64,000 nucleotides of DNA, taken from Euprymna scolopes. Taxonomy: Eukaryota. The DNA lies in NCBI GenBank assembly GCA_053919585.1, contig CM132809.1; one strand, written 5' to 3'. The first letter of the stretch is position 1, and the number at the start of each line of letters is the position of its first letter. Below the pieces are notes generated by a model that worked only from the letters and a program-made list of their open reading frames with translations, did no database searches and was not told where the DNA came from. The position numbers were made by a program, and so were the translations under genes. Shown one piece after another: positions 1 to 64,000 of this stretch.

Positions 1-3000
1 AGTGTTACTACTCATATGCATCGATAGATTTGATTTCTCAGGACAGGAATACTCCAATTGTTCCAAGGAATATGACTTTTCCTCAGTGTTACTACTCATA
101 TGCATCGGTAGATTTGATTTCTCAGTAAAGAAATACTCCAATTGTTCCAAGGAATATGACTTTTCCTCAGTGTTACTACTCATATGCATCGATAGATTTG
201 ATTTCTCAGGACAGGAATACTCCAATTGTTCCAAGGAATATGACTTTTCCTCAGTGTTACTACTCATATGCATCGGTAGATTTTATTTCTCATGACAGGA
301 ATACTCCAATTGTTCCAAGGAATATGACTTTTCCTCAGTGTTACTACTCATATGCATCGATAGATTTGATTTCTCAGGACAGGAATACTCCAATTGTTCC
401 AAGGAATATGACTTTTCCTCAGTGTTACTACTCATATGCATCGGTAGATTTGATTTCTCAGGAAAGAAATACTCCAATTGTTCCAAGGAATATGACTTTT
501 CCTCAGTGTTACTACTCATATGCATCGATAGATTTGATTTCTCAGGACAGGAATACTCCAATTGTTCCAAGGAATATGACTTTTCCTCAGTGTTACTACT
601 CATATGCATCGGTAGATTTGATTTCTCAGGAAAGAAATACTCCAATTGTTCCAAGGAATATGACTTTTCCTCAGTGTTACTACTCATATGCATCGATAGA
701 TTTGATTTCTCAGGACAGGAATACTCCAATTGTTCCAAGGAATATGACTTTTCCTCAGTGTTACTACTCATATGCATCGGTAGATTTGATTTCTCAGGAC
801 AGGAATACTCCAATTGTTCCAAGGAATATGACTTTTCCTCAGTGTTACTACTCATATGCATCGATAGATTTGATTTCTCAGGACAGGAATACTCCAATTG
901 TTCAAAGGAATATGACTTTTCCTCAGTGTTACTACTCATATGCATCGGTAGATTTGATTTCTCAGGACAGGTATACTCCAATTGTTCCAAGGAATATGAC
1001 TTTTCCTCAGTGTTACTACTCATATGCATCGATAGATTTGATTTCTCAGGACAGGTATACTCCAATTGTTTCAAGGAATATGACTTTTCCTCAGTGTTAG
1101 TACTCATATGCATCGGTAGATTTGATTTCTCAGGACAGGAATACTCCAATTGTTCCAAGGAATATGACTTTTCCTCAGTGTTACTACTCATATGCATCGA
1201 TAGATTTGATTTCACAGGACAGAAATACTCCAATTGTTCCAAGGAATATAACTTTTCCTCAGTGTTACTACTCATATGCATCGGTAGATTTGATTTCTCA
1301 GGACAGGAATACTCCCATTGTTCCAAGGAATATGACTTTTCCTCAGTGTTACTACTCATATGCATCGATAGATTTGATTTCTCAGGACAGGTATACTCCA
1401 ATTGTTCCAAGGAATATGACTTTTCCTCAGTGTTACTACTCATATGCATCGGTAGATTTGATTTCTCAGGACAGGAATACTCCAATTGTTCCAAGGAATA
1501 TGACTTTTCCTCAGTGTTACTACTCATATGCATCGATAGATTTGATTTCTCAGGACAGGTATACTCCAATTGTTCCAAGGAATATGACTTTTCCTCAGTA
1601 TTACTACTCATATGCATCGGTAGATTTGATTTCTCAGGACAGGAATACTCCAATTGTTCCAAGGAATATGACTTTTCCTCAGTGTTACTACTCATATGCA
1701 TCGGTAGATTTGATTTCTCAGGACAGGTATACTCCAATTGTTCCAAGGAATATGACTTTTCCTCAGTGTTACTACTCATATGCATCGATAGATTTGATTT
1801 CTCAGGACAGGTATACTCCAATTGTTCCAAGGAATATGACTTTTCCTCAGTGTTACTACTCATATGCATCGGTAGATTTGATTTCTCAGGACAGGAATAC
1901 TCCAATTGTTCCAAGGAATATGACTTTTCCGCAGTGTTAGTACTTATATGCATCGGTAGATTTGATTTCTCAGGACAGGAATACTCCAATTGTTCCAAGG
2001 AATATGACTTTTCCTCAGTGTTACTACTCATATGCATCGATAGATTTGATTCCTCAGGACAGGTATACTCCAATTGTTCCAAGGAATATGACTTTTCCTC
2101 AGTGTTAGTACTCATATGCATCGGTAGATTTGATTTCTCAGGACAGGAATACTCCAATTGTTCCAAGGAATATGACTTTTCCTCAGTGTTACTACTCATA
2201 TGCATCGGTAGATTTGATTTCTCAGGACAGGAATACTCCAATTGTTCCAAGGAATATGACTTTTCCTCAGTGTTACTACTCATATGCATCGGTAGATTTG
2301 ATTTCTCAGGACAGGTATACTCCAATTGTTCCAAGGAATATGACTTTTCCTCAGTGTTACTACTCATATGCATCGGTAGATTTGATTTCTCAGGACGGGT
2401 ATACTCCAATTGTTCCAAGGAATATGACTTTTCCTCAGTGTTAGTACTCATGTGCATCGGTAGATTTGATTTCTCAGGACAGGAATACTCCAATTGTTCC
2501 AAGGAATATGACTTTTCCTCAGTGTTACTACTCATATGCATCGGTAGATTTGATTTCTCAGGACAGGTATACTCCAATTGTTCCAAGGAATATGACTTTT
2601 CCTCAGTGTTACTACTCATATGCATCGGTAGATTTGATTTCTCAGGACAGGAATACTCCAATTGTTCCAAGGAATATGATTTTTCCTCAGTGTTACTACT
2701 CATATGCATCGATAGATTTGATTTCTCAGGACAGGAATACTCCAATTGTTCCAAGGAATATGACTTTTCCTCAGTGTTACTACTCATATGCATCGATAGA
2801 TTTGATTTCTCAGGACAGAAATACTCCAATTGTTCCAAGGAATATGAATTTTCCTCCGTGTTACTACTCATATGCATCGGTAGATTTTATTTCTCAGGAC
2901 AGAAATACTCCAATTGTTCCAAGGAATATGACTTTTCCTCAGTGTTAGTACTCATATGCATCGGTAGATTTGATTTCTCAGGACAGGAATACTCCAATTG

Positions 3001-6000
3001 TTCCAAGGAATATGACTTTTCCTCAGTGTTACTACTCATATGCATCGGTAGATTTGATTTCTCAGGACAGAAATACTCCAATTGTTCCAAGGAATGCTCC
3101 AATTCTTCCAAGGAATATGACTTTTCCGCAGTTTTAGTACTCATATGCATCGGTAGATTTGATTTCTCAGGACAGGAATACTCCAATTGTTCCAAGGAAT
3201 ATGACTTTTCCTCCGTGTTACTACTAATATGCATCGATAGATTTGATGTCTCAGGACAGAAATACTCCAATTGTTCCAAGGAATGCTCCAATTCTTCCAA
3301 GCAATATGACTTTTCCTCAGTGTTAGTACTCATATGCATCGGTAGATTTGATTTCTCAGGACAGGAATACTCCAATTGTTCCAAGGAATATGACTTTTTC
3401 TCAGTGTTACTACTCATATGCATCGATAGATTTTATTTCTCAGGACAGGAATACTCCAATTGTTCCAAGGAATATGACTTTTCCTCAGTGTTACTACTCA
3501 TATGCATCGGTAGATTTGATTTCTCAGGACAGGAATACTCCAATTGTTCCAAGGAATATGACTTTTCCTCAGTGTTACTACTCATATGCATCGGTAGATT
3601 TGATTTCTCAGGACAGGAATACTCCAATTGTTCCAAGGAATATGACTTTTCCTCAGTGTTACTACTCATATGCATCGGTAGATTTGATTTCTCAGGAAAG
3701 AAATACTCCAATTGTTCCAAGGAATATGACTTTTCCTCAGTGTTAGTACTCATATGCATCGGTAGATTTGATTTCTCAGGACAGGAATACTCCAATTGTT
3801 CCAAGGAATATGACTTTTCCTCAGTGTTACTACTCATATGCATCGATAGATTTGATTTCTCAGGAAAGAAATACTCCAATTGTTCCAAGGAATATGACTT
3901 TTCCTCAGTGTTAGTACTCATATGCATCGGTAGATTTGATTTCTCAGGAAAGAAATACTCCAATTGTTCCAAGGAATATGACTTTTCCTCAGTGTTACTA
4001 CTCATATGCATCGGTAGATTTGATTTCTCAGAAAAGAAATACTCCAATTGTTCCAAGGAATATGACTTTTCCTCAGTGTTACTACTCATATGCATCGATA
4101 GATTTGATTTCTCAGGAAAGAAATACTCCAATTGTTCCAAGGAATATGACTTTTCCTCAGTATTAGTACTCATATGCATCGGTAGATTTGATTTCTCAGG
4201 AAAGAAATACTCCAATTGTTCCAAGGAATATGACTTTTCCTCAGTGTTACTACTCATATGCATCGGTAGATTTGATTTCTCAGGAAAGAAATACTCCAAT
4301 TGTTCCAAGGAATATGACTTTTCCTCAGTGTTACTACTCATATGCATCGGTAGATTTGATTTCTCAGGAAAGAAATACTCCAATTGTTCCAAGGAATATG
4401 ACTTTTCCTCAGTGTTACTACTCATATGCATCGGTAGATTTGATTTCTCAGGAAAGAAATACTCCAATTGTTCCAAGGAATATGACTTTTCCTCAGTGTT
4501 ACTACTCATATGCATCGATAGATTTGATTTCTCAGGACAGGAATACTCCAATTGTTCCAAGGAATATGACTTTTCCTCAGTGTTACTACTCATATGCATC
4601 GGTAGATTTGATTTCTCAGTAAAGAAATACTCCAATTGTTCCAAGGAATATGACTTTTCCTCAGTGTTACTACTCATATGCATCGATAGATTTGATTTCT
4701 CAGGACAGGAATACTCCAATTGTTCCAAGGAATATGACTTTTCCTCAGTGTTACTACTCATATGCATCGGTAGATTTTATTTCTCATGACAGGAATACTC
4801 CAATTGTTCCAAGGAATATGACTTTTCCTCAGTGTTACTACTCATATGCATCGATAGATTTGATTTCTCAGGACAGGAATACTCCAATTGTTCCAAGGAA
4901 TATGACTTTTCCTCAGTGTTACTACTCATATGCATCGGTAGATTTGATTTCTCAGGAAAGAAATACTCCAATTGTTCCAAGGAATATGACTTTTCCTCAG
5001 TGTTACTACTCATATGCATCGATAGATTTGATTTCTCAGGACAGGAATACTCCAATTGTTCCAAGGAATATGACTTTTCCTCAGTGTTACTACTCATATG
5101 CATCGGTAGATTTGATTTCTCAGGAAAGAAATACTCCAATTGTTCCAAGGAATATGACTTTTCCTCAGTGTTACTACTCATATGCATCGATAGATTTGAT
5201 TTCTCAGGACAGGAATACTCCAATTGTTCCAAGGAATATGACTTTTCCTCAGTGTTACTACTCATATGCATCGGTAGATTTGATTTCTCAGGACAGGAAT
5301 ACTCCAATTGTTCCAAGGAATATGACTTTTCCTCAGTGTTACTACTCATATGCATCGATAGATTTGATTTCTCAGGACAGGAATACTCCAATTGTTCAAA
5401 GGAATATGACTTTTCCTCAGTGTTACTACTCATATGCATCGGTAGATTTGATTTCTCAGGACAGGAATACTACAATTGTTCCAAGGAATATGACTTTTCC
5501 TCAGTGTTACTACTCATATGCATCGGTAGATTTGATTTCTCAGGACAGGAATACTCCAATTCTTCCAAGGAATATGACTTTTCCTCAGTGTTACTACTCA
5601 TATGCATCGATAGATTTGATTTCTCAGGACAGGAATACTCCAATTGTTCCAAGGAATATGACTTTTCCTCAGTGTTACTACTCATATGCATCGGTAGATT
5701 TGATTTCTCAGGACAGGAATACTCCAATTGTTCCAAGGAATATGACTTTTCCTCAGTGTTACTACTCATATGCATCGGTAGATTTGATTTCTCAGGACAG
5801 GAATACTCCAATTCTTCCAAGGAATATGACTTTTCCTCAGTGTTACTACTCATATGCATCGATAGATTTGATTTCTCAGGACAGGAATACTCCAATTGTT
5901 CCAAGGAATATGACTTTTCCTCAGTGTTACTACTCATATGCATCGATAGATTTGATTTCTCAGGACAGGAATACTCCAATTGTTCCAAGGAATATGACTT

Positions 6001-9000
6001 TTCCTCAGTGTTACTACTCATATGCATCGGTAGATTTGATTTCTCAGGACAGGAATACTCCAATTGTTCCAAGGAATATGACTTTTCCTCAGTGTTACTA
6101 CTCATATGCATCGGTAGATTTGATTTCTCAGGACAGGAATACTCCAATTGTTCCAAGGAATATGACTTTTCCTCAGTGTTAGTACTCATAGGCATCGATA
6201 GATTTGATTTCTCAGGACAGGAATACTCCAATTGTTCCAAGGAATATGACTTTTCCTCAGTGTTACTACTCATATGCATCGATAGATTTGATTTCTCAGG
6301 ACAGGAATACTCCAATTGTTCCAAGGAATATGACTTTTCCTCAGTGTTAGTACTCATATGCATCGGTAGATTTGATTTCTCAGGACAGGTATACTCCAAT
6401 TGTTCCAAGGAATATGACTTTTCCTCAGTGTTACTACTCATATGCATCGGTAGATTTGATTTCTCAGGACAGGAATACTCCAATTGTTCCAAGGAATATG
6501 ACTTTTCCGCAGTGTTAGTACTCATATGCATCGGTAGATTTGATTTCTCAGGACAGGAATACTCCAATTGTTCCAAGGAATATGACTTTTCCTCAGTGTT
6601 ACTACTCATATGCATCGGTAGATTTGATTTCTCAGGACAGGAATACTCCAATTGTTCCAAGGAATATGACTTTTCCTCAGTGTTACTACTCATATGCATC
6701 GGTAGATTTGATTTCTCAGGACAGGAATACTCCAATTGTTCCAAGGAATATGACTTTTCCTCAGTGTTACTACTCATATGCATCGGTAGATTTGATTTCT
6801 CAGGACAGGAATACTCCAATTGTTCCAAGGAATATGACTTTTCCTCAGTGTTACTACTCATATGCATCGATAGATTTTATTTCTCAGGACAGAGATACTC
6901 CAATTGTTCCAAGGAATATGACTTTTCCTCAGTGTTACTACTCATATGCATCGATAGATTTGATTTCTCAGGACAGGAATACTCCAATTGTTCCAAGGAA
7001 TATGACTTTTCCTCAGTGTTACTACTCATATGCATCGGTAGATTTGATTTCTCAGGACAGGAATACTCCAATTGTTCCAAGGAATATGACTTTTCCTCAG
7101 TGTTACTACTCATATGCATCGGTAGATTTGATTTCTCAGGACAGGAATACTCCAATTGTTCCAAGGAATATGACTTTTCCTCAGTGTTAGTACTCATAGG
7201 CATCGATAGATTTGATTTCTCAGGACAGGAATACTCCAATTGTTCCAAGGAATATGACTTTTCCTCAGTGTTACTACTCATATGCATCGATAGATTTGAT
7301 TTCTCAGGACAGGAATACTCCAATTGTTCCAAGGAATATGACTTTTCCTCAGTGTTACTACTCATATGCATCGGTAGATTTGATTTCTTAGGACAGGAAT
7401 ACTCCAATTGTTCCAAGGAATATGACTTTTCCTCAGTGTTACTACTCATATGCATCGATAGATTTGATTTCTCAGGACAGGAATACTCCAATTGTTCCAA
7501 GGAATATGACTTTTCCTCAGTGTTACTACTCATATGCATCGGTAGATTTGATTTCTCAGGACAGGAATACTCCAATTGTTCCAAGGAATATGACTTTTCC
7601 TCAGTGTTACTACTCATATGCATCGGTAGATTTGATTTCTCAGGACAGGAATACTCCAATTGTTCCAAGGAATATGACTTTTCCTCAGTGTTACTACTCA
7701 TATGCATCGGTAGATTTGATTTCTCAGGAAAGAAATACTCCAATTGTTCCAAGGAATATGACTTTTCCTCAGTGTTACTACTCATATGCATCGATAGATT
7801 TGATTTCTCAGGACAGGAATACTCCAATTGTTCCAAGGAATATGACTTTTCCTCAGTGTTACTACTCATATGCATCGGTAGATTTGATTTCTCAGGACAG
7901 GAATACTCCAATTGTTCCAAGGAATATGACTTTTCCTCAGTGTTACTACTCATATGCATCGGTAGATTTGATTTCTCAGGAAAGAAATACTCCAATTGTT
8001 CCAAGGAATATGACTTTTCCTCAGTGTTACTACTCATATGCATCGATAGATTTGATTTCTCAGGACAGGAATACTCCAATTGTTCCAAGGAATATGACTT
8101 TTCCTCAGTGTTACTACTCATATGCATCGATAGATTTGATTTCTCAGGACAGGAATACTCCAATTGTTCCAAGGAATATGACTTTTCCGCAGTGTTACTA
8201 CTCATATGCATCGATAGATTTGATTTCTCAGGACAGGAATACTCCAATTGTTCCAAGGAATATGACTTTTCCTCAGTGTTACTACTCATATGCATCGATA
8301 GATTTGATTTCTCAGGACAGAAATACTCCAATTGTTCCAAGGAATATGACTTTTCCGCAGTGTTACTACTCATATGCATCGATAGATTTGATTTCTCAGG
8401 ACAGGAATACTCCAATTGTTCCAAGGAATATGACTTTTCCGCAGTGTTACTACTCATATGCATCGATAGATTTGATATCTCAGGACAGGAATACTCCAAT
8501 TGTTCCAAGGAATATGACTTTTCCTCAGTGTTACTACTCATATGCATCGATAGATTTGATTTCTCAGGACAGGAATACTCCAATTGTTCCAAGGAATATG
8601 ACTTTTCCTCAGTGTTACTACTCATATGCATCGGTAGATTTGATTTCTCAGGACAGAAATACTCCAATTGTTTCAAGGAATGCTCCAATTGTTCCAAGGA
8701 ATATGACTTTTCCGCAATGTTACTACTCATATGCATCGGTAGATTTGATTTCTCAGGACAGGAATACTCCAATTGTTCCAAGGAATATGACTTTTCCGCA
8801 GTGTAAGTACTCATATGCATCGGTAGATTTGATTTCTCAGGACAGGAATACTCCAATTGTTCCAAGGAATATGACTTTTCCTCAGTGTTACTACTCATAG
8901 GCATCGGTAGATTTGATTTCTCAGGACAGGTATACTCCAATTGTTCCAAGGAATATGACTTTTCCTCAGTGTTACTACTCATATGCATCGGTAGATTTGA

Positions 9001-12000
9001 TTTCTCAGGAAAGAAATACTCCAATTGTTCCAAGGAATATGACTTTTCCTCAGTGTTACTACTCATATGCATCGATAGATTTGATTTCTCAGGACAGGAA
9101 TACTCCAATTGTTCCAAGGAATATGACTTTTCCTCAGTGTTACTACTCATATGCATCGGTAGATTTGATTTCTCAGGACAGGAATACTCCAATTGTTCCA
9201 AGGAATATGACTTTTCCTCAGTGTTACTACTCATATGCATCGGTAGATTTGATTTCTCAGGACAGGAATACTCCAATTGTTCCAAGGAATATGACTTTTC
9301 CTCAGTGTTACTACTCATATGCATCGATAGATTTGATTTCTCAGGACAGGAATACTCCAATTGTTCCAAGGAATATGACTTTTCCTCAGTGTTACTACTC
9401 ATATGCATCGATAGATTTGATTTCTCAGGACAGGAATACTCCAATTGTTCATAGGAATATGACTTTTCCTCCGTGTTACTACTCATATGCATCGGTAGAT
9501 TTGATTTCTCAGGACAGAAATACTCCAATTGTTCCAAGGAATGCTCCAATTCTTCCAAGGAATATGACTTTTCCGCAATGTTACTACTCATATGCATCGG
9601 TAGATTAGATTTCTCAGGACAGGAATACTCCAATTGTTCCAAGGAATATGACTTTTCCGCAGTGTTAGTACTCATATGCATCGGTAGATTTGATTTCTCA
9701 GGACAGGAATACTCCAATTGTTCCAAGGAATATGACTTTTCCTCAGTGTTACTACTCATAGGCATCGGTAGATTAGATTTCTCAGGACAGGTATACTCCA
9801 ATTGTTCCAAGGAATATGACTTTTCCTCAGTGTTACTACTCATATGCATCGGTAGATTTGATTTCTCAGGACAGGAATACTCCAATTGTTCCAAGGAATA
9901 TGACTTTTCCTCAGTGTTACTACTCATATGCATCGGTAGATTTGATTTCTCAGGACAGGAATTCTCCAATTGTTCCAAGGAATATGACTTTTCCGCAGTG
10001 TTACTACTCATATGCATCGATAGATTTGATTTCTCAGGACAGGAATACTCCAATTGTTCCAAGGAATATGACTTTTCCTCAGTGTTACTACTCATATGCA
10101 TCGGTAGATTTGATTTCTCAGGACAGGAATACTCCAATTGTTCCAAGGAATATGACTTTTCCTCAGTGTTACTACTCATATGCATCGATAGATTTGATAT
10201 CTCAGGACAGGAATACTCCAATTGTTCCAAGGAATATGACTTTTCCTCAGTGTTACTACTCATATGCATCGATAGATTTGATTTCTCAGGACAGGAATAC
10301 TCCAATTGTTCATAGGAATATGACTTTTCCTCCGTGTAACTACTTATATGCATCGGTAGATTTGATTTCTCAGGACAGAAATACTCCAATTGTTCCAAGG
10401 AATTCTCCAATTCTTCCAAGGAATATGACTTTTCCGCAATGTTACTACTCATATGCATCGGTAGATTTGATTTCTCAGGACAGGAATACTCCAATTGTTC
10501 CAAGGAATATGACTTTTCCGCAGTGTTAGTACTCATATGCATCGGTAGATTTGATTTCTCAGGACAGGAATACTCCAATTGTTCCAAGGAATATGACTTT
10601 TCCTCAGTGTTACTACTCATAGGCATCGGTAGATTAGATTTCTCAGGACAGGTATACTCCAATTGTTCCAAGGAATATGACTTTTCCTCAGTGTTACTAC
10701 TCATATGCATCGGTAGATTTGATTTCTCAGGACAGGAATACTCCAATTGTTCCAAGGAATATGACTTTTCCTCAGTGTTACTACTCATATGCATCGGTAG
10801 ATTTGATTTCTCAGGACAGGAATTCTCCAATTGTTCCAAGGAATATGACTTTTCCTCAGTGTTACTACTCATATGCATCGATAGATTTGATTTCTCAGGA
10901 CAGGAATACTCCAATTGTTCCAAGGAATATGACTTTTCCTCAGTGTTACTACTCATATGCATCGATAGATTTGATTTCTCAGGACAGGAATACTCCAATT
11001 GTTCCAAGGAATATGACTTTTCCTCAGTGTTACTACTCATATGCATCGGTAGATTTGATTTCTCAGGACAGGAATTCTCCAATTGTTCCAAGGAATATGA
11101 CTTTTCCTCAGTGTTACTACTCATATGCATCGATAGATTTGATTTCTCAGGACAGGAATACTCCAATTGTTCCAAGGAATATGACTTTTCCTCAGTGTTA
11201 CTACTCATATGCATCGGTAGATTTGATTTCTCAGGACAGGAATACTCCAATTGTTCCAAGGAATATGACTTTTCCTCAGTGTTACTACTCATATGCCTCG
11301 GTAGATTTGATTTCTCAGGACAGGAATACTCCAATTGTTCCAAGGAATATGACTTTTCCTCAGTGTTACTACTCATATGCATCGATAGATTTGATTTCTC
11401 AGGACAGGAATACTCCAATTGTTCCAAGGAATATGACTTTTCCTCAGTGTTACTACTCATATGCATCGATAGATTTGATTTCTCAGGACAGGAATACTCC
11501 AATTGTTCCAAGGAATATGACTTTTCCTCAGTGTTACTACTCATATGCATCGGTAGATTTGATTTCTCAGGACAGGAATACTCCAATTGTTCCAAGGAAT
11601 ATGACTTTTCCTCAGTGTTACTACTCATATGCATCGGTAGATTTGATTTCTCAGGAAAGAAATACTCCAATTGTTCCAAGGAATATGACTTTTCCTCAGT
11701 GTTACTACTCATATGCATCGATAGATTTGATTTCTCAGGACAGGAATACTCCAATTGTTCCAAGGAATATGACTTTTCCTCAGTGTTACTACTCATATGC
11801 ATCGGTAGATTTGATTTCTCAGGACAGGAATACTCCAATTGTTCCAAGGAATATGACTTTTCCTCAGTGTTACTACTCATATGCATCGATAGATTTGATT
11901 TCTCAGGACAGGAATACTCCAATTGTTCCAAGGAATATGACTTTTCCTCAGTGTTACTACTCATATGCATCGGTAGATTTGATTTCTCAGGACAGGAATA

Positions 12001-15000
12001 CTCCAATTGTTCCAAGGAATATGACTTTTCCTCAGTGTTAGTACTCATATGCATCGGTAGATTTGATTTCTCAGGACAGGAATACTCCAATTGTTCCAAG
12101 GAATATGACTTTTCCTCAGTGTTACTACTCATATGCATCGGTAGATTTGATTTCTCAGGACAGGAATACTCCAATTGTTCCAAGGAATATGACTTTTCCT
12201 CAGTGTTACTACTCATATGCATCGATAGATTTTATTTCTCAGGACAGAGATACTCCAATTGTTCCAAGGAATATGACTTTTCCTCAGTGTTACTACTCAT
12301 ATGCATCGATAGATTTGATTTCTCAGGACAGGAATACTCCAATTGTTCCAAGGAATATGACTTTTCCTCAGTGTTACTACTCATATGCATCGGTAGATTT
12401 GATTTCTCAGGACAGGAATACTCCAATTGTTCCAAGGAATATGACTTTTCCTCAGTGTTACTACTCATATGCATCGGTAGATTTGATTTCTCAGGACAGG
12501 AATACTCCAATTGTTCCAAGGAATATGACTTTTCCTCAGTGTTAGTACTCATAGGCATCGATAGATTTGATTTCTCAGGACAGGAATACTCCAATTGTTC
12601 CAAGGAATATGACTTTTCCTCAGTGTTACTACTCATATGCATCGATAGATTTGATTTCTCAGGACAGGAATACTCCAATTGTTCCAAGGAATATGACTTT
12701 TCCTCAGTGTTACTACTCATATGCATCGGTAGATTTGATTTCTTAGGACAGGAATACTCCAATTGTTCCAAGGAATATGACTTTTCCTCAGTGTTACTAC
12801 TCATATGCATCGATAGATTTGATTTCTCAGGACAGGAATACTCCAATTGTTCCAAGGAATATGACTTTTCCTCAGTGTTACTACTCATATGCATCGGTAG
12901 ATTTGATTTCTCAGGACAGGAATACTCCAATTGTTCCAAGGAATATGACTTTTCCTCAGTGTTACTACTCATATGCATCGGTAGATTTGATTTCTCAGGA
13001 CAGGAATACTCCAATTGTTCCAAGGAATATGACTTTTCCTCAGTGTTACTACTCATATGCATCGGTAGATTTGATTTCTCAGGAAAGAAATACTCCAATT
13101 GTTCCAAGGAATATGACTTTTCCTCAGTGTTACTACTCATATGCATCGATAGATTTGATTTCTCAGGACAGGAATACTCCAATTGTTCCAAGGAATATGA
13201 CTTTTCCTCAGTGTTACTACTCATATGCATCGGTAGATTTGATTTCTCAGGACAGGAATACTCCAATTGTTCCAAGGAATATGACTTTTCCTCAGTGTTA
13301 CTACTCATATGCATCGGTAGATTTGATTTCTCAGGAAAGAAATACTCCAATTGTTCCAAGGAATATGACTTTTCCTCAGTGTTACTACTCATATGCATCG
13401 ATAGATTTGATTTCTCAGGACAGGAATACTCCAATTGTTCCAAGGAATATGACTTTTCCTCAGTGTTACTACTCATATGCATCGATAGATTTGATTTCTC
13501 AGGACAGGAATACTCCAATTGTTCCAAGGAATATGACTTTTCCGCAGTGTTACTACTCATATGCATCGATAGATTTGATTTCTCAGGACAGGAATACTCC
13601 AATTGTTCCAAGGAATATGACTTTTCCTCAGTGTTACTACTCATATGCATCGATAGATTTGATTTCTCAGGACAGAAATACTCCAATTGTTCCAAGGAAT
13701 ATGACTTTTCCGCAGTGTTACTACTCATATGCATCGATAGATTTGATTTCTCAGGACAGGAATACTCCAATTGTTCCAAGGAATATGACTTTTCCGCAGT
13801 GTTACTACTCATATGCATCGATAGATTTGATTTCTCAGGACAGGAATACTCCAATTGTTCCAAGGAATATGACTTTTCCTCAGTGTTACTACTCATATGC
13901 ATCGATAGATTTGATTTCTCAGGACAGGAATACTCCAATTGTTCCAAGGAATATGACTTTTCCTCAGTGTTACTACTCATATGCATCGGTAGATTTGATT
14001 TCTCAGGACAGAAATACTCCAATTGTTTCAAGGAATGCTCCAATTGTTCCAAGGAATATGACTTTTCCGCAATGTTACTACTCATATGCATCGGTAGATT
14101 TGATTTCTCAGGACAGGAATACTCCAATTGTTCCAAGGAATATGACTTTTCCGCAGTGTAAGTACTCATATGCATCGGTAGATTTGATTTCTCAGGACAG
14201 GAATACTCCAATTGTTCCAAGGAATATGACTTTTCCTAAGTGTTACTACTCATAGGCATCGGTAGATTTGATTTCTCAGGACAGGTATACTCCAATTGTT
14301 CCAAGGAATATGACTTTTCCTCAGTGTTACTACTCATATGCATCGGTAGATTTGATTTCTCAGGAAAGAAATACTCCAATTGTTCCAAGGAATATGACTT
14401 TTCCTCAGTGTTACTACTCATATGCATCGATAGATTTGATTTCTCAGGACAGGAATACTCCAATTGTTCCAAGGAATATGACTTTTCCTCAGTGTTACTA
14501 CTCATATGCATCGGTAGATTTGATTTCTCAGGACAGGAATACTCCAATTGTTCCAAGGAATATGACTTTTCCTCAGTGTTACTACTCATATGCATCGATA
14601 GATTTGATTTCTCAGGACAGGAATACTCCAATTGTTCCAAGGAATATGACTTTTCCTCAGTGTTACTACTCATATGCATCGGTAGATTTGATTTCTCAGG
14701 ACAGGAATACTCCAATTGTTCCAAGGAATATGACTTTTCCTCAGTGTTAGTACTCATATGCATCGGTAGATTTGATTTCTCAGGACAGGAATACTCCAAT
14801 TGTTCCAAGGAATATGACTTTTCCTCAGTGTTACTACTCATATGCATCGGTAGATTTGATTTCTCAGGACAGGAATACTCCAATTGTTCCAAGGAATATG
14901 ACTTTTCCTCAGTGTTACTACTCATATGCATCGATAGATTTTATTTCTCAGGACAGAGATACTCCAATTGTTCCAAGGAATATGACTTTTCCTCAGTGTT

Positions 15001-18000
15001 ACTACTCATATGCATCGATAGATTTGATTTCTCAGGACAGGAATACTCCAATTGTTCCAAGGAATATGACTTTTCCTCAGTGTTACTACTCATATGCATC
15101 GGTAGATTTGATTTCTCAGGACAGGAATACTCCAATTGTTCCAAGGAATATGACTTTTCCTCAGTGTTACTACTCATATGCATCGGTAGATTTGATTTCT
15201 CAGGACAGGAATACTCCAATTGTTCCAAGGAATATGACTTTTCCTCAGTGTTAGTACTCATAGGCATCGATAGATTTGATTTCTCAGGACAGGAATACTC
15301 CAATTGTTCCAAGGAATATGACTTTTCCTCAGTGTTACTACTCATATGCATCGATAGATTTGATTTCTCAGGACAGGAATACTCCAATTGTTCCAAGGAA
15401 TATGACTTTTCCTCAGTGTTACTACTCATATGCATCGGTAGATTTGATTTCTTAGGACAGGAATACTCCAATTGTTCCAAGGAATATGACTTTTCCTCAG
15501 TGTTACTACTCATATGCATCGATAGATTTGATTTCTCAGGACAGGAATACTCCAATTGTTCCAAGGAATATGACTTTTCCTCAGTGTTACTACTCATATG
15601 CATCGGTAGATTTGATTTCTCAGGACAGGAATACTCCAATTGTTCCAAGGAATATGACTTTTCCTCAGTGTTACTACTCATATGCATCGGTAGATTTGAT
15701 TTCTCAGGACAGGAATACTCCAATTGTTCCAAGGAATATGACTTTTCCTCAGTGTTACTACTCATATGCATCGGTAGATTTGATTTCTCAGGAAAGAAAT
15801 ACTCCAATTGTTCCAAGGAATATGACTTTTCCTCAGTGTTACTACTCATATGCATCGATAGATTTGATTTCTCAGGACAGGAATACTCCAATTGTTCCAA
15901 GGAATATGACTTTTCCTCAGTGTTACTACTCATATGCATCGGTAGATTTGATTTCTCAGGACAGGAATACTCCAATTGTTCCAAGGAATATGACTTTTCC
16001 TCAGTGTTACTACTCATATGCATCGGTAGATTTGATTTCTCAGGAAAGAAATACTCCAATTGTTCCAAGGAATATGACTTTTCCTCAGTGTTACTACTCA
16101 TATGCATCGATAGATTTGATTTCTCAGGACAGGAATACTCCAATTGTTCCAAGGAATATGACTTTTCCTCAGTGTTACTACTCATATGCATCGATAGATT
16201 TGATTTCTCAGGACAGGAATACTCGCATTGTTCCAAGGAATATGACTTTTCCGCAGTGTTACTACTCATATGCATCGATAGATTTGATTTCTCAGGACAG
16301 GAATACTCCAATTGTTCCAAGGAATATGACTTTTCCTCAGTGTTACTACTCATATGCATCGATAGATTTGATTTCTCAGGACAGAAATACTCCAATTGTT
16401 CCAAGGAATATGACTTTTCCGCAGTGTTACTACTCATATGCATCGATAGATTTGATTTCTCAGGACAGGAATACTCCAATTGTTCCAAGGAATATGACTT
16501 TTCCGCAGTGTTACTACTCATATGCATCGATAGATTTGATTTCTCAGGACAGGAATACTCCAATTGTTCCAAGGAATATGACTTTTCCTCAGTGTTACTA
16601 CTCATATGCATCGATAGATTTGATTTCTCAGGACAGGAATACTCCAATTGTTCCAAGGAATATGACTTTTCCTCAGTGTTACTACTCATATGCATCGGTA
16701 GATTTGATTTCTCAGGACAGAAATACTCCAATTGTTTCAAGGAATGCTCCAATTGTTCCAAGGAATATGACTTTTCCGCAATGTTACTACTCATATGCAT
16801 CGGTAGATTTGATTTCTCAGGACAGGAATACTCCAATTGTTCCAAGGAATATGACTTTTCCGCAGTGTAAGTACTCATATGCATCGGTAGATTTGATTTC
16901 TCAGGACAGGAATACTCCAATTGTTCCAAGGAATATGACTTTTCCTCAGTGTTACTACTCATAGGCATCGGTAGATTTGATTTCTCAGGACAGGTATACT
17001 CCAATTGTTCCAAGGAATATGACTTTTCCTCAGTGTTACTACTCATATGCATCGGTAGATTTGATTTCTCAGGAAAGAAATACTCCAATTGTTCCAAGGA
17101 ATATGACTTTTCCTCAGTGTTACTACTCATATGCATCGATAGATTTGATTTCTCAGGACAGGAATACTCCAATTGTTCCAAGGAATATGACTTTTCCTCA
17201 GTGTTACTACTCATATGCATCGGTAGATTTGATTTCTCAGGACAGGAATACTCCAATTGTTCCAAGGAATATGACTTTTCCTCAGTGTTACTACTCATAT
17301 GCATCGGTAGATTTGATTTCTCAGGACAGGAATACTCCAATTGTTCCAAGGAATATGACTTTTCCTCAGTGTTACTACTCATATGCATCGATAGATTTGA
17401 TTTCTCAGGACAGGAATACTCCAATTGTTCCAAGGAATATGACTTTTCCTCAGTGTTACTACTCATATGCATCGATAGATTTGATTTCTCAGGACAGGAA
17501 TACTCCAATTGTTCATAGGAATATGACTTTTCCTCCGTGTTACTACTCATATGCATCGGTAGATTTGATTTCTCAGGACAGAAATACTCCAATTGTTCCA
17601 AGGAATTCTCCAATTCTTCCAAGGAATATGACTTTTCCGCAATGTTACTACTCATATGCATCGGTAGATTTGATTTCTCAGGACAGGAATACTCCAATTG
17701 TTCCAAGGAATATGACTTTTCCGCAGTGTTAGTACTCATATGCATCGGTAGATTTGATTTCTCAGGACAGGAATACTCCAATTGTTCCAAGGAATATGAC
17801 TTTTCCTCAGTGTTACTACTCATAGGCATCGGTAGATTAGATTTCTCAGGACAGGTATACTCCAATTGTTCCAAGGAATATGACTTTTCCTCAGTGTTAC
17901 TACTCATATGCATCGGTAGATTTGATTTCTCAGGACAGGAATACTCCAATTGTTCCAAGGAATATGACTTTTCCTCAGTGTTACTACTCATATGCATCGG

Positions 18001-21000
18001 TAGATTTGATTTCTCAGGACAGGAATTCTCCAATTGTTCCAAGGAATATGACTTTTCCGCAGTGTTACTACTCATATGCATCGATAGATTTGATTACTCA
18101 GGACAGGAATACTCCAATTGTTCCAAGGAATATGACTTTTCCTCAGTGTTACTACTCATATGCATCGATAGATTTGATTTCTCAGGACAGGAATACTCCA
18201 ATTGTTCCAAGGAATATGACTTTTCCTCAGTGTTACTACTCATATGCATCGGTAGATTTGATTTCTCAGGACAGGAATTCTCCAATTGTTCCAAGGAATA
18301 TGACTTTTCCTCAGTGTTACTACTCATATGCATCGATAGATTTGATTTCTCAGGACAGGAATACTCCAATTGTTCCAAGGAATATGACTTTTCCTCAGTG
18401 TTACTACTCATATGCATCGGTAGATTTGATTTCTCAGGACAGGAATACTCCAATTGTTCCAAGGAATATGACTTTTCCTCAGTGTTACTACTCATATGCA
18501 TCGGTAGATTTGATTTCTCAGGACAGGAATACTCCAATTGTTCCAAGGAATATGACTTTTCCTCAGTGTTACTACTCATATGCATCGATAGATTTGATTT
18601 CTCAGGACAGGAATACTCCAATTGTTCCAAGGAATATGACTTTTCCTCAGTGTTACTACTCATATGCATCGATAGATTTGATTTCTCAGGACAGGAATAC
18701 TCCAATTGTTCCAAGGAATATGACTTTTCCTCAGTGTTACTACTCATATGCATCGGTAGATTTGATTTCTCAGGACAGGAATACTCCAATTGTTCCAAGG
18801 AATATGACTTTTCCTCAGTGTTACTACTCATATGCATCGGTAGATTTGATTTCTCAGGACAGGAATTCTCCAATTGTTCCAAGGAATATGACTTTTCCGC
18901 AGTGTTACTACTCATATGCATCGGTAGATTTGATTTCTCAGGACAGGTATACTCCAATTGTTCCAAGGAATATGACTTTTCCTCAGTGTTACTACTCATA
19001 TGCATCGGTAGATTTGATTTCTCAGGACAGGAATTCTCCAATTGTTCCAAGGAATATGACTTTTCCGCAGTGTTACTACTCATATGCATCGGTAGATTTG
19101 ATTTCTCAGGACAGGTATACTCCAATTGTTCCAAGGAATATGACTTTTCCTCAGTGTTACTACTCATATGCATCGATAGATTTGATTTCTCAGGACAGGA
19201 ATACTCCAATTGTTCCAAGGAATATGACTTTTCCTCAGTGTTACTACTCATATGCATCGGTAGATTTGATTTCTTAGGACAGGAATACTCCAATTGTTCC
19301 AAGGAATATGACTTTTCCTCAGTGTTACTACTCATATGCATCGATAGATTTGATTTCTCAGGACAGGAATACTCCAATTGTTCCAAGGAATATGACTTTT
19401 CCTCAGTGTTACTACTCATATGCATCGGTAGATTTGATTTCTCAGGACAGGAATACTCCAATTGTTCCAAGGAATATGACTTTTCCTCAGTGTTACTACT
19501 CATATGCATCGGTAGATTTGATTTCTCAGGACAGGAATACTCCAATTGTTCCAAGGAATATGACTTTTCCTCAGTGTTACTACTCATATGCATCGGTAGA
19601 TTTGATTTCTCAGGAAAGAAATACTCCAATTGTTCCAAGGAATATGACTTTTCCTCAGTGTTACTACTCATATGCATCGATAGATTTGATTTCTCAGGAC
19701 AGGAATACTCCAATTGTTCCAAGGAATATGACTTTTCCTCAGTGTTACTACTCATATGCATCGGTAGATTTGATTTCTCAGGACAGGAATACTCCAATTG
19801 TTCCAAGGAATATGACTTTTCCTCAGTGTTACTACTCATATGCATCGGTAGATTTGATTTCTCAGGAAAGAAATACTCCAATTGTTCCAAGGAATATGAC
19901 TTTTCCTCAGTGTTACTACTCATATGCATCGATAGATTTGATTTCTCAGGACAGGAATACTCCAATTGTTCCAAGGAATATGACTTTTCCTCAGTGTTAC
20001 TACTCATATGCATCGATAGATTTGATTTCTCAGGACAGGAATACTCCAATTGTTCCAAGGAATATGACTTTTCCGCAGTGTTACTACTCATATGCATCGA
20101 TAGATTTGATTTCTCAGGACAGGAATACTCCAATTGTTCCAAGGAATATGACTTTTCCTCAGTGTTACTACTCATATGCATCGATAGATTTGATTTCTCA
20201 GGACAGAAATACTCCAATTGTTCCAAGGAATATGACTTTTCCGCAGTGTTACTACTCATATGCATCGATAGATTTGATTTCTCAGGACAGGAATACTCCA
20301 ATTGTTCCAAGGAATATGACTTTTCCGCAGTGTTACTACTCATATGCATCGATAGATTTGATTTCTCAGGACAGGAATACTCCAATTGTTCCAAGGAATA
20401 TGACTTTTCCTCAGTGTTACTACTCATATGCATCGATAGATTTGATTTCTCAGGACAGGAATACTCCAATTGTTCCAAGGAATATGACTTTTCCTCAGTG
20501 TTACTACTCATATGCATCGGTAGATTTGATTTCTCAGGACAGAAATACTCCAATTGTTTCAAGGAATGCTCCAATTGTTCCAAGGAATATGACTTTTCCG
20601 CAATGTTACTACTCATATGCATCGGTAGATTTGATTTCTCAGGACAGGAATACTCCAATTGTTCCAAGGAATATGACTTTTCCGCAGTGTAAGTACTCAT
20701 ATGCATCGGTAGATTTGATTTCTCAGGACAGGAATACTCCAATTGTTCCAAGGAATATGACTTTTCCTCAGTGTTACTACTCATAGGCATCGGTAGATTT
20801 GATTTCTCAGGACAGGTATACTCCAATTGTTCCAAGGAATATGACTTTTCCTCAGTGTTACTACTCATATGCATCGGTAGATTTGATTTCTCAGGAAAGA
20901 AATACTCCAATTGTTCCAAGGAATATGACTTTTCCTCAGTGTTACTACTCATATGCATCGATAGATTTGATTTCTCAGGACAGGAATACTCCAATTGTTC

Positions 21001-24000
21001 CAAGGAATATGACTTTTCCTCAGTGTTACTACTCATATGCATCGGTAGATTTGATTTCTCAGGACAGGAATACTCCAATTGTTCCAAGGAATATGACTTT
21101 TCCTCAGTGTTACTACTCATATGCATCGGTAGATTTGATTTCTCAGGACAGGAATACTCCAATTGTTCCAAGGAATATGACTTTTCCTCAGTGTTACTAC
21201 TCATATGCATCGATAGATTTGATTTCTCAGGACAGGAATACTCCAATTGTTCCAAGGAATATGACTTTTCCTCAGTGTTACTACTCATATGCATCGATAG
21301 ATTTGATTTCTCAGGACAGGAATACTCCAATTGTTCATAGGAATATGACTTTTCCTCCGTGTTACTACTCATATGCATCGGTAGATTTGATTTCTCAGGA
21401 CAGAAATACTCCAATTGTTCCAAGGAATTCTCCAATTCTTCCAAGGAATATGACTTTTCCGCAATGTTACTACTCATATGCATCGGTAGATTTGATTTCT
21501 CAGGACAGGAATACTCCAATTGTTCCAAGGAATATGACTTTTCCGCAGTGTTAGTACTCATATGCATCGGTAGATTTGATTTCTCAGGACAGGAATACTC
21601 CAATTGTTCCAAGGAATATGACTTTTCCTCAGTGTTACTACTCATAGGCATCGGTAGATTAGATTTCTCAGGACAGGTATACTCCAATTGTTCCAAGGAA
21701 TATGACTTTTCCTCAGTGTTACTACTCATATGCATCGGTAGATTTGATTTCTCAGGACAGGAATACTCCAATTGTTCCAAGGAATATGACTTTTCCTCAG
21801 TGTTACTACTCATATGCATCGGTAGATTTGATTTCTCAGGACAGGAATTCTTCAATTGTTCCAAGGAATATGACTTTTCCGCAGTGTTACTACTCATATG
21901 CATCGATAGATTTGATTTCTCAGGACAGGAATACTCCAATTGTTCCAAGGAATATGACTTTTCCTCAGTGTTACTACTCATATGCATCGATAGATTTGAT
22001 TTCTCAGGACAGGAATACTCCAATTGTTCCAAGGAATATGACTTTTCCTCAGTGTTACTACTCATATGCATCGGTAGATTTGATTTCTCAGGAAAGAAAT
22101 ACTCCAATTGTTCCAAGGAATATGACTTTTCCTCAGTGTTACTACTCATATGCATCGATAGATTTGATTTCTCAGGACAGGAATACTCCAATTGTTCCAA
22201 GGAATATGACTTTTCCTCAGTGTTACTACTCATATGCATCGGTAGATTTGATTTCTCAGGACAGGAATACTCCAATTGTTCCAAGGAATATGACTTTTCC
22301 TCAGTGTTACTACTCATATGCATCGGTAGATTTGATTTCTCAGGACAAGAATACTCCAATTGTTCCAAGGAATATGACTTTTCCTCAGTGTTACTACTCA
22401 TATGCATCGATAGATTTGATTTCTCAGGACAGGAATACTCCAATTGTTCCAAGGAATATGACTTTTCCTCAGTGTTACTACTCATATGCATCGATAGATT
22501 TGATTTCTCAGGACAGGAATACTCCAATTGTTCCAAGGAATATGACTTTTCCTCAGTGTTACTACTCATATGCATCGATAGATTTGATTTCTCAGGACAG
22601 GAATACTCCAATTGTTCCAAGGAATATGACTTTTCCTCAGTGTTACTACTCATATGCATCGGTAGATTTGATTTCTCAGGACAGGAATACTCCAATTGTT
22701 CCAAGGAATATGACTTTTCCTCAGTGTTACTACTCATATGCATCGGTAGATTTGATTTCTCAGGACAGGAATTCTCCAATTGTTCCAAGGAATATGACTT
22801 TTCCGCAGTGTTACTACTCATATGCATCGGTAGATTTGATTTCTCAGGACAGGTATACTCCAATTGTTCCAAGGAATATGACTTTTCCTCAGTGTTACTA
22901 CTCATATGCATCGGTAGATTTGATTTCTCAGGACAGGAATTCTCCAATTGTTCCAAGGAATATGACTTTTCCGCAGTGTTACTACTCATATGCATCGGTA
23001 GATTTGATTTCTCAGGACAGGTATACTCCAATTGTTCCAAGGAATATGACTTTTCCTCAGTGTTACTACTCATATGCATCGGTAGATTTGATTTCTCAGG
23101 ACAGGAATACTCCAATTGTTTCAAGGAATATGACTTTTCCTCAGTGTTACTACTCATATGCATCGGTAGATTTGATTTCTCAGGAAAGAAATACTCCAAT
23201 TGTTCCAAGGAATATGACTTTTCCTCAGTGTTACTACTCATATGCATCGGTAGATTTGATTTCTCAGGACAGGAATACTCCAATTGTTCCAAGGAATATG
23301 ACTTTTCCTCAGTGTTACTACTCATATGCATCGGTAGATTTGATTTCTCAGGACAGGAATACTCCAATTGTTCCAAGGAATATGACTTTTCCTCAGTGTT
23401 ACTACTCATATGCATCGGTAGATTTGATTTCTCAGGACAGGAATACTCCAATTGTTCCAAGGAATATGACTTTTCCTCAGTGTTACTACTCATATGCATC
23501 GATAGATTTGATTTCTCAGGACAGGAATACTCCAATTGTTCCAAGGAATATGACTTTTCCTCAGTGTTACTACTCATATGCATCGATAGATTTGATTTCT
23601 CAGGACAGGAATACTCCAATTGTTCCAAGGAATATGACTTTTCCTCAGTGTTACTACTCATATGCATCGGTAGATTTGATTTCTCAGGAAAGAAATACTC
23701 CAATTGTTCCAAGGAATATGACTTTTCCTCAGTGTTACTACTCATATGCATCGGTAGATTTGATTTCTCAGGACAGGAATACTCCAATTGTTCCAAGGAA
23801 TATGACTTTTCCTCAGTGTTACTACTCATATGCATCGGTAGATTTGATTTCTCAGGACAGGAATACTCCAATTGTTCCAAGGAATATGACTTTTCCTCAG
23901 TGTTACTACTCATATGCATCGGTAGATTTGATTTCTCAGGACAGGAATACTGCAATTGTTCCAAGGAATATGACTTTTCCTCAGTGTTACTACTCATATG

Positions 24001-27000
24001 CATCGGTAGATTTGATTTCTCAGGACAGGAATTCTCCAATTGTTCCAAGGAATATGACTTTTCCGCAGTGTTACTACTCATATGCATCGATAGATTTGAT
24101 TTCTCAGGACAGGAATACTCCAATTGTTCCAAGGAATATGACTTTTCCTCAGTGTTACTACTCATATGCATCGATAGATTTGATTTCTCAGGACAGGAAT
24201 ACTCCAATTGTTCCAAGGAATATGACTTTTCCTCAGTGTTACTACTCATATGCATCGGTAGATTTGATTTCTCAGGAAAGAAATACTCCAATTGTTCCAA
24301 GGAATATGACTTTTCCTCAGTGTTACTACTCATATGCATCGGTAGATTTGATTTCTCAGGACAGGAATACTCCAATTGTTCCAAGGAATATGACTTTTCC
24401 TCAGTGTTACTACTCATATGCATCGGTAGATTTGATTTCTCAGGACAGGAATACTCCAATTGTTCCAAGGAATATGACTTTTCCTCAGTGTTACTACTCA
24501 TATGCATCGGTAGATTTGATTTCTCAGGACAGGAATACTCCAATTGTTCCAAGGAATATGACTTTTCCTCAGTGTTACTACTCATATGCATCGGTAGATT
24601 TGATTTCTCAGGAAAGAAATACTCCAATTGTTCCAAGGAATATGACTTTTCCTCAGTGTTACTACTCATATGAATCGGTAGATTTGATTTCTCAGGAAAA
24701 AAATACTCCAATTGTTCCAAGGAATATGACTTTTCCTCAGTGTTACTACTCATATGCATCGGTAGATTTGATTTCTCAGGACAGGAATACTCCAATTGTT
24801 CCAAGGAATATGACTTTTCCTCAGTGTTACTACTCATATGCATCGGTAGATTTGATTTCTCAGGACAGGAATACTCCAATTGTTCCAAGGAATATGACTT
24901 TTCCTCAGTGTTACTACTCATATGCATCGGTAGATTTGATTTCTCAGGACAGGAATACTCCAATTGTTCCAAGGAATATGACTTTTCCTCAGTGTTACTA
25001 CTCATATGCATCGGTAGATTTGATTTCTCAGGACAGGAATACTCCAATTGTTCCAAGGAATATGACTTTTCCTCAGTGTTACTACTCATATGCATCGGTA
25101 GATTTGATTTCTCAGGACAGGAATACTCCAATTGTTCCAAGGAATATGACTTTTCCTCAGTGTTACTACTCATATGCATCGGTAGATTTGATTTCTCAGG
25201 ACAGGAATACTCCAATTGTTCCAAGGAATATGACTTTTCCTCAGTGTTACTACTCATATGCATCGGTAGATTTGATTTCTCAGGACAGAAATACTCCAAT
25301 TGTTCCAAGGAATGCTCCAATTGTTCCAAGGAATATGACTTTTTCTCAGTGTTACTACTCATAGGCATCGGTAGATTTGATTTCTCAGGACAGGAATACT
25401 CCAATTGTTCCAAGGAATATGACTTTTCCTCAGTGTTACTACTCATATGCATCGGTAGATTTGATTTCTCAGGAAAGAAATACTCCAATTGTTCCAAGGA
25501 ATATGACTTTTCCTCAGTGTTACTACTCATATGCATCGGTAGATTTGATTTCTCAGGACAGGAATACTCCAATTGTTCCAAGGAATATGACTTTTCCTCA
25601 GTGTTACTACTCATATGCATCGGTAGATTTGATTTCTCAGGACAGGAATACTCCAATTGTTCCAAGGAATATGACTTTTCCTCAGTGTTACTATTCATAT
25701 GCATCGATAGATTTGATTTCTCAGGACAGGAATACTCCAATTGTTCCAAGGAATATGACTTTTCCTCAGTGTTACTACTCATATGCATCGATAGATTAGA
25801 TTTCTCAGGACAGGAATACTCCAATTGTTCCAAGGAATATGACTTTTCCTCAGTGTTACTACTCATATGCATCGGTAGATTTGATTTCTCAGGAAAGAAA
25901 TACTCCAATTGTTCCAAGGAATATGACTTTTCCTCAGTGTTACTACTCATATGCATCGGTAGATTTGATTTCTCAGGACAGGAATACTCCAATTGTTCCA
26001 AGGAATATGACTTTTCCTCAGTGTTACTACTCATATGCATCGGTAGATTTGATTTCTCAGGACAGGAATACTCCAATTGTTCCAAGGAATATGACTTTTC
26101 CTCAGTGTTACTACTCATATGCATCGGTAGATTTGATTTCTCAGGACAGGAATACTCCAATTGTTCCAAGGAATATGACTTTTCCTCAGTGTTACTACTC
26201 ATATGCATCGGTAGATTTGATTTCTCAGGACAGGAATACTCCAATTGTTCCAAGGAATATGACTTTTCCTCAGTGTTACTACTCATATGCATCGGTAGAT
26301 TTGATTTCTCAGGACAGGAATACTCCAATTGTTCCAAGGAATATGACTTTTCCTCAGTGTTACTACTCATATGCATCGGTAGATTTGATTTCTCAGGACA
26401 GGAATACTCCAATTGTTCCAAGGAATATGACTTTTCCTCAGTGTTACTACTCATATGCATCGGTAGATTTGATTTCTCAGGACAGGAATACTCCAATTGT
26501 TCCAAGGAATATGACTTTTCCTCAGTGTTACTACTCATATGCATCGGTAGATTTGATTTCTCAGGAAAGAAATACTCCAATTGTTCCAAGGAATATGACT
26601 TTTCCTCAGTGTTACTACTCATATGCATCGGTAGATTTGATTTCTCAGGAAAGAAATACTCCAATTGTTCCAAGGAATATGACTTTTCCTCAGTGTTACT
26701 ACTCATATGCATCGGTAGATTTGATTTCTCAGGACAGGAATACTCCAATTGTTCCAAGGAATATGACTTTTCCTCAGTGTTACTACTCATATGCATCGGT
26801 AGATTTGATTTCTCAGGACAGGAATACTCCAATTGTTCCAAGGAATATGACTTTTCCTCAGTGTTACTTCTCATATGCATCGGTAGATTTGATTTCTCAG
26901 GACAGGAATACTCCAATTGTTCCAAGGAATATGACTTTTCCTCAGTGTTACTACTCATATGCATCGGTAGATTTGATTTCTCAGGAAAGAAATACTCCAA

Positions 27001-30000
27001 TTGTTCCAAGGAATATGACTTTTCCTCAGTGTTACTACTCATATGCATCGATAGATTTGATTTCTCAGGACAGGAATACTCAAATTGTTCCACGGAATAT
27101 GACTTTTCCTCAGTGTTACTACTCATATGCATCGATAGATTTGATTTCTCAGGACAGGAATACTCCAATTGTTCCAAGGAATGCTCCAATTCTTCCAAGG
27201 AATATGACTTTTCCGCAGGATTAGTACTCATATGCATCGGTAGATTTGATTTCTCAGGACAGGAATACTCTAATTGTCCCAAGGAATATGACTTTTCCGC
27301 AGTGTTACTACTCATATGCATCGATAGATTTGATTTCTCAGGACAGGAATACTCCAATTGTTCCAAGGAATATGACTTTTCCTCAGTGTTACTACTCATA
27401 TGCATCGATAGATTTGATTTCTCAGGACAGGAATACTCCAATTGTTCCAAGGAATGCTCCAATTCTTCCAAGGAATATGACTTTTCCGCAGGATTAGTAC
27501 TCATATGCATCGGTAGATTTGATTTCTCAGGACAGGAATACTCCAATTGTTCCAAGGAATATGACTTTTCCTCAGTGTTACTACTCATATGCATCGGTAG
27601 ATTTGATTTCTCAGGAAAGAAATACTCCAATTGTTCCAAGGAATATGACTTTTCCTCAGTGTTACTACTCATATGCATCGGTAGATTTGATTTCTCAGGA
27701 CAGGAATACTCCAATTGTTCCAAGGAATATGACTTTTCCTCAGTGTTACTACTCATATGCATCGATAGATTTGATTTCTCAGGACAGGAATACTCCAATT
27801 GTTCCAAGGAATATGACTTTTCCTCAGTGTTACTACTCATATGCATCGGTAGATTTGATTTCTCAGGAAAGAAATACTCCAATTGTTCCAAGGAATATGA
27901 CTTTTCCTCAGTGTTACTACTCATATGCATCGGTAGATTTGATTTCTCAGGAAAGAAATACTCCAATTGTTCCAAGGAATATGACTTTTCCTCAGTGTTA
28001 CTACTCATATGCATCGGTAGATTTGATTTCTCAGGACAGGAATACTCCAATTGTTCCAAGGAATATGACTTTTCCTCAGTGTTACTACTCATATGCATCG
28101 GTAGATTTGATTTCTCAGGACAGGAATACTCCAATTGTTCCAAGGAATATGACTTTTCCTCAGTGTTACTACTCATATGCATCGGTAGATTTGATTTCTC
28201 AGGAAAGAAATACTCCAATTGTTCCAAGGAATATGACTTTTCCTCAGTGTTACTACTCATATGCATCGGTAGATTTGATTTCTCAGGACAGGAATACTCC
28301 AATTGTTCCAAGGAATATGACTTTTCCTCAGTGTTACTACTCATATGCATCGGTAGATTTGATTTCTCAGGACAGGAATACTCCAATTGTTCCAAGGAAT
28401 ATGACTTTTCCTCAGTGTTACTACTCATATGCATCGGTAGATTTGATTTCTCAGGACAGGAATACTCCAATTGTTCCAAGGAATATGACTTTTCCTCAGT
28501 GTTACTACTCATATGCATCGGTAGATTTGATTTCTCAGGACAGAAATACTCCAATTGTTCCAAGGAATTCTCCAATTGTTCCAAGGAATATGACTTTTCC
28601 TCAGTGTTACTACTCATAGGCATCGGTAGATTTGATTTCTCAGGACAGGAATACTCCAATTGTTCCAAGGAATATGACTTTTCCTCAGTGTTACTACTCA
28701 TATGCATCGGTAGATTTGATTTCTCAGGAAAGAAATACTCCAATTGTTCCAAGGAATATGACTTTTCCTCAGTGTTACTACTCATATGCATCGGTAGATT
28801 TGATTTCTCAGGACAGGAATACTCCAATTGTTCCAAGGAATATGACTTTTCCTCAGTGTTACTACTCATATGCATCGGTAGATTTGATTTCTCAGGACAG
28901 GAATACTCCAATTGTTCCAAGGAATATGACTTTTCCTCAGTGTTACTATTCATATGCATCGATAGATTTGATTTCTCAGGACAGGAATACTCCAATTGTT
29001 CCAAGGAATATGACTTTTCCTCAGTGTTACTACTCATATGCATCGATAGATTTGATTTCTCAGGACAGGAATACTCCAATTGTTCCAAGGAATATGACTT
29101 TTCCTCAGTGTTACTACTCATATGCATCGGTAGATTTGATTTCTCAGGAAAGAAATACTCCAATTGTTCCAAGGAATATGACTTTTCCTCAGTGTTACTA
29201 CTCATATGCATCGGTAGATTTGATTTCTCAGGACAGGAATACTCCAATTGTTCCAAGGAATATGACTTTTCCTCAGTGTTACTACTCATATGCATCGGTA
29301 GATTTGATTTCTCAGGACAGGAATACTCCAATTGTTCCAAGGAATATGACTTTTCCTCAGTGTTACTACTCATATGCATCGGTAGATTTGATTTCTCAGG
29401 ACAGGAATACTCCAATTGTTCCAAGGAATATGACTTTTCCTCAGTGTTACTACTCATATGCATCGGTAGATTTGATTTCTCAGGACAGGAATACTCCAAT
29501 TGTTCCAAGGAATATGACTTTTCCTCAGTGTTACTACTCATATGCATCGGTAGATTTGATTTCTCAGGACAGGAATACTCCAATTGTTCCAAGGAATATG
29601 ACTTTTCCTCAGTGTTACTACTCATATGCATCGGTAGATTTGATTTCTCAGGACAGGAATACTCAAATTGTTCCAAGGAATATGACTTTTCCTCAGTATT
29701 ACTACTCATATGCATCGGTAGATTTGATTTCTCAGGACAGGAATACTCCAATTGTTCCAAGGAATATGACTTTTCCTCAGTGTTACTACTCATATGCATC
29801 GGTAGATTTGATTTCTCAGGAAAGAAATACTCCAATTGTTCCAAGGAATATGACTTTTCCTCAGTGTTACTACTCATATGCATCGGTAGATTTGATTTCT
29901 CAGGAAAGAAATACTCCAATTGTTCCAAGGAATATGACTTTTCCTCAGTGTTACTACTCATATGCATCGGTAGATTTGATTTCTCAGGACAGGAATACTC

Positions 30001-33000
30001 CAATTGTTCCAAGGAATATGACTTTTCCTCAGTGTTACTACTCATATGCATCGGTAGATTTGATTTCTCAGGACAGGAATACTCCAATTGTTCCAAGGAA
30101 TATGACTTTTCCTCAGTGTTACTTCTCATATGCATCGGTAGATTTGATTTCTCAGGACAGGAATACTCCAATTGTTCCAAGGAATATGACTTTTCCTCAG
30201 TGTTACTACTCATATGCATCGATAGATTTGATTTCTCAGGACAGGAATACTCCAATTGTTCCAAGGAATATGACTTTTCCTCAGTGTTACTACTCATATG
30301 CATCGATAGATTTGATTTCTCAGGACAGGAATACTCCAATTGTTCCAAGGAATGCTCCAATTCTTCCAAGGAATATGACTTTTCCGCAGGATTAGTACTC
30401 ATATGCATCGGTAGATTTGATTTCTCAGGACAGGAATACTCTAATTGTCCCAAGGAATATGACTTTTCCACAGTGTTACTACTCATATGCATCGATAGAT
30501 TTGATTTCTCAGGACAGGAATACTCCAATTGTTCCAAGGAATATGACTTTTCCTCAGTGTTACTACTCATATGCATCGATAGATTTGATTTCTCAGGACA
30601 GGAATACTCCAATTGTTCCAAGGAATATGACTTTTCCTCAGTGTTACTACTCATATGCATCGATAGATTTGATTTCTCAGGACAGGAATACTCCAATTGT
30701 TCCAAGGAATGCTCCAATTCTTCCAAGGAATATGACTTTTCCGCAGGATTAGTACTCATATGCATCGGTTGATTTGATTTCTCAGGACAGGAATACTCCA
30801 ATTGTTCCAAGGAATATGACTTTTCCTCAGTGTTACTACTCATATGCATCGGTAGATTTGATTTCTCAGGACAGGAATACTCCAATTGTTCCAAGGAATA
30901 TGATTTTTCCTCAGTGTTACTACTCATATGCATCGATAGATTTGATTTCTCAGGACAGGAATACTCCAATTGTTCCAAGGAATATGACTTTTCCTCAGTG
31001 TTACTACTCATATGCATCGATAGATTTGATTTCTCAGGACAGGAATACTCCAATTGTTCCAAGGAATATGACTTTTCCTCAGTGTTACTACTCATATGCA
31101 TCGGTAGATTTGATTTCTCAGGACAGGAATACTCCAATTGTTCCAAGGAATATGACTTTTCCTCAGTGTTACTACTCATATGCATCGGTAGATTTGATTT
31201 CTCAGGAAAGAAATACTCCAATTGTTCCAAGGAATATGACTTTTCCTCAGTGTTACTACTCATATGCATCGGTAGATTTGATTTCTCAGGAAAGAAATAC
31301 TCCAATTGTTCCAAGGAATATGACTTTTCCTCAGTGTTACTACTCATATGCATCGGTAGATTTGATTTCTCAGGACAGGAATACTCCAATTGTTCCAAGG
31401 AATATGACTTTTCCTCAGTGTTACTACTCATATGCATCGGAAGATTTGATTTCTCAGGACAGGAATACTCCAATTGTTCCAAGGAATATGACTTTTCCTC
31501 AGTGTTACTTCTCATATGCATCGGTAGATTTGATTTCTCAGGACAGGAATACTCCAATTGTTCCAAGGAATATGACTTTTCCTCAGTGTTACTACTCATA
31601 TGCATCGGTAGATTTGATTTCTCAGGAAAGAAATACTCCAATTGTTCCAAGGAATATGACTTTTCCTCAGTGTTACTACTCATATGCATCGGTAGATTTG
31701 ATTTCTCAGGACAGGAATACTCCAATTGTTCCAAGGAATATGACTTTTCCTCAGTGTTACTACTCATATGCATCGGTAGATTTGATTTCTCAGGACAGGA
31801 ATACTCCAATTGTTCCAAGGAATATGACTTTTCCTCAGTGTTACTACTCATATGCATCGATAGATTTGATTTCTCAGGACAGGAATACTCCAATTGTTCC
31901 AAGGAATATGACTTTTCCTCAGTGTTACTACTCATATGCATCGATGGATTTGATTTCTCAGGACAGGAATACTCCAATTGTTCCAAGGAATGCTCCAATT
32001 CTTCCAAGGAATATGACTTTTCCGCAGGATTAGTACTCATATGCATCGGTAGATTTGATTTCTCAGGACAGGAATACTCCAATTGTTCCAAGGAATATGA
32101 CTTTTCCTCAGTGTTACTACTCATATGCATCGGTAGATTTGATTTCTCAGGACAGGAATACTCCAATTGTTCCAAGGAATATGACTTTTCCTCAGTGTTA
32201 CTACTCATATGCATCGATAGATTTGATTTCTCAGGACAGGAATACTCCAATTGTTCCAAGGAATATGAATTTTCCTCAGGGTTTACTTCTCATATGCATC
32301 GATAGATTTGATTTCTCAGGACAGGAATACTCCAATTGTTCCAAGGAATGCTCCAATTCTTCCAAGGAATATGACTTTTCCGCAGGATTAGTACTCATAT
32401 GCATCGGTAGATTTGATTTCTCAGGACAGGAATACTCCAATTGTTCCAAGGAATATGACTTTTCCTCAGTGTTACTACTCATATGCATCGGTAGATTTGA
32501 TTTCTCAGGAAAGAAATACTCCAATTGTTCCAAGGAATATGACTTTTCCTCAGTGTTACTACTCATATGCATCGGTAGATTTGATTTCTCAGGACAGGAA
32601 TACTCCAATTGTTCCAAGGAATATGACTTTTCCTCAGTGTTACTACTCATATGCATCGATAGATTTGATTTCTCAGGACAGGAATACTCCAATTGTTCCA
32701 AGGAATATGACTTTTCCTCAGTGTTACTACTCATATGCATCGATAGATTTGATTTCTCAGGACAGGAATACTCCAATTGTTCCAAGGAATATGACTTTTC
32801 CTCCGTGTTACTACTCATATGCATCGGTAGATTTGATTTCTCAGGACAGAAATACTCCAATTGTTCCAAGGAATGCTCCAATTCTTCCAAGGAATATGAC
32901 TTTTCCGCAATGTTACTACTCATATGCATCGGTAGATTTGATTTCTCAGGACAGGAATACTCCAATTGTTCCAAGGAATATGACTTTTCCTCAGTGTTAT

Positions 33001-36000
33001 TACTCATAGGCATCGGTAGATTTGATTTCTCAGGACAGGTATACTCCAATTGTTCCAAGGAATATGACTTTTCCTCAGTGTTACTACTCATATGCATCGG
33101 TAGATTTGATTTCTCAGGAAAGAAATACTCCAATTGTTCCAAGGAATATGACTTTTCCTCAGTGTTACTACTCATATGCATCGGTAGATTTGATTTCTCA
33201 GGACAGGAATACTCCAATTGTTCCAAGGAATATGACTTTTCCTCAGTGTTACTACTCATATGCATCGGTAGATTTGATTTCTCAGGACAGGAATACTCCA
33301 ATTGTTCCAAGGAATATGACTTTTCCTCAGTGTTACTTCTCATATGCATCGGTAGATTTGATTTCTCAGGACAGGAATACTCCAATTGTTCCAAGGAATA
33401 TGACTTTTCCTCAGTGTTACTACTCATATGCATCGATAGATTTGATTTCTCAGGACAGGAATACTCCAATTGTTCCAAGGAATATGACTTTTCCTCAGTG
33501 TTACTACTCATATGCATCGATGGATTTGATTTCTCAGGACAGGAATACTCCAATTGTTCCAAGGAATGCTCCAATTCTTCCAAGGAATATGACTTTTCCG
33601 CAGGATTAGTACTCATATGCATCGGTAGATTTGATTTCTCAGGACAGGAATACTCCAATTGTTCCAAGGAATATGACTTTTCCTCAGTGTTACTACTCAT
33701 ATGCATCGGTAGATTTGATTTCTCAGGACAGGAATACTCCAATTGTTCCAAGGAATATGACTTTTCCTCAGTGTTACTACTCATATGCATCGATAGATTT
33801 GATTTCTCAGGACAGGAATACTCCAATTGTTCCAAGGAATATGAATTTTCCTCAGGGTTTACTTCTCATATGCATCGATAGATTTGATTTCTCAGGACAG
33901 GAATACTCCAATTGTTCCAAGGAATGCTCCAATTCTTCCAAGGAATATGACTTTTCCGCAGGATTAGTACTCATATGCATCGGTAGATTTGATTTCTCAG
34001 GACAGGAATACTCCAATTGTTCCAAGGAATATGACTTTTCCTCAGTGTTACTACTCATATGCATCGGTAGATTTGATTTCTCAGGAAAGAAATACTCCAA
34101 TTGTTCCAAGGAATATGACTTTTCCTCAGTGTTACTACTCATATGCATCGATAGATTTGATTTCTCAGGACAGGAATACTCCAATTGTTCCAAGGAATAT
34201 GACTTTTCCTCAGTGTTACTACTCATATGCATCGGTAGATTTGATTTCTCAGGAAAGAAATACTCCAATTGTTCCAAGGAATATGACTTTTCCTCAGTGT
34301 TACTACTCATATGCATCGGTAGATTTGATTTCTCAGGAAAGAAATACTCCAATTGTTCCAAGGAATATGACTTTTCCTCAGTGTTACTACTCATATGCAT
34401 CGGTAGATTTGATTTCTCAGGACAGGAATACTCCAATTGTTCCAAGGAATATGACTTTTCCTCAGTGTTACTACTCATATGCATCGGTAGATTTGATTTC
34501 TCAGGACAGGAATACTCCAATTGTTCCAAGGAATATGACTTTTCCTCAGTGTTACTTCTCATATGCATCGGTAGATTTGATTTCTCAGGACAGGAATACT
34601 CCAATTGTTCCAAGGAATATGACTTTTCCTCAGTGTTACTACTCATATGCATCGGTAGATTTGATTTCTCAGGAAAGAAATACTCCAATTCTTCCAAGGA
34701 ATATGACTTTTCCGCAGGATTAGTACTCATATGCATCGGTAGATTTGATTTCTCAGGACAGGAATACTCCAATTGTTCCAAGGAATATGACTTTTCCTCA
34801 GTGTTACTACTCATATGCATCGGTAGATTTGATTTCTCAGGACAGGAATACTCCAATTGTTCCAAGGAATATGACTTTTCCTCAGTGTTACTACTCATAT
34901 GCATCGATAGATTTGATTTCTCAGGACAGGAATACTCCAATTGTTCCAAGGAATATGACTTTTCCTCAGTGTTACTACTCATATGCATCGATGGATTTGA
35001 TTTCTCAGGACAGGAATACTCCAATTGTTCCAAGGAATGCTCCAATTCTTCCAAGGAATATGACTTTTCCGCAGGATTAGTACTCATATGCATCGGTAGA
35101 TTTGATTTCTCAGGACAGGAATACTCCAATTGTTCCAAGGAATATGACTTTTCCTCAGTGTTACTACTCATATGCATCGGTAGATTTGATTTCTCAGGAC
35201 AGGAATACTCCAATTGTTCCAAGGAATATGACTTTTCCTCAGTGTTACTACTCATATGCATCGATAGATTTGATTTCTCAGGACAGGAATACTCCAATTG
35301 TTCCAAGGAATATGAATTTTCCTCAGGGTTTACTTCTCATATGCATCGATAGATTTGATTTCTCAGGACAGGAATACTCCAATTGTTCCAAGGAATGCTC
35401 CAATTCTTCCAAGGAATATGACTTTTCCGCAGGATTAGTACTCATATGCATCGGTAGATTTGATTTCTCAGGACAGGAATACTCCAATTGTTCCAAGGAA
35501 TATGACTTTTCCTCAGTGTTACTACTCATATGCATCGGTAGATTTGATTTCTCAGGAAAGAAATACTCCAATTGTTCCAAGGAATATGACTTTTCCTCAG
35601 TGTTACTACTCATATGCATCGGTAGATTTGATTTCTCAGGACAGGAATACTCCAATTGTTCCAAGGAATATGACTTTTCCTCAGTGTTACTACTCATATG
35701 CATCGATAGATTTGATTTCTCAGGACAGGAATACTCCAATTGTTCCAAGGAATATGACTTTTCCTCAGTGTTACTACTCATATGCATCGATAGATTTGAT
35801 TTCTCAGGACAGGAATACTCCAATTGTTCCAAGGAATATGACTTTTCCTCCGTGTTACTACTCATATGCATCGGTAGATTTGATTTCTCAGGACAGAAAT
35901 ACTCCAATTGTTCCAAGGAATGCTCCAATTCTTCCAAGGAATATGACTTTTCCGCAATGTTACTACTCATATGCATCGGTAGATTTGATTTCTCAGGACA

Positions 36001-39000
36001 GGAATACTCCAATTGTTCCAAGGAATATGACTTTTCCTCAGTGTTATTACTCATAGGCATCGGTAGATTTGATTTCTCAGGACAGGTATACTCCAATTGT
36101 TCCAAGGAATATGACTTTTCCTCAGTGTTACTACTCATATGCATCGGTAGATTTGATTTCTCAGGAAAGAAATACTCCAATTGTTCCAAGGAATATGACT
36201 TTTCCTCAGTGTTACTACTCATATGCATCGGTAGATTTGATTTCTCAGGACAGGAATACTCCAATTGTTCCAAGGAATATGACTTTTCCTCAGTGTTACT
36301 ACTCATATGCATCGGTAGATTTGATTTCTCAGGACAGGAATACTCCAATTGTTCCAAGGAATATGACTTTTCCTCAGTGTTACTTCTCATATGCATCGGT
36401 AGATTTGATTTCTCAGGACAGGAATACTCCAATTGTTCCAAGGAATATGACTTTTCCTCAGTGTTACTACTCATATGCATCGATAGATTTGATTTCTCAG
36501 GACAGGAATACTCCAATTGTTCCAAGGAATATGACTTTTCCTCAGTGTTACTACTCATATGCATCGATGGATTTGATTTCTCAGGACAGGAATACTCCAA
36601 TTGTTCCAAGGAATGCTCCAATTCTTCCAAGGAATATGACTTTTCCGCAGGATTAGTACTCATATGCATCGGTAGATTTGATTTCTCAGGACAGGAATAC
36701 TCCAATTGTTCCAAGGAATATGACTTTTCCTCAGTGTTACTACTCATATGCATCGGTAGATTTGATTTCTCAGGACAGGAATACTCCAATTGTTCCAAGG
36801 AATATGACTTTTCCTCAGTGTTACTACTCATATGCATCGATAGATTTGATTTCTCAGGACAGGAATACTCCAATTGTTCCAAGGAATATGAATTTTCCTC
36901 AGGGTTTACTTCTCATATGCATCGATAGATTTGATTTCTCAGGACAGGAATACTCCAATTGTTCCAAGGAATGCTCCAATTCTTCCAAGGAATATGACTT
37001 TTCCGCAGGATTAGTACTCATATGCATCGGTAGATTTGATTTCTCAGGACAGGAATACTCCAATTGTTCCAAGGAATATGACTTTTCCTCAGTGTTACTA
37101 CTCATATGCATCGGTAGATTTGATTTCTCAGGAAAGAAATACTCCAATTGTTCCAAGGAATATGACTTTTCCTCAGTGTTACTACTCATATGCATCGGTA
37201 GATTTGATTTCTCAGGACAGGAATACTCCAATTGTTCCAAGGAATATGACTTTTCCTCAGTGTTACTACTCATATGCATCGATAGATTTGATTTCTCAGG
37301 ACAGGAATACTCCAATTGTTCCAAGGAATATGACTTTTCCTCAGTGTTACTACTCATATGCATCGATAGATTTGATTTCTCAGGACAGGAATACTCCAAT
37401 TGTTCCAAGGAATATGACTTTTCCTCCGTGTTACTACTCATATGCATCGGTAGATTTGATTTCTCAGGACAGAAATACTCCAATTGTTCCAAGGAATGCT
37501 CCAATTCTTCCAAGGAATATGACTTTTCCGCAATGTTACTACTCATATGCATCGGTAGATTTGATTTCTCAGGACAGGAATACTCCAATTGTTCCAAGGA
37601 ATATGACTTTTCCTCAGTGTTATTACTCATAGGCATCGGTAGATTTGATTTCTCAGGACAGGTATACTCCAATTGTTCCAAGGAATATGACTTTTCCTCA
37701 GTGTTACTACTCATATGCATCGGTAGATTTGATTTCTCAGGAAAGAAATACTCCAATTGTTCCAAGGAATATGACTTTTCCTCAGTTTTACTACTCATAT
37801 GCATCGGTAGATTTGATTTCTCAGGATAGGAATACTCCAATTGTTCCAAGGAATATGACTTTTCCTCAGTGTTACTACTCATATGAATCGATAGATTTGA
37901 TTTCTCAGGACAGGAATACTCCAATTGTTCCAAGGAATATGACTTTTCCTCAGTGTTACTACTCATATGCATCGGTAGATTTGATTTCTCAGGACAGGAA
38001 TTCTCCAATTGTTCCAAGGAATATGACTTTTCCGCAGTGTTACTACTCATATGCATCGGTAGATTTGATTTCTCAGGACAGGAATACTCCAATTGTTCCA
38101 AGGAATATGACTTTTCCTCAGTGTTACTACTCATATGCATCGGTAGATTTGATTTCTCAGGAAAGAAATACTCCAATTGTTCCAAGGAATATGACTTTTC
38201 CTCAGTGTTACTACTCATATGCATCGGTAGATTTGATTTCTCAGGACAGGAATTCTCCAATTGTTCCAAGGAATATGACTTTTCCGCAGTGTTACTACTC
38301 ATATGCATCGGTAGATTTGATTTCTCAGGACAGGAATACTCCAATTGTTCCAAGGAATATGACTTTTCCTCAGTGTTACTACTCATATGCATCGGTAGAT
38401 TTGATTTCTCAGGAAAGAAATACTCCAATTGTTCCAAGGAATATGACTTTTCCTCAGTGTTACTACTCATATGCATCGGTAGATTTTATTTCTCAGGACA
38501 GGTATACTCCAATTGTTCCAAGGAATATGACTTTTCCTCAGTGTTACTACTCATATGCATCGATAGATTTGATTTCTCAGGACAGGAATACTCCAATTGT
38601 TCCAAGGAATATGACTTTTCCTCAGTGTTACTACTCATATGCATCGATAGATTTGATTACTCAGGACAGGAATACTCCAATTGTTCCAAGGAATATGACT
38701 TTTCCTCAGTGTTACTACTTATATGCATTGGTAGATTTGATTTCTCAGGACAGGAATTCTCCAATTGTTCCAAGGAATATGACTTTTCCGCAGTGTTACT
38801 ACTCATATGCATCGGTAGATTTGATTTCTCAGGACAGGAATACTCCAATTGTTCCAAGGAATATGACTTTTCCTCAGTGTTACTACTCATATGCATCGAT
38901 AGATTTGATTTCTCAGGACAGGAATACTCCAATTGTTCCAAGGAATATGACTTTTCCGCAGTGTTACTACTCATATGCATCGATAGATTTGATTTCTCAG

Positions 39001-42000
39001 GACAGGAATACTCCAATTGTTCCAAGGAATATGACTTTTCCTCAGTGTTACTACTCATATGCATCGGTAGATTTGATTTCTCAGGACAGGAATACTCCAA
39101 TTGTTCCAAGGAATATGACTTTTCCTCAGTGTTACTACTCATATGCATCGGTAGATTTGATTTCTCAGGACAGGAATACTCCAATTGTTCCAAGGAATAT
39201 GACTTTTCCTCAGTGTTACTACTCATATGCATCGATAGATTTGATTTCTCAGGACAGGAATACTCCAATTGTTCCAAGGAATATGACTTTTCCTCAGTGT
39301 TACTACTCATATGCATCGATAGATTTGATTTCTCAGGACAGGAATACTCCAATTGTTCCAAGGAATGCTCCAATTCTTCCAAGGAATATGACTTTTCCGC
39401 AGGATTAGTACTCATATGCATCGGTAGATTTGATTTCTCAGGACAGGAATACTCTAATTGTCCCAAGGAATATGACTTTTCCGCAGTGTTACTACTCATA
39501 TGCATCGATAGATTTGATTTCTCAGGACAGGAATACTCCAATTGTTCCAAGGAATATGACTTTTCCTCAGTGTTACTACTCATATGCATCGATAGATTTG
39601 ATTTCTCAGGACAGGAATACTCCAATTGTTCCAAGGAATATGACTTTTCCTCAGTGTTACTACTCATATGCATCGATAGATTTGATTTCTCAGGACAGGA
39701 ATACTCCAATTGTTCCAAGGAATGCTCCAATTCTTCCAAGGAATATGACTTTTCCGCAGGATTAGTACTCATATGCATCGGTTGATTTGATTTCTCAGGA
39801 CAGGAATACTCCAATTGTTCCAAGGAATATGACTTTTCCTCAGTGTTACTACTCATATGCATCGGTAGATTTGATTTCTCAGGACAGGAATACTCCAATT
39901 GTTCCAAGGAATATGACTTTTCCTCAGTGTTACTACTCATATGCATCGATAGATTTGATTTCTCAGGACAGGAATACTCCAATTGTTCCAAGGAATATGA
40001 CTTTTCCTCAGTGTTACTACTCATATGCATCGATAGATTTGATTTCTCAGGACAGGAATACTCCAATTGTTCCAAGGAATATGACTTTTCCTCAGTGTTA
40101 CTACTCATATGCATCGGTAGATTTGATTTCTCAGGACAGGAATACTCCAATTGTTCCAAGGAATATGACTTTTCCTCAGTGTTACTACTCATATGCATCG
40201 GTAGATTTGATTTCTCAGGAAAGAAATACTCCAATTGTTCCAAGGAATATGACTTTTCCTCAGTGTTACTACTCATATGCATCGGTAGATTTGATTTCTC
40301 AGGAAAGAAATACTCCAATTGTTCCAAGGAATATGACTTTTCCTCAGTGTTACTACTCATATGCATCGGTAGATTTGATTTCTCAGGACAGGAATACTCC
40401 AATTGTTCCAAGGAATATGACTTTTCCTCAGTGTTACTACTCATATGCATCGGTAGATTTGATTTCTCAGGACAGGAATACTCCAATTGTTCCAAGGAAT
40501 ATGACTTTTCCTCAGTGTTACTTCTCATATGCATCGGTAGATTTGATTTCTCAGGACAGGAATACTCCAATTGTTCCAAGGAATATGACTTTTCCTCAGT
40601 GTTACTACTCATATGCATCGGTAGATTTGATTTCTCAGGAAAGAAATACTCCAATTGTTCCAAGGAATATGACTTTTCCTCAGTGTTACTACTCATATGC
40701 ATCGGTAGATTTGATTTCTCAGGACAGGAATACTCCAATTGTTCCAAGGAATATGACTTTTCCTCAGTGTTACTACTCATATGCATCGGTAGATTTGATT
40801 ACTCAGGACAGGAATACTCCAATTGTTCCAAGGAATATGACTTTTCCTCAGTGTTACTACTCATATGCATCGATAGATTTGATTTCTCAGGACAGGAATA
40901 CTCCAATTGTTCCAAGGAATATGACTTTTCCTCAGTGTTACTACTCATAGGCATCGATAGATTTGATTTCTCAGGACAGGAATACTCCAATTGTTCCAAG
41001 GAATGCTCCAATTCTTCCAAGGAATATGACTTTTCCGCAGGATTAGTACTCATATGCATCGGTAGATTTGATTTCTCAGGACAGGAATACTCCAATTGTT
41101 CCAAGGAATATGACTTTTCCTCAGTGTTACTACTCATATGCATCGGTAGATTTGATTTCTCAGGACAGGAATACTCCAATTGTTCCAAGGAATATGACTT
41201 TTCCTCAGTGTTACTACTCATATGCATCGATAGATTTGATTTCTCAGGACAGGAATACTCCAATTGTTCCAAGGAATATGACTTTTCCTCAGTGTTACTA
41301 CTCATATGCATCGATAGATTTGATTTCTCAGGACAGGAATACTCCAATTGTTCCAAGGAATGCTCCAATTCTTCCAAGGAATATGACTTTTCCGCAGGAT
41401 TAGTACTCATATGCATCGGTAGATTTGATTTCTCAGGACAGGAATACTCCAATTGTTCCAAGGAATATGACTTTTCCTCAGTGTTACTACTCATATGCAT
41501 CGGTAGATTTGATTTCTCAGGAAAGAAATACTCCAATTGTTCCAAGGAATATGACTTTTCCTCAGTGTTACTACTCATATGCATCGGTAGATTTGATTTC
41601 TCAGGACAGGAATACTCCAATTGTTCCAAGGAATATGACTTTTCCTCAGTGTTACTACTCATATGCATCGATAGATTTGATTTCTCAGGACAGGAATACT
41701 CCAATTGTTCCAAGGAATATGACTTTTCCTCAGTGTTACTACTCATATGCATCGGTAGATTTGATTTCTCAGGACAGGAATACTCCAATTGTTCCAAGGA
41801 ATATGACTTTTCCTCAGTGTTACTACTCATATGCATCGGTAGATTTGATTTCTCAGGACAGGAATACTCCAATTGTTCCAAGGAATATGACTTTTCCTCA
41901 GTGTTACTACTCATATGCATCGGTAGATTTGATTTCTCAGGAAAGAAATACTCCAATTGTTCCAAGGAATATGACTTTTCCTCAGTGTTACTACTCATAT

Positions 42001-45000
42001 GCATCGGTAGATTTGATTTCTCAGGAAAGAAATACTCCAATTGTTCCAAGGAATATGACTTTTCCTCAGTGTTACTACTCATATGCATCGATAGATTTGA
42101 TTTCTCAGGACAGGAATACTCCAATTGTTCCAAGGAATGCTCCAATTCTTCCAAGGAATATGACTTTTTCGCAGGATTAGTACTCATATGCATCGGTTGA
42201 TTTGATTTCTCAGGACAGGAATACTCCAATTGTTCCAAGGAATATGACTTTTCCTCAGTGTTACTACTCATATGCATCGGTAGATTTGATTTCTCAGGAC
42301 AGGAATACTCCAATTGTTCCAAGGAATATGACTTTTCCTCAGTGTTACTACTCATATGCATCGATAGATTTGATTTCTCAGGACAGGAATACTCCAATTG
42401 TTCCAAGGAATATGACTTTTCCTCAGTGTTACTACTCATATGCATCGATAGATTTGATTTCTCAGGACAGGAATACTCCAATTGTTCCAAGGAATGCTCC
42501 AATTGTTCCAAGGAATATGACTTTTCCTCAGTGTTACTACTCATATGCATCGGTAGATTTGATTTCTCAGGACAGGAATACTCCAATTGTTCCAAGGAAT
42601 ATGACTTTTCCTCAGTGTTACTACTCATATGCATCGGTAGATTTGATTTCTCAGGAAAGAAATACTCCAATTGTTCCAAGGAATATGACTTTTCCTCAGT
42701 GTTACTACTCATATGCATCGGTAGATTTGATTTCTCAGGAAAGAAATACTCCAATTGTTCCAAGGAATATGACTTTTCCTCAGTGTTACTACTCATATGC
42801 ATCGGTAGATTTGATTTCTCAGGACAGGAATACTCCAATTGTTCCAAGGAATATGACTTTTCCTCAGTGTTACTACTCATATGCATCGGTAGATTTGATT
42901 TCTCAGGACAGGAATACTCCAATTGTTCCAAGGAATATGACTTTTCCTCAGTGTTACTTCTCATATGCATCGGTAGATTTGATTTCTCAGGACAGGAATA
43001 CTCCAATTGTTCCAAGGAATATGACTTTTCCTCAGTGTTACTACTCATATGCATCGGTAGATTTGATTTCTCAGGAAAGAAATACTCCAATTGTTCCAAG
43101 GAATATGACTTTTCCTCAGTGTTACTACTCATATGCATCGGTAGATTTGATTTCTCAGGACAGGAATACTCCAATTGTTCCAAGGAATATGACTTTTCCT
43201 CAGTGTTACTACTCATATGCATCGGTAGATTTGATTACTCAGGACAGGAATACTCCAATTGTTCCAAGGAATATGACTTTTCCTCAGTGTTACTACTCAT
43301 ATGCATCGATAGATTTGATTTCTCAGGACAGGAATACTCCAATTGTTCCAAGGAATATGACTTTTCCTCAGTGTTACTACTCATAGGCATCGATAGATTT
43401 GACTTCTCAGGACAGGAATACTCCAATTGTTCCAAGGAATGCTCCAATTCTTCCAAGGAATATGACTTTTCCGCAGGATTAGTACTCATATGCATCGGTA
43501 GATTTGATTTCTCAGGACAGGAATACTCCAATTGTTCCAAGGAATATGACTTTTCCTCAGTGTTACTACTCATATGCATCGGTAGATTTGATTTCTCAGG
43601 ACAGGAATACTCCAATTGTTCCAAGGAATATGACTTTTCCTCAGTGTTACTACTCATATGCATCGATAGATTTGATTTCTCAGGACAGGAATACTCCAAT
43701 TGTTCCAAGGAATATGACTTTTCCTCAGTGTTACTACTCATATGCATCGATAGATTTGATTTCTCAGGACAGGAATACTCCAATTGTTCCAAGGAATGCT
43801 CCAATTCTTCCAAGGAATATGACTTTTCCGCAGGATTAGTACTCATATGCATCGGTAGATTTGATTTCTCAGGACAGGAATACTCCAATTGTTCCAAGGA
43901 ATATGACTTTTCCTCAGTGTTACTACTCATATGCATCGGTAGATTTGATTTCTCAGGAAAGAAATACTCCAATTGTTCCAAGGAATATGACTTTTCCTCA
44001 GTGTTACTACTCATATGCATCGGTAGATTTGATTTCTCAGGACAGGAATACTCCAATTGTTCCAAGGAATATGACTTTTCCTCAGTGTTACTACTCATAT
44101 GCATCGATAGATTTGATTTCTCAGGACAGGAATACTCCAATTGTTCCAAGGAATATGACTTTTCCTCAGTGTTACTACTCATATGCATCGGTAGATTTGA
44201 TTTCTCAGGACAGGAATACTCCAATTGTTCCAAGGAATATGACTTTTCCTCAGTGTTACTACTCATATGCATCGGTAGATTTGATTTCTCAGGACAGGAA
44301 TACTCCAATTGTTCCAAGGAATATGACTTTTCCTCAGTGTTACTACTCATATGCATCGGTAGATTTGATTTCTCAGGAAAGAAATACTCCAATTGTTCCA
44401 AGGAATATGACTTTTCCTCAGTGTTACTACTCATATGCATCGGTAGATTTGATTTCTCAGGAAAGAAATACTCCAATTGTTCCAAGGAATATGACTTTTC
44501 CTCAGTGTTACTACTCATATGCATCGGTAGATTTGATTTCTCAGGACAGGAATACTCCAATTGTTCCAAGGAATATGACTTTTCCTCAGTGTTACTACTC
44601 ATATGCATCGGTAGATTTGATTTCTCAGGACAGGAATACTCCAATTGTTCCAAGGAATATGACTTTTCCTCAGTGTTACTACTCATATGCATCGGTAGAT
44701 TTGATTTCTCAGGACAGGAATACTCCAATTGTTCCAAGGAATATGACTTTTCCTCAGTGTTACTACTCATATGCATCGGTAGATTTGATTTCTCAGGACA
44801 GGAATACTCCAATTGTTCCAAGGAATATGACTTTTCCTCAGTGTTACTACTCATATGCATCGGTAGATTTGATTTCTCAGGACAGGAATACTCCAATTGT
44901 TCCAAGGAATATGACTTTTCCTCAGTGTTACTACTCATATGCATCGGTAGATTTGATTTCTCAGGACAGGAATACTCCAATTGTTCCAAGGAATATGACT

Positions 45001-48000
45001 TTTCCTCAGTGTTACTACTCATATGCATCGGTAGATTTGATTTCTCAGGACAGAAATACTCCAATTGTTCCAAGGAATGCTCCAATTGTTCCAAGGAATA
45101 TGACTTTTCCTCAGTGTTACTACTCATAGGCATCGGTAGATTTGATTTCTCAGGACAGGAATACTCCAATTGTTCCAAGGAATATGACTTTTCCTCAGTG
45201 TTACTACTCATATGCATCGGTAGATTTGATTTCTCAGGAAAGAAATACTCCAATTGTTCCAAGGAATATGACTTTTCCTCAGTGTTACTACTCATATGCA
45301 TCGGTAGATTTGATTTCTCAGGACAGGAATACTCCAATTGTTCCAAGGAATATGACTTTTCCTCAGTGTTACTACTCATATGCATCGGTAGATTTGATTT
45401 CTCAGGACAGGAATACTCCAATTGTTCCAAGGAATATGACTTTTCCTCAGTGTTACTATTCATATGCATCGATAGATTTGATTTCTCAGGACAGGAATAC
45501 TCCAATTGTTCCAAGGAATATGACTTTTCCTCAGTGTTACTACTCATATGCATCGATAGATTTGATTTCTCAGGACAGGAATACTCCAATTGTTCCAAGG
45601 AATATGACTTTTCCTCAGTGTTACTACTCATATGCATCGGTAGATTTGATTTCTCAGGAAAGAAATACTCCAATTGTTCCAAGGAATATGACTTTTCCTC
45701 AGTGTTACTACTCATATGCATCGGTAGATTTGATTTCTCAGGACAGGAATACTCCAATTGTTCCAAGGAATATGACTTTTCCTCAGTGTTACTACTCATA
45801 TGCATCGGTAGATTTGATTTCTCAGGACAGGAATACTCCAATTGTTCCAAGGAATATGACTTTTCCTCAGTGTTACTACTCATATGCATCGGTAGATTTG
45901 ATTTCTCAGGACAGGAATACTCCAATTGTTCCAAGGAATATGACTTTTCCTCAGTGTTACTACTCATATGCATCGGTAGATTTGATTTCTCAGGACAGGA
46001 ATACTCCAATTGTTCCAAGGAATATGACTTTTCCTCAGTGTTACTACTCATATGCATCGGTAGATTTGATTTCTCAGGACAGGAATACTCCAATTGTTCC
46101 AAGGAATATGACTTTTCCTCAGTGTTACTACTCATATGCATCGGTAGATTTGATTTCTCAGGACAGGAATACTCCAATTGTTCCAAGGAATATGACTTTT
46201 CCTCAGTATTACTACTCATATGCATCGGTAGATTTGATTTCTCAGGACAGGAATACTCCAATTGTTCCAAGGAATATGACTTTTCCTCAGTGTTACTACT
46301 CATATGCATCGGTAGATTTGATTTCTCAGGAAAGAAATACTCCAATTGTTCCAAGGAATATGACTTTTCCTCAGTGTTACTACTCATATGCATCGGTAGA
46401 TTTGATTTCTCAGGAAAGAAATACTCCAATTGTTCCAAGGAATATGACTTTTCCTCAGTGTTACTACTCATATGCATCGGTAGATTTGATTTCTCAGGAC
46501 AGGAATACTCCAATTGTTCCAAGGAATATGACTTTTCCTCAGTGTTACTACTCATATGCATCGGTAGATTTGATTTCTCAGGACAGGAATACTCCAATTG
46601 TTCCAAGGAATATGACTTTTCCTCAGTGTTACTTCTCATATGCATCGGTAGATTTGATTTCTCAGGACAGGAATACTCCAATTGTTCCAAGGAATATGAC
46701 TTTTCCTCAGTGTTACTACTCATATGCATCGGTAGATTTGATTTCTCAGGAAAGAAATACTCCAATTGTTCCAAGGAATATGACTTTTCCTCAGTGTTAC
46801 TACTCATATGCATCGGTAGATTTGATTTCTCAGGACAGGAATACTCCAATTGTTCCAAGGAATATGACTTTTCCTCAGTGTTACTACTCATATGCATCGG
46901 TAGATTTGATTTCTCAGGACAGGAATACTCCAATTGTTCCAAGGAATATGACTTTTCCTCAGTGTTACTACTCATATGCATCGATAGATTTGATTTCTCA
47001 GGACAGGAATACTCCAATTGTTCCAAGGAATATGACTTTTCCTCAGTGTTACTACTCATATGCATCGATAGATTTGATTTCTCAGGACAGGAATACTCCA
47101 ATTGTTCCAAGGAATGCTCCAATTCTTCCAAGGAATATGACTTTTCCGCAGGATTAGTACTCATATGCATCGGTAGATTTGATTTCTCAGGACAGGAATA
47201 CTCTAATTGTCCCAAGGAATATGACTTTTCCGCAGTGTTACTACTCATATGCATCGATAGATTTGATTTCTCAGGACAGGAATACTCCAATTGTTCCAAG
47301 GAATATGACTTTTCCTCAGTGTTACTACTCATATGCATCGATAGATTTGATTTCTCAGGACAGGAATACTCCAATTGTTCCAAGGAATATGACTTTTCCT
47401 CAGTGTTACTACTCATATGCATCGATAGATTTGATTTCTCAGGACAGGAATACTCCAATTGTTCCAAGGAATGCTCCAATTCTTCCAAGGAATATGACTT
47501 TTCCGCAGGATTAGTACTCATATGCATCGGTTGATTTGATTTCTCAGGACAGGAATACTCCAATTGTTCCAAGGAATATGACTTTTCCTCAGTGTTACTA
47601 CTCATATGCATCGGTAGATTTGATTTCTCAGGACAGGAATACTCCAATTGTTCCAAGGAATATGACTTTTCCTCAGTGTTACTACTCATATGCATCGATA
47701 GATTTGATTTCTCAGGACAGGAATACTCCAATTGTTCCAAGGAATATGACTTTTCCTCAGTGTTACTACTCATATGCATCGATAGATTTGATTTCTCAGG
47801 ACAGGAATACTCCAATTGTTCCAAGGAATATGACTTTTCCTCAGTGTTACTACTCATATGCATCGGTAGATTTGATTTCTCAGGACAGGAATACTCCAAT
47901 TGTTCCAAGGAATATGACTTTTCCTCAGTGTTACTACTCATATGCATCGGTAGATTTGATTTCTCAGGAAAGAAATACTCCAATTGTTCCAAGGAATATG

Positions 48001-50781
48001 ACTTTTCCTCAGTGTTACTACTCATATGCATCGGTAGATTTGATTTCTCAGGAAAGAAATACTCCAATTGTTCCAAGGAATATGACTTTTCCTCAGTGTT
48101 ACTACTCATATGCATCGGTAGATTTGATTTCTCAGGACAGGAATACTCCAATTGTTCCAAGGAATATGACTTTTCCTCAGTGTTACTACTCATATGCATC
48201 GGTAGATTTGATTTCTCAGGACAGGAATACTCCAATTGTTCCAAGGAATATGACTTTTCCTCAGTGTTACTTCTCATATGCATCGGTAGATTTGATTTCT
48301 CACGACAGGAATACTCCAATTGTTCCAAGGAATATGACTTTTCCTCAGTGTTACTACTCATATGCATCGGTAGATTTGATTTCTCAGGAAAGAAATACTC
48401 CAATTGTTCCAAGGAATATGACTTTTCCTCAGTGTTACTACTCATATGCATCGGTAGATTTGATTTCTCAGGACAGGAATACTCCAATTGTTCCAAGGAA
48501 TATGACTTTTCCTCAGTGTTACTACTCATATGCATCGGTAGATTTGATTTCTCAGGACAGGAATACTCCAATTGTTCCAAGGAATATGACTTTTCCTCAG
48601 TGTTACTACTCATATGCATCGATAGATTTGATTTCTCAGGACAGGAATACTCCAATTGTTCCAAGGAATATGACTTTTCCTCAGTGTTACTACTCATATG
48701 CATCGATAGATTTGATTTCTCAGGACAGGAATACTCCAATTGTTCCAAGGAATGCTCCAATTCTTCCAAGGAATATGACTTTTCCGCAGGATTAGTACTC
48801 ATATGCATCGGTAGATTTGATTTCTCAGGACAGGAATACTCCAATTGTTCCAAGGAATATGACTTTTCCTCAGTGTTACTACTCATATGCATCGGTAGAT
48901 TTGATTTCTCAGGACAGGAATACTCCAATTGTTCCAAGGAATATGACTTTTCCTCAGTGTTACTACTCATATGCATCGATAGATTTGATTTCTCAGGACA
49001 GGAATACTCCAATTGTTCCAATGAATATGAATTTTCCTCCGTGTTACTACTCATATGCATCGGTAGATTTGATTTCTCAGGACAGAAATACTCCAATTGT
49101 TCCAAGGAATGCTCCAATTCTTCCAAGGAATATGACTTTTCCGCAATGTTACTACTCATATGCATCGGTAGATTTGATTTCTCAGGACAGGAATACTCCA
49201 ATTGTTCCAAGGAATATGACTTTTCCTCAGTGTTATTACTCATAGGCATCGGTAGATTTGATTTCTCAGGACAGGTATACTCCAATTGTTCCAAGGAATA
49301 TGACTTTTCCTCAGTGTTACTACTCATATGCATCGGTAGATTTGATTTCTCAGGAAAGAAATACTCCAATTGTTCCAAGGAATATGACTTTTCCTCAGTG
49401 TTACTACTCATATGCATCGGTAGATTTGATTTCTCAGGACAGGAATACTCCAATTGTTCCAAGGAATATGACTTTTCCTCAGTGTTACTACTCATATGCA
49501 TCGATAGATTTGATTTCTCAGGACAGGAATACTCCAATTGTTCCAAGGAATATGACTTTTCCTCAGTGTTACTACTCATATGCATCGGTAGATTTGATTT
49601 CTCAGGACAGGAATTCTCCAATTGTTCCAAGGAATATGACTTTTCCGCAGTGTTACTACTCATATGCATCGGTAGATTTGATTTCTCAGGACAGGAATAC
49701 TCCAATTGTTCCAAGGAATATGACTTTTCCTCAGTGTTACTACTCATATGCATCGGTAGATTTGATTTCTCAGGAAAGAAATACTCCAATTGTTCCAAGG
49801 AATATGACTTTTCCTCAGTGTTACTACTCATATGCATCGGTAGATTTGATTTCTCAGGACAGGAATTCTCCAATTGTTCCAAGGAATATGACTTTTCCGC
49901 AGTGTTACTACTCATATGCATCGGTAGATTTGATTTCTCAGGACAGGAATACTCCAATTGTTCCAAGGAATATGACTTTTCCTCAGTGTTACTACTCATA
50001 TGCATCGGTAGATTTGATTTCTCAGGAAAGAAATACTCCAATTGTTCCAAGGAATATGACTTTTCCTCAGTGTTACTACTCATATGCATCGGTAGATTTT
50101 ATTTCTCAGGACAGGTATACTCCAATTGTTCCAAGGAATATGACTTTTCCTCAGTGTTACTACTCATATGCATCGATAGATTTGATTTCTCAGGACAGGA
50201 ATACTCCAATTGTTCCAAGGAATATGACTTTTCCTCAGTGTTACTACTCATATGCATCGATAGATTTGATTACTCAGGACAGGAATACTCCAATTGTTCC
50301 AAGGAATATGACTTTTCCTCAGTGTTACTACTCATATGCATTGGTAGATTTGATTTCTCAGGACAGGAATTCTCCAATTGTTCCAAGGAATATGACTTTT
50401 CCGCAGTGTTACTACTCATATGCATCGGTAGATTTGATTTCTCAGGACAGGAATACTCCAATTGTTCCAAGGAATATGACTTTTCCTCAGTGTTACTACT
50501 CATATGCATCGATAGATTTGATTTCTCAGGACAGGAATACTCCAATTGTTCCAAGGAATATGACTTTTCCGCAGTGTTACTACTCATATGCATCGATAGA
50601 TTTGATTTCTCAGGACAGAAATACTCCAATTGTTCCAAGGAATATGACTTTTCCTCAGTGTTAGTACTCATATGCATCGATAGATTTGATTTCTCAGGAC
50701 AGGAATACTCCAATTGTTCCAAGGAATATGACTTTTCCTCGGTGTTACTACTCATATGCATCGGTAGATTTGATTTCTCAG
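1..50781. repeat. 84-bp tandem satellite array (~594 monomers, truncated by left window edge), derived from a C2H2 zinc-finger coding unit on the minus strand
   Basis: Consensus AGTGTTACTACTCATATGCATCG(G/A)TAGATTTGATTTCTCAGGACAGGAATACTCCAATTGTTCCAAGGAATATGACTTTTCCTC repeats head-to-tail with typically 0-4 substitutions per unit. The phase of the last unit start (50741) fits 594x84 + 40x21 + 4 exactly. The right boundary at 50781 is sharp. Confidence 0.99.
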
Positions 50782-51290
50782 ATTTGGTTTGTCCAGAATG
50801 AGTTCTTACAGGTTTCTCTTGATTTGATTAATCAGAACAAACAGTTTAACACCAATCCTTATATGTTTTGCTGAATTTGATTCATAAGAATAACAAATTT
50901 CAAATGAATCCTCAGCGTGGATTATCATATGTCGCATTAGATTTTATCTCTGAGAAAAAAAAATCGATGCACACATTATACAAAAATAAGAGTTTTCTCT
51001 TGTGTGGTTCATAATATTTTGCACTAGATTATTTTCTGAGAAGTGGAACATTCACAACTAAACAACAATATGGTTTATATTTACTGTGTACTTGTAGGTT
51101 TCAGTATTTTCTCATGACCAATTATTCAGGATTTTTTCTAGAAAATATAGGAATTTGAGATATATTCCTGCCACAGATGTCGGTTTATATCTTCCAAACA
51201 CCAATATGATTTTCTCTGTAGCAAATATTAAAGAAAATATAGACTCGTTCAGATTCAACAAAAGCGTTCAAGCAGGAACATCTGCAAAGA
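50782..51290 (-). pseudogene. Decayed C2H2 (Kruppel-type) zinc-finger gene remnant adjoining the satellite
   Basis: Manual minus-strand translation gives HSKYKPYCC (51088-51062), CECSTSQK (51056-51033), NLVQNIMNHTRENSYFCIMCASIFFSQR*NLMRHMIIH (to 50917) and VCSD*SNQEKPVRTHSGQTKS, which runs in frame into the satellite EKSNLPMH. Terminal His codons are 82 and 87 bp apart (84 with small indels). There are in-frame stops at 50944-46 and 50828-30 plus frameshifts. A possible splice acceptor TTTTTTCTTTGCAG ends at 51282. Confidence 0.85.
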
Positions 51291-53813
51291 AAAAATATAT
51301 AATTAACTTTTTTCACTTATTGCCAATATTATTTTAAGTGATTTTTGTAATAAAATATTTTTTTTATTTTTATCGTTATTGAATTTCTTTGACTCTTCAT
51401 GAAAATTATTTAGAGATTTCACTTTTATGTTGACACAATAATAACTATGATGATTATCTTTTCTATTGATACAATCATAACTATGATGAATATCTCCGTT
51501 ATTTGCGTCTAATTTTGTCATATTCCAAATGTATCATCAGCTATAACTGGCCTTTCTTTCGAACTTTATAATTCATACATTATATTAATCATTGTAAAAA
51601 AAAAAACAGAATATTCTGCGTTTCCTTCTCGTGAGGATTCGTCAGTTTTGTAAGTTTTGTTCGCTATTTCTCTGCTACAGGTTAATACATGTTTTTTTTT
51701 TAAGAATAGGATAGAAAATCATTCATTTAGGCATAATATACATAGATCGGCTAGGTTCCTACATGTACTTGCTTGTCTTTAAGTTCCCAGTATTGGTTTG
51801 CTAGTTCTGTTTTCTTTCCGTTTTGTTTTTGAACGTACTTTTAAGGTTATAATACTTAGTTTTAAAATCTAATGGCGGTCATACACGACATAGGAAACTG
51901 ACAAATTCAACTAAGTTTTTTTAGTTAAATAAATTAATTATAAAAATCACTTGAGGTAAATATTTGTTTTCTGTGATATTTTCAAACACAATTAATAATC
52001 AAAGATACTGAGAAAAAAAAACACCTTATTTCTACAAAAATAGCTTAATAAGCCCCGAAAAGCTAAGGTTTAGTAACATCCAACGTTTTGCATTATCGAA
52101 ATAAACGAAAAGATGCCGTGCATAAATTGTACGGAAGCCGAGAATGTCAGAAAGTCTACTTATTTTAAAATTTATTGACGAATTGAAACATTACTATAAG
52201 TTAATTTCAGTATGTTTGAAGATTATAAAACATTTGTGTCGAATTTTTGAAGTATGCTTTGATGTAATTGTTATGTTAATTTCTTGATACTGTTTTGGAG
52301 CAAAAACAGCGGAGATAAAATATCTCACAAGAGACAAAGGTTAAGACAGTTCCCTTCGTAACAGTATTTTAGATGGTCACAATGTAGGTGTTCAATTTTG
52401 TAGAACGTTATAAATTACAACTACTCACGACGATAAAGTCATTGGCATTTTTTTAAATCGGAAAATTTCGACTATCTAAACATGGAACAAGAATGATAAA
52501 ATTTAGTGAAATTTAGAAATGGAGGTAATTTCATAAACATCCGCCGTTTTTTGTGTTCTCGTCCCGGACACCAATAAAAAAAAACAGAAAGAAAAGTTTC
52601 TTCAGTTGCATGAATTAATATTTTAAATGAACGAATTTGAATTGAAAACATTACGTGCATACCAATCATGCAGAAATTAATGAAGTATAAATTCCAGAAA
52701 TTATGAAAAATTAATCGATAGAAAATAATTACAAGATAATAGTGTTTGTATAGATGAATAGTCGTTTAAAACCAACGCATTTCAGATTTAAAAACATTAC
52801 GTACTTACGTGTCATTTCAAAATTAGCATAAGTTCTTCAATTTACCCATAATGATCCAGTAAATGTGATAAATGTATTTTTAACAATAAGCATCCACAAT
52901 TACGTTCTATTTGAAAAAGGGGAACCTTTTAATTTTAGGCAATGTATGTCAAGTGAGGTAAGACAGTTTTTCATACTGAATTGGTCTCATAACTCTTCCA
53001 CATTAAAACATACGATAAAACACAATAATTCGAGAAGTTCTATTATACTTGAAATTATTTTTAATAGATCATATTTTTCGTAATTTTAAAAATTTATAAT
53101 TATTTTTACATGACAGGTAAGTACGCATAAAATCACGAATTTACACATGAACCAGTGTGACTTTGTTTATGTAGGGAAATTCTGGGCAAAAAACATTTTT
53201 ATACCAAAAATAGAAAAATGTAAAAATGAAAATGTTTCATTCACTATTGCTGGCAATTAGTTTTTTTTTTTTTACTTTTGGGTCATTTTTTACTCTGGAT
53301 TATAGAAATAATTATATTTTTGTTTCCATCCGAAATAAAAAAAAAAAATCATTTCAACTTAAAATTTTTTTCTCAAAATGGTTTAATAATAAAATCTCGT
53401 ATTTTTGTAAACCGAATTTTGTAGTTGATAATTTGATTTTTTTATTAGATCTGAATTCGAAATAGAAATCCAATTGTATACACATAATTACTTAATGTAA
53501 CAGTAATGGACATATCCAAAAGTAGAATATTAATGAAAATATGTTTCGATTACAATTAACGAAAAAAATTGAGATTTGATAAATAAAAAAAAAAACTGTA
53601 TCCGTAACAAAGCTTTTTTTTTCCTGCAAGTTTAGCAAATTGTTGCTATGTCAGCAGAAATCACGTTTCGCTAATTATTTTTGCACTTGTTTTCAATAAT
53701 AATTTTTTTACTTTATTTTTTTGGTGATTTTTTTCATTACTGCGACATGATTATTAAGTAGATTTCATTGGTTTTACTTAAAATTCAATATTTCCATTTT
53801 AAAAGTTATATAT

Positions 53814-53894
53814 TTACGAAAATCGAGAAGGTAGACAAAGAAAATCATACATAGAATTTGATGAAAACGATCATAAACACAAATTTCGGTACTT
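53814..53894 (+). repeat. Dispersed repeat fragment, copy 1 (copy 2 at 55722-55791; related inverted piece near 57040-57076)
   Basis: TTACGAAAATCGAGAAGGTAGA..AAAGAAAA..TACATAGAAT..GATGAAAACGATCATAAA..TTTCGGTACTT is shared between copies with small indels. Confidence 0.75.
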
Positions 53895-54572
53895 TAGGTG
53901 TATCAGAATTTTTGTAGGAATTTTTGACACCCCTAACACGAAACGGCGAATAAAATATAAAAACACTCGTAATTTCTGTTAAAAGTGGGTTATTTACTTT
54001 CTTTATGGATTATACTTCCAAAATAAACTAATGGAGTTGTTTTAAAAGTAATAGAAATATTTAAAAAAAAAAAAAAAACTAATGAATTTTCCGAACTCAA
54101 TATTTTTTCAATTTTTAAACTTTAAAAATCTATCAAAATTTTTCTATTGATTCTATTTTTACGATATTTTCAGGGTCAATGTGAAATTTTATGTTCTTTC
54201 CAGTAAACCGAATATAATATTGTAGACAAACGTTTTTTTTTTTAATTCACGCCCCCCCCCCATTTTCCAGTTTCTCTTAAATAAATAATTAATTTACTCA
54301 CAAATTGAAGAGAAAAAGGTCAATAAATAATATATTCAAATTTAAAACAAAAAAAAGGTTTTTTTAGGTATTTACCTTTAAAGTCCGAAGTTTAAAACCT
54401 TTGTTTAAAAAATAAAAAAAAAAGTTTTTTTTTGTTTAATGAAACCTTGGTCCTTTAATTGAAAATAAAAAATTAGGGCTTGAATTACATTTTTCGAGCA
54501 GTTATAAGCTTGGAAAGATGGGGTGGAATTATGCACTATTTTCACGAAATTTCTGACACCTACTTATGCAGA

Positions 54573-54731
54573 GAGTGATCCGTTCTGAAATAACGTTATT
54601 AATTTAAAAGCCATTCTTAACATGAGGAGGCGAGGTTGTTTTGTACATATTCTGTATATTACACAATTGAATAAAAAAAAAACGAAACTTTAAACGTGGA
54701 AATACGATTTAAAAAATAGCGCGGATCACTA
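54573..54731. mobile_element. ~160-bp MITE-like element, copy 1 (Tc1/mariner-like termini)
   Basis: Ends GAGTGATCCG...CGGATCACT form an inverted repeat, and the element aligns throughout with 55799-55958. Confidence 0.6.
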
Positions 54732-55560
54732 CAAGCTCCAATCGGTAGTGGAATGGGGACAACAATAGATGGTCACATTCAATGCTGCCAAGACTAAACT
54801 GGTTTCCTTCAATAATTACAAGAAACATTCTCTGCCACCAATAGCAATGGCCAATGACTCCCTGTCTGAGAGTCCATCTTTCAAACTGATTGGCCTAACG
54901 TTTACAGGAAACATGAGTTGGAACAATTATATTGAAAACATTGCCAGGGCCGCTGCGAAGAAGGTAGGCTCTCTCTACCGTGCTAGAAAACTACTGACAT
55001 CTGAAAGTATCCTGTACCTCTATAAGGCCACCATTCGCCCATGTATGGAGTATTGCTGTCACATTTGGGCTGGTGCATCTGCTGTTTGTCTCTCGCTCCT
55101 AGACAACGTTCAAAAGACAGCCACCAATCTGATAGGCCCTGAACTGGCATCTAAGCTTCAGCCTCTGTCCCATCGACGAAACGTTGCATCCCTCCGCTTG
55201 TTTTACAAGTATTTTAATGGTGAATGCCTTGACGAACTGCAGACACTTGTGCCCCCACGACGTAGATACCCTCCACAAACCAGATAGGCAGCTAAATCCC
55301 ACCCCCACACAGCAGAGATCCCTAGATGTAAAAGATCTTTCAACTCCAGTAGTTTCTGCCCCAGAACCGCTAGACTCTGGAATTCCATTCAGGTCCCTGC
55401 TTCCAACCGTACTGACATGCAGAAGTTCAAGTGTAACGTGAACCAACATCTTGCTGCCCAAATCCCAACATAGTGACCCAGTAGTTGCTGCCCCTGATAG
55501 TAGCCCCCTACACCACAGTGGCAATGTGCCTTGTTTGGGGTGAAAATGTAATATAAAAAA
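54732..55560 (+). mobile_element. 5'-truncated non-LTR retrotransposon (CR1/L2-group LINE): RT C-terminal/thumb region plus 3' UTR and A-rich tail
   Basis: ORF 54769-55287 carries VTFNAAKTK, LGLTF-like IGLTF..NMSWNNYI, LYLYKATIRPCMEYCCHIWAGA and LQPLSHRRNVASLRLFYKYFNG. A downstream frame reads SFCPRTARLWNS..QKFKCNVNQHL. The element ends GGGGTGAAAATGTAATATAAAAAA. An upstream in-frame stop and a frameshift mark it as degenerate. Confidence 0.93.
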
Positions 55561-55721
55561 TCGATTCCCCATTTTGGAAGCAGAGATATTTTCGGCAAAA
55601 TTTCACAAGTATAAACTTTTGGGCACTATTGGGACGAGATTGTAGAAATCGTAATACTTGATTTCACATGAAACCAGTGCTATGTTCGTATTCCTCGAGT
55701 TGTTTAGATGATATCCAAAAA

Positions 55722-55791
55722 TTACGAAAATCGAGAAGGTAGAAAAAGAAAATACATAGAATGATGAAAACGATCATAAATTTCGGTACTT
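55722..55791 (+). repeat. Dispersed repeat fragment, copy 2 of 53814-53894
   Basis: Direct sequence similarity to 53814-53894. Confidence 0.75.
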
Positions 55792-55798
55792 ACGCAGA

Positions 55799-55958
55799 CA
55801 GTGATCCCTTCTGAAATAATAACGTTATTATTTAAAAAGCCATTCTTAACATGGGGAGGGGAGGTTGTTTTGTACCTATTCTGTACCTTACAATTGAATA
55901 ATAAAAAAAAAACTTTAACTAAACGTGGAAATACGATTTAAAAAATAGCGGATCACTG
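55799..55958. mobile_element. ~160-bp MITE-like element, copy 2
   Basis: Termini CAGTGATCC...GGATCACTG followed by TA. CAGTG..CACTG with TA is typical of Tc1/mariner ends, although the left flank is GA rather than TA. Homologous to 54573-54731. Confidence 0.65.
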
Positions 55959-57169
55959 TATTAGCACCTACATTTTTAAAAATTAGGTATTTTTTTAAGT
56001 TCGAGTTAACAAGATGGCGGCAATTTTTCACCTGCTAACACAATGCAAGTTGTTTTTTTATAGGCCAGTAATATTCAGGTAATTTCGACTGCATAATTTG
56101 AAAGCTACCATTGTAACTTATTAAAATTGACAACAAAAAAAATCAGTAAGAAAAACAAAAAAAAACATTGTTTTTTATCTGAAAACTTCATTTACCGACT
56201 ACAAAATTCCGTTCTATAGTGTACAAGTTTCAACTTTTTTAAAAAGCTGTTTGGCCTTCCAAACCTGCCAATAAAAGGCTAAATTTGGCCCAGAAAGTCG
56301 ATGCTTCCAAAATGGCGTAAAGAATTACTAGAACATTGTATTAAACACGGATCACACCTTAAAAATATTAAATATTAATTTTTTTATTTTTTTATTTTGG
56401 ATTATCTGGTAGATAAGTGATCATTCGATAAAAAACCTGTTGAACAAAATAAAAATATTTAAAAGACAAAAATAGAAAATTATATATATTTCAGATGGAA
56501 ATAAATTTTTTAAAAAACTTTTTCGTTTGAACTTCTGCAGTTTATGAACCGGGTTATTTGTTTCAGGTAGTAGTCCACAGATAAATTCAAATGAATAGTA
56601 TTTATTGGGCAAATGTGTATTTCTGCGGGGTAAATTATTTGACAGACAAAAAATGTATAAAAAATGTTTTTATATAAAACACATTCGACCCCAAGGCTGA
56701 AATAAAACCAAATCTTTTGTTTTTTCAACATTTTTTTATTAAATAATAATAATAATATAATATGAACTAATAATAATATAATATAATATGAACTGATAAT
56801 AATATAATATAACTAAATGTAAAACAATCGAGACCGTCATTTTGTTTTACATTTAAGCATATTTTACGTCCGGGCGTCTCTGCTAGCTTAGATAAATACT
56901 TTTGCAGTTTTAACAAAAGGGCTACAATATCAAAGCGTCTCCATTTACGCTGAACATCAACAGAATTCCAACATCAATATATTTTAAATGTGTCCCTTGT
57001 GGAATTTCCACAGGTCCAGCTAGTTAATTTAATAAGTAATTTTCTATCTCACCGTTTTTCGTAATTTTTTGGATATGTTTATTACTGTGACTTTACAAAT
57101 TAGGTACCATTGGTTTTACTTAATGTTCAAGATTTCGATTCTCAGATGAAAAATAAAGAAAAATTAACA

Positions 57170-57902
57170 AACTGTTCCTTCGGAACTTCTGCAGTTTATG
57201 AATCGTGCTATTTCTTAGAGATTTCAGGTTAAATTCAAATTTAAAGTATTTTTTTTAGATGAAAGTAAAAATGGTTAAATAAATCCCCCGTTTACTTATG
57301 TTTAGCTATGTTTAATAATACCACTATTATTTCAATTTAACAAATTGTTCAATTTATATAATTAATCATTAAATCTATATTTTCATAAACAGTGATTTTC
57401 AGATTAAAAAATTCGTAATATACTTTTTAAACACCTCATAGTAATACAGTATTTTATGTAATATATTCCTGAATTGTTTGTCATACGATGCCGCCATTAA
57501 TTTCTGTAAATTAAATACTTCCTCTTTCTCCAGTACATGCAGAATAAGGACCGGACTTGTTTTAGTTCACATTTTCAAGCTAAATCCAGATTTTTAGAGT
57601 TGCCATTCTTTTTTTTTTTTTTTTTTGTATAATTCGATGAAAAAAAAAATGCTAACTTTCGTTCAGAACTTCTGCGGTTTACAAACCGTGTTATTTCTTA
57701 AATAGGAGTTTCAGGTTAAATTCAAATTCATCGTATTTTTTGTCAGGTGAAAGTACAAAATAGTTAAATAACCCCCCCCCATTCTTTGGTTTTACTTTCT
57801 AAATAATAAAGTTATTATTTCAATATACAATTTTCATAAAAAGCTTTTTTCCGAATTAAAAGAAAAAAATCATGTAATTTTTTTTAATTCGAAAAAAAGC
57901 TG

Positions 57903-57953
<51 letters not shown>

Positions 57954-57985
57954 CTTATAGTAATGCCGTATAATTCTGTATAATA
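57170..57985 (+). repeat. Old diverged tandem duplication (~480-520 bp offset), with a third partial copy at ~56520-56595
   Basis: GAACTTCTGC(A/G)GTTTA..TTTCAGGTTAAATTCAAAT..GAAAGTA..GTTAAATAA..CCCCC..ATAGTAAT blocks recur in order at ~57183-57460 and ~57666-57985. GAACTTCTGCAGTTTATGAA also occurs at 56529. Confidence 0.75.
57907..57950. repeat. (AT)n microsatellite
   Basis: Uninterrupted AT dinucleotide run. Confidence 0.97.
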
Positions 57986-59130
57986 TGACTTCTGTAAGGG
58001 TTGTCGTTTTTTTTATAGGACTTTTTGTAAATACATTTTAAATGTTTTTATTAAATAATTATTTTTTTTAATAAAGAAAATCTGATTTTAAAAACAGTAT
58101 TTCTCAAGTTAAACATTTATCATTTACTGTTTGTAACACGTCATATTATTTTCCATATTAATATTTCGTATAATATTGCCGTATCTAAGATAATATATTC
58201 TTAAATATTTTTAGAAAAACAGCAATAAAATTACTTTTTAATAATGACCTATCTCATATAGAATATTCTTAAATATTTTGTTATATAAATAGAAATAAAA
58301 TTATTTTTAAATATATTTATTTCATATTCTTGGACATTTTAATAATCAATATATTTTTTAAACACTGTACACATAGCATATATGTAATTTAAAAAAATAC
58401 ACAATTTAAATAAAATGATTTTAAATATATTCAGGAAGAGAAACCTACAAAAAAAAAAAGTAAAAAATTAAAATCTAGACAACTTAAATATGGCCAAAGG
58501 AAAAATTATTTCATCTACCTGGATAAGAACGGTGTTGTAGGACATTTTAAAACATTTAATTCAAAACATAAGTAGCGACAAATTGGTAAGTTAGAACAAG
58601 ATGGCCGACATTCAAGCATTCAATTGGAATGTTTCGATAATTGATCAAACCATGAAAACAAAACAGAAATTTATACTTGCCGGACATGTTTGATTGTTAA
58701 CCTTGCAATTAAGCATTGCTTATTTTTAGAACCAAATAACACATTAAAATACGTTAGAAAACATTAAAATACGGTAAATTACAATTCCGCTATGTAGAAA
58801 AGTAACTTTATATTTGTTTGTTATATTTTTTAATTGTTTAACTTGAAATTTATTTTATTTTTTTGTTTGTGGTCTTCGTTGCGAAATAACTTTAAATTCT
58901 TATAAATTTTATGATTGTTTAAGAAAGGGAAACAGGAAACACTTAGTCAGAATCGGATCATTTTTTCATATGAATAGTTTTTTTTTTTTTTGTTTTACAT
59001 ATTATATTGCCTTTTACTTTAGATATGATGTTCCGATTAAATTTAATTCTTATGGCCTCTGTTGTTTATTAAATTTTAGATGAAACTTCGGGATTGTTTT
59101 TTTTTTTTTTGTTCCAGCTCACCATGTTAA

Positions 59131-59258
59131 GCATGAGTTTCTAAATAAGGACGTTAGTATTTCAGCACGGGCCATGTTTTGTATAAGTACCAAATAGTTA
59201 AATTGTCATTGAAATCGAAAGATGAAAAAGTTTATACAATTAAAGTTTGTTCAATTTC
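59131..59258 (+). repeat. Dispersed repeat, copy 1 (copy 2 at 61743-61871)
   Basis: GTTTCTAAATAA..TATTTCAG..TGTTTTGTATAAGTACCAAA..TTAAATTGT..GAAAGA.GAAAAA..TTTGTTCAATTTC is shared between the two loci. Confidence 0.8.
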
Positions 59259-59965
59259 GCATGCATTTATACAACAAGTTGATTTTTTATTTTCCCAATA
59301 AAATTGTAAATAAAAAGGAACATTTTTTTTTTAATAGTAAATTTCTTTCTATAAATCCATGTACATTTTTTTTTTTTAGGAACAAGTTTAAAATAGCAAA
59401 TGTTGAAGTAAATACAGTCGGCAGCCATTTTTAGTGGAAAACTACGAATTTATCATTTAAATTTGTTTAAAATTTAAATTAAAAATTTAAATCAATGCAA
59501 GACTTATCAAATAAAGGGAAAATTGTGAATTTCATAGGAATACAATTTAAACAACAAACTTTATTTGAAATGCATTGAATCGTTAAAAGTTATGAAAAAA
59601 TACAATTTAAAAGGCATTGAATTGTTAAAAGTTAGGAAATAAAATATCGAAAAAAAAAACAAACTTACCTTTAAATTAAAAATGAAGCAATAAAAAACAT
59701 GAAAAAAATAACTGAACAAAACACGTAAGGATACAATAAAAATATGAAAATTAAAAAAGTTTAAAAGCTACAAAAAACAATAAAATATTATAATAAAACT
59801 TTGTCAATTTTTAAAAGTTCGTTAATTACTTGTGATGAAACGTTTTCATATCAAGTTTAGAACGTATTGTCCAATCATAAAACTATGATGAATAACGGTG
59901 GTGAATCGAATACGTCTAAGGCATCTGTTCTGTCTTAGTTATATGCTAACGGTTATTTATATTTA

Positions 59966-59969
<4 letters not shown>

Positions 59970-60035
<66 letters not shown>

Positions 60036-60108
60036 CATATCTGTGTGTGTGTTTAAATATGTTAATATATGTATTTAAATTAAATATGTACAGATATATT
60101 TGCATATA

Positions 60109-60153
<45 letters not shown>
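59970..60153. repeat. Two (AT)n microsatellites (59970-60031, 60114-60153) with AT-rich spacer
   Basis: Direct reading. Confidence 0.95.
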
Positions 60154-60158
<5 letters not shown>

Positions 60159-60379
60159 ATTTAAAGGAGATTAGAATAATAGTCTAAAGAGCTAAGTGTA
60201 TTTTAATGTAATAGTGAAATTACTAGTTTAATTAAAATACAGGAAATGCTCGTTGTAAGTTAGATATATAATAAGCTCAATAGTTAAATGTCCTAGAGCT
60301 GATTCAATATTAAGTAATGTGATTTATAATTTAAAAATTAAAAAAAAAATTTTTTAATTTAAAAATCAAAATTTAATTA

Positions 60380-60678
60380 AATTAAAAATCAGTTTCATAA
60401 GAAGGAGCAACAACGAAGTCAATTATCTGTACGATCGTTTCGGAAATCCGTGATTCATCTGCCTTACTTTTAATGCTAGGTTTATTTTTGGTGTCTTTTC
60501 AATTCAATAGAAATCCTCCTAAATTTGCTGATGAGGAGACTGTGCTTACCAAAAAAACTATGTATAATTGTTCTACGTGACTTCATGTATACCACAAATA
60601 AAAAGCACGGATTTCCGAAACGATCGTACAGATAATTGACTTTGTTGTTGTTCCTTCTTATGAAACTGACTTTTAATT
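60380..60678. mobile_element. MITE/foldback-like element with ~73-bp terminal inverted repeats
   Basis: 60380-60452 is the reverse complement of 60606-60678 with about 3 mismatches, around a ~150-bp non-coding spacer. The right arm abuts an N-gap. Confidence 0.8.
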
Positions 60679-60826
60679 NNNNNNNNNNNNNNNNNNNNNN
60701 NNNNNNNNNNNNNNNNNNNNNNNNNNNNNNNNNNNNNNNNNNNNNNNNNNNNNNNNNNNNNNNNNNNNNNNNNNNNNNNNNNNNNNNNNNNNNNNNNNNN
60801 NNNNNNNNNNNNNNNNNNNNNNNNNN
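60679..60826. other. Assembly gap or masked run (148 N)
   Basis: Run of N. Confidence 0.99.
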
Positions 60827-61218
60827 TCAGATATATTATAAGGTATATTTTTATAAATATACATATACATATATTTAAAAATATATTTATAGTTGAAAAA
60901 AATATTTTTATTGCGTTTTCTCCCCAAACAACGAACAGTGTCACTTTGACGCGGAGAGCTGGGACATAATTGAAAGAATACTATGTAGGGAGTTGAGCAA
61001 CAAATTCATGTACATATTTTTGAACGCACCAATTTAAAATAGAAAACGTTAAAGTGACTTCACAGCCTGCAGGTATTTTGAGTGGAAAACAACACATTTT
61101 TCTGTTTAAATTTCTTTAAATAATAATGTCTACGGGCAACGGGAAATCGAGATTCACATATAAAATTACACTGATTTCAAATGCATTGAATTGTTAAAAG
61201 TCAGCAAATAAAATATTG

Positions 61219-61493
61219 AAAAAAAATTATATTTCTTTGTAGGCAATTCAATAAAAAAAATTACATTTCTTTGTAGGCAATTCAATAAAAAAAATATTAC
61301 ATTTCTTTGTAGGCAATTCAATAAAAAAATATTACATTTCTTTGTAGGCAATTCAATAAAAAAATATTACATTTCTTTGTAGGCAATTCAAAAAAAATTA
61401 CATTTCTTTTTAGGCAATTCAAAAAAAAATTACATTTCTTTGTAGGCAATTCAAAAAAAAATATTACATTTCTTTGTAGGCAATTAAAAAAAA
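61219..61493. repeat. Minisatellite, 8 copies of a ~32-36-bp unit (A-run + TTACATTTCTTTGTAGGCAATTCA)
   Basis: The core TTTCTTTGTAGGCAATT recurs 8 times (one copy has a substitution). Length variation lies in the A tract. Confidence 0.95.
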
Positions 61494-61529
61494 TCGGATG
61501 AATTCTTTTATGTTTGAATCGGAAAAATC

Positions 61530-61690
61530 TGACGAGTCGTCGTACGACGATGTTCACTCTACACAATTCTGAACACTTCTTTCTTAAAACTGTCCACCTA
61601 TGGAACACTGTTTTTCTGGCTTCTTGACCGACTACAATATCGTTGCCTTCAAGTCCAATGTAAACAAGTTCGCAAAACTCTGACGATGTT
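61530..61690 (+). mobile_element. Short, old 3'-end fragment of a CR1/L2-group LINE
   Basis: Translates to HFFLKTVHLWNT and, after a frameshift, DYNIVAFKSNVNKF. This is the same C-terminal FFxxTxxLWN...FKxxVN motif seen at 55350-55450. Confidence 0.65.
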
Positions 61691-61742
61691 AAGTCTACAC
61701 CGATCTGGACGCTTCTACCCCCCCCAAGCAACCTTCTTTTAA

Positions 61743-61871
61743 GCATATGTTTCTAAATAATAACGATATTATTTCAGTATGGTCCGTGTTTTGTATAAGT
61801 ACCAAAAAATTAAATTGTAATTTAATTTGAAAGAAGAAAAAAGTTTTTTAAATTAATGTTTGTTCAATTTC
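61743..61871 (+). repeat. Dispersed repeat, copy 2 of 59131-59258
   Basis: Direct similarity to 59131-59258. Confidence 0.8.
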
Positions 61872-61941
61872 AATTAAAAATAATAATTATAATTAAAAGC
61901 ATGTATATATATACATATATATATGTGTGTATAAAAAATAT

Positions 61942-62106
61942 NNNNNNNNNNNNNNNNNNNNNNNNNNNNNNNNNNNNNNNNNNNNNNNNNNNNNNNNNNN
62001 NNNNNNNNNNNNNNNNNNNNNNNNNNNNNNNNNNNNNNNNNNNNNNNNNNNNNNNNNNNNNNNNNNNNNNNNNNNNNNNNNNNNNNNNNNNNNNNNNNNN
62101 NNNNNN
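61942..62106. other. Assembly gap or masked run (165 N)
   Basis: Run of N. Confidence 0.99.
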
Positions 62107-63100
62107 ATTTTTTTATTTCTTTTTCACCCCAGACAAAGCAAAGTTACACTTTGATGTATGAGAATACTATCTGGGACATATCTTTGTACGGGTACTATGT
62201 AGAGAGCAGAGCAGCAAGATGCCTGTTTACATTACACTTGATCTTCTGCATGTCAGTACATCAGGAAAATAGGAAGCAGGAAGGGAATTCCAAATCTAGC
62301 ATTCCTAGGGAAGAAACTATTAGGTTAGAAGATTTCTTACATCTAGAGATGTATACTGTGTAGAGGGGATTTTGCTGGTTGTCGGGTTGTCGGAGGTATT
62401 ACGTTGAGGGGTCACAATAGGTTTTAGTTCCTCGGATCACCTACCATTAAAGTATTTGTAAAACATTTCGTGATGCGATAGCGGTTAAAGCCTAGCTGAT
62501 AGTGCGTGATCTATTAAGTTGGCAACTCTCTTTTGAAGCTTGTCTAAGAGGGAGAGACAAGAAGCAGATGCAGTAAACTTGGGCGAATGGTGGTCTTGTA
62601 GATGTACACGATTCTCTAAGGCGAATCTTCTTTGGCAGCAGCTTTGCAAATGCACTCAATGTATTCGTTCGAACTCATGTTCCCCGTGAATGTTAAGCCG
62701 AGCAGTTTTAACGAACTACTATCAGCTAATGTATCATTTGCCAAGGTTTCTTGTAGTTATTAAAGGAAAGGAGTTTAGTCTTGGAAGCATTGAATGTGAC
62801 TATCAATTTTCGTCCCCAGTCCACCACAGATTGGCTTGGATACGTGTACATTCGTTTTCCCCTCATGCCTGTTATAGAGCGTGGTGTCTTCAGCAAATAT
62901 ACCGATTTCAAAGACAATTTTTTCAGGGAGGTCATTTATGGATGCCAGGGATAATAAAGGTCCTAGGATTGACTCCTGAGGTAATCTCGCATTGATATAT
63001 TATTTTGACGTAAGTTCATCGAAGACAACCTGGATTCATTTCTTAAGAAGGATTTAACTATATTAAGTATTCGTCTAGTAACATCATATGATCTTTTGAA
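62107..63100 (-). mobile_element. Degenerate 5'-truncated CR1/L2-group LINE, same family as 54732-55560, including RT core motifs
   Basis: The minus strand reads INARLPQESILGPLLSLASINDLP...IGIFAEDTTLY (decayed GVPQGSILGP and YADD-type motifs), then QSVVDWGRKLIVTFNASKTKLLSFNNYKK. Its 3' end (..GTACTGACATGCAGAAG..GATAGTA..GGGGTGAAAAAGAAATAAAAAA) matches the + strand copy. Confidence 0.92.
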
Positions 63101-63263
63101 GGTTTTATTTGTAAAAAAAAGAGACAGAGAAAAAGAGAGAAAAAGAATAAAACTTTAAAAAAAACCTTGCAACCTGCATGTTTTTCTTTTCAGAAAAAAA
63201 AAAAAGAGAAAATAACTTTTTGTTGAAAAACTGAATTTTAAAACAGCTGGCGAATGTGGGTGC

Positions 63264-63264
<1 letters not shown>

Positions 63265-63320
<56 letters not shown>

Positions 63321-63386
63321 AAACTCTCTCTCTTTCTCCCTCTCTCACTCTCTCTCTCTATTTCTCCCCCCCGCTCTCTCTCTCTC
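63265..63386. repeat. (CT)n microsatellite / polypyrimidine tract
   Basis: Pure CT run followed by an interrupted CT-rich stretch. Confidence 0.96.
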
Positions 63387-63710
63387 ATGTCATTTTCATT
63401 TAAGTCTTCGCGGACATTTTCCTTCCCCCTCTCTCTCCGTCTCTCTCCATTAATGCGTTTCCTTTTTCTTGGTAGCCATCAGCATTGCTTAACGCTGATT
63501 GGCTGTGCTGTGAAGACAATCCCAATCAACTATGTGAAACCCTTTTCAGATCAGTTCCAAAGAAACCATCGGACAGTGAAGTCTTGTTTTTGGAATTACG
63601 CCGGACTCAGCGACGTAAAACACTCAACTTCTTCACTAAGGGTGGAAAGCCCTTATTAAGTGGTTGAAATTAGTGTTTCAAAATACACCATTTATTGAAG
63701 AAGTTAACCT

Positions 63711-63985
63711 CTTTCAGAGAAAGCGAAGAGAAAAAGAAGGAAAAAGAAACCAACCCTTTCAGAGAAAGCGAAGAGAAAAAGAAGGAAAAAGAAACCAACC
63801 CTTTCAGAGAAAGCGAAGAGAAAAAGAAGGAAAAAGAAACCAACCCTTTCAGAGAAAGCGAAGAGAAAAAGAAGGAAAAAGAAACCAACCCTTTCAGAGA
63901 AAGCGAAGAGAAAAAGAAGGAAAAAGAAACCAACCCTTTCAGAGAAAGCGAAGAGAAAAAGAAGGAAAAAGAAACCAACCCTTTC
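63711..63985. repeat. 45-bp minisatellite, ~6.1 identical copies
   Basis: CTTTCAGAGAAAGCGAAGAGAAAAAGAAGGAAAAAGAAACCAACC occurs at 63711, 63756, 63801, 63846, 63891 and 63936. Confidence 0.98.
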
Positions 63986-64000
63986 TGAAGACAAGATAAC

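What the first reader, a model, noticed from the sequence alone, without database searches (positions are those of the whole stretch)
1..50781. A >50-kb satellite whose monomer is a 'dead' C2H2 zinc finger
Seen: the 84-bp unit reads YSLEQLEYSCPEKSNLPMHMSSNTEEKS on the minus strand. Established: tandem Kruppel fingers are 28 aa/84 bp with the pattern YxCxxCxxxFxxxSxLxxHxRxHTGEKP. The unit aligns without gaps: Y kept, CxxC->LEQL, KSNL kept, first His kept, second His->Asn, TGEKP->TEEKS. Three of four zinc ligands are gone and many units have Pro in the recognition helix, so it should not fold as a finger. Inference: one degenerate finger was amplified about 600-fold or more into satellite DNA, a gene-to-satellite conversion far larger than ordinary zinc-finger arrays.
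Basis: partly seen in the sequence, partly recalled or inferred. Interest (0 to 1): 0.9.

Follow-up and report, generated by a model that had tools for sequence, protein, structure and literature searches.

The report
Satellite DNA born from a zinc finger
A block of more than 50,000 bases of non-coding satellite DNA is about 600 near-identical copies of one decayed 84-base C2H2 zinc-finger repeat, with remnants of the parent finger array still attached at its edge, so its origin from a gene's coding repeat can be traced.

Summary
Observation confirmed. Window 1-50781 is one head-to-tail array of 594 whole units (550 of 84 bp, 40 of 105 bp, 4 of 85 bp), 1.4% from consensus on average. It runs off the window's left end. 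On the minus strand the consensus reads YSLEQLEYSCPEKSNLPMHMSSNTEEKS.

Interpretation supported.
- Database searches with that frame return only C2H2 zinc-finger proteins (17 of 17, best E 5.7e-51; exhaustive search 9,495 hits, best 1e-95).
- The equally periodic plus-1 frame returns nothing, and neither plus frame recalls zinc fingers in the protein atlas.
- One natural finger shares 15 of 28 residues with the unit.
- With the four zinc-ligand positions fixed, the other 24 residues score 42 bits against a finger profile, against 0.6 +/- 4.3 for permutations.
- The 500 bp next to the array, on the same strand, hold five decayed repeats that align to the unit. One still has all four ligands (0 of 5000 shuffles).

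The array is not coding: variants show no codon-position bias or avoidance of stops, and polyA RNA depth is near zero.

The nearest known analogue is the 84-bp coding minisatellite of PRDM9. First readers of this scan noted the same idea on other stretches of this genome; those notes are untested here.

The parts
1..50781 (-). 84-bp satellite array of 594 whole units, cut by the window's left end. The minus-strand frame reads as a C2H2 finger that has lost three of its four zinc ligands.
   Evidence: TRF; segmentation and consensus; homology to C2H2 proteins
50782..50840 (-). Boundary unit: a shortened, diverged satellite-like repeat that lacks roughly the P-M-H-M-S-S-N-T segment. In the satellite's frame it reads ..EKPVRTHSGQTK and then runs into the first array unit.
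   Evidence: Translation; alignment to the unit, shuffle P=0.006
50841..50907 (-). Two shortened, decayed finger repeats (C and D), reading ..FEICYSYESNSAKHIRIG..
   Evidence: Translation; alignment to the unit, P=0.014; weak profile match at 50895-50854
50908..50991 (-). Finger B: 28 codons reading YFCIMCASIFFSQR(stop)NLMRHMIIHAEDS. All four zinc ligands and the aromatic residue are present, with one in-frame stop and a Cys-to-His spacing of 13.
   Evidence: The pattern occurs in 0 of 5000 dinucleotide shuffles of the flank and nowhere in the other 12.4 kb; local C2H2 profile i-E 3.4e-4; DNA alignment to the unit, P<0.002; nhmmer E=0.01
50992..51090 (-). Finger A remnant, frameshifted. It reads ..HSKYKPYCC.. 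and then FHFSENNLVQNIMNHTRENS. The second His and a finger-to-finger linker H-T-x-E-x-S are kept.
   Evidence: Translations; H..linker..YxCxxC pattern in 0.6% of shuffles; alignment P=0.028
51091..51300 (-). Further decayed repeat or repeats of the same kind, and the upstream end of the recognisable pseudogene remnant.
   Evidence: Alignment to the unit, P=0.03; no Pfam match
3072..3117 (-). Example of the 21-bp internal duplication that makes the 105-bp unit variant (40 units). It adds seven codons and keeps the frame.
   Evidence: TRF period-21 and period-105 rows; translations of the 105-bp units

Best explanation
The array is non-coding satellite DNA whose 84-bp monomer descends from one repeat of a Kruppel-type C2H2 zinc-finger array. 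The parent was a multi-finger coding exon, itself an 84-bp tandem repeat. After or while the gene decayed, out-of-register pairing between neighbouring finger repeats (unequal exchange or replication slippage) expanded one variant. That variant had lost both cysteines and the second histidine. Repeated unequal exchange and gene conversion then homogenised the array, and later duplications of blocks of tens of units lengthened it. The neighbouring fingers, not swept up in the expansion, decayed in place and remain as a stop- and frameshift-ridden remnant at 50782-51300. Shown here: the array's structure, its non-coding mode of variation, the homology of the monomer to C2H2 fingers, and the finger remnant at the edge. 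Inferred: the order of events and the recombination mechanism.
For: (1) Structure: TRF; 594 units at 1.4% divergence; exact multi-unit duplications up to 1.9 kb at offsets of 2.4-12 kb.
(2) Homology: a 500-aa translation of the minus-0 frame finds 17 proteins, all carrying PF00096 zf-C2H2, best E 5.7e-51. An exhaustive phmmer search finds 9,495 hits, best 1e-95. Eight of the ten looked up are named zinc finger proteins and two are unnamed. BLASTP alignments are in finger register over 250-300 residues at 30-32% identity.
(3) Controls: the plus-1 frame of the same array, also 28-aa periodic and open, gives no hit. In the protein atlas the minus-0 frame recalls C2H2 families, while neither plus frame does.
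(4) Best single natural finger: 15 of 28 residues identical, including C-E-Q-C-E-Y-S against L-E-Q-L-E-Y-S and S-N-L-x-M-H-M.
(5) Profile tests: 10.3 bits as it stands, 0/2000 shuffles and 0/2000 permutations as high. With ligand positions fixed, 42.3 bits against 0.6 +/- 4.3.
(6) Flank: a complete finger pattern 130-210 bp from the edge on the same strand, 0/5000 shuffles. Five successive flank blocks each align to the unit around the same anchor. Read codon by codon by eye, N-L-M-R-H-M-I-I-H-A-E-D-S lines up with N-L-P-M-H-M-S-S-N-T-E-E-K-S, placing His where the satellite has Asn.
(7) Not coding: variation by codon position is 1.8/2.0/0.4%. There is no depletion of stop-making variants (OR 1.1, p=0.79) and no excess of silent ones (p=0.71). 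PolyA RNA depth over the satellite is about 0.3, against 100-1300 over the nearby retrotransposon.
Against: Pfam's own zf-C2H2 and zf-H2C2_2 models do not match the unit. The zf-C2H2_16 match (3.9e-12) is a sum over ten repeats, and control frames get equally strong spurious matches to unrelated families. My local finger profile was built from proteins found with the query, which biases it somewhat at variable positions. The N-terminal half of the unit has no clear DNA similarity to finger B; only the C-terminal half does (about 69% by eye). There is no gradual divergence gradient inside the array at this edge. No close parent gene was found: the best natural proteins are 40% identical and come from unrelated animals. 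Each Cys-to-Leu change needs two substitutions to the same TTG codon, which is unexplained. The host genome outside this window could not be searched.
Confidence: 0.87

Rival explanations
1. The finger belonged to a mobile element rather than a host gene. For example, it could be the N-terminal zinc fingers of a site-specific non-LTR retrotransposon, or a transposon that had captured a finger array. The satellite would then be transposon-derived like many others.
For: Retrotransposon pieces lie within 3 kb (ORF 54769-55287 whose relatives carry RVT_1). Unchecked notes of this scan mention finger-bearing LINEs in this genome. No N-terminal host domain could be recognised upstream of the remnant.
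Against: The finger remnant at 50896-51078 has low depth in DNA runs (9 in X3, where a 197-nt contig of depth 8.3 spans it). The transposon pieces reach 10^5-10^6. The nearby retrotransposon ORF is on the opposite strand. At least five successive repeats with Kruppel-type H-T-x-E-x-S linkers are more than such elements usually carry (established knowledge of R2-type elements: one to three fingers).
Confidence: 0.07
2. The array is still a gene: a giant repetitive protein that evolved from zinc fingers, read from the long open frames (up to 4,731 codons).
For: The longest open run on the minus-0 frame is 4,731 codons at 18097-32289. Indels are mostly multiples of 21 bp, which keep the frame. 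Runs labelled RNA hold satellite words.
Against: Two other frames are also open for 1,200-2,000 codons, as expected from homogeneity alone. Third codon positions vary least. Stop-making and silent variants occur at neutral rates. Sixteen of the 550 84-bp units carry stops, and 85-bp units shift the frame. PolyA RNA depth is about 0.3.
Confidence: 0.03
3. The likeness to zinc fingers is chance, helped by the 28-codon period that any 84-bp repeat shares with finger arrays.
For: Tandem translations produce spurious Pfam scores of 1e-11 to 1e-18 in every open frame. Three of the four ligands are absent.
Against: The control frame gives no hits in the same search. Shuffle and permutation tests find no case as good. 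An independent complete finger lies next to the array in the same strand and register.
Confidence: 0.03

Closest known systems
PRDM9 zinc-finger array, a 'coding minisatellite' of 84-bp repeats (PMC3890296, read)
   Same: The unit is 84 bp and encodes one C2H2 finger. Repeat number changes by unequal exchange between units, and there is concerted turnover within the array.
   Different: PRDM9 has about 8-20 units, is translated, keeps all zinc ligands and is under selection at DNA-contact residues. Here there are about 600 or more units, three ligands are lost in nearly every unit, variation is neutral and polyA RNA is near zero.
Satellite DNAs with a traceable source sequence (transposon-derived or intron-derived satellites; reviews and cases listed, e.g. 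PMC9659126, PMC7004042, bioRxiv 10.1101/213868)
   Same: A short pre-existing tandem or repeat-prone segment is amplified into a long homogeneous array, with block duplications and an identifiable progenitor locus.
   Different: The source here is a protein-coding repeat of a host-type transcription-factor domain, not a transposon or intron. A 2025 satellite-DNA review mentions zinc fingers only in a cited title about engineered zinc-finger transcription factors.
Natural C2H2 fingers of the C-x-x-C-E-Y-S-x subclass, e.g. fingers of P0058, P0026 and P0021 (lepidopteran proteins named zinc finger protein 431/271) and of P0001 (marine metagenome)
   Same: 13-15 of 28 residues are identical to the unit, in the same register. 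These include E-Q at positions 4-5, E-Y-S at 7-9, S-N-L at 14-16, H-M at 19-20 and T-x-E-K at 24-27.
   Different: They keep Cys3, Cys6 and His23 and the G and P of the linker. They are from unrelated animals, so they show the class of finger, not the parent gene.
Tandem repeats of 70-90 bp reported next to expanded C2H2 genes in the octopus genome, and beta-satellite next to human zinc-finger clusters (recalled from memory of Albertin et al. 2015; the paper is not in the held library)
   Same: An association of finger-sized tandem repeats with zinc-finger gene clusters in a mollusc.
   Different: This is unverified here. As I recall it, the repeats were described as flanking features, not as descendants of the fingers themselves. 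The host of this window is coded and not known to be an octopus.

Membership tests
Classical (Kruppel-type) C2H2 zinc-finger repeat | Repeat period of 28 residues / 84 bp | tested here: met
   550 of 594 units are exactly 84 bp
Classical (Kruppel-type) C2H2 zinc-finger repeat | Four zinc ligands, C-x2-4-C-x12-H-x3-5-H | tested here: not met
   The satellite unit keeps only His19. Positions 3, 6 and 23 are Leu, Leu and Asn in 543-546 of 550 units. Flank finger B has all four, with a spacing of 13. The unit is therefore a descendant of a finger, not a finger.
Classical (Kruppel-type) C2H2 zinc-finger repeat | Conserved non-ligand residues (aromatic at 1, hydrophobic core at 8/10 and 16, T-G-E-K-P linker) | tested here: met
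   Y1, Y8, C10 (F in 85 units), L16 and T24-x-E26-K27 are present. With ligands fixed the rest scores 42.3 bits against 0.6 +/- 4.3 for permutations.
Classical (Kruppel-type) C2H2 zinc-finger repeat | Significant match to curated family models (Pfam PF00096 / PF13465) | tested here: not met
   No match to PF00096 or PF13465. The only matches are summed ones to zf-C2H2_16 (46 bits) and zf-C2H2_7, of a strength that control frames also reach with unrelated families.
Classical (Kruppel-type) C2H2 zinc-finger repeat | Sequence homology to known members, above controls | tested here: met
   17 of 17 hits carry zf-C2H2, best E 5.7e-51. There are 9,495 hits in the exhaustive search. The control frame gives none.
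Satellite DNA | Long head-to-tail array of a short unit with high homogeneity | tested here: met
   More than 50.7 kb, 594 units, 1.4% from consensus
Satellite DNA | Non-coding | tested here: met
   Neutral pattern of variants in every open frame; polyA RNA depth about 0.3
Satellite DNA | Higher-order or block structure from unequal exchange | tested here: met
   Recurring strings of unit types; exact repeats up to 1,938 bp at offsets of 2.4-12 kb
Satellite DNA | High genomic copy number, several arrays, heterochromatic or centromeric location | tested here: inconclusive
   Summed contig depth on the satellite bin is 6-120 times that of the low-copy flank, but the tool states this is not a copy number. 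Other arrays are reported only in unchecked notes. Location is not testable here.
Coding minisatellite (PRDM9 type) | The array is translated and under selection | tested here: not met

The most novel reading that the evidence does not exclude
Zinc-finger exons may be a recurrent nursery of satellite DNA in this lineage. Because every finger array is already an 84-bp tandem repeat, any finger gene released from selection could run away into a satellite. Several independent arrays in this genome would then be separate births. This would also explain why finger-sized tandem repeats sit beside expanded zinc-finger clusters in some animals. A bolder form: the array is kept because it titrates or recruits the very proteins that silence zinc-finger clusters.
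Probability: 0.3. Interest if true: 0.78.

Novelty: new variant of a known kind. Interest (0 to 1): 0.66.

Why it matters
The origin of a satellite can rarely be traced, because arrays turn over quickly and progenitors are lost. Here the monomer can be assigned to a protein domain, residue by residue, and decayed sister repeats of the parent array are still attached. This gives a concrete, datable case of a coding tandem repeat escaping into satellite DNA. It also offers a testable route: internal repeats of a dead gene act as a seed for unequal exchange. In addition, it warns annotators that open frames of thousands of codons with zinc-finger similarity can be pure satellite.

Tried and rejected
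- Pfam on tandem translations. Scores are inflated by summing over repeats in every open frame: VGPC1_C at 1e-18 in the finger frame, DUF3775 and Bee_toxin at about 1e-11 in control frames. I did not use the zf-C2H2_16 hit as evidence.
- Pfam on stop-free pieces of the flank. The pieces are too short and broken, and nothing was significant.
- Host identification. The organism is coded. The retrotransposon ORF finds unnamed ENA proteins at 80-89% identity and Hydra proteins at 58%. The contigs of the best hits carry no species name. Runs labelled mollusc metagenome hold satellite words. No firm identification.
- Copy number from read laying. Contig word depths are summed and are not a copy number, so I left it open.
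- Divergence gradient inside the array towards the edge. None was found; units are 0-3 differences from consensus right up to 50781.
- The octopus genome paper, to check a remembered link between 70-90-bp repeats and C2H2 genes. It is not held.
- Earlier findings by sequence and by a long word list. Both came back blank.
- A close parent gene in the protein databases. None was found; the best is 40% identity in unrelated animals.
Full report
**What is there.** Tandem Repeats Finder reports a single array over 1-50781 with an 84-bp unit, neighbours 96-98% alike.
- GC content is flat at 0.37 across the array and drops to 0.22-0.37 in the flank.
- Anchoring on a conserved 15-mer gives 594 whole units: 550 of 84 bp, 40 of 105 bp and 4 of 85 bp. 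There are 91 distinct sequences, and mean divergence from consensus is 1.4%.
- The 105-bp variant is an in-frame 21-bp duplication.
- The window begins inside the array, so 50.8 kb is a lower bound.
- Strings of unit types recur, and exact repeats up to 1,938 bp occur at offsets of 2.4-12 kb. The array therefore also grew by duplicating blocks of tens of units.

**The reading frame.** The consensus is open in three of six frames.
- Long open runs exist in all three open frames: 4,731, 2,032 and 1,233 codons. This follows from homogeneity and from indels that are multiples of 21 bp, so openness is not evidence of coding.

**Is the finger likeness real?** Pfam is not a fair judge here. Ten tandem copies sum small chance similarities, so every open frame gets spurious hits of 1e-11 to 1e-18. 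The finger frame's hit to zf-C2H2_16 (3.9e-12) is no stronger than those, and PF00096 and PF13465 do not match. I therefore relied on controlled comparisons.
1. A 500-residue translation of minus-0, searched against 5.8 billion proteins, returned 17 hits. All carry zf-C2H2, best E 5.7e-51. The same search with 500 residues of the plus-1 frame, which is equally periodic and has two Cys per unit, returned nothing.
2. An exhaustive phmmer search of 1.84 billion representatives gave 9,495 hits at E up to 0.001 and 148 at 1e-30 or better, best 1e-95. Of the ten I looked up, eight are named zinc finger proteins and two are unnamed. They come from moths and butterflies, amphioxus, frogs and a fish.
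3. In the protein atlas the minus-0 frame recalls C2H2 families (9 of the 10 best hits that carry a family). Neither plus frame recalls any.
4. BLASTP alignments run in finger register for 250-300 residues at 30-32% identity.
5. Among 2,848 canonical fingers cut from the hit proteins, the best is [28 protein letters not shown] in P0058, which shares 15 of 28 residues with the unit. The unit belongs to the C-x-x-C-E-Y-S-x subclass, in which position 10 is often Cys, Ala or Thr.
6. Against a profile built from those fingers, the unit as it stands scores 10.3 bits. None of 2000 nucleotide shuffles (best of six frames) and none of 2000 residue permutations reach that.
7. With the four ligand positions fixed in both real and permuted sequences, for scoring only, the real order of the other 24 residues scores 42.3 bits. 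Permutations score 0.6 +/- 4.3, maximum 20.2, over 3000 trials.

The profile comes from proteins found with the query, so it is somewhat biased. The whole-database control in item 1 does not share that bias.

**The flank.** The first 500 bp beyond the array, on the same strand, contain decayed finger repeats (translations).
- At 50908-50991 the minus strand reads YFCIMCASIFFSQR(stop)NLMRHMIIHAEDS. This is an aromatic-x-C-x-x-C-x3-F...H-x3-H pattern with all four ligands. It occurs in 0 of 5000 dinucleotide shuffles of the flank and nowhere else in the remaining 12.4 kb.
- Upstream lies ..FHFSENNLVQNIMNHTRENS, a second finger's C-terminal half with an H-T-x-E-x-S linker.
- Read codon by codon by eye, N-L-M-R-H-M-I-I-H-A-E-D-S of finger B lines up with N-L-P-M-H-M-S-S-N-T-E-E-K-S of the satellite. 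His (CAC) sits where the satellite has Asn (AAC).
- Formal tests agree. nhmmer of the unit against the 13-kb flank gives E=0.01 at exactly this spot. The best peptide alignment is in the finger frame, P=0.016. Five successive blocks (50782-50840, 50841-50907, 50908-50991, 50992-51090, 51091-51300) each align to the unit around the same anchor, with shuffle P from <0.002 to 0.03.
- The block touching the array is a shortened satellite-like unit, not a finger.
- Inside the array there is no gradient: units are 0-3 differences from consensus right up to the edge.
- Because finger B keeps ligands that the satellite lacks, the direction of descent is finger to satellite, not the reverse.

**Coding or not.**
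- Variation by codon position in the finger frame is 1.8%, 2.0% and 0.4%, the opposite of purifying selection on a protein.
- Among the 62 distinct single-base variants, stop-making ones are not depleted (odds ratio 1.1, p=0.79) and silent ones are not enriched (p=0.71). The two other open frames behave the same way.
- Sixteen of the 550 84-bp units carry a stop, and four 85-bp units shift the frame.
- In a polyA RNA run read as raw reads, depth over the satellite is about 0.3. It is 100-1300 over the retrotransposon piece 3 kb away.
- Runs labelled RNA do hold satellite words, but DNA carry-over cannot be excluded. I conclude the array is non-coding and at most weakly transcribed.

**Source: host gene or mobile element?** The finger remnant has low depth in DNA runs: 9 in X3, where a 197-nt contig of depth 8.3 spans 50862-51058 with two differences. 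The neighbouring elements at 51445-51810 and 53824-56000 reach 10^4-10^6. The retrotransposon ORF at 54769-55287 is on the other strand. A host-type multi-finger gene is therefore the likelier parent. No upstream domain could be recognised, and the rest of the genome could not be searched.

**Mechanism (inferred).** A finger exon is already an 84-bp tandem repeat and is known to behave as a minisatellite in PRDM9 (PMC3890296). Once selection lapsed, unequal exchange or slippage between repeats could expand one variant without limit. Conversion and further unequal exchange then homogenised the array, and block duplications extended it. The nearly uniform loss of the same three ligands means the founder was already degenerate or the losses were fixed early. 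These data cannot tell which. Both Cys codons became the same Leu codon TTG, which takes two changes each. I have no explanation for that.

**Comparison with what is known.** The array works like any satellite. Its closest analogue by unit is the PRDM9 coding minisatellite. It fails the defining ligand test for a zinc finger and so is a descendant of one, not a member. My searches of the held literature found satellites traced to transposons and introns but none traced to a zinc-finger repeat. A 2025 review of satellite genomics mentions zinc fingers only in a cited title. I recall, but could not verify, a report of 70-90-bp tandem repeats beside expanded C2H2 genes in octopus. If the host is a related mollusc, the association would be known, although as I recall it, not the descent. 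First readers of this scan wrote the same idea for other stretches of this genome and for this flank. Of those notes, I tested only the one on this flank.

**Verdict.** Observation confirmed and interpretation supported, with confidence 0.87 for the finger origin. This is a new variant of a known kind, and interest is 0.66.

Noticed in passing
window 51445-51810: An extremely high-copy element. Summed contig depth is about 140,000 in run X1, against 20-60 for neighbouring low-copy sequence. It overlaps a 36-bp x2 repeat at 51422-51495.
   Followed up: no
window 53824-55560 (+): The 3' part of a non-LTR retrotransposon. The ORF at 54769-55287 has relatives carrying RVT_1, poly-A loose ends start at 55560, and polyA RNA covers it at depth 100-1300. 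The best named relatives are Hydra proteins at 58% identity.
   Followed up: partly
window 61219-61493: A 35-bp tandem repeat, about 8 copies, 93% matches.
   Followed up: no
window 63664-63999: A further tandem repeat of about 45 bp, open in several frames, that runs off the right end of the window. (TC)61 lies at 63265-63386 and (TA)103 at 59954-60158.
   Followed up: no
window 50697 / 50821: Contigs of two DNA runs join 50697 (inside a satellite unit) to 50821 (inside the flank), skipping 123 bp. This could be a second kind of satellite/flank junction, another locus or an allele. The shorter side is only 27 nt.
   Followed up: no
window 32317, 33893, 35364, 36940 (minus-strand unit starts): Four identical 85-bp units with a one-base insertion. 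Each sits in a block of about 1.5 kb that is repeated four times, so a frame-breaking variant was copied along with its block.
   Followed up: partly
array-wide, finger positions 3 and 6: Both former Cys codons are now the same Leu codon TTG in 542-543 of 550 units. Each needs two base changes from TGT or TGC. Unexplained.
   Followed up: no
   Followed up: no

What the first reader, a model, noticed from the sequence alone, without database searches (positions are those of the whole stretch)
50782..51290. The parent locus is still attached: zinc-finger pseudogene fused in frame to the array edge
Seen: upstream of the array on the minus strand are successive decayed fingers, including one with all four ligands (YFCIMCASIFFSQR*NLMRHMIIH, 50988-50917) and linkers HSKYKPY, HTRENSY and RTHSGQ. 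The last remnant runs in frame into the first monomer. DNA homology is direct: 50911-50955 matches the monomer at 30/45 positions ungapped, and 50821-50839 at 16/19. None of this appears in the ORF track because of stops and frameshifts. Inference: the satellite arose in situ inside the finger exon of this gene, so its birthplace is preserved.
Basis: partly seen in the sequence, partly recalled or inferred. Interest (0 to 1): 0.88.

Follow-up and report, generated by a model that had tools for sequence, protein, structure and literature searches.

The report
Dead zinc-finger gene beside finger-derived satellite
A satellite DNA array of over 50 kb, whose 84-base unit is a zinc-finger coding unit that lost its zinc-binding residues, directly abuts a short run of broken zinc fingers on the same strand, so it very probably grew out of a dead zinc-finger gene, though it is not proven that this was the exact birthplace.

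Summary

A frameshift- and stop-tolerant C2H2 profile alignment scores the flank 40.5 bits. Shuffles give 12.9±2.0 (0 of 300 reach it) and 84 control tiles reach at most 18.8. The signal covers two full fingers at 51088-50917. By DNA collinearity, two or three truncated units follow down to 50782. Nothing finger-like lies in 51090-51290.

The satellite monomer is itself finger-derived: 9,962 protein hits, best E 2.9e-95, and all nine checked are poly-C2H2 proteins. It has lost three of its four zinc ligands.

Same strand, direct contact and cyclic collinearity make origin from a finger exon at this locus the best reading (about 0.6). Five points count against certainty:
- The junction is ragged, with a 30-nt phase jump.
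- Identity drops abruptly from 98% to about 55-65%.
- Only the last 15 codons are in frame.
- At protein level the flank fingers are no closer to the monomer than random fingers are.
- Similar arrays are noted elsewhere in this genome.

The scan has met this array before. Its other end (s1-268937, untested here) is said to carry intact-looking fingers, and 84-bp arrays described in similar terms are noted on other pieces.

The parts
1..50781 (-). 84-bp satellite array: 594 units in the window (550 of 84 bp, 40 of 105 bp, 4 of 85 bp), 98-99% identical to the consensus. The minus-strand monomer reads EKSNLPMHMSSNTEEKSYSLEQLEYSCP, a 28-codon C2H2 unit with L, L, H, N at the four ligand columns.
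   Evidence: TRF; segmentation and per-column residues; profile score of 90.7 bits for 4 units, z=37, ungapped and in finger register; protein searches hit only C2H2 proteins.
50782..50850 (-). Junction-proximal truncated unit(s). 50843-50814 is collinear with monomer phases 77-22 (CSD*SNQEK against CPEKSNLPM). There is a TAA stop at 50830-50828, then RTHSGQTK (finger end plus linker) in the array's frame. The last 18 nt also resemble the monomer start (14/17 by eye). The array restarts at phase 1, so about 30 nt of a unit are missing.
   Evidence: Phase map; 16/19 count; profile score of 15.8 bits, reached by 6 of 300 shuffles; stop coordinates.
50851..50916 (-). Shortened finger-like unit AEDSFEICYSYESNSAKHIRIG (66 nt, about 18 nt missing). 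Its linker shares the rare E (column 1) and S (column 4) with the monomer linker TEEKSY.
   Evidence: Translation; phase map hit at 50882-50861, phases 7-8; rare-state frequencies of 4.4% and 3.9%.
50917..51003 (-). The best-preserved finger: TRENSY-F-C-IM-C-ASIFFSQR*NLMR-H-MII-H. All four ligands are present. It is disabled by a TAA stop at 50946-50944 and an extra codon at 50964-50962, which gives C-x13-H spacing.
   Evidence: Profile alignment path; tblastn against real zinc-finger proteins; 30/45 DNA match to the monomer.
51004..51088 (-). Finger with linker HSKYKPY, two Cys, and N/H at the His columns. Reading it needs two -1 frameshifts (near 51057 and 51034).
   Evidence: Profile alignment path; phase map hits at 51053 and 51005.
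51089..51281 (-). No detectable finger or monomer similarity. It could be the pre-finger part of the same exon, or unrelated DNA.
   Evidence: Profile score of 10.9 bits, z about 0; no phase hits; Pfam finds nothing.
51282..51295 (-). Splice-acceptor-like TTTTTTCTTTGCAG. This is weak evidence in AT-rich DNA.
   Evidence: Sequence; not tested statistically.

Best explanation
The first ~300 bases right of the array (50782-51088, minus strand) are the decayed 5' part of a poly-C2H2 zinc-finger exon. It holds two recognisable fingers and then two or three truncated ones.

The 84-bp satellite that begins at 50781 is built from one 28-codon finger unit. That unit had already lost three of its four zinc ligands when the present array was homogenised.

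The most likely history has three steps:
1. A tandem finger-coding exon is itself an 84-bp coding minisatellite. This one lost its function.
2. Unequal exchange or replication slippage between its units then ran away without selection. One dead unit was amplified and homogenised into hundreds of copies, with 105-bp variants arranged in higher-order repeats.
3. The neighbouring fingers, left outside the exchange zone, kept decaying by point mutations, frameshifts and deletions. The array edge itself was later eroded.

Shown: the finger nature of both the flank and the monomer, and their contact, strand and collinearity. Inferred: the order of events, and that the amplified unit came from this very exon.
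For: - Flank as fingers: 40.5 bits against 12.9±2.0 for shuffles (0 of 300 reach it), with control tiles at most 18.8. tblastn gives its best hits of the whole flank here.
- Monomer as finger: 9,962 hits, best E 2.9e-95. All nine checked hits are poly-C2H2. The profile alignment is ungapped, 90.7 bits over 4 units.
- Ligand columns are L/L/H/N in more than 96% of 550 units, so the amplified unit was already dead.
- Collinearity: phase hits run 72, 37, 80...26, 7, 77...2 and then the array, with 27 windows against 0.59 expected. nhmmer hits occur only at the array edge and on the same strand.
- Flank DNA is closer to the monomer than 49 fingers of four unrelated zinc-finger genes of similar GC content. 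The best 45-nt match is 31 against at most 29, and there are 7.3 against 0.3-2.4 phase hits per 84 nt.
- The rare Ser at linker column 4 (3.9% of database fingers) is shared by the monomer and two flank linkers.
- No other finger signal occurs in the remaining 12.7 kb.
Against: - The junction is out of phase by 30 nt, and identity falls at once from 98% to about 55-65% with no gradient.
- Monomer-to-flank protein identity (8/28, 7/28) equals the average for arbitrary fingers. In-register DNA identity of the best finger (46/84) lies inside the foreign range, whose maximum is 49.
- The decay patterns differ strongly. Outside the ligand columns the monomer scores 35.5 bits (live fingers 43.6±15.4), while the flank fingers score 5.5 and 11.5 yet keep 7 of 8 ligands.
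- Pfam does not call the stop-free pieces.
- Other 84-bp zinc-finger-like arrays are noted on other pieces of this genome.
- No upstream exon or domain was found.
Confidence: 0.58

Rival explanations
1. The satellite was born in a different, paralogous zinc-finger gene. It reached this place by non-allelic recombination between finger exons, or by segmental duplication of an array with its flanks. On this view the flank fingers are only paralogues of the true parent.
For: - Protein-level kinship to the monomer is no better than for random fingers.
- The junction is out of phase.
- The flank and the monomer show different decay patterns.
- Notes report 84-bp zinc-finger-like arrays on other pieces of this genome (untested).
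Against: - The flank and the array share strand and cyclic collinearity.
- The local DNA similarity exceeds that of foreign fingers.
- The rare Ser at linker column 4 is shared.
- The far edge is also said to carry fingers (untested), which would fit one split exon more simply.
Confidence: 0.22
2. The flank units are relics of the earliest satellite monomers, amplified when the unit still had its ligands and stranded at the edge. They are not parental fingers that never took part in amplification. The origin would still be local.
For: - The units are collinear and become progressively truncated toward the array (86, 66, 53, 54 nt).
- Array edges commonly keep old monomers (general knowledge of satellite DNA).
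Against: - There is no gradient at this edge. The ten nearest units are 98.0% identical to the consensus, and finger-like minority states do not cluster here.
- The flank units differ from each other as much as ordinary neighbouring fingers do.
Confidence: 0.15
3. The adjacency is coincidence or an assembly join. An unrelated satellite happens to lie beside a zinc-finger pseudogene fragment, or was placed there by misassembly.
For: The change in identity at 50781/50782 is abrupt. Read support could not be checked.
Against: - The satellite is itself finger-derived.
- The strand and the cyclic phase order are shared with the flank.
- Finger signal occurs nowhere else in the 13 kb flank.
- By inference, finger exons make up a tiny fraction of a genome.
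Confidence: 0.04

Closest known systems
Coding minisatellites of C2H2 arrays, such as the PRDM9 zinc-finger exon (PMC3890296, found)
   Same: The repeat is 84 bp, one finger per unit. Turnover by unequal exchange or slippage between units is the mechanism proposed here.
   Different: PRDM9 arrays are short (about 8-20 units), translated, keep all their ligands and are under selection. This array has at least 594 units in the window, has lost 3 of 4 ligands, contains 85-bp frameshifting units and stops, and is not a gene.
Satellites traced to a single-copy progenitor, such as CapA from a NOS1AP intron (as cited in PMC8210747). Satellites seeded by rDNA spacers or transposons belong here too (review PMC5615363).
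   Same: A large homogenised array can be traced back to a recognisable non-satellite sequence.
   Different: The seed here is a protein-coding repeat unit, and candidate parental units are still in contact with the array. I found no report of a finger-exon seed in the held literature. That search is limited.
Tandem repeats or satellites linked to C2H2 gene clusters: beta-satellite in human chromosome 19 ZNF clusters, and a 70-90 bp tandem repeat near octopus C2H2 genes. Both are from my memory. The octopus genome paper is not held.
   Same: Satellite-like repeats are physically associated with expanded C2H2 gene families. The 84-bp unit falls within the 70-90 bp range.
   Different: As I recall them, those reports describe association, not derivation of the repeat from the finger coding sequence. 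I could not check this, and the species of this window is not known to me.

Membership tests
C2H2 zinc finger (flank units 50917-51088) | Ligand pattern C-x2-4-C-x12-H-x3-5-H | tested here: inconclusive
   50988-50917 has C-x2-C-x13-H-x3-H, with one extra codon and an internal TAA. The upstream unit has C, C, N, H after two frameshift corrections.
C2H2 zinc finger (flank units 50917-51088) | Significant match to a finger profile | tested here: met
   My own frameshift-aware profile, built from 2,593 real fingers, gives 40.5 bits against 12.9±2.0 for shuffles (0 of 300 reach it). tblastn gives E about 5e-4. Pfam on the stop-free pieces finds nothing above its cut-offs.
C2H2 zinc finger (flank units 50917-51088) | TGEKP-type linker and a 28-residue period | tested here: met
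   The linkers are SKYKPY, TRENSY and AED-SF. Column 0 falls at 51003 and 50916, 87 nt apart including the one extra codon.
Functional zinc-finger gene | Uninterrupted reading frame | tested here: not met
   There are two frameshifts, stops at 50946-50944 and 50830-50828, and deletions of 18-31 nt. It is a pseudogene fragment.
C2H2 zinc finger (satellite monomer) | Homology to C2H2 fingers | tested here: met
   9,962 hits, best E 2.9e-95. All nine checked hits are poly-C2H2 proteins. The profile alignment is ungapped, about 23 bits per unit.
C2H2 zinc finger (satellite monomer) | Four zinc ligands | tested here: not met
   The ligand columns read L (543 of 550), L (546), H (532) and N (544).
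Satellite DNA | Long head-to-tail array of homogenised, non-coding monomers | tested here: met
   The array covers 50.8 kb in the window and runs off its left end. It has 594 units at 98-99% identity, with 105-bp variants and frameshifting 85-bp units. Every frame contains stops.
Progenitor-satellite pair born in situ | The flank continues seamlessly, in phase, into the first repeat unit | tested here: not met
   The last flank unit ends near phase 54 and the array starts at phase 1, so 30 nt are missing.
Progenitor-satellite pair born in situ | An unexpanded orthologous locus in related species, and the monomer's nearest relatives are the flanking units | not testable with these tools
Two metagenome scans for the monomer found nothing.

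The most novel reading that the evidence does not exclude
This array totals about 84 kb if the earlier notes are right. On the most novel reading it sits inside one former zinc-finger exon, and both halves of that exon survive at its two ends. It would then be one instance of a recurrent route in this genome, in which 84-bp finger-coding minisatellites escape selection and grow into true satellites. The step from exon to satellite could then be read directly at several loci.
Probability: 0.4. Interest if true: 0.7.

Novelty: new variant of a known kind. Interest (0 to 1): 0.55.

Why it matters
Where satellite DNA families come from is seldom visible, because homogenisation erases the seed. Here the seed can be identified as a protein-coding repeat unit, and candidate parental units still touch the array.

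If the two ends prove to be halves of one exon, three things could be measured at this locus: which unit was picked, how dead it already was, and how the edges erode. It would also link two well-studied phenomena, the instability of finger-coding minisatellites and the birth of satellites. And it may explain why tandem repeats accompany expanded C2H2 gene families.

Tried and rejected
- Pfam on the stop-free pieces of the flank found nothing above its cut-offs. The best finger is split by its stop.
- Strict local DNA alignment of the flank against the tandem consensus gave only z=2.7. I replaced it with nhmmer and a phase map.
- The protein-level kinship test between monomer and flank fingers gave no signal beyond generic finger similarity.
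- I looked for an edge gradient, or for ancestral states clustering at the array edge, and found none.
- Pfam on nine ORFs in 51303-62995 found no domains, so no upstream exon was identified.
- Two metagenome scans for the monomer gave 0 matches.
- Identifying the taxon through relatives of the LINE fragment failed.
- The related ENA contig L005 holds no copy of the satellite.
- The octopus genome paper is not held, so my recollection of a 70-90 bp repeat near C2H2 genes is unverified.
- A gapped reading of the monomer would be TEEKSYS, then a 21-nt insert, then CPE, with seven columns deleted. I considered it, but flank DNA collinearity favours the ungapped reading (my own nucleotide comparison from the and 5 sequences; see notebook entry 3). 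The question remains open.

Full report
**What is there.** Positions 1-50781 are one tandem array with an 84-bp period, and it runs off the left end of the window (TRF). I cut it into 594 units: 550 of 84 bp, 40 of 105 bp (84 plus a 21-bp internal duplication) and 4 of 85 bp. The 84-bp units are 98-99% identical to the consensus everywhere, including the ten nearest the right edge (98.0%). On the minus strand one frame of the consensus reads EKSNLPMHMSSNTEEKSYSLEQLEYSCP. That is 28 codons, the period of tandem C2H2 fingers.

**The monomer is a dead finger.**
- A 420-residue translation of the array found only four proteins in the word-indexed database. All four are C2H2 proteins, best E 2.1e-12.
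- An exhaustive phmmer of 185 residues (junction plus six units) found 9,962 proteins at E≤0.001 and 180 at E≤1e-30, best 2.9e-95.
- All nine top hits that I checked are canonical poly-C2H2 proteins, with zf-H2C2_2 E-values down to 1e-122. They come from moths, a fish and a frog. The ancestry is therefore clear but generic.
- I built a 28-column profile from 2,593 distinct fingers of those hits. Against it, four satellite units align without gaps for 90.7 bits, z=37.
- The four ligand columns read L, L, H, N in 543, 546, 532 and 544 of 550 units. The unit was therefore already non-functional before the present array was homogenised.
- All six frames of the array contain stops, and the 85-bp units shift the frame. 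It is not a gene.

- The three minus-strand translations show exactly the peptides quoted.
- The two DNA counts are exact: 30/45 for 50911-50955 and 16/19 for 50821-50839.
- Pfam on the stop-free pieces gave nothing above its cut-offs.
It is a cyclic 28-column profile aligned to DNA, with penalties for frameshifts, stops and codon indels.
- The flank 50782-51300 scores 40.5 bits. 300 dinucleotide shuffles give 12.9±2.0 with a maximum of 20.0, and 84 control tiles of the rest of the window, both strands, reach at most 18.8.
- The alignment path runs from 51076 to 50908 and covers two fingers in register.
  - The first is KPYCC..C.., and reading it needs two -1 frameshifts. Its ligand columns are C, C, N, H.
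  - The second is TRENSYFCIMCAS(I)FFSQR*NLMRHMIIH. It has all four ligands, one extra codon (50964-50962) and a TAA stop (50946-50944).
- tblastn with real zinc-finger proteins independently puts its best hits of the whole 13.2-kb flank at 50866-51094, E about 5e-4.
- The stretch 50782-50915 alone is marginal: 15.8 bits, reached by 6 of 300 shuffles, matching RTHSGQTK. 51077-51300 has no signal.

**DNA relation of flank and monomer.**
- An nhmmer profile of the monomer hits only 50801-51067, on the array's strand, in the 13.2-kb flank (E 5e-4 and 7e-4).
- A phase map of 21-nt ungapped windows against every cyclic phase of the monomer gives 27 windows at 15/21 or better. Control DNA predicts 0.59.
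- The hits are collinear in cyclic order. Phase 1 recurs at about 51040, 50954, 50888, 50835 and 50781. That gives successive units of about 86, 66, 53 and 54 nt, followed by the regular 84-nt array.
- The flank is therefore a run of units in the same order and orientation as the array, increasingly truncated toward it.

**What limits the 'birthplace' claim.**
1. The junction is not seamless. The last flank unit reaches about phase 54 and the array restarts at phase 1, so 30 nt are missing. The last 18 flank bases can also be read as a stuttered partial copy of the monomer start (14/17, counted by eye).
2. 'In frame' is true only for the 15 codons after the TAA at 50830-50828. The two solid fingers are in another frame.
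3. There is no edge gradient. Identity falls from 98% to about 55-65% at one point, and finger-like minority states do not cluster at this edge (for example, Phe at the conserved-Phe column in 85 of 550 units).
4. Protein identity between the monomer and the two flank fingers is 8/28 and 7/28. The average for database fingers is 7.7±1.9.
5. On the same profile and outside the ligand columns, the monomer scores 35.5 bits, close to live fingers at 43.6±15.4. The flank fingers score 5.5 and 11.5 yet retain 7 of 8 ligands. This fits a unit 'frozen' by homogenisation while its neighbours decayed, but it also shows very different histories. The profile is somewhat biased toward the monomer, because its source proteins were found with the monomer as query.

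**What favours a specific relation.**
- I fetched the DNA of four unrelated zinc-finger genes with GC content of 32-39% and compared their 49 fingers with the monomer.
  - Their best 45-nt ungapped match is 23-26 on average, at most 29. The flank gives 31.
  - Their phase hits are 0.3-2.4 per finger. The flank gives 7.3 per 84 nt.
  - In-register identity of the best flank finger (46/84) is only at the top of the foreign range (means 37-44.5, maximum 49).
- The rare Ser at linker column 4 (3.9% of database fingers) is shared by the monomer and two flank linkers. The rare Glu at column 1 (4.4%) is shared with one.
- No other finger signal exists in the remaining 12.7 kb, and no domain was found in nine upstream ORFs.
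- An acceptor-like TTTTTTCTTTGCAG at 51295-51282 could mark the start of the exon. This is weak evidence in AT-rich DNA.

**Context from the scan (leads, not evidence).**
- Earlier notes call this a mollusc genome.
- They place the far end of this same array about 33 kb left of my window, which makes it about 84 kb in all.
- They say that end is joined in frame to three intact-looking fingers.
- They list 84-bp zinc-finger-like arrays on other pieces of the genome.
- If the far-edge note holds, the array sits inside one finger exon, and the stretch studied here is its 5' half. The other arrays leave open which locus, if any, is the original.
- I could test neither point. Two metagenome scans for the monomer were empty, and no public protein resembles the monomer above 41% identity.

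**Comparison with what is known.**
- Finger-coding exons are known to behave as 84-bp coding minisatellites, as in PRDM9 (PMC3890296).
- Reviews list rDNA spacers and transposons as seeds of satellites (PMC5615363).
- A satellite born from a gene intron, CapA from NOS1AP, is cited in PMC8210747.
- I found no report of a large non-coding satellite grown from a finger exon. The library is partial.
- My recollection that the octopus genome paper reported a 70-90 bp tandem repeat enriched beside C2H2 genes could not be checked.

**Verdict.**
A finger-derived satellite in contact with a dead finger stretch is established. Birth in this very exon is the most economical reading (about 0.6) but is not demonstrated.
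- It is a new variant of a known kind of event, of moderate to good interest.

Noticed in passing
window 1-50781: 40 of the 594 units are 105 bp long, that is 84 bp plus a duplicated 21-nt segment (minus strand CCTTGGAACAATTGGAGTATT). The segment is flanked by TATTCC direct repeats, and the variants recur at regular spacings, which indicates higher-order repeats. Four 85-bp units at 36942, 35366, 33895 and 32319 recur about every 1.5 kb.
   Followed up: partly
window 47592-50801 (+) and the minus frames: Very long ORFs run through the array on both strands (1,069 aa on the plus strand; up to 4,731 aa on the minus strand). They are a by-product of the homogeneity of a unit that happens to lack stops, not evidence of a gene.
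   Followed up: yes
window 1-50781, finger columns 7, 10 and 14: Both former Cys codons of the monomer are now the same Leu codon, TTG, two changes away from TGT. The rest of the finger scaffold is nearly intact (35.5 bits, against 43.6 for live fingers). 85 of 550 units carry Phe (TTT) at the conserved-Phe column where the majority has Cys (TGT). The selective loss of ligands is unexplained.
   Followed up: partly
window 54769-55287 (+) and 62485-62935 (-): Two fragments carry the C-terminal part of a non-LTR retrotransposon reverse transcriptase, in opposite orientations. The first has 212 relatives at E≤1e-5, some of them carrying PF00078, with best identity 89%.
   Followed up: partly
window 63664-64000: A 33-nt tandem repeat is open in several frames (for example KRREKEGKRNQPFQR repeated) and runs off the right end of the window. 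A (TC)n tract lies at 63265-63386 and a (TA)n tract at 59954-60158.
   Followed up: no
window 61219-61493 and 51422-51495: Two short tandem arrays: a 35-bp unit with about 8 copies at 61219-61493, and a 36-bp unit with about 2 copies just upstream of the finger remnant at 51422-51495.
   Followed up: no
window 60679-60826 and 61942-62106: Two runs of N (148 and 165 bases). I left them as they are.
   Followed up: no
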